From: Chiloscyllium plagiosum
Lineage: Eukaryota
Direction: 5' to 3'
NCBI RefSeq assembly: GCF_004010195.1
Contig: NC_057719.1
Location: 15,158,974-15,222,973 of the forward strand
DNA: 64,000 nt
Positions within the stretch are counted from its first letter, which is position 1. Each line of letters starts with the position of its first letter. The translations under genes were made by a program, and so were the position numbers. Shown here in pieces: positions 1 through 64,000 of the stretch. The notes under the pieces were generated by a model. The model was not told where the DNA came from, ran no database searches, and saw only the letters and a program-made list of their open reading frames with translations.

Positions 1-1099
1 CATTGATAAATGCAGGCATTCCACTGGCCTGCTTAGTAATGTGAACATAATCAAAAATTTATATAGTCAAAAACGACATCGAGATCAGGCTTTCCTACAG
101 AAATATCATTTATCCCAAATTGACACGCTATCATAATTTCTAAGTTATTTATCTTTCTTCTGTTCTCTCAAATTCCATGACAGTTTGCAGCGTACACTCA
201 CTCAATCAATAGAGCAGGTACCCATGCTGATGTGCATTAGTGGTTTGGCCTACTTTCCTTTATTTAACATATTTTGGTGCCAAAGTAGATGTTCACTAAG
301 GTTAGGGCTCCCCCTATTGTCTGCTGTTTGAACTCTGACTGAGATGTTTACGGTGTATAAATGACTTTGCTCCAAGTGCGTCATGTTTGCTATCACACAA
401 GGACCATTCCCCAATGTTGTACAAGGAGTGAATAACCTCCCAGCAGTTTAAATATAAAATTATGCATAAAGGTTGCTGTTAAGTAATTCAGTCCCCAGAA
501 ATGTGCTAACAATTAAGCTGAAAAGCTGGGATGGTTATAATCCTGGTTATGCTAGATCCTTTATCATGTGGGATCCTATACCATGTTTTCTCACTTTCTA
601 TTCCATATATGACATGAAAATTGGAAACTATTTTCATGAATAGTTGACAATGTGTTATGGCATACAGATTTGGACTATGTTCCACTCAAACCTGAATGGT
701 GGGGCCTATGATTGTGCAGTGTGACATTAATGAGGATTTTTAATTTCAAAACCACCATTAACACTGACAAGCAGAAGTATTTTAAATTGTAAGTACTCTT
801 TGATAGAACCAACATGCTAACTTGTTTAACCTCTTAGCTTTACCATGATTCATTTAAAATCCCAGTTTCACTCTCCTCATTTCTGATATTGGTACGTTGA
901 CTCGCAGGAGCAACAAGCCTAGAAATCTCTAATTTTTACATCTTTTCAATGAATACAGGAACATATCCATTCTTCAATATCACAGAGATAATGTTTTTGT
1001 ATAATTTTGAATCAAATTATATAATGTATTTCAAATCTATTTGAAAAGTTTGCAAAATATGGATCTCTTCCACACTTGTGGTTCTATTTCAGACTTTTT

Positions 1100-1872
1100 T
1101 ATTTGCTCTTGAGATGTGGGCACTGTTGGTTGGCAAGCATTTATTGTCCATCCTTAGTTAGCCTTGAGAAAGTGGTGCTTCCTCTTGAATCACTGCAATC
1201 AATGTGCTGCAGGTTGTTGTTCAAGAGAACGTTCCAGGGCTTTGACCCAGCGATACTGAAGGAACAGCTATAGATTTCTAAGTCAGCATGGTAAGTGGTT
1301 TGGCAGGGAAATTGGGTGGCAATCCCAATATCTTTTGCCCTTGTACTTCTAGTTGGATTTGGTCGTGGGTTTGGAAGGTGCTGTCTAGGGGGCTTTGGTG
1401 AATTTCTGCAGTGCATCTAGTAGATGGTACACACTGCTGTTATTGAGCATTAGTGGTGCTGCACTCATCCAGGCAAGTGGGGAGTATTCCATCATACCCC
1501 TGACTTGTGCCTTGTAGATGGTGGAGAGGCTTTGGGGTGTCAGGAGGTGAGTTACTTGCGGCAGGAATCCTTGCTTCTGATCTGAGGTCACATGCTACTT
1601 GTCTGTCCAAACCTGGATATTGTCCAGGCTTTGCTTTGTTTTATTCACTCATAGGATGCAGGTGGCACTGTCTGGGTCAGAATTATAGCCCATTGCTTTT
1701 TGCCCCTGAGAAGGTGATGGTGATCTGCTTCCTTGAATAATAGCAGTCCATTTGTTGCATTTGGTCATGGACTGCTTCAATATGTGAAGTGTTGGGAAGG
1801 GTGCTGAACATTGTGCAAACAACAGAAGACATCTCCACTTCTGACTTTATGTTGGATGGAACGTCATCATGA
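1100..1872 (-). mobile_element. Decayed CR1-Zenon-like LINE fragments (RT C-terminal region and 3' tail)
   Basis: Minus-strand translations TIYKAQVRGMMEYSPLAWMSAAP and DVPSNIKSEVEMSSVVCTMFST (decayed FADD region). The 3' tail GGATGGACAATAAATGC is shared with SINE family Z. Confidence 0.75.
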
Positions 1873-2153
1873 TATATCTCTATTGTCATATAACGACAGC
1901 AGATACTGAGGATGTTGAAAAATATCATTCAAAGAACATTGGATCAAAAATGGATCAACTACTTGCTTGGTTGCAGGTAAACACCAACACAGAAATGAAC
2001 CTGTTTTCCTTTTGTCATCTGTTTTCAGGTGGGCATAAAAGATTCTGTAGCGTTGTTCATGAGAAACAAAAAGGGCTTACCAGGCCAAAATTAATTCCCC
2101 AACCAACATCACTACAGATTAACTAGTCATTTCCTTAATTTTAGTTGTGGGTC

Positions 2154-2471
2154 TTAGATTAGATTAGATTACATTACAGTGTGGAAACAGGCCCTTCGGC
2201 CCAACAAGTCCACACTGACCCGCCGAAGCGCAACCCACCCATACCCCTACATTTACTCCTTACCTAACACTACGGGCAATTTAACATGGCCAATTCACCT
2301 GACCTGCACATCTTTGGATTGTGGGAGGAAACCGGAGCACCCGGAGGAAACCCACGCAGACATGGGGAGAACGTGCAAACTCCACACAGTCAGTCGCCTG
2401 AGGCCGGAATTGAACCCGGGTCTCAGGCGCTGTGAGGCAGCAATGCTAACCACTGTGCCACCGTGCCGCCC
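2154..2471 (-). mobile_element. HE1-type V-SINE, full length
   Basis: tRNA-like head GGGCGGCACGGTGGCACAGTGGTTAGC, B-box GGTTCAATTCC, V-domain GTGGGTTTCCTCCGGGTGCTCCGGTTTCCTCCCACA, CR1-like tail ending in (TAATC)n. Confidence 0.92.
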
Positions 2472-2860
2472 TATAGCGTCATACAGCATGGAAACAGACC
2501 CTTCAGTCCAAATTGTCCATGCATACCAAAGAACAAAGAACAAAAAACAATACAGCACAGGGACACAGCCCTCCAAGCCTGTGCTAACACATTTTGCCCT
2601 TCCATATTAAAACTGTCTTCACTTACAGGATCTGCATCCCTCTAATTCCTCCTATTCACGCATTTGTCCAGGTGCTTCTTGAATGGTTCTATTGTGTCTG
2701 CTTCCACCAGTTTCTCTGGACTCGATGGGCTGAATGACCTGCTTCCACACTGTAGGTGTTCTATGATTTATGATAAGTTTAACAATATTTTTCCGATAGC
2801 AGGGAGACCAGACCTCAATGCAGATTTCTATAAGTGACCTAACCAATGTCTTCTATACAA
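2472..2860 (-). mobile_element. Short CR1 3' fragments
   Basis: CR1 3'UTR motifs (CATACAGCATGGAAACAGACCC on +) and translation VWSPCYRKNIVKL. Confidence 0.65.
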
Positions 2861-3911
2861 CTTTGATTGTCATGCTGAAGTATAAAAATAAAATTCTGAA
2901 GAATGAAGTTCTTACTTTCTCACAAACATTCCGATTTATGTCGAAGCCTGATCCAGCCAAGCACTCTTTTGGCAGACTAGTTACCTGCTTTTCAGGAGCC
3001 AATTGTAACTGCACTAGATTTGATATGTTTTATTACGAATGAACAATGTGCAGGAAATTGTACAACGGAAATCACTTGCTAATAACACAAATCCCTGATA
3101 AGCTAATCAAATTGTGCAGCAGTCAGGTTTTTCATTTGGCAGATATCGGTTGTACTCCTATTGAATGAAAGCAGGAGACATCTGTAGAGGTGAAAATAAT
3201 CAAGTTAAACATAATTACTTCACCCATTTCCCAGGTATGGTGTCCTGTTTAGTAAGTCTTCAAGCTCTTTTTCAGGCTTTGCCAGGAACCAAGTATTTTC
3301 CTGTGTGTCATTGTTAAAATTCCAGGAAGGGTGTGATTCATATCTTTTGTCAACAACAAATTTATTTTAAAAAAGCATGATTCATACTGCAATCTATTGG
3401 TCATAAGTTTATAATGCAGATCAGTCTGAGGCAAAAGAATGCATTCTCCTTTGAAGTTATTAACATTATATCCATCAAAAAGCTAGATACCTTTGAATCA
3501 ACCGAGCATGAATTCTCCTGTGATGATTCCAGTATGTCAGAGGCATTTTGTCTATCTTCTACTGTGATCCAGTACAAGTATCCACATTGGTGTTATGATG
3601 TTAAAAGAAAATGTAATAATTTATCTGAAAGCAGTTACTTCAAAATTACTGCTGGAAAGTAAAAACAATTTGCATTTGTATAGCAATTTTAACTAGCAAA
3701 GAATGCCAAAGGAGCCAATGGGGTAATGGTAAGAGGAACAGAACACAAGCCAAGGAAGTGTGCTTGGGAGGGATGACTTTGCAATATTATTGCTGCAATG
3801 TTCTTGCAAAGAGTTATCCAGTGTTAACAATAACATTATCCAAATACAGTACCAAACATATCTGTTACATGTATGGTGTATACTACACTTATGAATCCCT
3901 CTGTACATCAT

Positions 3912-4562
3912 TTCATACAGTCATATAGATGTACAGCACAGAAACAGACCATTTGGTCCAACTCGTCCATGCCGACGCAACCCAACATCCCAACCCAATC
4001 TAGTCCCACCTGCAGCACCCGGCCCATACCCCTCCAAACCCTTCCTATTCATATACCCATCCAAATGCCCTAAATGTTGAAATTTACTATCCTCCACCAT
4101 TTCCTCTGGCAGCTCTTTCCATTCCTCTGAGTGAAAAGGTTGCCTCTTAGGTCTCTTTCATATCTTTCCCCTCTCACCCTAAACCTATGCCCTCTAGTTC
4201 TGGACTCCCCCACCCCAGGGAAAAGACTTTGTCTATTTATCCTATTCATGTCCGTCATGATTTTATAAACCTCTATGAGGTCACCCCTCAGCCTCCGATG
4301 ATCCAGGGAAAACAGCCCCAGTCTGTTCAGTCTCTCCCCATAGCTCAAATCCTCCAACCCTGACAACATCCTTGTAAATCTTTTCTGAACCCTTTCAAGT
4401 TTCACAACATCTTTTCAGTAGGAAGGAAACTAGAATTGCACGCGTTATTCCAAAAATGGCCTAACCAATGTCCTGTACACCGCAACATGACCTCCCAACA
4501 CCGGTACTTGATATTCTGACCAATAAAGGAAAGCATACCAAATGCCTTCTTCACTATCCTAT
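3912..4562 (-). mobile_element. CR1 (HER1-type) LINE, 5'-truncated
   Basis: KLERVQKRFTRMLSGLEDLSYGERLNRLGLFSL...RGDLIEVYKIM...RTRGH plus 3'UTR. Confidence 0.92.
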
Positions 4563-6024
4563 TTGCAACATTTCAACTTGTAAGTTGGTGTGTGATTCTA
4601 CAGGTGGAAAATAAAGAACTTTTTTTTGTAAATTGAGACTTTTCCCATAACATTTTTCTCCTATTGGGGGCTAAATGAAAGAAAAATTAATATATGAATG
4701 GTTTATTCTTCTAATTTGTACTAATATATATTCTGTATATCCTCCTCAAGACAATGCCACCACCCTACCTCTTATGGTCACTTCAAGTGATTTGTCAAAC
4801 AGGGAAAGAAACAGTAAATGGAGACTGATTAAAATTTAGATTGAGGAAAAGGCAGGAAATTGTTGGGATTGAGATGCAAAATAAATGATTGATGGTTTCA
4901 CTAAAGAGATGTTGAAGTGCTGGAAACTGCGATATTGTTGAAATAGCCATCAGCAACAGAGGAATCACAGATGCCAATATCTAGACGCTAGTTAGAAAGG
5001 GAACACTCATTAAAAACCAGATGAGGGACAGCTCTGAATGAGGTTCAAACCAGAGGTTGAACCACTCCTCTCTAATACTGATCAATTCGCTGTGCATTTG
5101 TAGAATCATAGGTTAATACACCAAAAGGAGCCTATTCAATCCATTGCCCAGTGTCAGCTCTTTGAAAGAGATATTTAATTAGCACAATACCCTGTTCTTT
5201 CTCCCAGTTATGCAAACACCCCCCTAAACCTCCACCTTCTATAGACGCAATTTTGTTTCCTAAATTACTATTGAATTTATTTCCTGCACCATTTCCAGGG
5301 AGTGCATTCCAGAAGATGACAACTTTTTGCATTAAAAAATCTCCACATCCACCACCTCCCCCCACCTACCCTGGTCCTCTCGTCAATTATCAGCCTCTTC
5401 CAGTTACCACCACTTCTGGCACTCCCTGGAATTTTGTCTTCACTGGTAACCAATTGTTAGATGTTAAATTAAACGTTGATTCTTTAAAGTCAAATGAATT
5501 GAACATCAATAGCCCCGAAGCTGTAATACATAGGAACAAGACAGTCTCATGGGTGAAATTGAATCACAACAATGGGTTTGGCATAACTTTGCCAAATCAT
5601 GGGTAAGCTAAAAGACTGACAGGGTTTGAAATTTGATCTTCTCCTGCAGTTGTCCACCTCATCATTATCTGGCAAGACATTCTAAACATTTTTCCTTCTT
5701 TACTAATTGAGAGAATACCTTTCTGCCAAAGGACAGTGAATAAATATGATACAATTGGAACTTTTTTTGAGAATTGCAAGACTGTTTAATCAAGAATCAT
5801 TTCAGTGCCAATTTCTTCCGCTGTGATTTGACTGAGATTTTGATTGAGGCTGCCAGAGCCTATTGCTCTCAGGACCCTTATCAAATGATTATAGTGTGAG
5901 GATCTCTATCTCTACACCTCCGTGGTGGAGTACATTTTTGACATAAACTACCATGTTTTGACCTATTGTGTAACTTTCTGAAAAAAACAAAACTTTTTAC
6001 ACATAAAATACAGCAACCCAAGGA

Positions 6025-6397
6025 AGCTGAGGGATTACCTTATAAAGATTTATAAAATCATGTGGAACATTGATAGGATCAATAACCGAGACCTTTTTCT
6101 GAGGGTACGGGAGTCCAAAACTAGAGGGCATAGGTTTAAGGTGAGAGGGGAAAGGTTTAAAAAGGACCTGAGGGTAACGTTTTCACTCAGAGCATGGCAT
6201 ACATTTGGAACGGGCTGCCAGAGGAAGCGGGTAACAAATACATTTAAAAGGCATCTGAATGGGTGTATGAATAGAAAGGGTTCAGTAGGTTATCGGCCAA
6301 ATGCTGGCAAATGGGACTGAATCGGGATATCTGGTTGGCAGAGACGAGTTGGACCAAAGAGTCTGTTTCCGTGCTGGATGACTCTGTGACTCTATGA
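6025..6397 (+). mobile_element. CR1 LINE 3' end
   Basis: ESKTRGHRFKVRGERFKKDLR; ends in GACTCTGT/GACTCTAT repeats. Confidence 0.88.
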
Positions 6398-7276
6398 TTT
6401 GGATAATGGCATAGAGATCCATATATTCAAATTTGCTGATGACACAATGTGAGGTGCCATTGCAGATGGTGTAGATGATAGCATAAAATTACAAAGGGAT
6501 ATTGATAAACTAAATGATTGGGCAAAACTGTGGCAGATGGAGTTCAATGTAAGCAAATATGAGGTTATCCATTTTGGACCAAGAAAAGATAGATCAGGAG
6601 ACCTTCTAGATGGTATGAAGTTAAATACAGAGGATATCCAAAGAGACTTGCTTCTAGGAGCATAGATCTTTAAAATGTCACAAAAGGAGCAGACAGTAAT
6701 CAAGAAAGCTTGTAGGATGCTGGCCTATATATCTAGAGGACAAAACCCTGGTTAATCCTCACTTGCAGAACTGTGAGTGGATCTGGGCACCATATGTAGG
6801 AAGGACATATTTGCCTTGAGGAATTACAATGTAAGTTCACAAGAATGATACCTGGATTTCAGAGGCTAAGTTATGAGGAGAGGTTATACAAATTAGGCCT
6901 ATTTTCTCTAGAATTTAGAAGGTCAAGGGGTGATCTGATTGAAGTGTTCAAGACATATGAAGGGAGCAAATATGTAGGGAGACCCCAGATAGTCGTAAGA
7001 ATAATAGGATTGTAATAGTAGAAGTTTTTAACTTTCCAACCTGGGAATGCCATGGTGTTAAGGGCTCAGATGGGAAGGAACTTGTTAAATGTATTTAGTA
7101 AAATTTTCTCAATCAATATGTAGGTGGCCCTACTAGAGAAAGGGCAAAATCCGATCCAATCCTGAGAAATAAGGCAGGGCAAGTTTAGGAAACCTGGTTG
7201 ACGTGAACCAGTTGGGCCAAAGGGCCTGCCTCCATGTTATATGACTCCATGACTCTACATTTATAGGAAAAAACAG

Positions 7277-7550
7277 ATTAGATTAGATTACATTACATTA
7301 CAGTGTGGAAACAGGCCCTTCGGCCCAACAAGTCCACACCGCCCCGCCGAAGTGCAACCCACCCATATCCCTACATTAACCCCTTACCTAACACTACGGG
7401 CAATTTAGCATGGCCAATTCACCTGACCTGCACATCTTTGGACTGTGGGAGGAAACCGGAGCACCCGGAGGAAACCCACGCAGACTCGGGGAGAATGTGC
7501 AAAATCCACACAGTCAGTCGCCTGAGGCGGGAATTAAACCTGGGTCTCTA
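7277..7550 (-). mobile_element. HE1-type V-SINE, 5'-truncated
   Basis: Near-identical to 2154-2471 but lacks the A-box. Confidence 0.9.
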
Positions 7551-7747
7551 GCACTATTTACACTAGTTGGCCATTCTCGAACTAGGAGGCATAATCTGAG
7601 AATTGGGACCAGACCATTCAGGAGAGATGTTCGGAACCACTTCTACACACATAGGGTGGGAGAAGTTTGGAACTTTCTTCCACAAATGGCAGTCGATGCC
7701 GGATCAGTTGTTTATTTTAAATCTGAGATAGATACATTTTTGTTAAA

Positions 7748-7858
7748 TGTGCGTTTTTGTGCATTCCTGAAGAAGGGCTTATGCCCGAAACGTCGATTCT
7801 CCTGCTCCTTGGATGCTGCTTGACCTGCTGCGCTTTTCCAGCAACCCCTTTTTTCAGC
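7748..7858 (+). mobile_element. 111-bp Penelope-type 3'-terminal mini-element with hammerhead motif and 14-bp TSD
   Basis: Flanked by ACATTTTTGTTAAA at 7734-7747 and 7859-7872; body matches the PLE 3' end at 16381-16470. Confidence 0.85.
7763..7798 (+). ncRNA. Minimal type I hammerhead ribozyme motif (family A)
   Basis: CUGAAGA-A-GGGC UUAU GCCC-GAAA-CGUC; predicted cleavage after C7794. Confidence 0.75.
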
Positions 7859-8049
7859 ACATTTTTGTTAAACAAAGCTATTAAAGGATATGAGCCAAAG
7901 ACAGGTATATGTTCGGCCACAGATGAACCATGATCTCATTGAAAGGTGGAACAGGCTCGAGGGGGGCTGAATGACCTATTCCTGTCCCTGTGTTCTCTGG
8001 AATATCTGCACTAAGCACAGTAATAAGTGTACCTTAAATGTGAAATAAG

Positions 8050-8325
8050 TTTACGGCCAGAGGGCATAATCTCAGAATAAGTGGTCACTTATTTAAAACA
8101 GTGATAAGGAGGAATTTCTTCTCTCAGAGGCAATGAATCTGTGGAATTCTTTACGACAAAGGGATGTTGAGGTTGGGTCATACACAGTTTTTTAATTGTT
8201 AAGCGAATCGAGGGTTATGGAGAAAAGGCAGGAAAGTGGAGTTGAGGATCTGCCATGGTCTCATTGAAAGGCAGAACAAACTTTAAGATTGAATGGCCTA
8301 TGTCTGCTCCTACCTCTTATGGTCG
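8050..8325 (+). mobile_element. CR1 3' fragment
   Basis: RGHNLRI..., RRNFFSQR, 3'UTR GAATGGCCTA...CTGCTCCTA. Confidence 0.75.
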
Positions 8326-8924
8326 TGTCATTTTGTGTTTGTCTACAGTTTTACTTTCAAGCGCTAACCTTGTTTCCTTTGGTATTGTTGTTCAGCTGCT
8401 GAGGTTCACCGCCCTACACTTCTCTGTCCTCATCATTCCCTCCATGTGGAGCATGCCCTGTTCCTGGAGTTTGGATTTATGAGACAATTCCATGAACTGT
8501 GCACCTTCCTATTTCCAGTGCTACATCTATGATCAAGCAAATGAGCTCTGCTTGGTATTGTCCAGCACCATAATTCCAATCCATTGACAAAGCAGCTATG
8601 ATCAGAAACTGACTGTGAGAGAAATGGTGCTAATGTATCCATATCCTGCCATGCTATGGTAGGGTATTATAGTGGTCCAACTCTCTGAACAACAGAACTA
8701 AAATTTCTAAATTTGGTTTTCAGCATTATATTCCAGCTCCATAGTAACAGGAAGAGATTGGCCTAAATTAGAGATTATTATAAATTTGATTCTCACTGTG
8801 TGTAATTGTGTTAATTTTCTTTTGCTCCCTTCAATCTAGTGAACTTACTAGCTAACCCAAAACTCACCTGATGTTTTGTTACCTGAGGCAGCTATCAGTT
8901 TTACCCTCTCCTCCCTGTCCCCTC

Positions 8925-8993
8925 AGTTTGATTCCTGTCATCCTAATACTCAATAGAGTTTGATTCCTGTCATCCTAATACTCAATAGAGTTT
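8925..8993. repeat. Perfect 32-bp tandem duplication
   Basis: AGTTTGATTCCTGTCATCCTAATACTCAATAG x2 followed by AGTTT. Confidence 0.95.
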
Positions 8994-9084
8994 TCCCCAA
9001 TCATTAGGCATCTGCTCTAGCATCCTCAAACACAACTGGAAAACAGATAGTACTGTCACAACCAATCCCTGGGCGAGGGCAAGT

Positions 9085-9839
9085 TGTTATAGTCCTGGCG
9101 AGGAGAGAAGAATTGGCTCCCCTTCTTTATTCGATCTCACTCCTTCACCTTTGTTGATGCAGCAAGGTCAACTTAAAACAGGGATCCCTCCCCTTATGGA
9201 TATCTATCCCAGTTCCAATGTACTTATGTTTTAACAGGAACCAGTTTAGCCAGGCCTTCTTGGATTAAGAAAAGAGTGAGTTAATTATTTAGTGAGATGA
9301 GAGCATAAGTAATGAATTGCAACATACACAGCAATAAGAAACAAGGAAAGGTACACAGATAGTAAAAAGATTTTCAAATCAATCTTTGGTCTGTCCGGCC
9401 AGAGGAGATGGTGAATCGTTTAAGCCGTTAAGTTGGGCGGTTTCAGCAACGCTGATCTTGGCAATCAAACCATTGGTCTGGAGATTCTTGGGTCTGCAAG
9501 TTAGCCAAAGGGAGTTGTCCTGTTTACGTTCCATAGTGACTTTGCTGATTAGTGACTTGCTTCCAGCAGGGGGGTAGAGGGAGAAAGAGAGAGAAAGAAA
9601 CAGACAGAAAGAGAGAGAGCCTTTTTCTTTTACCTGAAAACACAGGTGCACCTTTCAGCTTCACAGCACACACAGAAACTCCATAGCCCCCGAACACCAA
9701 ACTAGCACACACATTTCTAGGTTTGTTTTTTTTTAACCACTTCTCTTGTGTATTCCTAGAAGGGGAGAACATAAACTTGTCTTTATTCCAAATTGTTTCC
9801 TTTTTATCTCTCTGCATGTTCACAACCTGGGACATAACA
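9085..9839. mobile_element. Probable solo LTR
   Basis: Starts TGTTATAGTCCTGG and ends CCTGGGACATAACA (imperfect terminal inverted repeat, TG...CA); 755 bp; no clear TSD. Confidence 0.5.
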
Positions 9840-11647
9840 ACGGAATGGTTTCCAGTGAGATGGTAGTCAGCCTTTATTAGCAGGAGATTACAGTTTAGCT
9901 TCTGCATTGCCACTCTTCCTTGACGCCATCCAGGTGTGACATTCCATTGTTCCTCCAGGTACTGAACATAATCCACACAGGAGTTTCCATTTTCAGGTGT
10001 ACAGCCCTATCCCTTATCCCACCCAGCTTCTGGAAAATGATTTGTGGGCATGATGGAGCTGGGGAAGAGGCAGGCAAGCCAGCCCTACAAAACCCAATCA
10101 TCTCTGGCTGGAGCTAAACATTAATCTCGTTGTGCTAATTAAGGAAAACCTTCTTTGGCAAATGCAGGCTATTATGATGACATGGCACTGATCAAACTTA
10201 GACCAGACGGGAGTAGGTTTCATTCATCAGGCTTTGTTAAGTTATGAAGAACAAAGCATTTCAGCCAGAAACCAGACGGGTATGTGAACATTTGAAACTA
10301 TACCTTACTAAGAAATTGCATCAAGGAAGAGCAGAGAATGATACAGGGCCACTGAATTGTATGTTATTCATATTAAAAATACATCTTTCTTCCATATGTT
10401 AATTTGGTTCTGGTGTATATTTTGTAGCACCTCCCCTCAAACAGGTTAAAAGCAAATAAACTTATGATATAATGTGTAACAATAGAACCTCGTTTATTGA
10501 ACACAGTAAAACACATGTCTTTATTTAAGCTGTTAGTATTTGCTGGCAAATGGTTTATGCAGTTAACAGCATTACAATGTAACAATACAGGAATTTGGAC
10601 AAATGTCTCAGTTCAAGATTATAATTTCGAACTTCTGGGGAATTCTCTTTTAAAACTTGTACTAACTGTCTAGGAATGCTTCAGGGATAAATACGTTAAT
10701 TGGTCCATTAGATTTGCTTCCAAGGTGGTGAACCTTATCTGACCCTTGTCCCACAGGAAACACTGCATTAATAAAATTGATCTGAGCCTCATGTGGGCAG
10801 AAATAATATAAATAAGCACATCGTTATAAAATTTTAACAAGTGTTAGTCATAAAATTGTATCTCCTTTGTATGTGACGTAAGGACATAAGAAGGTATTGA
10901 CAGGATAAACCATTCACTGCATGCACAAAGCCCATTCAAACCATTTCCATTCTGCCAGTCTCCAAAGGTGCTGTTTACAAGTAATGGAATAAGCTGCTAT
11001 TTTGGGCAGCAAAGCAGATATCAAATAAAACTTTCAAAAAGAATTGCTGCATTTATATTTTTTTGCAAGTTCATTCCAAGTCTGCATTCACTACCCAATT
11101 ATGTGATAATTGCTAAGTGTAAAGCAGTTGAAATGTCATGGGGCTGGAGACAACGTGAGCTTGTAATTGTTTGTCTAATTCAAGATTTCTCCATGTTACA
11201 TTGTGATCTGTTAAATTTGGATTGTGCTTCAGCCCAGTCTTTTTTTTTCTCCCCCAAATGAGTCAGATTGATCTCACTTTACAAGACAAATTGTTCTCCC
11301 TTTTCTTCACAGCTGAATAATTTAAAACCTAGTTCTTGGCCTTCCACAAATTGTCTCAATCACTCTATGGGCTGAATCTTAACGTTTATTTTTGGCTAAG
11401 TATTGAGTATTTTTTGGAAGGCTCATCACAGCAAGGTCTACTTGCTCACTGTATTTTAGTGAAAGTGCTCCAATAATTACTTACCCTACCACTATGGCAT
11501 CACACTCATCAGATTTCAGCCCCCACTTGCTGTGTACAAATTGCCACCATCTGGATTTCCTGAAATCAATGGACATTTCTTGCCATATTTAAAAGCCAGT
11601 TGTGCTCCTGGGTAAGTACAGGCAGTCCAGAGCTTGCCCTACAAGGC

Positions 11648-11978
11648 AGTGTGGAGCAGCACAGTGGCTCAGTGGTTAGCACTGTTCCTCACAGCACCAG
11701 GGACTCGGGTTCGATTCCAACCTCGGGCAACTGTCTGTGTGAAGTTTGCACATTCTCTCTGTTGGTGAGAGGGTTTCCTTTGGGTGCTCCAGTTTCCCCC
11801 CACAGTCCAAAGATGTGCAGATTAAATGAATTGGCTGTGTTAACTTGCTCATAGTGTTCAGGGATGTGTAGGTTAGTCAGTAGGGTAGGGGAATGGGTCT
11901 GGATAGACTACTCGTCTGAGGGTCGGTGTGAACTCGTTGGGCCGAAAGACCTGTTTTCACACTGTAGTGATTCTAAGA
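11648..11978 (+). mobile_element. HE1-type V-SINE, diverged
   Basis: CAGTGGCTCAGTGGTTAGCACTG, GGTTCGATTCC, V-domain, CR1-like tail. Confidence 0.88.
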
Positions 11979-12477
11979 TTCCTGAGATTTGCTCTGCATG
12001 GGGCATGGAGAAGGAGATTTGGAATCCCTCCTTACAGGTAGTCATCTGGAGGTGCTGCTGGGTGGAGTGAAGCAAATGCAGGACTTCCTGTTCCCCAGTC
12101 CCAGCAGTGGATGCCATGACAATGGATCATGCTAATCTGATCTGGAGTTACAATCCAGGTCAGTGAGGTTTCAGCCATCTGGAGAAATGCCCCATGCCTT
12201 GCGAAGAAGAACAAAGTCCTTAGAGTTCATAGAGTCATACAGCATAAACACAGGCTCTTCTGCCCACCATGTCTATGCTGACCAACAAACACCAAACTGC
12301 ACTAATCCCATGAACCACTCTTGGTCCTACTAAAGCCTACTATTCCCTGGCATTTTAACTAATCAGCCAGGTGTTTCTTAAATCTTGCAAAAGTACCTCT
12401 GTCCACCAACCTCTCAGGCAGCAGCTTCCACATATCTACCACCCTCTGGGTGCAAAAAGCTTTCCTCAGATCTCATT

Positions 12478-13172
12478 GGAGAAAGTGAGGACTGCAGATG
12501 CTGGAGATAATAGCTGAAAAATGTGTTGCTGGAAAAGCACAGCAGGTCAGGCAGCATCCAAGGAGCAGGAGAATTGACGTTTCGGGCATAAGCCCTTCTT
12601 CAGGAATGAGGAGGGTGTGCCAAGCAGGCTAAGATAAAAGGTAGGGAGGAGGGACTTGGGGGAGGGGCGTTGGGAATGCGAGAGGTGAAAGGAGGTTAAG
12701 GTGAGNNNNNNNNNNNNNNNNNNNNNNNNNNNNNNNNNNNNNNNNNNNNNNNNNNNNNNNNNNNNNNNNNNNNNNNNNNNNNNNNNNNNNNNNNNNNNNN
12801 NNNNNNNNNNNNNNNNNNNNNNNNNNNNNNNNNNNNNNNNNNNNNNNNNNNNNNNNNNNNNNNNNNNNNNNNNNNNNNNNNNNNNNNNNNNNNNNNNNNT
12901 GGAGGGAAGTGAGGGGGAGGTGTGGGCGCAAGTTTTGCATTTCTTGCGGTTGCAGGGGAAGGTGCTGGGAGTGGAGGTTGGGTTGGTGGGGGGTGTGGAC
13001 CTGACGAGGGAGTTCCGGAGGGAGTGGTCTTTCCGGAACGCTGATAGGGGAGGGGAGGGAAATATATCCTTGGTGGTGGAGTCTGTTTGGAGGTGGCAGA
13101 AATCACCAAGGATGATACGATGTATCTGGAGGTTGGTGGGATGGTAGGTGAGGACCAATGGGGTTCTGTCCT
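12478..13172 (-). mobile_element. Penelope-like element 3' part (contains the assembly gap)
   Basis: LVLTYHPTNLQIHRII...IFPSPPLSAFRKDHSLRNSLVRS...FPCNRKKCKTC; hammerhead motif at 12572-12607 (-). Confidence 0.88.
12706..12899. other. Assembly gap (194 N)
   Basis: Run of n. Confidence 1.
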
Positions 13173-13429
13173 GATCTCCTTGGGAGAGAGATTCTCACAA
13201 TCTATTCTGTCTGTGCCTCTCATAATTTTGAATATCTCAATTATATCCTCCCGCACCCCTCCCCTAACCCGCCCCAGCCTCCTCTGCTCCAAGAAAAACA
13301 AACCCAACCTTTGCAATCCCTCCTTTCATCCCAGGCAAAATTCTGGTGAATCTCCGCTGCACCCTGTTCAGCGTAGTCCTTCTCCACTCTGCCAGTATAA
13401 GTGTCACCATCTTCTATCTGATCCCTACT

Positions 13430-13780
13430 AGGCAATAGCCTAGTGGTCCTATCACTGTACTGTTAATCCAGAGACCTAGATAACGTCCTGGGGACCTGTT
13501 TTCGAATCCTGCTACAGCAAATGGTTGAATTTGAATGCAATAAATATCTGGAATTAAGAATCTAGTGATGACCATGAATCCATTATTGATTGTCAGGAAA
13601 ACCCATCTGGTTCACTAATGTCCTTGAGGGAAGGAATCAGCCATCCTTACCTGGTCTGGCCTACATGTGACTCCAGACCCACAGCAATGTGGTTGACTCT
13701 TAACTGCTCTCTGGGCAATTAGGGATGAGCAATAAATGCTGCCCAGCCAGTGACGCCCTCGTCCTGTGAATGAATAAAGA
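13430..13780 (+). mobile_element. tRNA-derived SINE 'family Z' with CR1-Zenon-like tail, full length
   Basis: tRNA-like head (TTCGAATCC), core AAAACCCATCTGGTTCACTAATGTCC...GTGACTCCAGACCCACAGCAATGTGGTTGACTC, tail GGGATGAGCAATAAATGC...GAATGAAT. Confidence 0.85.
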
Positions 13781-15534
13781 ACTCACTCTATCTCTGCCAC
13801 TGTAAGCCTCACGGTCTCCCACTCTTGCTGTCACATACAACATCATCCCTCAGTCACTATCACACACACACAAGCCCTAACACAACTAATACTGCAGCAT
13901 TATGGCAGTACAATTTGAGGTGCAGCACTGAAGTGCAGAAGGGTCCCATAAGTAAATTGGAGATGTGCCTGGAGGGTTCTTAAAGGCTGGCATGATCTGG
14001 ATGCCAAAGTCCTTAGACATGGGGTGTGCCTGTGGAAATACCCCAAGTTATTTGTAACCTCTCCAGTGTCCAACATTGAAGTCCTTCAGGGCAAGCAGTG
14101 AGCTGAATCCGCAAGTACTTGCTCTGATTTCCAAGTTGGCATTTCTCCACATCTAACCTTTTCGGCACCTTCGGTAAGATAAGAAAGAGAATATTAAAGA
14201 GACAATTTGGGCTGTTAACAAGGAATTTAACAAGCTATAGTCCCCTTTTAGTGGCAACTTGCTGCTGCCTATTGAGCAGTTCACATCATCAATTGTCAAA
14301 AGCATAAAGGATGGCTCAAATTGCTGACAAAGATGATATAGGCTTTGCTGACACCTCATCCAATTCTGCCAAACATTTCACTATCTCAGACCACGATAAG
14401 ATTCTTTATGGAACTTTATGGAATTAGAAAGATTTAAACCATGAAGAAGCCCCCGCTAATTCTAGCTCCAATGATATACATCACTTCATTTATCTAAATA
14501 TAGTAGTCAAACACAACACAAATGTCTAAATATGGTCATATTCAACCACAACAAAAAAATGTAACAAAGAGGATATGAATAAAAGCAACAAGGACACTTA
14601 CAAAGGGTTTAAGTTACAAAGCCATAGTCACAGAATGTTTTTGCATTGAAGAAATTATACAATTTGAAATCCTTGGTCTTCTTGTGCTGTTATGGACTGT
14701 TCACAGTCTGCTCAGTTAAAGAAACAGATGAACAGTCCATCTTCCGTAATTACACCGGCACCACTCCCCACCTCTTCCTCCGCTACGTTGATGACTGCAT
14801 TGGCACCACCTCATGCTCCCGCGAGGAGGTTGAGCAATTCATCAACTCCACCAACACATTCCACCCTGACCTTAAATTTACCTGGACCATCTCTGACACC
14901 TCCCTCCCCTTCCTGGACCTCTCCATCTCCATCAGTGACGACCGACTTGACACTGACATTTTCTACAAACCCACCGACTCCCACAGCTACCTGGATTACA
15001 CCTCTTCCCACCCTACCTCTTGCAAAAATGCCATCCCGTATTCCCAATCCCTCCGCCTCCGCCGTATCTGCTCCCAGGAGCGGTTCCACCATAGAACACA
15101 CCAGATGGCCACCTTCTTTAGAGACCGCAATTTCCCCTCCCACGTGGTTAAAGATGCCCTCCAACGCATCTCATCCACATCCCGCACCTCCGCCCTCAGA
15201 CCCCACCCCTCCAACCGTATCAAGGACAGAACCCCCCTGGTGCTCACCTTCCACCCTACCAACCTTTGCACAAACCAAATCATCCGCCGACATTTCTGCC
15301 ACCTCCAAACGGACCCCACCATCAGGGATATATTTCCCTCCCCTCCCCTTTCCACCTTCCGCAAAATCCATTCCCTCAGTGACTACCTGATCAGGTCCAC
15401 GCCCCCCAACAACCCACCCTCCCATCCTGGCACCTTCCCCTGCCACTGCAGGAATTGTAAAACCTGTGCTCACAGCTCCTCCCTCACCTCCATCCAAGGC
15501 CCTAAAGGAGCCTTCCACATCCATCAAAGTTGAC

Positions 15535-15860
15535 GGGCGGCACGGTGGCACAGTGGTTAGCACTGCTGCCTCACAGCGCCAGAGACCTGGGTTCAATTCC
15601 CGCCTCAGGCGACTCTCTGTGTGGAGTTTGCACATTCTCCCCGTGTCTGCGTGGGTTTCCTCCGGGTGCTCCGGTTTCCTCCCACAATCCAAAAATGTGC
15701 AGGTTAGGTGAATTGACCATGCTAAATTGTCCGTAGTGTTAGGTGAAGAGGTAAATGTAGGAGTATGGGTCTGGGTGCTATACGCTTCGGCGGGTCGGTG
15801 TGGACTTGTTGGGCCGAAGGGCCTGTTTCCACACTGTAAGTAATCCAATCTAATCTAATC
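15535..15860 (+). mobile_element. HE1-type V-SINE, full length, inserted in the PLE ORF
   Basis: GGGCGGCACGGTGGCACAG...(TAATC)n. Confidence 0.93.
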
Positions 15861-16380
15861 CACCAATATCATTTATTGCATCCGTTGCTCCCGATGCGGT
15901 CTCCTCTACATTGGGGAGACTGGACGCCTCCAAGCAGAGCGTTTTAGGGAACATCTCTGGGACACCAGACCAATTAACCCCACTATCCTGTGGCCCAACA
16001 TTTCAACTCCCCCTTCCACTCTGCCGTGGACATGGAGGTCCTGGGCCTCCTTCACCGCCACTTCCGCACCACCCGACGCCAGGAGGAAGAACGCCTCATC
16101 TTCCGCCTCGGAACACTTCAACCCCAGGTCATCAATGTGGACTTCACCAGTTTCCTCATTTCCCCTCCCCGACCTCACCCCAGTTCCAAACGTCCAGCTC
16201 AGCACTGTCCCCATGACCTGTCCTACCTGTCTGTCTTCCTTTCCACCTATCCTGTCCATCCTCCTCTCTGACCTATCAACTCCATCCCCACCCCCATTCA
16301 CCTATTGTACTCTATGCTACTTTCTCCCCACCCCCACCGTCCTCTCATTTATCTCTCCACCCTTCAGGCACTCTGCCTGT

Positions 16381-16416
16381 ATTCCTGATGAAGGGCTTTT
16401 GCCCGAAACGTCGATT
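16381..16416 (+). ncRNA. Minimal hammerhead ribozyme motif in the PLE 3' terminus
   Basis: CUGAUGA-A-GGGC UUUU GCCC-GAAA-CGUC; predicted cleavage after C16412. Confidence 0.78.
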
Positions 16417-16894
16417 TCCCTGCTCCTCGGATGCTGTCTGAACTGCTGTGCTTTTCCAGCACCATTCTAATCCAGAATCTGGTTTCCAGCATCTGCAGTC
16501 ATTGTTTTTAACTCAGTTAAGGAAAACCTTCTATTGGATTAAGCAGCATGATACTATGCCTTCAACTTGCCATGTGGGCTGCAGGGGAGAGCACTTCCTG
16601 GTGATATTTTCTGTGTTTTATTAGCATATCACACAATCAGACTTAACAATTAGGACAACATTCAAAACATTCAATGTTGAAGGCTTGAAACAATACTGAA
16701 ATACAACCAAAGGAGAGAGATGGGAAAAGAAAGAGTTATAAATTTATAATCGATTTATAAATGACACTCCTAGAATAGGCAGAGAATTTTGTCCATTAAT
16801 TCCTTCATCCTTTAATGCTACAGTTGTTAACAAACATGTATCTATCTCAGATTTAAAGTTAAGCAAAGATATTAAGCAAAGATATTAAGGGATA

Positions 16895-17940
16895 TGCAGG
16901 TCATGCCTCACAAACCTTATTGAATTATTTGAGAAGGTGACTAAGGAGGTGGACGAGGGTAAAGCGGTAGATGTGGTGTATATGGATTTTAATAAGGCGT
17001 TTGACAAGGCTCCCCATGGTAGGCTACTGAAAAAAATACGGAGTGGACAGCAAAGAGGGTTACCTCAGATTACAACAGGTTCTGGACCAGATGGGCCAAT
17101 GGGCTGAGAAGTGGCAGATGGAGTTTAATTCAGATAAATGCGAGGTGCTGCATTTCGGGAAAGCAAATCTTAGCAGGACTTATACACTTAATGGTAAGGT
17201 CCTAGGGAGTGTTGCTGAACAAAGATCCTTGGAGTGCAGGTTCATAATCTCCTTGAAAGTGGAGTCGCAGGTAGATAGGATAGTGAAGAAGGCATTTGGT
17301 ACGTTTTCCTTTATTGGTCAGAGTATTGAGTACAGAAGTTGGGAGGTCATGTTGTGGCTGTACAGGTCATTGGTTAGGCCACTGTTGAAATATTGCATAC
17401 AATTCTTGTCTCCTTCCTAGCGGAAAGATGTTGTGAAACTTGAAAGGGTTCAGAAAAGATTTACAAGGACGTTGCCAGGGTTGGAGGATCTGAGCTACAG
17501 GGAGAGGCTGAACAGGCAGGGGCTGTTTTTCCTGGAGCGTCGGAGGCTGAGGGGTGACCTTATAGAGGTTTACAAAGTTATGAGGGGCATGGATAGGATA
17601 AATAGACAAAGTCTTTTCCCTAGGGTCGGGAAGTCCAGAACTAGAGGGCATAGGTTTAGGGTGAGAGGGGAAAGATATAAAAGAGACCTCAGTGGCAGCT
17701 TTTTCACATAGAGTGTGGTACGTGTATGGAATGAGCTGCCAGAGGATGTAGTGGAGGCTGGTACAATTGCAACATTTAAGAGGCATTTGGATGGGTATAT
17801 GAATAGGAAGGGTTTGGAGAGATATGGGCCGGGTGCTGGCAGGTGGGACGAGATTGGGTTGGGATATCTGGTCGGCGCGGACGGGTTGGACCGAAGGGTC
17901 TGTTTTCATGCTGTACATCTCTATGACTCTGTGACTCTAT
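16895..17940 (+). mobile_element. CR1 LINE with a 5' segment from a different subfamily
   Basis: RSCLTNLIE...VDVVYMDFNKAFDK joined at ~17042 to VDSKEGYLRLQQ...WQMEFNSDKCEVLHFG...RTRGH; GACTCT(G/A)T tail. Confidence 0.92.
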
Positions 17941-17944
17941 AACC

Positions 17945-18330
17945 CTGCAAAGGTTTTGCTGCTAATGTGTTGGGGCTAGTGTCCAAACTGGGAGACCTAC
18001 CTTACACACAAGTCAAGCTACAGCCTCTTATAGTGCTACTCTCAGAATCATACCTGACAGACAATGTCCCAAGCACCACCATCATTCCTGGGTTCACTCT
18101 GAGCCACTGGCAGGACACAATGAGGCGAGGAGATGGCAGAATGGTGAGCAGCTAAATACCCACTCTTCTTTTCTGTAGACTTCTGAGGCCACAGACTTGG
18201 AAGACTATTGGTATATACTCAGGGGGATGTTTCCCCAGGAGTGCTCAACATTCAACCAGTGATGCTGGTTAACCAGAAAGAAACCCTGCAGTATGTGATG
18301 GAGCAGCCACTGAGGAAAGCTTCAATGGCA
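17945..18330 (+). mobile_element. CR1-Zenon-like APE endonuclease N-terminal fragment
   Basis: ANVLGLVSKLGDL...LQPLIVLLSESYLTDNVP...IPGFTLSHWQD..RRGDG...VYTQGDVSPGVLNI. Confidence 0.7.
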
Positions 18331-19009
18331 TTAACATTTTCTCCCACTCCTGTTAGAATTTGGCTTTTGGTTAGTGAAGTTACTCAAATTGCCAAGTCAC
18401 TCAGCATTTCCAATGAAAACTCCAGCACTTTAACTTTTTGGAACATCCCATGAGAGCTCTTCCATTTCATAACCTTAGCTGGTGGAAATGCCACATTTTA
18501 ATTTCTTCAACATTGTAAAAGTAGCTCGCAAGTTTGTGTGTGGAATTTATTCAAGAATTTCCCTCAAACTCAAATCAGTCACATGTAGTTCATAATAGCT
18601 GCAGTTTGTATAAATTGAACCCTCTTCCCCATTTACTAAAAAGTTCATTCCCTGTGCAGCCATGGGCTGCCAAACAAACTAATGAATTGTATAAAGATTA
18701 AAGGAAGGCCAGGCTAGAAGTTCCCAATTTACAGCTTTATTATTGGCTGGTACAGTTGCAGCACCTATTAATTTCCTACAGTCAGACTTTGAAATGTGAA
18801 TGGTTAGCAATGGAACCTTTTGACATTGCATCCTCACGGATTGCCAAACCTCCACATGTGAACAACCATCTGGTTTTTCTAACAGGTCGTAAGAATTTTA
18901 TTATTACTGGTGCACTGAGATGATTTTTTTGGGCCCATGAAACTAAAGACTATAAAGAGCTGCTAGCACGATGGGAGACCTCCACTCTGGCACATTTTAA
19001 AACTAGCTC

Positions 19010-19300
19010 ATGGGAAAGTGGACATCCCTGACACGGCCAGCATTTATTGCCCTAAATGACATTTGAGAGTCAACCACATTGCTGGGGTAGGGAATCACAT
19101 ATCGGCCATGCCAGGTAAGGAAGGCAATTTTTCTTCTCTGAAGGACCATAGTGAGCCAAATTTTTATGACTCTCAACAATAATGACACGACTTTATTCCA
19201 GATTTTTGCTGAATTCAAATTTCACCACCTGCCATGCTGGGATTTGAACCGATGTGTCCAGAACATCAGCTCAGCGTTCTGCATTACTAGTGTAGTGACA
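19010..19300 (-). mobile_element. SINE family Z, diverged
   Basis: Reverse-complement match to 13430-13780. Confidence 0.75.
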
Positions 19301-19566
19301 TGAGGGTTTACCCAGCCTGCACTTGGCCAGCTTGCCACCTAGTTATTTAACAGCTGTGAGCTGGCATCTCACCTGGGCCACATCATCCGGACGTAGTGAG
19401 GAGAATGGGGAGACCTGAATATTAACAACATTTAAAAGCCATTTGGACTAACACAAGGATAGGAAAGGTTAGGAGGGTATGGGCCAAGTGCAGGGAAATG
19501 GGTTAACATGGACAGACATTTTGGTCAGCATGGACCAGTTTACGGCAAGGGGCTGTGAACATAACA

Positions 19567-19922
19567 TCGTAGAATCCCTACAGGGTGGAAGCAAGCCATT
19601 TGGCCCAATGAGTCCACACTGACCTTCCAAAGAGCAACCCATCCAGACCCATCCCTCTACCTTATCTCTGTAACCCCACATTTCCAAAGGCTGTTCCACT
19701 TAGCCTGTACGTCCCTGAACACCATGGACAATTTAACTTGGCCAATTCACCCAACCTGCATATCTTTGGACTGTGGGAGGAAACTGGAGCACCCAAAAGA
19801 ATCCCAAGCATACACAGAGAGAACATGCAAACTCCACACAGGCAGTTGCCTGAGGCTGTAATCAAACCAGGTCCCTGGCCTTATGAGGCAGCAGTGCTAA
19901 CCACTGAGCCACCATGCCACCC
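19567..19922 (-). mobile_element. HE1-type V-SINE, diverged
   Basis: V-domain and tRNA head on the minus strand. Confidence 0.85.
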
Positions 19923-20665
19923 CAATCAGGCTCAGAAGAGAGGAGAGATCCAGAGGGGGAGAATCATCTGCGGGGAGCTCTCAGTTGCACACAGGGGCCT
20001 GAGAAAGGGGCATCACTCCACCATCAAGCCAAAATCCTGCCTGGTTTCATTCAGCAGGCGAGACACTTGGCATTGGTTTGCCTGCTGTGGGTATCGCTGC
20101 AGCGAGAGTGGGCATGTACAGGATGGTGGGATGATACATCTCCACTGCAATAGGACTATTTTTACACTCTAGGAGGGAGAGTTGTTGGGCAGGAGGGTGC
20201 TTGATAGTGGTTGGATATAGTACTTTAGTCTCGAGATCAGAAAGAACTATAAGAAACTAATGGTAAGCTATTAAGTGAATAAAATGTGACACTAGGAGCT
20301 CGGCTAATAAGCTTAAAATGCAAGTATCCAGAACTTTAGAATGACAAGGCAGCAAATGTTAAAGCCTGATCCTTAAAGAAGTTGGGAATAATCACATCAG
20401 GACATCATGTTTGAGCAAAGTAGCTTCAGAATAGATAATCATAACTGTTTGCACAAATTCAAATTCTTCAATTCATTATGGAAATTGAGCCATTGGTTGG
20501 TCTTATAACATGTACTGTTGCCAAAGGCAAAGTGAGACGGAGGAAGGAGAATAGTTTTAAAAGGTTTTTTTTGGAGGACTTGAGAGAAAGAATTTGAAGA
20601 TGAAAGCCAGCTTCCCTTCTCTGGTTAAGCTGATAATTCAGTTCTTAATTAGATGGAACAAAGAC

Positions 20666-20770
20666 ATGACTGATGAAGGGTCACTGGATTGGAAATATTA
20701 ATTCTGTTTTTCTCTCAACAGATGCTGTCAGATCTTTCTCCTGCATGCTCTTGGTTTTGAATCAGATTTT
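20666..20770 (+). mobile_element. PLE-type terminal fragment with degenerate hammerhead (family B)
   Basis: CTGATGAAGGGTCACTGGATTGGAAATATTAATTCTG...ACAGATGCTG; homologous to 25225-25345 (-). Confidence 0.55.
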
Positions 20771-20789
20771 GAGTTGTGTTTATTACACA

Positions 20790-21022
20790 GAAACATTGAA
20801 AATGGGAGCAGGATTAGGCCGTTCGGCCCTTCAAGCCTGCACTACCATTCAGTAAGCTCATGGCTGATGGTGAAATCTCAGTATCCCATTCCCGCTTTCT
20901 CTCCATACCACCAGAGCCCTTTAGCAGTAAGGGCCACATCCAGCTCCCTCTAGAATACATCTAATGAGCTGGCCCCAATGGCTTCCTGTGGGATAGAATT
21001 TCACAGGTTCACAACTCTCTGA
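20790..21022 (-). mobile_element. CR1 3' fragment
   Basis: GGAGCAGGATTAGGCCGTTCGGCCCTT 3'UTR motif; RVVNL*NS-like translation. Confidence 0.75.
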
Positions 21023-22847
21023 ATTAGATGGATTAATAGACTGAAGCTAAATCATTTTAATTTAAAGAGTGCAATTAAAAATGACAACATCTCTTTTAAA
21101 TTCTCTAGCAATAAACTATAATATTAAACATTATGACAATTTACTGGTTCCAATGTTGTAATGCTTTCAGCAAGGCATTAATTCAATAAATTTTACAGCA
21201 GGTGGCATGTTTTCTGGCATATACTTTATTTTTGATGACAGTAAATTAATTGTTTAGCATCCAGGAGCAACACGTCCAACATTCCTGAACTTCAGCTGTG
21301 GGTAGGAAGGAGCTTTTTTCACTTAACTCCACCCCTTTTTACATAGGCATCTATTTTCCTGACTACATCAGACTATGTTTGTGGGATTTAATGGCCTTTC
21401 CTTGCTTGCAAAACAACCTAATTTTCCTGAATCTCTTAATATCCCTTCTGTGCATTTTCCAATATAAAAGCCCATACCCTTAATGCAATGCAAAAACAAC
21501 GGCTTTTTTCTGTTTGGGCAGACCAATGACATTTAAGGGAATCAGCACATAGCAAGCAGCTGACTTCTTTCAAGAGACTCCCTCGTCTGCTCAAAGATGT
21601 GCAGCAGGACTCCAGGGATAAATCCATCCCATTCCTCAGCAAAATTGTTTGGCCTCCACTGATACAGAATGTTTTCAATGTGAGGGAACTCTTATCGGCC
21701 CGTTATCATTGTTGTATCATCAGTTACCATTGTTGCAAAATCATGCTCCCACACAGATAGAAATGTTTCATATTTGTCCCTAAACAAAATATGCCTATGA
21801 GCAAGGCTTGTAAAGAGAACATTTTTAACATTTGACTGAATGCAGGCACTGCAGTAGTTTGAATTCATAAAGAGAAGAATGCAATAAAGTTTGATTTGAA
21901 ATAAAATGCTGGACATGGAATTCCAGTAAATTAACAGTGAAAAGAGAAAAACAGATACATTTAGCATTGTTTCTGCTGACAATTTGCAAAAATTGCCATT
22001 TGAAAAAAAAATCAGTTTGTATTGTGTTATTTTGCAAAACACTTTGAACAATTGGGTGTGAAAATGAATGGAATTCACCAAAATTAATGTGATAATTCAT
22101 TCTGGGTTCACTGATTCGACTGGTGTAAACGTACTCACAAAAAGTGGCCTTCTCAAGGTTTCTACCAAGGTTGGTAATCACATGTCCATGGAGCCAGCTT
22201 TGGCTCCAAAAGAAATTATTGTTGGCTGACTTACTGCCAAGATCCAAAGAGAAGACATTTGGAATCAGCCCAAGGGCAGAAAAAAAAACCTTAGCTCCCG
22301 AGCCAAGATCCTCTTTGTTTCAAAATCAAACCACACAAGTTGCTCAAGGACCACTCCCTGGATACCGCTCCTCATCAACAGGTGTCAAACATGAAGTGAC
22401 ACAACCACTGAGACTGGTAGTACAGAACTAGAAACCAATACACATCAGTCAATTAGACATGCTTTATGTTCCAAATCCAGCTTGCTTTTATGCAAGAAGA
22501 ACAGCTGAGACTATAACACTGTGGATAATTTAATTGAAAGCATTAAATGTCACTGACTTCAAAAGAATCACATAGTTGATTGCTGAGCCAGTGCTGGTAG
22601 TTCTACAATCTGAAACAATGTTCTCTTAGGGTTCTGTGCTTTCTAGAAGACTTAACTACACCTAAAAAAAATTATTTTTTAAAAACTTTTTTTATTTGGT
22701 TTACTAAATACTAAAACAAATGACAGGGTCTTACATCTTATTCTGCTTTATAATATAAAAACATTTCCTTAAAAAAAAATTCCCTTCCCATAATTATTCT
22801 TTAGAAATGTCTACAGTTGAGAAAAGAATTGAGACTGAGAGTCATAT

Positions 22848-23132
22848 CAGCACTGTCCCCATGACTTGTCCGGACTTGTCCTACCTGCCTATCTCCTTTT
22901 CCACCTATCCACTCCACCCTCTCCTCCCTGACCTATCACCTTCATCCCCTCCCCCACTCACCTATTGTACTCTATGCTACTTTCTCCCATCCCCATCCTC
23001 CTCTAGCTTATCTCTCCACGCTTCAGGCTCACTGCCTTTATTCCTGATGAAGGGCTTTTGCCTGAAACGTCAATTTCAAAGCTCCTTGGATGCTGCCTGA
23101 ACTGCTGTGCTCTTCCAGCACCACTAATCCAA
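22848..23132 (+). mobile_element. PLE 3' fragment with hammerhead (core 23044-23071)
   Basis: Homologous to 16200-16475; CUGAUGA-A-GGGC UUUU GCCU-GAAA-CGUC. Confidence 0.85.
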
Positions 23133-23139
23133 CACTGAA

Positions 23140-24670
23140 TTAGCCCTTAGGTCCAACTCGTCTATGTTGCCCAGATATCTTAAATTAATCTAGTCCCATT
23201 TGCCAACACTTGGCCCATTTCCCTCTAAACCATTCCTATTTATGTACCCATCTAGATACCTTTTAAATGTTGTAATTGTACCAGCTTCCACCACTTCCTC
23301 CAGCAGCTCATTGCAGTAGAATCGTCCCCAGTGGATTCTTATTTTATTCATTCACAGGATGTGGGCATCGCTGGCTAGGCTAGCATTTATTGCCCAAATT
23401 GAATTACCCAGACAGCAGCAGTTAAGAATCAATGACATTGCTGTGGATCTGGAGTCACATGTAAGCCAGACCAAGTAAGGACATCAGTTTGCTTCCCTAA
23501 AGGGCATTAGTGAACCAGATAGATTTTTTTCTGACAGTTTAATGATTCCAGATTCTTACTGAATTCAAATTTCACCATCTGCTATGACGGGATTCGAATT
23601 CTGATCTCCAGAACATTACCTGGATCTCTGAATTAACTGTCTAGTCATTATACCACTAAACCATCGCTGCTGCCCATTTAGCTGGCAGGAGCTCTTAATT
23701 GGATGACAGGCCAAAAACCTAACATTGGGTCAAAGTTTTGTAATTTAAGTTCTCAGAGCCCTTCAGGCACGTCAGTTTTGGGAACCTCCTATGTGAACAT
23801 ATGAACAAAGGTATTAGGAGCAGGAGTAGGCCTTTTGGTCCCACTTTGAGCTGCTCTGCCATTTTATAAGGTCATGACTGATCTGATTGCAGCATCTAAT
23901 CCATGGTTCTGCCTACCCTTGATAACCCTTCTCTCCTTGCTTAACAAGAATATATTTACCTCTACCATAAAAATATTTAAGGACTTTGCTTCCAACAACT
24001 TTCAAGAAGACAATTCCAAAGGCTCATCTCCTCCCAAGAGAAAATAATTTGCCTCACCTCTGTTTTAAATGGCTGACCCTTGATTTTTAACTAATGACTC
24101 TGAGTTCTAGATATATTCTAATTATTAGTATGTCATGAATACTTACGAACAGTGCATCCGAATTGAAATTACAATCACATAGCAATGTTATGTACGAGTT
24201 GTGTACCTGATGGAGTAAACTTCGCCCTTTAATCTCTGGTGAGTACAAATGTCTTCAACAACTTGGCTTCTTCAAGTAATTTATTTGCACAATTGCTCAC
24301 ATTGTAAGGGTAATGTCTGTTCAAGTCAACCAGTTCAAGTGAAGTCAGTTGTATATGGTCTTGCTTGTAGTTAGAGACTCAGAGCTGTACAGCATGGAAA
24401 CAAACCCTCAGTCCAACTCAGCTATGGTGACCAGATATCCCTGTCTGACCTAATCCCATTTGCCAGCATTTGGCCTATATTCTTCTAAACTCTTCCTACT
24501 CATATACACATCCAGATGTCTTTTAAATGTTATAAATGTACCAGCCTTAACAACTTCCTCTGGCAGCTCATTCCATACCTGTCTGCATGGAAAAAGTTGC
24601 CCCTTAGGTCTCTGTTAAATCTTAACCTCTCACCATAAACCTATACCCTCTGGTTTTGGGCTCTCCCACT
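23140..24670 (-). mobile_element. Cluster of CR1 3' fragments (~23140-23310, ~23790-24112, ~24370-24670) and SINE family Z (~23340-23668)
   Basis: Reverse-complement matches to the CR1 tails and family Z described above. Confidence 0.75.
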
Positions 24671-24829
24671 TAAACGCTTACAGTGTAAGGGGTGAAGCTA
24701 CTTCATATCAACCAGCTTGAGAAGTCACAGTCTTATTTGGTCTTCCTTGTAGTCCATCACATGTAAACTGAGTAATGGGGAATGATATTGACACTAGCAC
24801 CAGTGACAATCTTGGCATATCAGGATGCA

Positions 24830-25095
24830 TTGAATCCCCATCGAGTCCACATCAACCTTCCAAACAGTATTCCACCCAGACCCAGCCCCCTACCTTACTA
24901 CTGTAACCCTGCATTTCCCATGGCTAATTCACCAACCCACACATCCATGGACTCTATGGACAATTTAGCATGGCCAGTCCACTCACCTATACATCTTTGG
25001 ACTGTGGGGGGAAACCGGAGCACCTGGAGGAAACCCACACAGACATGGGGAAAATGTGCAATCTTCACGCAGACCACTGAGCCACCGTGCCACCC
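24830..25095 (-). mobile_element. HE1-type V-SINE, diverged and internally deleted
   Basis: V-domain present. Confidence 0.8.
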
Positions 25096-25204
25096 TATAG
25101 TGCAGATTGTCCATTTGTTTTGGTTTGAATCACTTGGATGGATTAGCAGTCTTCAGTTCTGGTTGTGTCCGTGTATTGTGTCAAATTGGCCAAATGTGAT
25201 AAAA

Positions 25205-26585
25205 CAAAGACCAAAAAAACACAAAGATGCTGGAGATCCAAAATAAAAACAGAAATTGCTGGAAACATTCAGCAGGTCTGGCAACATCTGTAGAGAGAAA
25301 GCAGAGTTCACACATTGAGTTCAGTGACTCTTCATCAGAACTGATAGCAACTGATATGTGTGAAATGTATGTGGAAGACCAAGTGTGGTTTGGGGGGAAG
25401 GGTTTCAGTAGTTAGATGAAGATGGGGGAGGGGGGAAGAGATGAAAGGGATAGGTAAATGAGGTGTTTTTAATAGTAGGTCAGGACAGAAGAGAAGCTGA
25501 CTATGTGATAATAAGAGCTGAGGATTGTAGGTTACTACTTCTGTCACATCCGGTGGGATACCACGATCGGACTTCATCAGCATTCCACAGGGACCATTCC
25601 TTCTGGGACACTCTGGTACATTTGTCCTCCATTCCCCACCCACCATCACGGCACCTTGCCATGCAATCATAAAAGGTGTAACACTTGCCCATTTACCTTC
25701 TCCCTCCTCACTATCTGAGGCTGCAGACACACCTTCCAGGTGCAGCAATGATTTATCCACACTTCACTCAGTCTAGTTTACTGTATTTGCTGTTCACAGT
25801 GTGGTCTCCTTTACATTAATGACCCCGGGCCTACCACTTCAACATCCCACTGTGTTCCCACATTGTCATTTCTATCTCGAGCCTGTCTCAGTGTTCCAGT
25901 GAGCCTCACTGCAAGCTCGAAGAACAGCATCTCATTTTCCACTTGGATATCCTGCAGCCTCTAGGGACTCAAATAGGAGTTCAATAATTTTAGATGGAGA
26001 AAGTGAGGACTGCAGATGCTGGAGATCAGCGTAGAGAATGTGGTGCTGCAAAACCACAGCAGGTTAGGCAGCATCAGAGGAGCAGGAGAATTGATGATGC
26101 GGGCATAAGCCCTTTGATTCTTCTGCTCCTCGGATGCCGTCTGACCTGCTGTGTTTTTCCAGCACCACACTCTCGACTTCAATACTTTTAGAGCTTGATT
26201 TCATCCTTTCATATTTTTACCTGATTCCTGAAGAAGGGCTTATGCCTGAAACGTCGATACTCCTGTCCCTTGGATGCTGCCTGACCTGCTGCGCTTTTCC
26301 AGCAACACATTTTTCAGCTCTGATCTCCAGCATCTGCAGTCCTCACTTTCTCCATATGTTTACTTCCACCCCAGACTTGGTCCTGACATGACATGGATTG
26401 TTTTCAAGTCAGCCTTCCCAATCTCTCCAACTCTTAGCTCTCATTATCACTTATTCAGCTTCTCTTCTGCCCTGGCACACTATCAATAATCCCCTTCCTT
26501 GCCTACCCCTTTCATCTCTCCCTCTGGGCTCCATCTCCACCTATCCACTCAATATTCCAAGTGTGGCCACATTAGCATTTTGTAT
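25205..26585 (+). mobile_element. Old PLE (family B): inverted terminal segment (25205-~25500, minus) and decayed linker/GIY-YIG; interrupted at 25994-26355
   Basis: AFHRDHSFWDTLV, GTLPCNHKRCNTCPF, LVYCICCSQCGLLYI, KLEEQHLIFHL; CUGAUGA core at 25332-25338 (-). Confidence 0.75.
25994..26355. mobile_element. Composite of family-A PLE termini bounded by a perfect 36-bp inverted repeat
   Basis: ATGGAGAAAGTGAGGACTGCAGATGCTGGAGATCAG and its exact reverse complement; hammerhead core 26228-26255 (+). Confidence 0.82.
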
Positions 26586-26599
26586 AGTTGCAGTATGAC

Positions 26600-26915
26600 A
26601 TTACGGCTCCGGAACTCAATCCCTCTACACCATATGCCTTCTTAACAGCACTATCAACCTAAGTGGCAACTTTCAGGGATCTATGTACATGGACTCCAAG
26701 ATCCCTCTGCACATCCACACTACCGAGAATTGTTCCATTGACCCAGTATTCTGCCTTCCTGTTATTCTTCCCAAAGTGCATCACCTCATATTGAGCTGCA
26801 TTGAACTCTATTTGCCACCTCTCAGCCCAATTTTGCAGTTTATCCAAGTCCCTTGCAACTTGTAACGTTCTTCCACACTGTCCGCTACTCCACTGACCTT
26901 AGTGTCATCTGCACA
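26600..26915 (-). mobile_element. CR1 RT fragment
   Basis: DKLQNWAERWQIEFNAAQYEVMHFGKNN...QRDLGVHVHRSLKVAT. Confidence 0.88.
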
Positions 26916-27324
26916 TGTGATAGGATTTCCTTTCCACTTTTGTCCAATGTCCTCCTGTAGAATAGAGCTTGTATCTATTATTGAAATGTTGGACCTTGCC
27001 TTGATGTGTGAAACAAGTCACATCTCATAAATGATTTAAATGTTCCTCTGAACCTGTTGATGATAATTTATCTGAAAAAGCTGGGGGTCTTCCCTTCAAG
27101 AGGTGACCTGATAGAGGTCTTTAAAATCTTGAAATGGTTTCTCAGATGGGTGTAGGGAAATTATTTTCACTTGTAGAGGAGTCCCTAACTAGAAGTCAAA
27201 CATAAGACAATACTGACAAATTCAGTAAGGAATTCAGAAGAAGCTTCTTTATCCAAGGAGTGGTAAAGCCTAGTTGAGGCAGTCAGGCACTTCTTGTGGT
27301 GGAAGAAACACAGGATCTAGTTTG

Positions 27325-28385
27325 TCGACAGCGAGATCCCATCAACAACAATGTGATCATTACCAGATATTTAGCGTGATGTTGACTGAGGAATAACTAA
27401 TGTCCAAGCCATTAGGAAAATACGCCTGCTCTGTGTGAAGAATTACCTGTGGGATACATCAGAATATGTATCAGAATTTAGAATCAGAATTAGGCATTAT
27501 TGTCACATGTACTCAAGTACAGAGATACTAGAGTACAGTGAAAAGTTTATAATGTTGCCATTCACAGCTCCATCTTAGGTACAAGGTACCTGGGTACAAA
27601 ATCTTACCTATAAAAAAGAACAATAAAGGAAGAAGTTCCAAGTTCAACATTACAGATCTCAGTATAAAGTAGTAAATAACAAATAAATTTAAAAGAGCAA
27701 AAATAAAGTCAATGGGCTTGCAGTAGCTCCATGCTGGGAGTTCCCTATGAGGACACAATGTCTCTCCCATGCATGGTTTATCCCTTTTCTCATTCTGCAT
27801 TACTATCTCTCCACTACTCGCTGTCCTCTCTGTCCTGGATTGTGCTTGATCTCTCAATCCTCGCACTCCTGTGTTGCCATCTCACCGCCAACCACCACCT
27901 CCAGGCTCACCAGCCACCTCGCCATAGTCTGACAGAGCCCCACTCTGGTGCAGTCCCAGGCATCCGGCCACTTCCACAATGTCACCGACTGCCAGAGTTC
28001 TGCCCGGGCCCCACCAACTGCCTTGGGGGCTGACCGGCAATATCACCACTCTGGGTGCCCAGACGTTGCCGTCACCACAACCGAGCTTCCTCCAGAAGGC
28101 AAGTGGAGAGCAAAACTAAAAGAAATGAAGAAAAGAAAGAGAAAAGAGAAAGGGAGAAAGAAAGCTGTCAGAGTGGACAAACACTGGCTCAGGACTCCAA
28201 CTCCACTGCCAGCCCAAGAGAGTAGATCAAGGCCTTGGTTGAATTTCACATCTGAGAGATAGCATCTGCAACACTACTATATTCCTTCAGCACCACACTA
28301 GAGCATCAGCCTAGATTTTTGTGCTCACATTCTAGACTTAGACTTAAATTTGTAAACTTCTGATTCAGAAGCTGGGGTGCTCCTG
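27325..28385 (-). mobile_element. DeuSINE (SacSINE1-like) split by a Rex1/Babar-related element
   Basis: Head and Deu-like domain ~28228-28385, 3' part ~27325-27456; homologous to 59300-59465 and 63075-63260. Confidence 0.55.
27460..28222 (-). mobile_element. Non-coding element with Rex1/Babar-type 3' tail
   Basis: Minus strand ends AAGATGG...TTTTCACTGTA...CATGTGACAATAA plus (ATTCTG)-like repeats. Confidence 0.55.
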
Positions 28386-28779
28386 ATGGAGGGAATACTT
28401 GCTACCTCTGACAAATTATACATTGAAGGCATTGAATAAGGCAGTTAAGTGATTACACCAGAGAAACATTGGCTCTGAAAAGAATTGTTGCTTCCTTAAA
28501 AGAGGTCCTTAGAAGAACTGATGGGTCTCAACATTTCAGGCACCATGATCTGCCTATTGTTAAAGGACAATTTTGAGACATTGATGTTTCAATCGACCTT
28601 GGGTGAAGTAGCTCATTAACAGTAAAAAAAAAGAAAGAAAGTTTGGTCATATTTAATATCTTCCAAGTGAGCTGAAGTCTACCATGCCGAAATAATCAGC
28701 TTCATTGCCAATTCTATGTGTGGGAGTTGGAATAGGAGCTCTGGTGAAATTTAGAGATTAAGTCAGTGGCATATTATAG

Positions 28780-30190
28780 AATCAAAGTGTCATAGAGATA
28801 TACAACACGGAAATAGACCCTTCAGTCCAACTCGTCCATGCTGTTCAGATATCCTACATAAATAGGATAGAGATAAAAATAGGATATAAATAAGTATAGT
28901 CCCGTTTGCCAGCATTTGGTCCATATCCCTCTAAACCCTTCCTATTCATATATATATGCAGATGCCTTTTAAATGTTGCAATTGTACCAGCCTCCACCAC
29001 TTCCTCTGGCAGCTCATTCTATACTCATACTACCCTCTGCGTGAAAAAGTTACCTCTTCAGTCCCTTTTAAATCTTTCCCCTCTCACCCTAAACCTATGC
29101 CCTCTAGTTTGGACTCCTACAACTTAAGGAAAAGGCCTTGTCTATTTACCCTATCCATGCCCCTCATGATTTCACAAATCTCTATAAAGTCACCACTCAG
29201 CCTCTGACACTCCAGGGAAAATAGCCCCAGTCTATTCAGCCCCTCCCTATAGCTCAAATTCTCCAACCCTAGCAACATCCTTGTAAATCTTTTCTGAATC
29301 CTTCCATGTTTCGCAACATCCTTCCGATAGGAAGGAGAACAGGATTGCATGCAATATTCCTAAAGTGGCCTAATCAATGTCATGTACAGCCGCAACATGA
29401 CTTCCCAACTCCTGTACTCAGTGCTCTGACCAATAAAGGAAAGCATACCAAACACCTTCTTCACTATCATATATACCTGCAACTCCACTTTTAAGGACCT
29501 ATGAACCTGCACTCCAAGGTCTCTTTGTTCGGCAACACTCCTCAGGACCTTATCATTGAATATATAAATCCTGCCCTGATTTGCCTTTCCAAAATGCAGC
29601 ACTTCATATTTATCTATATTAAACTCCATCTGCCACTCCTCAGCCCATTGGCCTATCTGATCAAGATCCCATTGTACATTGAGGCAACTTCTTCGCTGTC
29701 CACTACACCTCCAATTTTGCTATCATCTGCAAACTTACTATCCATTCCTCCTAAGTTCATAACCCAATCATTAATATAAATGACGAAAAGCAGGGCACCC
29801 AGCACCGATCCTTGTGGCACAACACTGGTCACAGGCCTCCAGTCTGAAAAGCAACCTTCTACCACCACCTTCTATCTTTGAGCCAGCTCTTTATCCAAAT
29901 GGCTAGTTCTCCCTGTATTCCATGAGAATACCAGTCTACCATGAGGAACCTTGTCAAACGCTTTACTGAAGTCCATATAGATCACATCCACTAAACACTG
30001 GTCACAGGCCTCCAGTCTGAAAAGCAACCTTCTACCACCACCTTCTATCTTTGAGCCAGCTCTTTATCCAAATGGCTAGTTCTCCCTGTATTCGATGAGA
30101 ATACCAGTCTACCATGAGGAACCTTGTCAAACGCCTTACTGAAGTCCATATAGATCACATCCACTACTCTCCTGTCATCAATCCTCACCA
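28780..30190 (-). mobile_element. CR1 LINE RT and 3' end with an internal 173-bp tandem duplication
   Basis: VDVIYMDFSKAFDKVPHGRL, VPQGSVLGALLFVIYIND, KFADDSK; duplicated unit 29821-29993 / 29994-30166. Confidence 0.92.
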
Positions 30191-30807
30191 ATGTGAGTGG
30201 AGCATTGGTTCCCCCTATGTGAATGGCCTGAAAAATCATTACAGAAAACATTTGGTACTTGCAGCTTAACACCATTTAACGCCAGTGACACACAAAGATC
30301 GCTGTGCCTTGTTCACGATCATTTAAAGGTGACGCACAACAGCTGAGTTCGTACAATTGAGTCTGTGGTCAACGGTTTTCATTATTGCACCAGGATTATC
30401 CCACAATAGAAAAAGCTGCAAAGGAAATAGCTACAGCCTAGCCACTTGAAATCTTCAAGACTCATCTCCAAGTTATTTCCATTTACAGGTTTTCAATACC
30501 AGGACGACAATCTCTGCAGATTCCGCCTGTTTTATCTAGTATGAATCATGTAAACATTGGTGGAATACAGATAGGAGTCTATAGTGCTGAGGCAGAAGCG
30601 AGTGCTGCAGGAGAAAGGAAGCTTGCAGGGGACTCAGGACAGCAAGGACGAGACAAGATGGGGAATAGATGGTGGGAGTGGGGCTTGGAGGTGCATGGCA
30701 TAAGAGTCCAATGGATAGCACAGGGTGTGTTTGGTGGGGTGGTGAGTGGGCATAGAGAAGTGGAAGAGGGAAGGGCCTGGTATACTGGATGTGGGTTATA
30801 GGACGGC

Positions 30808-30927
30808 GGGAAAAATTGAGGACTGCAGATGCTGAAGATCAGAGTCAAAGTGGAAAAGCACAGCAGGTCAGGTAGCATCCGAAGGGCAGGAGAGTCAAGG
30901 TTTCAGGCGTAAGCCCTTCATCAGGAT
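30808..30927 (-). mobile_element. PLE-type mini-element with degenerate hammerhead
   Basis: Reverse complement CTGATGAAGGGCTTACGCCTGAAACC followed by the family-A tail. Confidence 0.75.
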
Positions 30928-31067
30928 GGCAGGGATAGTCAGTCAAGGCAAGAAAATGAGAGGTCTGAAGGGTTAATTATAGAATTCCGATCATGCAGAA
31001 GGAGGTTATTCAGCCTGCAGTGACCCTCCAAAGAACACCCCACTCAGACCCACTGCCCACCACATAT

Positions 31068-31387
31068 TAGATTAGATTAGATTACATTACAGTGTGGAAA
31101 CAGGCCCTTCGGCCCAACAAGTCCACACCGACCCGCCGAAGCGAAACCCACCCATACCCCTACATTTACCCCTTACCTAACACTACGGGCAATTTAGCAT
31201 AGCCAATTCACCTGACCCTGCACATCTTTTGTGACTGTGGGAGGAAACCGGAGCACCCGGAGGAAACCCACGCAGACACTGGGAGAACGTGCAAACTCCA
31301 CACAGTCAGTCGCCTGAGGCGGGAATTGAACCCGGGTCTCAGGCGCTGTGAGGCAGCAGTGCTAACTACTGTGCCACCGTGCCACCC
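31068..31387 (-). mobile_element. Young HE1 V-SINE nested in an older HE1-like fragment
   Basis: Full length; ATAT on both flanks. Confidence 0.92.
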
Positions 31388-32215
31388 ATATCTACTATGG
31401 CTAATCTACCTAGCCAGGCATTTTAGCTTCAGGCATCAGGAAAGAACGTCAACGGAGAGCCATCCCATTGCCCCTGTACCTGATCCACATTCAGACAACA
31501 GGTGAGGCATCAAAAGTTTCTACAAGATAACACGCATTAAATCTTTTTGAATAATCCATTTATCCAATAAAAATACCAAAATTAAAAATAATATTTGGGG
31601 GACTGGGTGGGGGTTAGGTGGGAATACTAAGGTCATAGTGCACAAAATACTTTGAAAGAATCAAAAGGGATCAATAGGATGTGAAGGCAAATGGAGAAGA
31701 CATTTTCTGAGGGATGTTCCCTTAATCATCAACATCATCATCGCTAATAGGCAATTGGCACAAGCTCCATGTTCAGAGCTTCAGCACCCTCATAGAGCCA
31801 ATGTGCAAAATAAAGAGACAACATAACTTGCTCACACTTCCTCCAGGAAAAATGAAGTTTGAGAAGAAGAAACTAGTTTTTCAGTGGGAGTGTAAAAGGG
31901 ATGGAGTTTAGGCATGTGGGAGTGTCGCACTGACTACCTGCATTATATTTGGTCTTTTTTTCTCTCTCTGCAGGACATGGGCATTGCTTGCTGGCCATAA
32001 TTTTTTCCTCAACATTGGCTCCCTTGAGTAGGTGGTAGTGATGAGCTGCCTTCTTGAATCACTGAAGTCAAACCCACAATGCTCTTCGGGGGGGGAATTC
32101 CAGGGTTTTGTCAAATCTCTATAGTGTGGAAAGATGTCATTTGGCAATCAAGGGCCTGCACCAACCCTCCAAAGAGCATCCCACCAAAACCAAGCTCCTT
32201 ACCCTATAACACCAT

Positions 32216-32720
32216 ATTTTAAGACTAAAATTGGGCCCTTGAAGACAGAAACAGGGGAATATATTACAGGGAACAAAGAAATGGCAGAAGAATTGAACTG
32301 GTACTTCAGATCTGTGTTCACTGGGGAAGACACAAGCAATCTCCCTGAGGTAAGTGGCTGAAGGACCTGAACTTAAGGGAATTTATATTTGCCAGGAATT
32401 GGTGTTGGAGAGACTGTTAGGTCTGAAGGTTGATAAGTCCCCGGGGCCTGATGGTCTACATCCCAGGCCACTGAAGGAGGTGGCTCGAGAAATCGTGGAT
32501 GCGTTGGTGATTATTTTCCAGACTTTGATAGATTCGGGATCAGTTCCTGCGGATTGGAGGGTGGTCTATATTTTCCTGCTTTCTCTCTCCCACCTTTCTT
32601 AAAAAGTGGTACAACGTTAGCCACCCTATGGAATTCATTGTCACGATCGGAGTGGAGGCCAGGACATTAAGTCTTCAAGTCAGAGATTGATAAATTCTTG
32701 ATCTCGCAAGGGATTAACTG
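32216..32720. mobile_element. Mosaic of CR1 fragments in alternating orientation
   Basis: Plus strand GPLKTETGE...AEELNWYFRSVFT, DKSPGPDGLHPR; short minus segment ~32563-32607; plus-strand 3' fragment. Confidence 0.75.
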
Positions 32721-32824
32721 TTGCGGGGTAATTTTCCTCCCACAGTCTAAAGGTGTGTAGGTTAAGTGGATTGGTGATGCTAACTTGGTCAGTAGTGTCC
32801 AGGAGCATGTAGGTTGGCTGTGAT

Positions 32825-33961
32825 AATAGACAATAGACAATAGGTGCAGGAGTAGGCCATTCTGCCCTTCGAGCCTGCACCACCATTCAATATGACCATG
32901 GCTGATCATCCTTAATCAGTATCCTGTTCCTGCCTTATCTCCATAGCCCTTGATTCCACTATCCTTGAGAGCTCTATCCAACTCTTTCTTAAATGAATCC
33001 AGAAACTGGGCCTCCACTGCCCTCTGGGGCAGAGCATTCCACACACTCACCACTCTCTGGGTGAAGAAGTTTCTCCTCATCTCTGTCCTAAATGGTCTAC
33101 CCCGTATTTTTAAGCTGTGTCCTCTGGTTCGGCACTCACCCATCAGCGGAAACATGTTTCCTGCCTCCAGAGTGTCCAATCCTTTAATAATCTAATATGT
33201 CTCAATCAGATCCTCTCTCAGTCTTCTAAACTCAGGGGTATACAAGCCCAGTTGCTCCAGTCTTTCAGTGTAAGGTAATCCCGCCATTCCAGGAATTGAC
33301 CTCGTGAACTTATGCTGCAGTCCCTCAATAGCCAGAATGTCTTTCCTCAAATTTGGAGACCAGAACTGCACACAGTACTCCAGGTGTGGTCTCACCAGGG
33401 CCCTGTACAGCTGCAGAAAAACCTCTTTGCTTCTATACTCAATCCCTCTTGTTATGAAGGCCAGCATGCTATTAGCCTTCTTCACTACCTGCTGTACCTG
33501 CATGCTTACCTTCATTGACTGGTGTACAAGAACACCCAGATCTCTTTGTATTGCCCCTTTACCTAAATTGATTCCATTTAGGTAGTAATCTGCCTTTCTG
33601 CTCTTGCCATCAAAGTGGATAACCATACATTTATCCACATTAAACTGCATCTGCCATGCAAGTGCCCACTCACCTAACTTGTCCAGGTCACCCTGTAATC
33701 TGCTTGTAATTTTCCATTATTTATCTTGATCCTTTCTTGAACAAGGGGGTTACAACAGCAATTTTCCAATCATCTGGGACTTTCCCTGACTCTAGTGACC
33801 TTTGAAAGATCACAACCAATGCCTCCGCTATTTCCTCAGCCACCTCCCTCAGAACTCCAGGATGTAGCCCATTGGGGCCAAGAGATTCATCAATTTTTAG
33901 ACTTTTTGGCTTTTATACCACTTTCTCTTTTGTAATGGCTACCATACTCAACTCTGCCCCC
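32825..33961 (-). mobile_element. CR1 LINE, young, with an internal deletion near 33700
   Basis: WQMQFNVDKC...LYRALVRPHLEYCVQFWSP...RTRGHSLKI; (CTATTGT)n tail. Confidence 0.92.
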
Positions 33962-34607
33962 TTCAGTGACCACCTGCCATCTTTCAGGACAATATGAAAC
34001 ATCTGTCAAAGATTTTCAGATGGATGTAACACTATAATTTCCACTTCTCAAGAGCAGTGTTTTCAAGCACACCCGGTATCAGATTTTCGACCCCAAGTCT
34101 CCTTGATATTATATGGGCAAATCTGCTGCCATCCAAGACACCAGCACAAACCAATGTATGAAAAGTTATAATCACCTCAACACTACCAGACCAAAAACAA
34201 TGTCCATGAAATGATGACTTAAACCAAGGTAGAGATAGTAGCTTAGAGGTCATGTCATAAGACTGATAATCCAGAATGCAGGCTAATATTCACGGGACTT
34301 GGGTTCAAATCACACCATGTGGTAGATGATGAAATTTGAACATAAAGAGTTAGCTCAATCGTAACCACTGTCCTAAAATCCCATTTGGTTCACCAATATT
34401 ATTTAAAGAAGTAAATTTGCCATCCTTACCCAGTCTGGTCTACATGTGACTCCAAACCCATAGCAATGTGGTTGATTCTCAACAGCCCTTTGGAAATTAT
34501 TCAGTGACCACCTGCCATCTTTCAGGACAACATGAAACATCTGTCAAAGGTTTTCAGATGGACGTAGCACTACAATTTCCACTTCTCAAGAGCAGTGCTT
34601 TCAGGCA
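33962..34607 (+). repeat. 108-bp direct repeat (33962-34069 and 34500-34607)
   Basis: Ungapped alignment, 7 mismatches. Confidence 0.95.
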
Positions 34608-37600
34608 ACCTTTGGGGGGATGGGGGGGGGGGGGAGCGGGAGCAGCCACAATTTGTGGTCCACATCGGCACCAACAACATAGATAGGAAAAGGGATGGGG
34701 ATGTAAGGCGGAAATTCAAGGGGCTAGGGTGGAAGCTTAGAGCTAGAACAAACAGAGTTGGTATCTCTGGTTTGTTACCCATGCTATGTGCTAGCGAGGC
34801 GAGGAATAGGGAGAGAGAGCAACTGAACACGTGGCTACAGGGATGGTGCAGGAGGAAAGGATTCAGCTACCTGGATAATTGGGGCTCATTCTGGGGTAGG
34901 TGGGCCCTCTACAAATGGAAGGGTCTACACCTGAACCAGAGGGGTACCAATATCCTGGGGGGGGGGGGGGGGGGATTTCCTAATGCTCTTCAGGAGAGTT
35001 TAAACTAAGTCAGCATGGGGACGGGAACCTAAATTGTAGCTCCAGTGTACAGGAGGCTGAGAGTAGTAAGGTCATGAATAAGGTTTCAAGGTCACAGGAC
35101 TTTACTGGCAAGCAAGAAGGTGGTTTGAAGTGTGTCTACTTCTATGCCAGGAGCATTCCGGAATAAGGTGGGTGAACTTGCAGCATGGGCTGGTATCTGG
35201 GACTTCAATGTTGTGGCTATTTCGGAGACATGGATAGAGCACGGATAGGAATGGTTGTTGCAAATTCCAGGATTTAAATGTTTTAGTAAAAACTGGGGAG
35301 GTGGTAAAAGAGGTGGAGGTGTGGCCTTGTTAGTCAAGGACACTACTACGGTGGCAGAAAGGACATTTGATGAGGACTCGTCTACTGAGGTAGTATGAGC
35401 TGAAGTTAGAAACTGGAAAGGTTACCCTATTGGGAGTTTTCTATAGGCATCTGAAAAGTTCCAGAGATGTAACGGAAAGGATTACAAAGATGATTCTGGA
35501 TAAGAGTTTAATTAATAGGATAGTTGTTATGGGGGACTTTAATTTTCCTAATATTGACTGGAAACACTATAGTTCGAGTACCTTAGATGGGTCAGTTTTT
35601 GTCCAATGTGTGCAGGATGGTTTCCTGACACAGTATGTAAACAGGTCAACAAGGGGCGAGGCCACATTGGATTTGGTACTGTGTATGAACCGGGCCAGGT
35701 GTTAGATTTGGAGGTAGGTGAGTACTTTGGCGATAGTGACCACAATTGTGTTAAGTTTACTTCAGCGATGGAAAGGGATAGGTATATACCGAACGTCAAG
35801 AGTTATAGCTGATGAAAAGGCAATTATTATTCGATTAGGCAAGATTTAGGATCCATAGGGTGGGAAAGGAAACTGCAAGGGATGGGCACAATTGAAATGT
35901 GGAGCTTGTTCAAGGAAGAGCTACTGCGTGTCCTTGATAAGTATGTACCCGTCAGGCAGGGAGGAAGTGGTTGAACGAGGGAACTGTGATTTACTAAAGA
36001 AGTTGAATCTCTTGTCAAGAGGAAGAAGCATGCTTATATAAAGATAAGACGTGAATGCTCTATTAGGGCACTTGAGTGTTACAAGTTAGCCAGGAAGGAC
36101 CTAAAAGGACAGCTAAGAAGAACCAGGAGGGGACATGAGAAGTCTTTGGCAGGTAGGATCAAGGAAAACACTAAAGCTTTCTATAGGTGCATCAGGAATA
36201 AAAGAATGACTAGAGTAAGATTAGGGCCTATCAACAACAGTAGTGGGAAATTGTGCATGGAATCCGAAGAGATAGGAGAGGCACTAATTATATATTCTTC
36301 ATCAGTATTCACACAGGGAAAAAGACAGTGTTGTCGAGAAGAATGCTGAGATCAGAAGGGATTGAGGTTCATAAGGAGGAGGTGTTAACAATTCTACCAA
36401 GTGTGAAAATAGATAAATCCACTGGGCTGGATGGGATTTATCCTAAGATTTTCTGTGAAGCTAGGGAGGAGATTGCAGAGCCTTTGGCTTTGATCTTTAT
36501 AGAATCATTGTCTACAGGAATAGTGCCAGAAGACAGGAGGATAGCAAATGTTGATTCCCTTGTTCAAGAAGGGGAGTAGAAACAAACCTGGAAATTAAAG
36601 CCTTATTTCAGTTGGGGGTAAAGTGTTGGAAATGATTATAAGAGATAGGATTTATAATTACCGAGAAAGGATTTGAGTAGGGATAGTCAATACGGTTGTG
36701 TGAAGGATAGGTCATGCCTCACAAACCTTATTGAGTTATTTGAGAATCTGACCAAACAGGTGGATGAGGTCAAGTGGTTAATATGGTGTTTATGGATTTC
36801 AATAAAGTGTTTGATAAGGTTCCCCAAGGTAGGCTATTGCAGAAACTACGGAGGCATGGGCTTGAGGGTGATTTAGTGGCTTGGATCAGAAATTGTTGAG
36901 CTGAAAGAAGACAGAGGGTGATGGTTGATTGGAAATGTTCATCCTAGATTTCAGTTACTAGTTGTGTATCACAAGGATCTGTTTTGTGGCCACTGATGTT
37001 TTTCATTTTTATAAATAACCTGGATGAGGGTATAGAAGAATGGGTTAGTAAATCTGTGGATGATACTAAGGTTGGTGGAATTGTGAATAGTGCGGAAGGA
37101 TGTTGCAGATTACATAGGGATAAGCTGCAGAGCTGGGCTGAGAGTTGGCAAATGATGTTTCATGCAGAAAAGTGTGAGGTGATTCACTTTGGAAGGAGCA
37201 ACAGGAATATAGAGTATTGGGCTATTGGTAAGATTCTTTGTGGTGTGGATGAGCAGAGAGATCTCTGTGTCCATGTGCTTAGATTCCTGAAAGTTTCAGA
37301 TTGATGGGGTTAATAAGAAGGCATATGGTGTGTTAGCTTTTTTGGTAGAGGGATTGAGTTTCGGAGCCATGAGATCATGTTGCAGCTATACAAAACTCTG
37401 GTGTGGCTGCACTTGGAGTATTGCGCACAGTTCTGATCTCTGCATTATAGGATGGACGTGGAGGCACTGGAAAGGGTGTAGAGGAGATTTACTTGGATGT
37501 TGCCTGATATGAAGGGAAAGGCTGAGGGACTTGAGGCTGTTTTCATTAGAGAGAAGGTGGTTAAGAGGTGACTTAATAGAGACAGACAAGATGATTAGAG

Positions 37601-37965
37601 GGTGGACAGTGAGAGCCTTTTTCTTGGGATGGTGATGGCTAGCACAGGGGGCCATATGTTTAAACTGACGAGTGATAGATATAGGACAGACGTCAGAGGT
37701 AGGTTCTTTACTCAGAGGGTGTGAAATGCCTTACCTGCAACAGTCATAGATTTGCCAACTTTAAGGGCATTTAAATGGTCATTGGATAAATATATGCATG
37801 ATAATGGAATAGTGTAGATTAGATGGGTTTCAGATCGGTTTCACAGGTGGGTGCAACATTGAGGGCCATTGGGCTTGTACTGCGCTGTAACGTTCTATGT
37901 TCTATGAAATTAGGGATGGACAATAAATTCTTGTCTAACTGAATGATGCCCACATCCAATAGAAT
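34230..37965 (+). mobile_element. SINE family Z split by the large CR1 insertion (SINE parts ~34230-34499 and 37913-37965)
   Basis: Core ends at GAAATTA 34493-34499; tail resumes after GAAATTA 37906-37912. Confidence 0.8.
34608..37905 (+). mobile_element. Long CR1 LINE (decayed): ORF1 SGNH-esterase C-part, ORF2 APE and RT, 3'UTR
   Basis: VVHIGTNN...GLHLNQRGTNILG (esterase); VVAISETW, VVMGDFNFPNIDW, GDSDHN (APE); RSCLTNLIE, KSVDDTK (RT); many stops and frameshifts; (GTTCTAT)n tail. Confidence 0.95.
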
Positions 37966-38065
37966 GTTTTTTCTTAATAAAAGTTTCTATTGCTTAAAGT
38001 GCAAATTAAATAAATAGAAGTAGTAATCTCTGTAATCCTAGAGGAACATTGCACTTCTCCCTCAT

Positions 38066-38760
38066 TACAGATTACTTACAGTGTGGAAACAGGCCCTTCG
38101 GCCCAACAAGTCCCGCCGAAGTGCACCCATCCAGACCCATTCTCCTACATTTACCCCTGCACCTAACGCTACGGGCAATTTAGCATGACCAATTCACCTA
38201 ATCAGAGAGGTGGTTAATGTTGAGTTTAGTGATAAATGGTGGAGTGTGTGGTGCAGTGGTAATGTCGCTGAACCACAGCAAATTAATTTGAACTCTAGCC
38301 ACAGATAACTCTGAAACCCTTTTTTGTTGTGGAATTACATATGGTTCACTGATATCCTTTAGGGAAGTAAATGTCCCACTTTACCTGGTATGGCTTTCAA
38401 GTATCTCCAGACCCAAAAGGATGCGTTTGACTCTTAGCAGGCCTCAGTTCAAGCTCGATCGGGGTGGACAACAAAAACAGATGGACAGAACACTGGCTTT
38501 GCTGATAAAAAACAATGAATGTTCCACACGAAAAGTTTCTTCCCTTTTTGTTAGCTCTGGCATACTCAGAACAAACATCAGGAAAGGATTCATAAGCCTT
38601 ATTCCCAACTGTGAAAATTTGCTGTATTGGCTTGCTATGATTCCTACATTCCAACAGTAAGTCAAAAAGTAATGCACTGACTGTGAAACACTTTGAGACA
38701 TCCTTAGGTTGTGAAATGTGATACAGAAATGGAAGATTTTATTTTCTATTACTTGTGACA
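38066..38760. mobile_element. SINE fragments: HE1 tail (-, 38066-38202), family Z (+, ~38240-38420), DeuSINE/L2-type tail (+, ~38600-38745)
   Basis: Motif matches to the families above. Confidence 0.6.
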
Positions 38761-39867
38761 GTGCAGAAGACCCTATTCATAGAGATCCTTGACCAGTCAG
38801 GAACTAGCCTCCATCACTTGGGATACAAAGCATTGGTACTATTGAACTAAATACATCAACAACTTCTCTATTTCATCCTTACAAATTGCACAACTATCTA
38901 CATTTTCATTATATGCAGAATGACACCCATTCAAAGCTGGTAACCTTGGTGCTAATAAGCAGCGAGGGAACCATGAAGGAACAGTAGCCCAATGTCACTC
39001 AGAAACCAAGACAAGATGATGGATAAGTCATTCTAAATCTGGTAGTCACGAGTCAGATATTCTATACTAGCTCACAAAGAATCCTCTCCCTGATTTGTTT
39101 TCTTTTTAAGAGACAGTCATGAGATTTAGTAACATGGACTTTCTTTGCCACAAGGTATGATTTATTGGCAAACAACAGTCTCAGCAAGACTTATATCTGA
39201 TGGCAAGGATTCATACTGTCCACTTAGTTTAGAATTATAAGTCTTTTCAATAGAGATAATCATAACATAATTCTTACATTCTATTCTGATTATTGTTAAG
39301 TGTTTTTGGCTTAGATAGAAAATGTATTTACTGCATTTTGACTTTTTTCGGGCACCTTACCACTATTTTATTCCTTGGTCACAGATTTTACACTGTCAAG
39401 ATCAGTTAATCAATTGAAAACAGACAGGTTGAATTCATCAACTGATGACAGATAGGCTGGACTAATCAATTGAAAACAAATGGTTCTATCTGATTTAGCA
39501 TTCAACCATAAAGTGTTTTGTAACCAAAGAACATCTTTAAAAAAGAAAACAAAGTGATTTAGAATGTCATCCTTCAACATTCTGTCTGGTGTTTGAGACA
39601 GCTGAGACAAATGGGCGTACACCCTCCCTCATGGTTTATAAGGGTTCTTTGAGAGATGTCCAAGTTGGTATGGAGCAAAGGACAAAAGCACTAACAGCTG
39701 AGTATGCTGCAACTCAGCTTGGCTATGGAAGTTATGGAAAAAAGAAAATGCTTTACTGGGATTCATTCAGTTCACTAGAATGATCTCTGGTATGGAGGGA
39801 TTGTCTTACAAGCAAAGATTAAACAGGTTGGGACTCCACTGACTGGAGTTGAGAAAAATGAAAGGTG

Positions 39868-42325
39868 TATTTCACAGGCTCACCACTCTCTTAGTGAAGA
39901 CATTTTTCCTCATTTCAGTCATACAGCACAGAAACAGACCCTTTGGTCCAACTAGTCCATGCTGAACATAATCCCAAACTAAATTAATCCCACCTCCCTG
40001 CCCCTGGACCATTTCCCTCTAAACCTTTCCTATTCACGTACTTGTTGAAATGTCTTTTAAATGTTATAATTGCACCCACATCCACCACTAGCTCAGGGAG
40101 TTCATTCCATGCATGAAGCACACTCTGCATAAAAAAAATTGCCCCATGTCTTTTTTAAAATCTCTCCCCTCTCACCTTAAAAATGTGTCCCCTATTCTCC
40201 TAAATGTTTATCCCTTATCCTTAAATAATGACTCTTGGTTCAGGACTCCCTCCACCATCAGGAACATCCTTCCTGCATCAAACTTGTCTAGTCCTGTTGG
40301 AATTTCATAGCTTCTATAAGATACCCCTCTTATTCTTCTAAACTCCAGCGAATACAAATCCAATCTCTCCTCATATGTCATTCGACCATCCCAGAATCAA
40401 CTTGGTAAACCTTTGCTGCACTCTTTCTGTAGCAAGAACATCCTTCCTCAGATATAGAGACCAAAACTGCATATATTGTTCCATGTGTGGGTTCACCAAT
40501 GCCCTGTATAATTTTAGCAAGACAGTCCTGTTCCTGAACTCGAATCCTCTGGTTGTGAAGGCCAACATGCAGTTTGCCATCTTTACCATCTACTGTACCT
40601 GCTCCTTATTTTCAGCAATTAGTGCATGAGCGCACCCAGGTCTCATTGAACATTCGCTCTCTCAATTTACAGCCATTCAAATAATAATCTGCCTTCTATT
40701 TTTCCTACCAACATTTATCCAGATTACACTGCATTGGCCATGCATTTGCCTATGTACTCAGTCTGTCCAAATCACATTGCAACATCTCTGTACCATCCCC
40801 ATGTGACAATATGGTGGCTTTAAGGGATGTATTTTTGTCATGCTTTTTTCTGAAGAGAGGTTCTAAGCCAAAGGTATAGAGCAGTACACCCGAGCTGCCA
40901 GAGTAAACAGCTTGTGAGGCCTTGCATTTTTTTTTAAGTTGGAACAATTGAAGGAGCCTGAATGGGTGTGGTCAAGCTCCCACAGAACCAGGATTTTTAG
41001 TTTTAGCTTTCAACAGTTGCTGTTGGAGTCTTGAAAAAGTGGAAGCTATTTTTTTCCCTCTCTCTGTTACAGCCAAGAGCTGGGGGAGGGGGCGGGGGGT
41101 TTCCTGCTAGTGGGGTTGCATATGAAACAATCTATTTTCTGAATTTGCCTTTTGCCAAGGGTGCATTTACGGGATATTACTATATTAGAACTGTTAATTA
41201 GCAATTCTTATTGTATCTATTATCCTGATAAGTTTTCCAGCAGAGTTGTTATTCCAATTCTTCCTTTATTGTATTTTAATATAGTGGGCGAGTAAAGTGT
41301 GTTTTGCTTTAAATCCAGTAGTTTGACCAATCGAATTGCATCAGGAATGCAACACCTTACACTTACCTTTAACATAAGAAAAAGTTAAGGTTTAGTCTTC
41401 TGTACATTTGAGGGGGTTTGGTCTGGTCCATAACATTTACAGCTCAATCTTCCAGTTTAGTGTTATCTGCAAATTTGGAGTATTACCACTTAATTCTCTC
41501 ACATAATCATGAACATACATTGTGAATAGCTGGGATTCAGGTACAGATCCCTGCAGTACCCCAATAGTCACTGCCTGCCATTCAGAAAAAGACCCATTTA
41601 TTCCTATTCCAGTAGATTTATCAAGCATGATTTCCTGTTTGTAAACCTATGCTGACTGTGACTGATTCTGCCATTGTTTTCTTGGTGTTATGCTATAAAA
41701 TCCTTGATATTTCACTTTAACATCTTCCCCACTACTGATATCAGACTCATTCATGTATAAGTATTTGTTTTATCTCGACCCCACTTTTTAAATAGTGGGC
41801 TTCCATTACCTACTCTCCGAACTGTAGGAACTGTTCCAGACTTGATGATCAATGCATCCATTATTTCTAGGGCCACTTCCTCAAGTACTCAGGGATGTAG
41901 GTTATCAGCATCTGGAGGTTTATCAGCCTTCAATCCCATCAATTCCTCTAATACCATTTGTCTACTAATACGGACTTCCTTCAAGTTCCTCCCTCTCATT
42001 AAAAACTGTATTCTCCATCATTTCTAGCACATTATTTGTGTCCTCTTTGTGCAAATAGAAGTACAAATTTATTCATCAGGCATTTTTTCTTCCCCATTAT
42101 AAATCCCACCCCCAACCCATTTCTTACTATAAAGGATCTACGTTAGTTTTCATCAATCTTTATCTCTTTACATACCTGTAGAAACTTTTAGTCAGCTTTT
42201 ATGTTCCCTGCAAGCTTATTCTCATACTCTATTTTCCCCTTCTTAATTAATACCTTGATCCTCCTTTGCTGACTTCTAAATTGTTCCCAGTCTTCAGGTC
42301 TATTGTCTTTTCTTGCCAATTCATG
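39868..42325 (-). mobile_element. Old CR1 ORF2 with a nested CR1 tail (~39918-40190) and a nested solo LTR
   Basis: LYRALVNPHMEQYMQFWS, GVLQGSVPESQLFTMYV. Confidence 0.85.
40802..41435 (+). mobile_element. Probable solo LTR inserted in CR1
   Basis: TGTGAC...CATAACA, 634 bp; AGTAAA polyA-like signal ~41291; CR1 is contiguous across it; no exact TSD. Confidence 0.65.
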
Positions 42326-42711
42326 AACTCCCAACATAAGCCACAGTTAGGCAACTGCCCGACAGGAGTATCAGCTATGATCTGACTGAATGGTGGAGCA
42401 GGTTGAAGGGGCTGAACAGCCTTCTTCTCTTTTTGATGGGATAATGTAGCTATTGCTGTAGCACAGTTCCTGAAACTGTATTAAAGTGCATATTGAGTGA
42501 CCAGAATAACAACTTTACCCCATGTCCAATTCACGGAAGGAGCTGACCTGGAAATGCTCGATGCTGATATTGGACATTGACATTCCTTACCTCGGACATA
42601 AATAGCTGATGAAATATAAACATTATTTCAATGATAATGATACATATTAATTGGTACAATTTTAAAGCTGATGTTAGAGGAGACTTGGTATGTTCACATT
42701 TTGGGGGAGGC

Positions 42712-43026
42712 AATTGCCTAATCCAGAGACCCAGGTAATGTTCTGGGGAGCCAGGTTCAAATCCCACCACAGCAGACAGTGGAATTTAAATTCAATAAAA
42801 TAAAAATCTGAAATTAAGAATCTAATGATGACTACAAATCCATTGCTAAAACTCGGAAAATCACGAATGTCCTTCAGGGAAGGAAACTGCCATCCTTAAA
42901 TGGTCTGGCCTGCGTGTGACTCCAGAACCACAGCAATGTTTTTAACTCTTAAATGCCTTCTAGGCAATTAGGGATGGGCAATAAATGCCAATGACACCTA
43001 CATCCTGTAAATTAATAATGAAAAAA
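42712..43026 (+). mobile_element. SINE family Z
   Basis: GGTTCAAATCCC B-box, core and tail. Confidence 0.82.
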
Positions 43027-43059
43027 AGTCATGCACATATCTTTGAAGGAGTCAGCACA

Positions 43060-43775
43060 GGGTGTGAAAACAGTTAACAAAGTAAATGGGATCCTGGACT
43101 TTATAAATGAAGGCATTGGGAAAGCCAGGTAGTTATGCTAAATTATATAAAACACTGGTTCAGTTTCAACTGGAGTGCTGTTTCTAATTCCAGGCACTAT
43201 ACAGAGGTTTTGGATCCTGTACAGAGGAGAATTATTAGAATGGCTCCAGAAATGGGGTATTACAAAATGTGGAAAGTCTGGAGAAACTGCCAATGCTTTT
43301 TTTAGAGAAAGATAAAGGAGATTAGATAGAGGTATTGGCAACCATGAAGAGTTTAAGATATAAAAAATAAAGGATAAAACTTCTTCCAATGGCTACAGTG
43401 TCAAAAACTAAAGGACACGGATGTAAGATGATTGCCAAGTGAGCTAATGGTGGCATGACGAAATATTTGTGTGATTAGGATTAGAGATGCACTGTCTGAT
43501 CTATATTGGATATGGATTCAGCAGTCACCTTCAAATAAATATTTACAGTAAGAGAAATTTGGGGGGTTATGGGGAAAAATGGGGAGTGGGACTAGCTGAA
43601 CTACTCAGAAAAAGAGACAAAAGGCTAAGTGCTGGAAAATGGGATTAGAATAGTTAGATGGTCATTTTGACTGGCATGAACAAATGTGATGGGCTGAAGG
43701 GGCTCTTTCTGGATGTTACATGTCTATGAATATGACTTAAAGGATGAATAGACTTCTTCTGTGCTGTACTATTCA
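43060..43775 (+). mobile_element. Very old CR1 3' region
   Basis: Decayed LYKTLV/LE.CF.F and 3'UTR motifs. Confidence 0.6.
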
Positions 43776-44350
43776 AAGAAATTAAAATACATTACCTGCC
43801 TTGTGCTAGTTTTATACACTTTGTACGCATTTTACACAATTATGCCAACACATTTCAATCCTAATCCAAGTGCATCAGGTGACAATTGTATCATTGATAG
43901 TAATGTGATTGATAGATACAAAAGATGAGACTTTAGCACAATTTAAAAAAAAATTTCTCCTGTTTTCTTCCATTTATCTATATTGTCCAGAAATTGCAGG
44001 GAAGGTCATTGAGAGCTCACAACTCCTGTCATCAATAAAGTGCAAAAAAAAAACCCAATTCTGTAGTAAGAAGGAGCATGTCATTAGTACAAATTTGCCA
44101 CAAATTATTTTAGACAAATAGTTTGCTCCAGTTTTAACCTAGAAAAACAAATAAATGATCATCTTGCTGTGAGCCTCCTAATACTGTGTCAAGAAATTAT
44201 TTGACTTGCAATGTCAAATCCAAGAATCTCACTACCTAAGTTTAGAGTTGGTATTTCATGTTATAAGTATTAACATAACAAGTGGTTAAACAGATAATTG
44301 GGATTGATTGATGAATTAATTGGCTCGGTAGATAGAAGGGTGGAATGAAT

Positions 44351-44735
44351 GGCTCTTGTGGCGCAGTAGTGTCTCTATCGCAGGGCCAGAAAATCTAGGT
44401 TCAAGTCCTGGTTTCCCTAGAGGGGTATAATAGATTTCTGAACAGATTGATTAGAAAAATAGGTTAAATTTCTTAAAAAGCAGACCCAAGGAGCCCAAGG
44501 TGCAGTGGTAATGTCCCCAAACCTGGACTGAGACCCACGTTCAAGTCCCAACTGCTTCAGGGTGTGCAATAACATCCTTGAACCAGTTGATATAAAAAAA
44601 AAATTTAAAATGGTGGGTGGAATGAGAAGGTTCTTGTAGCTGTGTCCTTACCTCTGAGCCAGGAGACTGACGTTCAAGTCCTACCTGCTGCAGAGGTGTG
44701 TAATAACATCTCGGAACAGGTTGATCAGAAAACAT
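44351..44735 (+). mobile_element. Three head-to-tail ~110-nt tRNA-like short SINEs
   Basis: Each has an A-box-like segment, GTTCAAGTCC B-box and GAACAG(A/G)TTGA-like end; starts at ~44351, ~44490, ~44629. Confidence 0.65.
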
Positions 44736-45469
44736 CATAAAGGTGGAATAGGTGGGACTGGTACATGGAAGAAGATGGAAGACTGAGTCCCCAATAAACT
44801 CTCTCCACAAAGTGTCTGGTCTCTGTCCCACTGACTGGCGTGGATACAAACTGACAGTAAAGACCCTGTTAGTGAAGTGATTTGTGATCCTGACATGATA
44901 CTCAAACTTGGGGGCTGAGAAACAATGTTAAAGTTAAAAACAACTCACTCAGCCAGTTAGTAAACTGTCCCCAGAGATATGTTACTAGCATAGATTTTAT
45001 TTTTTCCCTGATTTTTAATTATTTGTTCTTTCTCTTCTTTTTCAAAGTCCAACCAATCTTCTTCCTCTTTCCCTACCTAGTCTGACTCTTAACTCACCAG
45101 ATTTCCTTTCAGATTGTTCATTCAGTTTCTTCATCTTTGCTTAAATTTAATTAGTAATGGAGATGGACTATTTCACCAGAGGTCCCATTGCCCATTAATT
45201 TCATGTCCAATTTTTGTTCCTCGCAATTTGCACCCCAAAAATAATACAAACGAAACAATGAGGAAATAAATCTATTTGAACCATCACAACTTCCAAGTCA
45301 TCATATGTGTTTGTAACGTGCAATGAGTCATCTTCCGATTCTTTTTGTGTATACTGCAGTTTAATGTAAAAAGCATTCTTAATAGAGGAGCATTACTAAA
45401 CTATACTAGTCAGTTCACAAAAATATTAGGTGAAAGAGGAAAGAATGTATTGAGGTGGAGGTGAAGTGA

Positions 45470-45862
45470 GGAAATCCAGGTTGTGGCTTGCCCTGGGTGC
45501 CTGCATGGAGAGAAGACTTAAAGAAGACTTTAATATTTAGTTTGTTTCCTTTATTGTTGCTGTTTTTCTTATTCTGGTTTTGAAATCAAGATGGCGCCAA
45601 TTATGTCAGTGGAGGCAAGATGGTACATAGCATGGGGGCTTCTGTTCCAGCAGCAGCGACATAACAAAAAGGACTTGTGCATTTAACAAGAAGGACTGTA
45701 GAGTTGGACACTTTGTTTCTTCATTTTTCTGCCTTTATAATTGATGTTTTATTTTTCTGTGTTTTAAGATGGCGCCAGAGAGTGGCGACACTATACAACA
45801 TTTTTCACTGTATTTTATAACATATGACAATAAATCTAATCAAATTAAATAAATAAATCAAA
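45470..45862 (+). mobile_element. Non-coding element with Rex1/Babar-type tail
   Basis: AAGATGGCGCCA twice; TTTTCACTGTA...CATATGACAATAAATCTAATCAAAT. Confidence 0.6.
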
Positions 45863-46358
45863 ATTCAAGATCTTTAGACCTAGGCTGCTGAAGGAAATAG
45901 CACCAAACTATGACCAAAGGTGGAGTGATTAAAACTGATGATATGTTTTTGTTTGTTATGGGGCAAGAGCTTCAATGGTAAAGTCAATATTTGTTCATTA
46001 TTCTAGTTGCCCTCGAAAATGTGTTGGTGAGTCGGATGCTCAAACTGCTGCAGTCCACTGGCTTGTACCCACAATGCTATTGCAATAGGAGTTCAGAGAA
46101 TTTGACCCAATGGCAAAGAAACAACAACAATGTACAGCGAAATTGTGATGCCTCAAATTCAGATGGCCCAGAACTCTGGTTGTTTTTAAATCATCAGCCA
46201 TTCCCCTAGCAGACAGCAAATTCCATATGTGGAATGATAAGCCAAAATTCTATACTGGGAACTCAGGACTTGCAAGGTGAATATTTTAGCACAATTTGAC
46301 AAGCAGGCATTCTTTCCAAAAGGCAAAAGAATGAGATTGCCATTCTATTCTGATGTTT

Positions 46359-46967
46359 GATTAGATTAGATTCCCTACAGTATGGAAACAGGCCCTTCGG
46401 CCCAACGAGTCCACACCAACCCTCCGAAGAGTAACCCACCCAGACCCATTCCCCATATTTACCCCTGACTAATGCACCTAACTCAATGGGCAATTTAGCA
46501 TGACCAATCCACCTAACCTGCACATCTTTGGACTGTGGGAGAAAACTGGAACACCCGGAGGAAACCAACACAGACACAGGGAGAACGTGCAAACTCCGTA
46601 TAGACAGTTGGCCAAGGCTGGAATTGAACCTGGGTCCCTTGCACTGTGAGGCAGCAGTACTAACCACCGAGCCACCCATTAGATTTGATTAGATTCCCTA
46701 CAGTGTGGAAACAGGCCCTTCGGCCCAACAAGTCCACACCAACCCTCCAAAGGATAACCCATCTGTCCTCTGACCAATGCAACCAACAACTATGGACAAC
46801 CTAACCTGCACATCTTTGGAATGTGGGAGGAAACTGGAGCAACCGGAGGAAACCCACGCAGACACGGGGAGAATGTGCAAACTCCACACAGACAGTTGCC
46901 CAAGGCTAGAATTGAACCTGGGACCCTGGCGCTGTGAGGCAGCAGTGCTAACCACTTTGCCTTCCCG
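46359..46967 (-). mobile_element. Two tandem HE1 V-SINEs (46359-46677 and ~46680-46967)
   Basis: Both have head, V-domain and tail. Confidence 0.9.
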
Positions 46968-47029
46968 TGATATTGTATAACTCAGAGGGAAATGTACAGC
47001 TGGGCATGCATCTTTGTGCCTGCTGAATA

Positions 47030-47725
47030 AGATTTCAGGATAGTTTCTCAGATCAACATGTTCTGGTACCAGCCAGAGTAGTCTATACCAGAGCTGGCAT
47101 TGACTAATGCGATAAGATTAATTCATGACCACAAGGTAAAAGTACTCCTGAGTGGCAATGATCATAACATGACTGTATTTTCCATGCAGCTCGAAAGAGA
47201 GAAGACTGGGTCTAAAACTAATATTTTAAACTTAAATAAGAGCATGAAAACAGAACTAATAAAAGTGAATTTGAAACTTAGATTGAGGTAAAGGACAATA
47301 GAAACTCATTGACAGACATTTCATGGAATTTTCAAAGGCACAGAAGAGATATTCTCCACAAAAATGGAAATTTCTGAATTCTACACTAGCTGTGGTTAAC
47401 TAAAAAAGTGAAAATAAATTGATCAAATTTGAAAAAAAAATCTAATTCTACATATATATATAAAAGATAGTCTAAAATATTAATGAGAGAAATTAAATTA
47501 CAAGACAAAGTTAGTTTAAAATATAAAGACAATATGAGTTGGTCTATTTTTAAAATAGTTAACAGAGCACTGATCCTGTAGAAAATTGGTCTAGAGAATT
47601 AATAATGGAAAATAAGCAGATGGCAGGTTGGTCTTCACAACAAAAGATTCAAGCAAAATTCTATAAATATCTGTCAATCATGAATTAAATGGGAGGGAGA
47701 AACTTAAGAAAATGTAAATGTCACA
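47030..47725 (+). mobile_element. Very old CR1 ORF2 fragment (APE end and linker)
   Basis: LSGNDHNMTVF...KTNILNLNK. Confidence 0.6.
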
Positions 47726-47993
47726 AAGTTGTCAAAAAAGTGCTTTTGTGGCATGATGGTAGTGGCCATACCTTTTGGTTAGAAGGTATGGATACAAGTT
47801 TGACCTGCCATGGAGATCTATCACAAACATTTCTGATTGGTTGATGATAAACAATAGAGAGACACTAAAGTATCTTGTGGTGTAGTAACAGCATCTTTGC
47901 CTCTGGACCAGAAGGTCTGGGTCCAATACCCAAGTCCTATCTCATGGTGGTGGAGTTATATCATAACATACTGACACAAGAGTAGACCGGACC

Positions 47994-49604
47994 CAAGAAA
48001 TGTCCATCCCTGCCAACATATCTGCTTTGTTTTCCCTCCTAAAAATTAATTGATTTTTTTTTCTGTAATTGGTGGAAAATCCTTTCCCAACTCCTCAATG
48101 TTAACCTGTTTCTAGAAAACATCAATTTGACCACAAATTCAATACCAGGATGTGACGCTTCACTCTGTGAATGAACATGTTTCAAGTGAAGACTGGGTCT
48201 ACTGTCATCCTTCTCCAAATGGCTGTAAGGATATAGCATTCATGACAGCCAAAAGTGAAAACCAACTCCACAGATGTAACTGAAGCCATTCAAACTGATA
48301 CTAATTGAATATACTAACCTACATTGATATTAATAACATTGAAATATCAGTATTTTTGCCAACTGGGCAAAACAGAGGAGAGTTAATTAGACGCACAAGA
48401 ATTTTTCTTCACTAAATCTCTTTGATGGTCCAGCTAACTCTCCTTTTCTACGAGATGCTTTAAAACTCCCTTTTTGATCAAGTGTTGGTCACCTGCCCTA
48501 ATACTTCCTTTTATAACGATGTGCCAAATTTGGCTAAGTAACACTATTGTATAATACATCAGGACATTTTACAACATTAAAGATGAACACAAGTTGTTGC
48601 TGTTCCTACCACCAAGTTTTTCAAACAATGTATTAATTCCCACCTATGAAACAATTAGGAAATATCTAACAATAAAAGCAGCATTTTGAGTGGTCTCACA
48701 ATCCTCCAATTTACAACAAGAATATGCAATTTTCTGTTGGCAAATCTAACTTCTCAATCCATTAATCTAATAGATGAACAGATTATTGCATTAGAATGAA
48801 AATTGCAAAGCACCAGCAATTCACAACCAAATTATTTCACAACTGTGGTAAGAAGATTTAAAGTTTTTTTAAAAAAGAGAGACATGTTGGCTACAACTAA
48901 CAACAGGAAGTTGTTCTCTCCATCTGTAATCTTTTACTGCTTGTTTTCTACATCTGGTCATTTTGTGGTCCTGTTGGAACTCTTGCAACATGCTTAACAA
49001 AAGCAATAATTCTCTCCTGCTCCTCCATATACTAGGACTGTGGTAGTTTATCATTAAAGACTTGGCATTGGCCTGGCCTGGATGGGTTTTGCTCTTATTG
49101 TTACAACATTGATCATGGTCATGTATATGCATAAATATGTACAAACCCCCTGACATCTCAATCCATCAATCTAAGTCAGCCAGACTATTTCAAGCAATTG
49201 TTACCATATGCTCTATCTGTGTCATTCCTATTAAGGCAATTTAATTGGGACAATGAGATGTTTTAAAAATGTTAACACGAGCTTTAGTTACCCTAATTAT
49301 TTTCTGCCCAAACAATGAAATAGAGGCCATCTGAAAGTTCAGGAAATTTATTTCAATCACTTAACTCTTCTCCCACTAAATGGAAACAGAATTTTTGATT
49401 TCAAAAATACATTTAAAAACATAGAAAAATAATGAACAATTTTACAATTCTCCTAGGACTTTCTGGTATTGAATTTGTGGTCAATGTTAGGTTTTCTGGA
49501 AATAGGTTGATATTGGTAAGATGGGAAAGGATCGCAGAAAAATTCAATCAATTTCGAGGAAGGGGAAAAATAGCAGATATGTTGGCAGGGATGGACATTT
49601 CTTG
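47994..49604. repeat. Long inverted repeat, arms 47994-48148 and 49463-49604
   Basis: Exact 33-bp block (47994-48026 / 49572-49604) and exact 22-bp block (48127-48148 / 49463-49484); a 41-bp block has 8 differences. Confidence 0.92.
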
Positions 49605-49861
49605 AACACTTAAGTAAGAGATAACATATCGGGAGGCACAGTGGATAGTATCCCTGCCACTGAGTCTCTGTCCAAGACTTTATGGTAAACTCACAACATA
49701 GCTGAACAAGTTGAGTATCAACTTATAAATGCTTCCACCATATGCAATTAGAAGACAGTAAGAGCTGGAGAGATTCCCAATCAGCCAGGCAGTGAAAAGG
49801 AATTGGAGCCTATACATCCAGCTCCAGGCTAAAAGACTCAGGAAAAACCTGGCTTTTGTTT

Positions 49862-50215
49862 TTATTCTTTCATAAGATGAGGGCGTCATTGGCTAGGCCT
49901 GTATTTATTGCCTATCCCTCATTGCCAAGAAGGCAGTGAAGTGTCAATCTCATCACTGTGGATCCAGACTCACATGTAGGCCAGACCAGATAAGGATGAC
50001 AGTTTCCCTCCCTAGACGACAGTAGTGAACCAGATGGGTTTTTAATGACAATCAACACATGGTCATCATTAGACTTTTAGTTGCAGATTTTTCTTTTTAA
50101 AATTGAATTTAAATTCCACCATCGGCGGTGGTGGGATTCAAACTCAGATCCCAAAACATTACCTGGTGTCTCTGGAATAACAGACCAACGATAACACCAC
50201 TGGGCCATAACCTCC
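49862..50215 (-). mobile_element. SINE family Z
   Basis: Reverse complement of 13430-13780. Confidence 0.85.
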
Positions 50216-50253
50216 CCTAGAAGACTGAGTTAGCTGAGTTAGGTAGATTGGAA

Positions 50254-50387
50254 AATCCTGAAACAAGGGCTTTTGCCTGAAACATCGATTTTCCTGCTCC
50301 TTGGATGGTGCCTGACCTGCTGTGCTTTTCAAGCACCACTCTAATCTTGACTCTGATTTCCAGCATCTGCAGTCCTCACTTTTGCCA
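50254..50387 (+). mobile_element. PLE-type mini-element with degenerate hammerhead
   Basis: CCTGAAACAAGGGCTTTTGCCTGAAACATCG followed by the family-A tail. Confidence 0.78.
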
Positions 50388-51555
50388 AGTTAGATGGATG
50401 GCAAGTGTGGATCAAGTCAGTGCAAACAGCAGGAGGTTCAATCTACATTCTGGCTGGGATAGATTTTGGGATGTGCCTCCTTTCCCAATTCATGGTGAAA
50501 ATTGTATTACAACGGATCAGACTTGCCTTCGGACAGAACAGAGGAAAAGCTGTAATAGTTTGACATTGTGTCTCTAAACACACTGACATGAACATACTTT
50601 TGGAGAAAATGTCATTGTGAATCCATTAATCCCAATTAAGCTGCATATTCTCTTTGCAGAGGTAGTGGAGTGCAATTTAATTCTCCATGGCCCATGTCTG
50701 TATTGTTCAGAAACGAATGTGCTGAAATGAAACAATTATTGGTTTTGCATTATGTCACTTAGTATGGCCCCTGGCACTTCCTGCTTCCTTTCACCAACTC
50801 CTTTCTGTGTAGCTATTAATAGGAGTTCAGCTAGAAAATGTTATGCCAATAGACACAAATGAGATCAACGTTCAAACTGTAGGACCATCACGTGTGAGAG
50901 TTGTGACTTCTAATTATTATGCTTATTTGAGGTCTTTTAAAAGTGAAGATTTTGTAAGGTGAGGCAGGAATACTATAAGAGGATAATACAATTAAGGATC
51001 CTATCATTTCCAGTTCTGAGCAACAAAACCTATTTCATTGAACATAAAGAAGTTGCCCTTACCATGATTATGATACACATTTTCTCCGAACATTGAACAT
51101 GACCATGACATTTATTGTCAAAGGGAAGGAAACATGCATGCTTTAATGTGAAACCTTAAGACACCTGTGGCTACATTCTACCCACCCTCTTCAGTATGAT
51201 TGATGCAACTATTGTGTCAGAATATGATTTAATAATGTTAACTGAGTCCTACATCACAAAAATTGACAGAAACTCCACCAAAGCCATTAATCCCATTGTT
51301 TTCAAGAAATGTGAAATATCCTGACACCTTAATCAGGATTTCCTGCTATGTCCAACCAACTGTGAGGAACAGACAAACTTTGGTGACCTGAACTCCTGGT
51401 TCAGGGATTTAACACAGGAATTAAAATTTAACACTCAAGCAACCAAGTAACTGAGTTACCCTACAGCAATAGATAGGGACAAACATGAAAGGATATAAAA
51501 TAAGTGATACCACGTAATTTATAGATTAATCAGAGGCTTACCATATAGCTAAATA

Positions 51556-51916
51556 CCAGCCTTCCATCCACTGACTCCATCTATACTTCTTGCTGACTAA
51601 GGTAGCACCCAACATAATCAAATATCCCCTCCCAGCCCGGTTATACTCTCCCCCACCCTCTTCCATCAGGAAGACGATAGAAAAGTTTGAAAACACATAC
51701 CAACAGATTCAAGAATAGCTTCCTCCCCACTGTTACCAGACTTATGAACAGACTTCTCATATATTAGAGTTGATCTTTCTCTGCACCTTCTCTGTAGCTG
51801 TAACACTACATAAGGACATAAGAATGCATAATGTAAAGCTTAACTTGCCTGCACAGCACACAAAACAATATTTTTCACTATCTCAATACATATGACAATA
51901 ATAAATCAAATCAAAT
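51556..51916 (+). mobile_element. Rex1/Babar-clade LINE 3' end
   Basis: LPSTDSIYTSC...HPLPSGRR*KSLKTHTNRFKNSFLPTVTRLMN; tail CATATGACAATAATAAATCAAATCAAAT. Confidence 0.82.
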
Positions 51917-52989
51917 GCATCTGTGGAATGGAAGCAGCAAATCTGACTTTGTCCATATCAGAATGTGTGTGGACCTCACAGCATCCAATAGAATTTCTGA
52001 GCTTTAATGCTCTCTTTTCCTAACTTAATTTGCACAATACATTTATAACATAACAAGTGAAACTGCTATATTTTCTTCCAAGAAATATCAAGCACTAATG
52101 CAATCATATTTACAAATCTGTCACAATTACATTATGCAAATCCACAGATTGGTCTATGAACTGGAAATCTATATTGCTTGTATATAGCACCCTTCCAAGT
52201 TTTCAGCATTCAAGTTTAAAATAGCAAGCAGCAAAAATTTAGCTTAAAAAAAATCAATGATTAGTTTATTATAAAATTATTGATGGAATTTATTAAGTTA
52301 AATAAAAAAATGTATTAAATAAAATCCAGGTATAAAATGGAAAAGTACATACAGATAAAAGATACTTACAAAGATGAGAATAAGATCATTTTGGGATTAT
52401 TGCAATAAAAAGCAAAAGAACTGCACATGCTGGAAATCAGAAACAAAATGAGAAATTGCTGGAAATTGCTGAACTTTTCCAGCAATTTCTGATTCTGATT
52501 TTGGTATCATTCCAGTTCTGCTACTTGTTTGCAAATTCTCTTTTTATGATGGTGAAATTTCAAATCAGAACTCATTAGTTTTGACAGCTACTGATATGGA
52601 GTTGTTGGAGTTTGTTTGTATGGGTGGACTGTTACTTCACTGGGATAGTATGCTTGAAATTAAGCCCCAGTATTCCCAGAGTAGTGTTAAAACATTAAAG
52701 ATTTTATTACAGCACACAAAATTCCTCAATTTACCTGTCTCTTTAGACCCAGGTTAATAGAAAACACAAGTCAGGTGGCTATACTTAACAAGATGACTGT
52801 TTACGATGAATAAGTGGACTCTAGATACAAGTAACAAATATGAATAGTTAAAATTCCAATCCTTTTTTAAAAACTTCCCCTACAAACATAGTTACAGACA
52901 GAAAAACATTGGTGTCATGGATGGAGGTAAAAGAAACTAATAAGGCAGTTTAATGGTAGTTATCTTAGCTGAGATTATGCTGTTGTTGA

Positions 52990-54474
52990 GGCAAAAGTGA
53001 GGACTGCAGATAGGGTCGTAGAGTCATAGAGATGTACAGCATGGAAACAGACCCTTCGGTCCAACCCATCCATGCCAACCAGATATCCCAACCTAATCTA
53101 GTCCCACCTGCCAGCACCTGGCCCATATCCCTCCAAACCCTTCCTATTCATATACATTGTACCAGCCTCCACCACTTCCTCTGGCAGCTCATTCCATACA
53201 CGTACCACTCTGTGTGTGAAAAGGTTGCCCCTGAGGCCTCTTTTATATCTTTCCCCTCTCACCCTAAACCTATGCCCTCTAGTTCTGGACTCCCCGACCC
53301 CAGGGAAAAGACTTTGTCTATTTATCCTATCCATGCCCCTCATAATTTTGTAAACCTTTATAAGGTCACCCCTCAGCCTCCGGTGCTCCAGGGTAAACAG
53401 CCCCAGCCTGTTCAGCCACTCCATATAGCTCAAATCCTCCATCCCTGGCAACATCCTTGTAAATCTTTTCTGAACCCTTTCAAGTTTCACAACATCAAAT
53501 AGGAAGGAGGCCAGAATTACACGCAATATTCCAACAATGGCCTAACCAAAGTCCTGTACAGCCTCAACATGACCTCCCAAGTCCTGTACTCAATACTCTG
53601 ACCAATAAAAGAAAGGATACCAAATGCCTTCTTTACTATCCTATCTACCTGCGACTCCACTTTGAAGGAGCTATGGACCTGCACTTCAATGTCTCTTTGT
53701 TCAGCAACTCTCCCTTGGACCTTACCATTAAGTGTATAAGTACTGCTAAGATTTGCTTTCCCAAAATGCAACACCTCGCATTTATCGGAATTAAACTCCA
53801 TCTGCCACTTCTCAGCTCATTGGCCCACCTGGTCAAGATCCTGTTGTACTCTGAGGTAACCCTCTTGGCTGTCCACTAGATCTCCAATTTTGGTGTCATC
53901 TGCAAACTTACTAACTGTACCTCTTATGCTTGCATCCAAATCATTTATGTAAATGACAAAAAGTAGAGGACTCAGCACCGATCCATGTGACACTCCACTG
54001 GTCACAGGCTTCCAGTCTGAAAAACAACCCTCCACCACCACCACCTTCTGTCTTCTACCTTTGAACCTGTTCTGTATCCAAATGGCTAGTTCTCCCTGTA
54101 TTCAGTGTGATCTAACCTTGCTAATCAGTCTCCCATGGGGAACCTTGTTGAACGCTTTATATAGTCCATATAGATCACATCTACCACTCTGCCCTCATCA
54201 ATCTTCTTTGTAACTTCTTCAAAAAACTCAATCAAGTTTGTGAGACATGATTTCCCACACACAAAGCCATGTTGACTGTCCCTAATCAGTCCTTGCTTTT
54301 CCAAATACATGCACATCCTGTCCCTCAGGATTTCCTCCAACACCTTGTTCACAACTGACGTCAGGCTCATTGGTCTATATGCTGGAGATTAGAGTGGGGC
54401 TGGAAAAGCACAGCAGGTCAGGCAGCATCCAAGGAGCAGGAAAATCAACGTTTCGGGCAGGAGCCCTTCATCAG
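52990..54474 (-). mobile_element. PLE-type mini-element (parts 52990-53011 and ~54379-54474) split by CR1
   Basis: GTGAGGACTGCAGAT | GCTGGAGATTAG contiguous across the CR1; hammerhead CUGAUGA-A-GGGC UCCU GCCC-GAAA-CGUU at 54443-54474 (-). Confidence 0.82.
53015..54378 (-). mobile_element. CR1 LINE RT and 3' end
   Basis: RDSQHGFVCGKSCLTNLIEFFE, KFADDTK, LYRTLVRPLLEYCV, RTRGH. Confidence 0.94.
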
Positions 54475-54867
54475 CAATTATGGTTTTGTTTGCCAGGACT
54501 TATTGTTTTTCAATCTCTCTTCTCCAAGTAAGTTTCACTTCCTTGCAGGAGGCACAGAGCAACTGGTTTATAAACGATGAAATCTCTAACTTATTGGCTA
54601 TAAGCAACAGTTTACATTAATCAGTGAAAGGCAATAACTGGCTTTCCTAAGGCTTCAAGTATTTTCCACCTCCACTTCTGGAGATCCAAAGGCTTCTGGC
54701 AATATTATTCACATCCTTAGGTTGTTCAGCTACCCAGGAGCCAACCACACTGTTGTTGACAGACAAGTTGGCTTTGCCATCCACAACTGGTCACCACTTC
54801 ACTAAAGGATACCACTTTGTACCCAACACCAGCCCACCTGCGACAAACCTCCAACATTGGTTTAATC

Positions 54868-55112
54868 GTAGAAACCCTACAGCAGGCAAGCAGGAATTTG
54901 GCCCTTCAGGTCCACGCCAAACCCCTCCAAAGAGCATCCCACCTAGACCCATCCCACCCTGCATTGTCCATGATAATCCACCTCACCTTTGGGAGGAAAC
55001 CTGTACAGATATGGGGAGAACATGAAAACTCCACACACACACACAGTCACCTGAGGCTGGAATCAAACCCGGGTCCATGGCACCATGAGACAGCACTAAA
55101 CCACCATGCCAT
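54868..55112 (-). mobile_element. HE1-type SINE, strongly diverged
   Basis: Residual V-domain and head. Confidence 0.7.
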
Positions 55113-55312
55113 CTTAATAAAGCAGCAGTGTGAACACCACTTACAATGAGCTTTAGTAATTTACTAATCGAAAAGGCAGCAATTCCTTCCACAATCTGCT
55201 GCTTTTAGAACCGTCCTTTTTTTATTTCAGTCCACATTCAAAATACAGGAAAAAAAAGGTACTGTACTTACAAGACTCAATGGGTAAAATAGAGATAACA
55301 CAATAGACAGAG

Positions 55313-55313
55313 C

Positions 55314-55343
<30 letters not shown>
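55313..55343. repeat. (GA)n microsatellite
   Basis: Direct reading. Confidence 0.9.
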
Positions 55344-55344
<1 letters not shown>

Positions 55345-55922
55345 CCATAAGACATAAGAGTAGAATCAGGCCTTTCAGCCCATTCAGTCTTCTCCACCAT
55401 TCAATGAGATCATGACTGATCTGAAATTTCTCAGCAAGACTTTCCTACCTTTTCCCCTTAGCCCTTGATTCCCCTCCTTCCTAATCTCTGTCTTAACTGG
55501 ATGACCCAAACTAGAGATATTGCCATTTAGTCCTCAATTCCCTCAAGGAGAAACAACCTGTCTGCACCTACCCTGACAACTGTCCCCTATGAAACCTGCA
55601 TGTTTCACCAAAGATATCTCTCATTCTTCTAGACTGCAATGAATACAGGTCCAACCTCCACAACTTGTCAGAAGAAAATCTTTCCTGATCCAGGATTAAC
55701 CAAATGAACCTTCTCTTGACTGCCTCCAAACTTGTATGTCTATCCTTAGATAAGTGGACAAAAACTGTTCACAGTAGTCTATCTGTGATTTCACGTATGC
55801 CTTGTATAGATTTAGCAAGATCTCCCTATATTCTTTTCAAAGGGAATACAAAATAAAGGTTGACATTTCATTTGTCTTGTGTATTACCTGTTAAACTTGA
55901 ATGTTAGCTTTTTATGATTCAT
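55345..55922 (-). mobile_element. Old CR1 3' region
   Basis: 3'UTR motifs and decayed RT C-terminus. Confidence 0.75.
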
Positions 55923-56642
55923 GCAGCAGAACAGAGAGAGCGGCGCGAGCTGGGCGGAAGTGAGGTTGGAGCGCAGAGCTGGTCGGGAAGGTTAGTGACT
56001 GATATATAAAGAACTTGCCTCGACGCCAACGGTCTTCTCACAGCAGAGAGTGGCGCGAGCTGGGTGGAAGTGAGGTTGGAGCGCAGAGCTGGTCGGGAAG
56101 GTAAGTGACTGATATTTGAGTGGGTGTGTTCTAGACCCCAGGCCCTAGGGCCTCCCTCCCATCCTCCTCCTCTAACCTAATTTTAAAGTCCACAGGTAAG
56201 CTACTCAGTGTTCTTGTTTTCGGAGACGAGGTGTAGAGTAATGGCAGCGCAGGCAGTGGAATGTTCCTAGTGCAGGATGTTCGAGGTAGGGGTGACCACC
56301 GATACTCCTGCCGACTTCATCTGCAGGAAATGCAGTCAGATCCTGCTCCTCACAGTACGAGTTAGGGAACAGGAATTGGAGTTGGATGAACTGAGAATTA
56401 TTCGAGAGGCTGATAGATAGAAGCTACAGGGACATAGCTACGCCAGAGAACAGAGGTAGCTGGGTAACAGTTAGAGGTGGGAAGGGGAGGAAGCAGGCAG
56501 TGCAGGGATCCCCTGTGGTCGTTCCCCTAAACAATAGGTATACCGCTTTGGATACTGATGGGGTAGCAGGGGTAAGCTGCAGTGACCGGGTCTGTGGCGC
56601 GAGGTCTGGCTCTGAGACTCAGAAGGGAAAGGGGGAGAGGAG
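55923..56642 (+). mobile_element. CR1 5' end: repeated 5'UTR units and ORF1 N-terminus (zinc finger/coiled coil), 3'-truncated
   Basis: 71-bp repeats 55935-56005 / 56045-56115; ATG 56241 MAAQAVECS*CRMFEV...FICRKCSQ...ELELDELRIIREA; VPLNNRYTALDT. Confidence 0.85.
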
Positions 56643-57445
56643 GTTTCCATTTATTGGATCTTTTTTTTCTATTTTCAGCCTCTTATTAAGAAACAATTCT
56701 GTTCTGATGTAAGGGCAATAAATTTGCTTCACCATGTGAATATTGCAGAATAGCAATTATTTTGGCGGTTTATGAAAGGCATCTGGAAAATGTTTATGTC
56801 TATGAATATGAGCATAGGATCTTGAATCAAAGTATTCATTTATTTTCGTGTTCAACAATATTCCCAAGGTAAATTATTGAGTTGTGACATAAAAATGATA
56901 TTTGAGAATGCTGTGTTTTTAGGAGAGGGGCCTTTCAGATGTTTATGAAACCTTTTGAAGTTTGGTTTGGAATAAATATTTCATGTCATCACTGACATGT
57001 GCATTTTGCTGGTTTGGCTGATTTTAACATTTTTGAATAATGGTTATACACAGTGTACACGTTTCATGTGGAGCCATTTTGGTATGCTACAGTGCTGTTA
57101 GTTTTATTTGATGCTCCTCATAGCCATTAAAATTGCAGCATAGTTTATTGTTGTATTATACTTGACTTTCTGGAATATGTTTTAGGATGTTCTCTGCTGT
57201 TTTTATTTTTCTTGCTGTACATGAATTTTTGCATTCTTTTTACTTTTCTATTCATACCTGAAATAAGGCCTTTGAGAGTTTGGTTCCAGTGGCCATGTTG
57301 CAATGACTTAATCTGTCTGATTTCATTTCCAGAATGATTAAATTGATGTCTAGCAGTAATAGCAAAGAAAGAAGTATCAATTGAGGTTAAGTACATACAG
57401 GTGGAGTCATTCAGTGGTTTCTTGAGTGCATATAAAGTGATACCT

Positions 57446-57560
57446 GGGCTATGGTGTCACAATGGTAGTGTCCCTAACACTGGGCTAGGAGATCCAGTTC
57501 AAGTCCCATTTGCTCCATAAGGGGTGTCCTAAAATCTTGAACAGATTGATTAGAAAATAT
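57446..57560 (+). mobile_element. ~110-nt tRNA-like short SINE (same family as 44351-44735)
   Basis: GTTCAAGTCCC...GAACAGATTGATTAGAAAAT. Confidence 0.65.
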
Positions 57561-58194
57561 TTATGAAGTGATACTGTAACAGGTGTGGAATCAGGAAATA
57601 TAATACCTTTAATGTTTTACGCTGTGACTGAATTTGTTCTAAACAAAAGATTGGTTAAGGTTTCTTCAGCATCTGGCTAACAGAAGTATAACAACGTAAC
57701 TTCTGGATATTCCGAGGAAATTTATAACCTATAAACATTTTCAAAATGTAGGTGCTGTTGTGTTCTCAAAGGATTGATCATTGGCGCCCTCCTATTTGTC
57801 ATCTATATGTTTGACCTTGGTAATGTCATCCAAAATCATTTCCACATGTATGCTGGCAACACCTAGCTTTATTTCACTACCACTTATTTTACCAACACTT
57901 TGGTTGTTCCTATATTGTCAAACTGCTTATCTGACAGGCAACATTAGTTTAGTTTAGATTAGATTAGATTGAGAAGAAATTTCCTCCAACTAAATCATGG
58001 AAACACTGATGCCATTGTCAAAAGATGTTCCCTAGTCATTGGCTCTCTTTCTTGCAACTATCAGAGTCTGTCTGACCCAGGCAATTCTCAACCTGGTTTA
58101 ATATTTGATTCGAAGATGAGCTTCTGACCACACATCTGTATCATCTCTCAAAGTCCATATCCACCCCCATACCGTTGCCCAATATCTTCTCAGA

Positions 58195-58440
58195 ATTGGC
58201 CCAGCAGTGGAAAATGGTGCGTAAAGAGTGACATCTTCAACATTGGTAGGATCTGGTGTGCACAGCGGCAAGGTGGTGGAGGAAGCATGGCGGCACAGGC
58301 ATTGTTGATGGTGAGCTGGCTCAGGATTGATGGACTCTCTCAGCTATATATTAGTTCTTATTCTTAAAATTATTTAAAATAGTGCCAGATTGTGACGACA
58401 GTGGAAATACTGTAAAATACACATGACAATAAAATCAACC
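58195..58440 (+). mobile_element. Non-coding element with Rex1/Babar-type tail
   Basis: ACTGTAAAATACACATGACAATAAAATC. Confidence 0.45.
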
Positions 58441-58678
58441 ATCTCTCCCTCCTTCCCTCCCTCCCTCCCTCCATCAATCCATCCATCCAACTCCTCATTT
58501 AAGTTTCTGTTGCCTTACATTTGACTACTGCACCACATTCCTGGCTGGCTCCCAAGTTAAGCATTAAAATATTCCAAGCCTTGTGGTCCATCTTCTAACT
58601 CTCACCAATTTCCATTTAATTAGACCACCCACGTGCTCCTACATGGTTAGCTCCTTGTTAACTAACACTTGATTTTCA

Positions 58679-58880
58679 TGATTTGGAGGTGCCGCTGTTG
58701 GACTGGGGTGTACAAAGTTAAAAATCTCGCAACACCAGGTGATAGTCCAACAGGTTTATTAGCAGCACTGGCTTTCAGAGAGCTGCTCCTTCACAACCAT
58801 CTGATGAAGGAGCAGCGCTCAGAAAGCTAGTGCTTCTAAATAAACCTGTTGGACAATAACCTGGTGTCGTGTGATTTTTA
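58679..58880. mobile_element. 202-bp palindromic PLE-type mini-element with hammerhead (family C) and 12-bp TSD
   Basis: TSD ACTTGATTTTCA at 58667-58678 and 58881-58892; arms 58715-58793 and 58805-58884. Confidence 0.85.
58798..58832 (+). ncRNA. Minimal hammerhead ribozyme motif (family C)
   Basis: CAU-CUGAUGA-A-GGAGC AGC GCUCA-GAAA-GCUA-GUG; one mismatch at the base of stem II. Confidence 0.6.
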
Positions 58881-59299
58881 ACTTGATTTTCAAATTCTCA
58901 TCCTTTATTTTCATGCTATTATCCTTCCCTATTTTGGTAATCTTGTCCAACCCTTAGAGATATCTCCAATTTTGGCCTCTTGAGCATCCTCATATGTAAG
59001 CAAAATACTATTTTAAACACATCTCTTTGATCAATTGCCCCTAATATTTCCTTAGGTAACCCAAATTAAATTTTATTTGATATTGCTCCATCAAGTTCTT
59101 TGGAACAGTTTATTACTTTGAATGCAAGTTGTTCCAGTTGTTGTTGTAGCAAGTGCAATTACTTTTGCATAGCACGTTCCTACAAATAAGAAATGACCAA
59201 GTTACCTGGTTTGAGGTATTAGCTGAGACACAAATGTTAGCGAAGACATTGTGAAAATTTCCCCCATCAAACAGTGGAGTGGCACCTTTTAAACATCAG

Positions 59300-59465
59300 C
59301 TCTGGCTTAGTTGGTGGCACTTTTGCCTGAGTCAGAAGTTTGTGGGTTCTAGTCCCATTACTGGATTTGAGCACTAAATCAAAACTGATATTCCAGTGCA
59401 GTTCTGCCGTGCTTGCTATACTGTTGGAGGTGCTGTCTTTTGGATGAGGTGCTAAACTGAGGCAT
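59300..59465 (+). mobile_element. DeuSINE (SacSINE1-like) 5' part
   Basis: tRNA head, then CCAGTGCAG...TGTTGGAGGTGCTGTCTTTTGGATGAGGTGCTAAACTGAGGC (Deu-like domain). Confidence 0.7.
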
Positions 59466-59474
59466 TTCCTGCTA

Positions 59475-60180
59475 TCTTGAATGCGGAATACAGGGTTAAT
59501 GGTAGGGTTCTTAGTCAGGTGGAGGAACAGAGGGATCTTGGGGTCTATGTACATAGATCTTTGAAGGTTGCCACTCAGGTGGATAGAGTTTGTAAGAAGG
59601 CCTATGGAGTATTATCGTTCATTAGCAGAGGGATTGAATTCAACAGTCGTGAATTGATGTTGCAACTGTACAGGACTTTGGTTAGGTCACATTTGGAGTA
59701 CTGTGTGCAGTTCTGGTCGCCTCACTTTAGGAAAGATGTGGAAGCTTTGGAGAGGGTGCAGAGAAGGTTTACCAGGATGTTGCCTGGAATGGAGAATAGG
59801 TCGTACGAGGATAGGTTGATAGTGCTAGGCCTTTTCTCGTTGGAACGGCGAAGGATAAGGGGTGACTTGATAGAGGTTTATAAGATGATCAGAGGAATAG
59901 ATAGAGTAGACAGTCAGAAACTTTTTCCCCGGGTGCAACAGAGTGTTACAAGGGGACATAAATTTAAGGTGAAGGGTGGAAGGTATAGGGGAGATGTCAG
60001 GGTGGGTTCTTTACCCAGAGAGTGGTGGGGGCATGGAATGCGCTGCCTGTGGGAGTGGTAGAGTCAGAATCTTTGGTGACCTTTAAGCGGCAATGGATGG
60101 GTGCTTAAGCTAGGACAAATGTTCGGCACAACATCGTGGGCCGAAGGGCCTGTTCTGTGCTGTATTGTTCTATGTTCTAT
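59475..60180 (+). mobile_element. Young CR1 3' end
   Basis: Open for ~175 codons: QRDLGVYVHRSLKVATQV...LYRTLVRSHLEYCVQFWSP...TRGHKFKV; (GTTCTAT)n tail. Confidence 0.93.
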
Positions 60181-61915
60181 GCAGCCCAAATCTCTCGGTG
60201 CTATAGCTTCCTGCAGTCTTTTTTCATTTACATCATATTCAGCTCATTAAAAACATAAGAACACAGAGAAGGGGAAGGCCTTTGATCCTTCGAGCTTGCT
60301 TAGCCATTCAATATGATAGTGGATGACTGTCCAACTCGGTTCCCTTTCCTCCTTTCTCCCCATACCCAATGAGCCCTTTAGCCCTAAGGACTGTATCTGA
60401 CTCCTTATTGAAAGCATTCAATGTTTTGACCTCATTCACTTTCTGTGACAACTCCTTTATTCGCTGTGACCAAGTGCATAATCATACATTTCCCACACTA
60501 TATTCCATCTACCAAATTTTTGTCCACTCACCCAACCTGTCTTTCATCCCTCTGTAGATTGCATCATCCTCTCCACTTCTCATCTATTTTTTCCTCAACC
60601 AGAAACTTGGCTATAAGAAACTCAATTTCCTCTTGACTCATTAATATATATTATAAATAATTGTTTCCCAGCACTAATCCTTATGGCACTCCCTTTATCC
60701 CAACTCACAAACTTCTATTAGTCAGCTAATCCTCTATGCATGTTCTTAACCTTATTAAGATAGGCTTACATGTGGCCCCATATCAAATGCTTTCTGGAAA
60801 TCCAGACATATTACATCCATGGTTCCCCTTTATCTATCCTGTTTGTTACTCGCTCAGAATTATAGTAAATTTGTCAAGCATGGTTTCCCCTTCATGAAAC
60901 TATGGGGATTCTGTTTGATAATGTTATCCATTTCTAAATTTTCCTATTACAGCTTTTATAATAGACTCTAACATTTTCCTAGTGACAGGTGGTAAGCTAG
61001 TTGGCCTATAATTACCTGTTTTTTGTCTGCCTTCCTTTTTAATAAGGATGTTATATTGGCAGTTTTCTAATCCTCTGACTTTTAAAGATTGCTGGAAGAT
61101 TGCTGATGCCAATTAGGTCCAAGGATACATTTGTCTTTCGCCTATTTGTTTCCATAGTAATTTTTAACTAGTAATAATTATCATGTTCCTTGATTATTTA
61201 GGAATTTTGAAATGCTATTAGTGTCTTCTACCGTGAAAGTCCAACATTTCCTGATTCCACATTAATTCCCATCTTCATTGTCAAAAGGGGTTTTGTTCAC
61301 TACTGCTTTTCTCTTCACTTTTGTATATTTAAAGAAGCATTTGTTGCCCATCTTGTTATTACTTGATATTTTCTACTTCTATATCTGTGTTGATCATCTT
61401 TTGTTGTTTTTAAAAACTTTCCCAAACCTCTGGATTATTATTAATCTTTACTACATTGTACTTTCGTTTTCAATGTAATGCTATCCTTAACTTCCTTGAT
61501 TAACCATGGTTAACTTATCTCCTTCCTAGAATTTCTCTTCCTCACTGGGATCTATCTTTGCTGTGATACAGGATTTATTTTATTTTAAATATCTGCCCCT
61601 GTTCCTCAACTGTCTTTGCTGCGAAGTTATCTTCCCAGTCCACACTACCTTTATTCCTTTGTAATTACCATTATTTAAATTTAGCACTGTTATCTCTAAC
61701 CCAGGTTTCTTGCTCTCAAAATGAATGCTAAATTTTGTTGTGTTTTGATAACTGTTTTGGAAGGAATCTTTTAACTCCAAGATCATTTGTTAAACCTATG
61801 TTATTATACATCACAACATTCAAAATAGCTTGAGCCCTAATTAGATCCACAGAGTATTGTCCTGGGAAACTGTCCTGAATACACTTGTGGTAGTGTTCCC
61901 CTTGGCTACCTCTGC
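60181..61915 (-). mobile_element. Old CR1 ORF2 remnants with a nested CR1 tail (~60250-60450)
   Basis: KKEGRQKTGNYRPTSLPPVTRKMLESIIK; LNLNNGNYKG. Confidence 0.78.
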
Positions 61916-62853
61916 CACCCTGGCTCTCTCAGCCTAGATTGTCCTCAGTGAGGATTAAATTTGCATTGTAACTTCATAAATCTGTTGTACTGAATTTCAC
62001 ATTGAACTAAGCAAAATCGATTCATAATACTGACGGGATGGGTGTGGGAAAGGGAAGAGGAGAGCTGCAGTTACTAAATGGCAAAGGACCATGTGATAGC
62101 GAGGTTGAGAGATCCATCTTGCAGGAAGGGGTTTGAGAAGGAGGGGTGAAGGGGGTTTAAATGAGGTGTTAGAGGAAGATGTTCTGATTTCAGGGTGAGG
62201 AAGGAGATCAGAAATTTGAAGGGGGATTAGATGCCTGTGTTGGGGAGGAAGATCGGAGGCTGTATAATACAGGCAAGAAAGGCGATTGGAAGATTGTGGT
62301 ATGATCAGATGTCTCAGGGATAAGGCAGAGTGGAAAAGTACAGTGTGGTCCAAACATGGAGGCACCTCAGCACGCACACACAATCCAAATTGTGTGTGAA
62401 GCCAGTGATCATCTGATACCAGTAAGCCCTCACCTTGGTGAAACTAGTAAAAATGCCTGGTCCTGAAAATCTAGTCAACAAGAGTTAAAAGCTGAAAATC
62501 TGAAGCACATTGAGGCTGGCAACCTCTCCGATTTAAAGTTTCAACCTTTCTGTCTAGAGTATTAGTCATCCACCCACTTCCAACTTCAGTTACAGCTACA
62601 AGCGATTTTGAGAGAGGTTGGTTTAGCTCAGGAATTGAATTCCTCACCTGCCACTGCTTAAAATAATATTTTTCCCTTCTCCCCAAAGTGCAGTTTGTTC
62701 AACTAAAAGCAAAGGCTTATTTGTCACCTAATGATGGTTCCTATGACTAAAACTATGCTTTTGGGATGTTTGAAAGACAGGAATGTATATGCAACTTAAA
62801 GGTGAAGGTGTCACCCATGCCTCAGCTGGCAGCACTCATCACTGAACTACAAT

Positions 62854-63015
62854 AGGAGAAGGTGCAGACTACAGATGCTGTAGATCAGAGTGGAGAGTGT
62901 GGTGTTGGAAAAGCACAGCAGGTCAGGCAGCATCCGAGGAGCAGGAGAATCGACGTTTCAGGCAAGAGCCTTCATCAGGATTCATGTACTTTTCCAACAC
63001 CACACCCTTGACCCT
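62854..63015 (-). mobile_element. PLE-type mini-element with hammerhead (62948-62982) and a short inverted tail copy
   Basis: Reverse complement CTGATGAAGGCTCTTGCCTGAAACGTCG; CTTTTCCAACACCACAC is inverted relative to ~62896-62913. Confidence 0.8.
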
Positions 63016-63074
63016 GAACTACAATATCCCTATTTTGGGTTATGAATGCATAACAGCCAAAGCTCCAGAGCCAT

Positions 63075-63260
63075 GCAATGTCCGAGGTGCTGTCTTTTGA
63101 ATGAGATGTTAAGTCCAGGATCCCATCTGCCTGATCAGATCAATGTAAAAGACTGCATAACACTTTTTCATAGAATAATAGAGGAAGCATCCCTGCTGTG
63201 TTACTAAACTTCAATAACATCACATAATGAAGAAACAGATGCTCTGGTTATAGTCAACTT
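63075..63260 (+). mobile_element. DeuSINE Deu-domain remnant
   Basis: GAGGTGCTGTCTTTTGAATGAGATGTTAAG...CCCATCTGCC...GTAAAAGA. Confidence 0.6.
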
Positions 63261-63379
63261 TGTAATTTAAAAAAATGTTGGTGCAATACAGATATATTAG
63301 TCTTTAATGCTTGACACAATTGAAGCAGAACTCAAATGCAAAACAACAGTCAAAGCATTTCATGAAGTTCTATAGCAAA

Positions 63380-63500
63380 AGCCAAATACTGTGGAAATCT
63401 GAATTGAAATCAGAAAATGCTGAGACACCCAGCAGGTTTGATAATGTCTGTGGAGACAGAAACAAAGTTAATGTTTCAGGTCTGTAACTATTCTTGAGAG
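63380..63500 (-). mobile_element. Family-B PLE terminal fragment, decayed
   Basis: Homologous to 25225-25345. Confidence 0.5.
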
Positions 63501-63754
63501 CTACAAAAAAAAGTCATATTATTGAGTGGAATTTGGCATCGAACAGTGAACAGCTCAGCCATTTTAATTGTGAAGTAGAATTACTTAATTGCTCAGATAA
63601 TTACTTCATAATTCTACTGGGGAACCTGGGGAGGAAGAATTATAAAATGTCACATGATGCACTAGCAATTTAATACACTCAAAATATTATACTCAAAACG
63701 GTAATACACATTCAGTTGTTAGAAGACATTATTTTTGCATTGATTGTAGACATC

Positions 63755-63915
63755 AATAATAATGTTAGCATTTGTTGCCCATTGCTAATTATCCTTGAAT
63801 TGAATGGCTTGTTAGACCATCTCAGACAACAGTTAAGAGTCAACCACATAGGTGTAGGTCTGGAATCACACATTGACCCAATCAGGTTACAATGGCGTAC
63901 TCACTATGACCCCTG
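63755..63915 (-). mobile_element. SINE family Z 3' part
   Basis: GTTAAGAGTCAACCACA...TCTGGAATCACA. Confidence 0.7.
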
Positions 63916-64000
63916 AAAAATATGACACTTAAGCAAAATGTGGAAATGACTTCAAAGAAAACAATCTGGAGAAGAAATAATTTGAATACTTTCCAAAAAT

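Follow-up and report, generated by a model that had tools for sequence, protein, structure and literature searches.

The 64-kb window analysed here (64,000 nucleotides of Chiloscyllium plagiosum) contains dispersed copies of a terminal module of Penelope-like retroelements (PLEs), which is made of a hammerhead motif followed by a tail of ~65-100 nt. An earlier note had claimed about 14 hammerhead motifs there, in families A, B and C. Using a core scan, context display and profiles built from the copies of the window, all 14 were recovered at or near the expected positions, 7 on the plus and 7 on the minus strand, a density of ~14 per 64 kb with decayed copies counted. The seven family A cores are exactly placed (7767+, 12603−, 16385+, 23044+, 26228+, 54474−, 62978−), and so are the predicted cut sites C7794, C16412 and A58829. 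The three decayed A copies announced at ~26100−, 30924− and 50257+ are present as well, with positions refined to 26114−, 30924− and 50258+. Two features had escaped the list, an inverted family C half-hammerhead at 58796− and an inverted tail pair without hammerhead at 52.4 kb.

The ten family A elements, whose copies share a mean pairwise identity of 87%, range from short inserts to PLE remnants. The short insert 7748..7858 (+) has a canonical core from 7767, a predicted cut after 7794, and a target site duplication (TSD) of 14 bp (7734-7747 and 7859-7872). On the minus strand, 12476..13185 is a 5′-truncated PLE with a CX4CxxC linker remnant (12904-13185), a 3′ UTR, a hammerhead from 12603 and a tail; it is interrupted by an assembly gap (12706-12899), and its position 1.1 is A, the first stem I pair being broken. 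The remnant at 14730..16512 (+) carries the C-terminal part of a reverse transcriptase (RT, with YVDD), a CX4CxxC linker, a frameshifted GIY-YIG endonuclease split by a dispersed repeat of ~320 bp (15535-15858), a 3′ UTR, a canonical hammerhead from 16385 with its cut after 16412, and a tail. A 3′ UTR followed by a decayed hammerhead (core from 23044, with U11.1 and A1.1) lies at 22847..23131 (+), its tail stopping at a LINE-like repeat. Repeats of the window labelled SINE and CR1-type LINE are presumably of these types.

Further along, the head-to-head insert 25995..26177 (−) joins a half-deleted hammerhead arm (26114−, first half-core deleted) to an inverted tail arm beginning at about cut site +1 (26116); it has a TSD of 15 bp with 1 mismatch, and is nested inside the family B element 25212..26552. 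The short insert 26221..26352 (+, core from 26228) has a G10.1-U11.1 wobble as closing pair, starts 7 nt upstream of C3 and has a TSD of 11 bp with 1 mismatch, read by eye. A retrozyme unit running from cut site to cut site at 26116-26255 was ruled out, because TSDs delimit each of two separate inserts, 44 nt apart. The decayed copy 30809..30975 (−, core from 30924) has ACCU as stem III and ~50 nt of UTR-like sequence upstream, with an approximate 5′ limit, and the decayed copy 50249..50387 (+, core from 50258) has a 12-bp TSD, read by eye, with 10/12 positions matching. No TSD was found for the short copy 54365..54478 (−), whose core from 54474 has U17 and a 2.1-1.1 mismatch. The last A insert, 62855..63013 (−, core from 62978), has a short inverted tail arm upstream and a TSD of 13 bp.

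All family B motifs (20670+, 25338− and 63480−) are broken, as had been claimed. They belong to a decayed hammerhead with tail at 20665..20773 (+), to the inverted PLE remnant 25212..26552, and to a copy that lacks the first half-core at 63378..63501 (−). The minus arm of the inverted remnant comprises a tail, a dead hammerhead at 25338 that has lost its GAAA box, and a UTR; its plus arm comprises a CX4CxxC linker and endonuclease remnant (25614-25990) and a UTR (26425-26552) homologous to 25404-25530. The tail pair without hammerhead, at 52401..52505, is family B-like. Families A and B are homologous via the tail, and the B profile picks up A copies with E values down to 4e-7. Family C is represented by one palindromic insert, 58679..58880, flanked by a 12-bp TSD (58667-58678 and 58881-58892). 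Its plus arm bears a hammerhead from 58801, its minus arm ends inside the core (58796−), and an extension of 36 nt (58679-58714) is found on the left arm only.

A strict hammerhead descriptor gave 7 matches in the window, against a mean of 0.07 and a maximum of 2 in 100 dinucleotide shuffles. The motifs are genuine and far above chance. A comparison with Rfam, which the note had proposed as a check, did not return them: no hammerhead family was present among 10 matches at E<=10, all below gathering score, and the mir-1791 and MIR8001 matches proved to be inverted PLE arms. Pattern scans of viral and metagenome contigs gave 0 matches.

The nature of the carrier is given by the coding remnants. 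Upstream of the 16385 hammerhead, and in the same sense, tblastn aligned RT, linker and frameshifted GIY-YIG over 14730-16169, the Pfam match to GIY-YIG (E 0.0017) being below the curated cut-off. The five best protein matches are from Chiloscyllium (85-89% identical), Rhincodon and Stegostoma (65-68%), and after these come RT proteins of ~900 to about 1,000 aa, of which some possess GIY-YIG. The CX4CxxC linker is found in 3/3 coding remnants: besides 16385, the 12603 hammerhead has one upstream and in sense, and for 25338 of family B it lies in the partner arm, which is inverted. A CX2-5CxxC linker between RT and endonuclease is given as the definition of the Neptune/Nematis type (PMC8557442); by that definition the shark elements go with Neptune/Nematis rather than with Penelope/Poseidon, which in the strict sense have no Zn-finger-like linker. 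The claim that PLE termini bear minimal type I hammerheads here, whose stem III is a palindrome without loop, thus stands for families A and B, which adjoin RT/GIY-YIG remnants. For family C, which has no coding remnant within the window, the TSD, inverted arms and one-sided 36-nt extension suggest a PLE origin. Neither a full-length nor a tandem PLE was found within the window.

We then tabulated the cores of 11 copies, 10 of which have a GAAA box; the remaining 3/14 are visibly broken. Only 7767 and 16385 (2/14) are canonical, with full core, palindrome, G10.1-C11.1 and C2.1-G1.1, and even in this pair stem I is no more than 2 bp and 1 bp separated by a U-U mismatch. In 8/14 copies, 7 of family A and 1 of family C, both core boxes, CUGANGA and GAAA, are retained together with the palindrome and a run of 3 or more stem II pairs (G-U counted). 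In all 10 GAAA-box copies an extra base, A, lies between positions 9 and 10.1. The 10.1-11.1 pair is Watson-Crick in 4 of these ten, G-U in 4 and broken in 2, which is compatible with CpG decay from G-C; family C is among the broken ones because its 11.1 is A. The loopless palindrome 15.1-16.1 is present in 9/10 (seven times ACGU, once each AGCU and AUAU), 30924 being the broken one. The first stem I pair is absent in 12603, 23044 and 54474, and 62978 has a shortened stem II with a stem I of 5 bp.

The covarying stems announced by the note are real, by eye, between families: in stem II, 10.3 changes from G-C to A-U and 10.4 from C-G to G-C or U-A, and stem III changes from ACGU to AGCU. The basis for this is narrow: family C contributes a single copy and family B two, both decayed. 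Counted over the alignment, 85.5% of pairs are paired (9/500 shuffles were as high), and the covariation score was matched by 8/500 shuffles, both weak figures, as family C is shifted by one column in that alignment. Within family A the most frequent change is C11.1 to U at a CpG (5/9 copies), which is decay and not compensation. Core conservation was compared with that of the tail over 11 core positions in 9 family A copies, the half-deleted 26114 being excluded. Differences affected 1/99 core cells and 28/405 non-CpG tail cells (Fisher p 0.027), and the difference was not significant once stem II was added (p 0.13). The core of family A is therefore better conserved than its flanks, the contrary of which would have spoken against the motifs, and the signal is modest. 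It fits selection on master elements, and selection after insertion is also possible. A conserved reading frame in the tail was ruled out, because the lengths of the indels between subfamilies are not divisible by three.

TSDs of 11-15 bp were found at 6 short inserts (three read by eye), in AT-rich targets, and inverted arms at 26114, 50258, 62978, 25338, 58801 and 52.4 kb. Past the cut site, 3′ ends fall at about +64 (7767) or about +98 (several copies). As to 5′ limits in family A, half of the 10 elements begin 2-7 nt upstream of C3, whereas 3 are long, 1 has the ~50 nt upstream mentioned above and 1 is broken inside the core; no stand-alone A copy of the window begins at the cut site. In three copies the upstream flank repeats, as its reverse complement, the sequence that directly follows the cut: 8 nt for 50258 (cut site +1 to +8), 19 nt with 3 mismatches for 26114, and 5 nt for 62978. 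Several inversion joints thus fall within the stem I strands, the counts being small; those of family C and of the 52.4 kb pair fall elsewhere.

Sequencing reads were compared with the family A terminus, using 12440-12705 as query at 88% likeness, which collected 2797 reads from the ~2% of RNA run X21 that was covered, and 123,793 DNA contigs of X1. A sharp 3′ end was seen at 12476-12478, with 612 loose ends at 12478 among the 2797 X21 reads. No depth step was observed at the cut site (bin ratios 0.82-0.89), which is a weak test of cleavage because poly(A) single-cell fragments show cleaved 5′ ends poorly, and read starts or ends did not pile up anywhere on the queried stretch. Across the 5′ edge of the core, depth shows falls of 0.58 and then 0.33. 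DNA contigs drop there too, meaning that this edge is genomic; the divergence of subfamilies beyond the core on its upstream side makes the fall look larger than it is. Splicing was rejected as its cause: acceptor-like sites lie 17-26 nt upstream, and there was no RNA splice joint among the 15/66 joints listed. Reads were oriented both ways, about 60:40. Variants listed in the reads include CpG changes at G12, C15.2 and G16.2, with G12 to A in 161/1236 X21 reads.

Among the same 15/66 joints listed, 4 are opposite-strand joints located 2-5 nt upstream of C3 with their partner near the cut site: 12572-12607 (5 contigs, 2 reads), 12572-12608 (3 contigs), 12573-12605 (2 contigs, 1 read) and 12565-12607 (5 contigs). 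All but the last link the two strands of stem I, either in register or shifted by one to two nucleotides; the other opposite-strand joints listed do not. In 9 contigs of X1 the complete 127-nt unit was also joined to itself head to tail.

We conclude with good confidence that these motifs represent minimal type I hammerheads, carried by PLEs in their terminal module, and that the copies are likely dead, 5′-truncated and decaying neutrally. By analogy with the Poseidon element PAc of Anolis carolinensis, AT-rich DNA would be nicked by the endonuclease of the element, leaving the TSDs that we observe. Reverse transcription would begin inside the RNA, at a distance from the cut site of ~64 or ~98 nt downstream, where the 3′ ends of the copies lie. 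Copies retain the core, suggesting that an uncleaved template is copied through the hammerhead. Synthesis would often halt at the 5′ strand of stem I, where the 5′ ends cluster, and a second, inverted arm is sometimes added. The ribozyme itself, judging from the literature, may be relevant only in active tandem master transcripts, as a dimer or with an element protein, and dispersed copies would be passengers in transcripts of either orientation.

Candidate causes of the stem I endpoint are transcription start, RT drop-off, and a cDNA that folds back onto the complement of stem I. The last of these would have the hammerhead shape insertions without cutting: RT would end at the 5′ strand of stem I, and the cDNA, paired with the complement of the opposite strand, would prime the inverted arm. 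We consider this possible, though doubtful.

A transcription start just upstream of the hammerhead would also be expected if the 110-140-bp units formed an independent non-autonomous family, SINE-like or retrozyme-like, mobilised in trans by PLE proteins. The 5/10 family A copies starting 2-7 nt upstream of C3, a 3′ end common to most of them, the head-to-tail joint of X1 and the retrozymes of PLE origin reported from one chondrichthyan (Li et al. 2026, bioRxiv 10.64898/2026.07.22.740005) all point that way. However, short copies span several subfamilies, two of which are also present as long PLE remnants in the window, their 5′ ends are variable, with extra bases or inverted arms, and the window holds neither a stand-alone unit from cut site to cut site nor a tandem unit. 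Such a family seems improbable to us.

The note had further proposed that any transcript crossing the locus carries half-ribozymes able to pair through the palindromic stem III, and to cleave or ligate. The analysis did not support this. The two canonical copies are on the same strand, the family is seen in the RNA run, and dimeric and trimeric constructs of S. mansoni hammerheads were reported to cleave weakly in vitro (PMC4209133). But these two copies lie 8.6 kb apart with a weak stem I, and dimeric hammerhead activity is described as low (PMC4209133; PMC6765202). With 7 copies per strand, at most half can be in sense on one transcript, and the ACGU and AGCU palindromes of families A and C are unable to cross-pair. 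ACGU/ACGU pairing is predicted at just −1.7 kcal/mol, and in the best predicted dimer of two 36-mers another palindrome pairs, across the cut site. Sense and antisense copies on the same transcript, the latter at 12476, 25995 and 30809, are predicted to form duplexes of 90-113 bp at −145 to −189 kcal/mol (9 pairs; duplexfold, intramolecular competition ignored). By these predictions, antisense duplexes of ~100 bp would outcompete a 4-bp stem III. A Pfam scan of non-repeat frames with a minimum length of 62 aa (128/138, the 10 that overlap PLE remnants being excluded) revealed no host exon (exons in shorter frames are missed) and matched only LINE esterase and endonuclease; nor did read ends pile up on the queried stretch. 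Copies cutting host RNAs as a network are unlikely, and pairing of dispersed half-ribozymes in a long host transcript is very improbable. That the host domesticated one copy as a regulatory ribozyme is hardly credible, as 7767 and 16385, which do retain all core features, share 88-94% identity with other copies and seem to be just young insertions, and the 128 frames gave no host gene context.

Much of this is familiar. Minimal hammerheads in the pLTRs of metazoan PLEs, mostly as solo truncated copies, were described by Cervera and de la Peña (2014, PMC4209133), and the shark motifs resemble them in being type I, without helix III loop, with a palindromic 15.2-16.2, an extra base between 9 and 10.1 and a G10.1-C11.1 pair that is Watson-Crick in 4/10 shark copies, stem II (4-5 bp) and stem I (2-5 bp) being what sets the shark copies apart. 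Several families per genome, solo truncated copies and close opposite-strand pairs are common to both, so that the motif class, the solo copies and the opposite-strand pairs were already described there. The ~4,000 descriptor matches of coelacanth and ~9,000 of Xenopus given in that paper are a different measure from the 14 per 64 kb of the window. As reported for PAc (Frangieh et al. 2024, PMC11167929), shark copies end ~60-100 nt past the cut site and have AT-rich targets; in both, too, the template seems to be copied uncleaved, and the cut site is not marked by RNA ends. An optional tail, internal RT starts downstream of the hammerhead and protein-assisted cleavage are also described for PAc. 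Unlike PAc, the shark elements carry the CX4CxxC linker, and clustering of 5′ ends at stem I is a feature of the shark copies.

The 5′ truncation, adjacent inverted copies and short TSDs are shared with EN+ PLEs (Craig et al. 2021, PMC8557442; Arkhipova et al. 2013, PMC3846280), and their 30-40-bp tail at one end recalls the 36-nt extension of family C. Self-priming was proposed for their palindromic inverted junctions, in passages that do not relate them to the ribozyme (PMC3846280), whereas several shark junctions fall within hammerhead stem I strands. Non-LTR retrozymes (Li et al. 2026) are likewise non-coding, PLE-derived and endowed with a type I hammerhead; they are defined by tandem hammerhead units, which are not found in the window. 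Supplements and subscription papers aside, we found in the literature neither a shark-specific account of Penelope hammerheads nor snap-back priming in Penelope elements.

Penelope end-pieces with hammerheads are thus an arrangement already known in vertebrates, and the less ordinary feature here is the family A edge 2-7 nt upstream of the core, together with the inversion joints in stem I. As matters stand, a known motif is extended to very abundant shark PLE families, which changes little. If the doubtful fold-back reading were true, stem I would set both the 5′ breakpoint and the inversion point, a non-catalytic role in EN+ PLEs, with hammerheads carrying a long artificial helix I as a by-product, and two unexplained features of PLEs, the hammerhead and the head-to-head inversion, would be linked.

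The 3′ part of an older Penelope-like retroelement (PLE) remnant of family B hosts two family A inserts separated by 44 nt (25995-26352), which are independent events. Another PLE remnant is broken at 15535 by one copy of a dispersed repeat of ~320 bp, which we take to be an HE1-like SINE and which is present in the window in about 12 full or partial copies, among others at 2154-2471, 7276-7555, 11656-11976, 15535-15858, 31067-31387 and 46356-46961. A long LINE remnant, presumably of CR1 type, was found at 34568-37721; Pfam models identify in it a GDSL esterase at E 2.9e-8 as well as an apurinic endonuclease at E 1.4e-7. Separately, a LINE fragment contains, at 29821-30166, a 173-bp direct duplication of 99% identity, which is either recent or an assembly artefact.

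Downstream of the hammerhead, a helix of 7-8 bp closing ~50 nt is retained in 8 of the 10 tails of families A and B (for example at 16428-16492), directly upstream of the main 3′ end. Covariation gave this helix no support, with a single two-sided change. It is possibly a protein-binding or RT-start element. Upstream of the family A cores at 12603 (minus strand) and 16385 (plus strand), at a distance of 17-26 nt, lies a pyrimidine tract followed by AG that resembles a splice acceptor; none of the joints listed (15 of 66) was a spliced joint.

Joints between 12606/12607 and 12576 were detected in DNA contigs, where the 5′ edge of the hammerhead is connected to position 17 with 2-5 letters in between. 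These correspond either to tandem duplications of the 32-36-nt core, that is, a natural adjacent dimer, or to inversions at the cut site. For 12476-12604, the whole 127-nt unit forms a head-to-tail joint in 9 contigs, and pieces of its last 30 nt occur repeated, which together show that partial tandems exist elsewhere in the genome.
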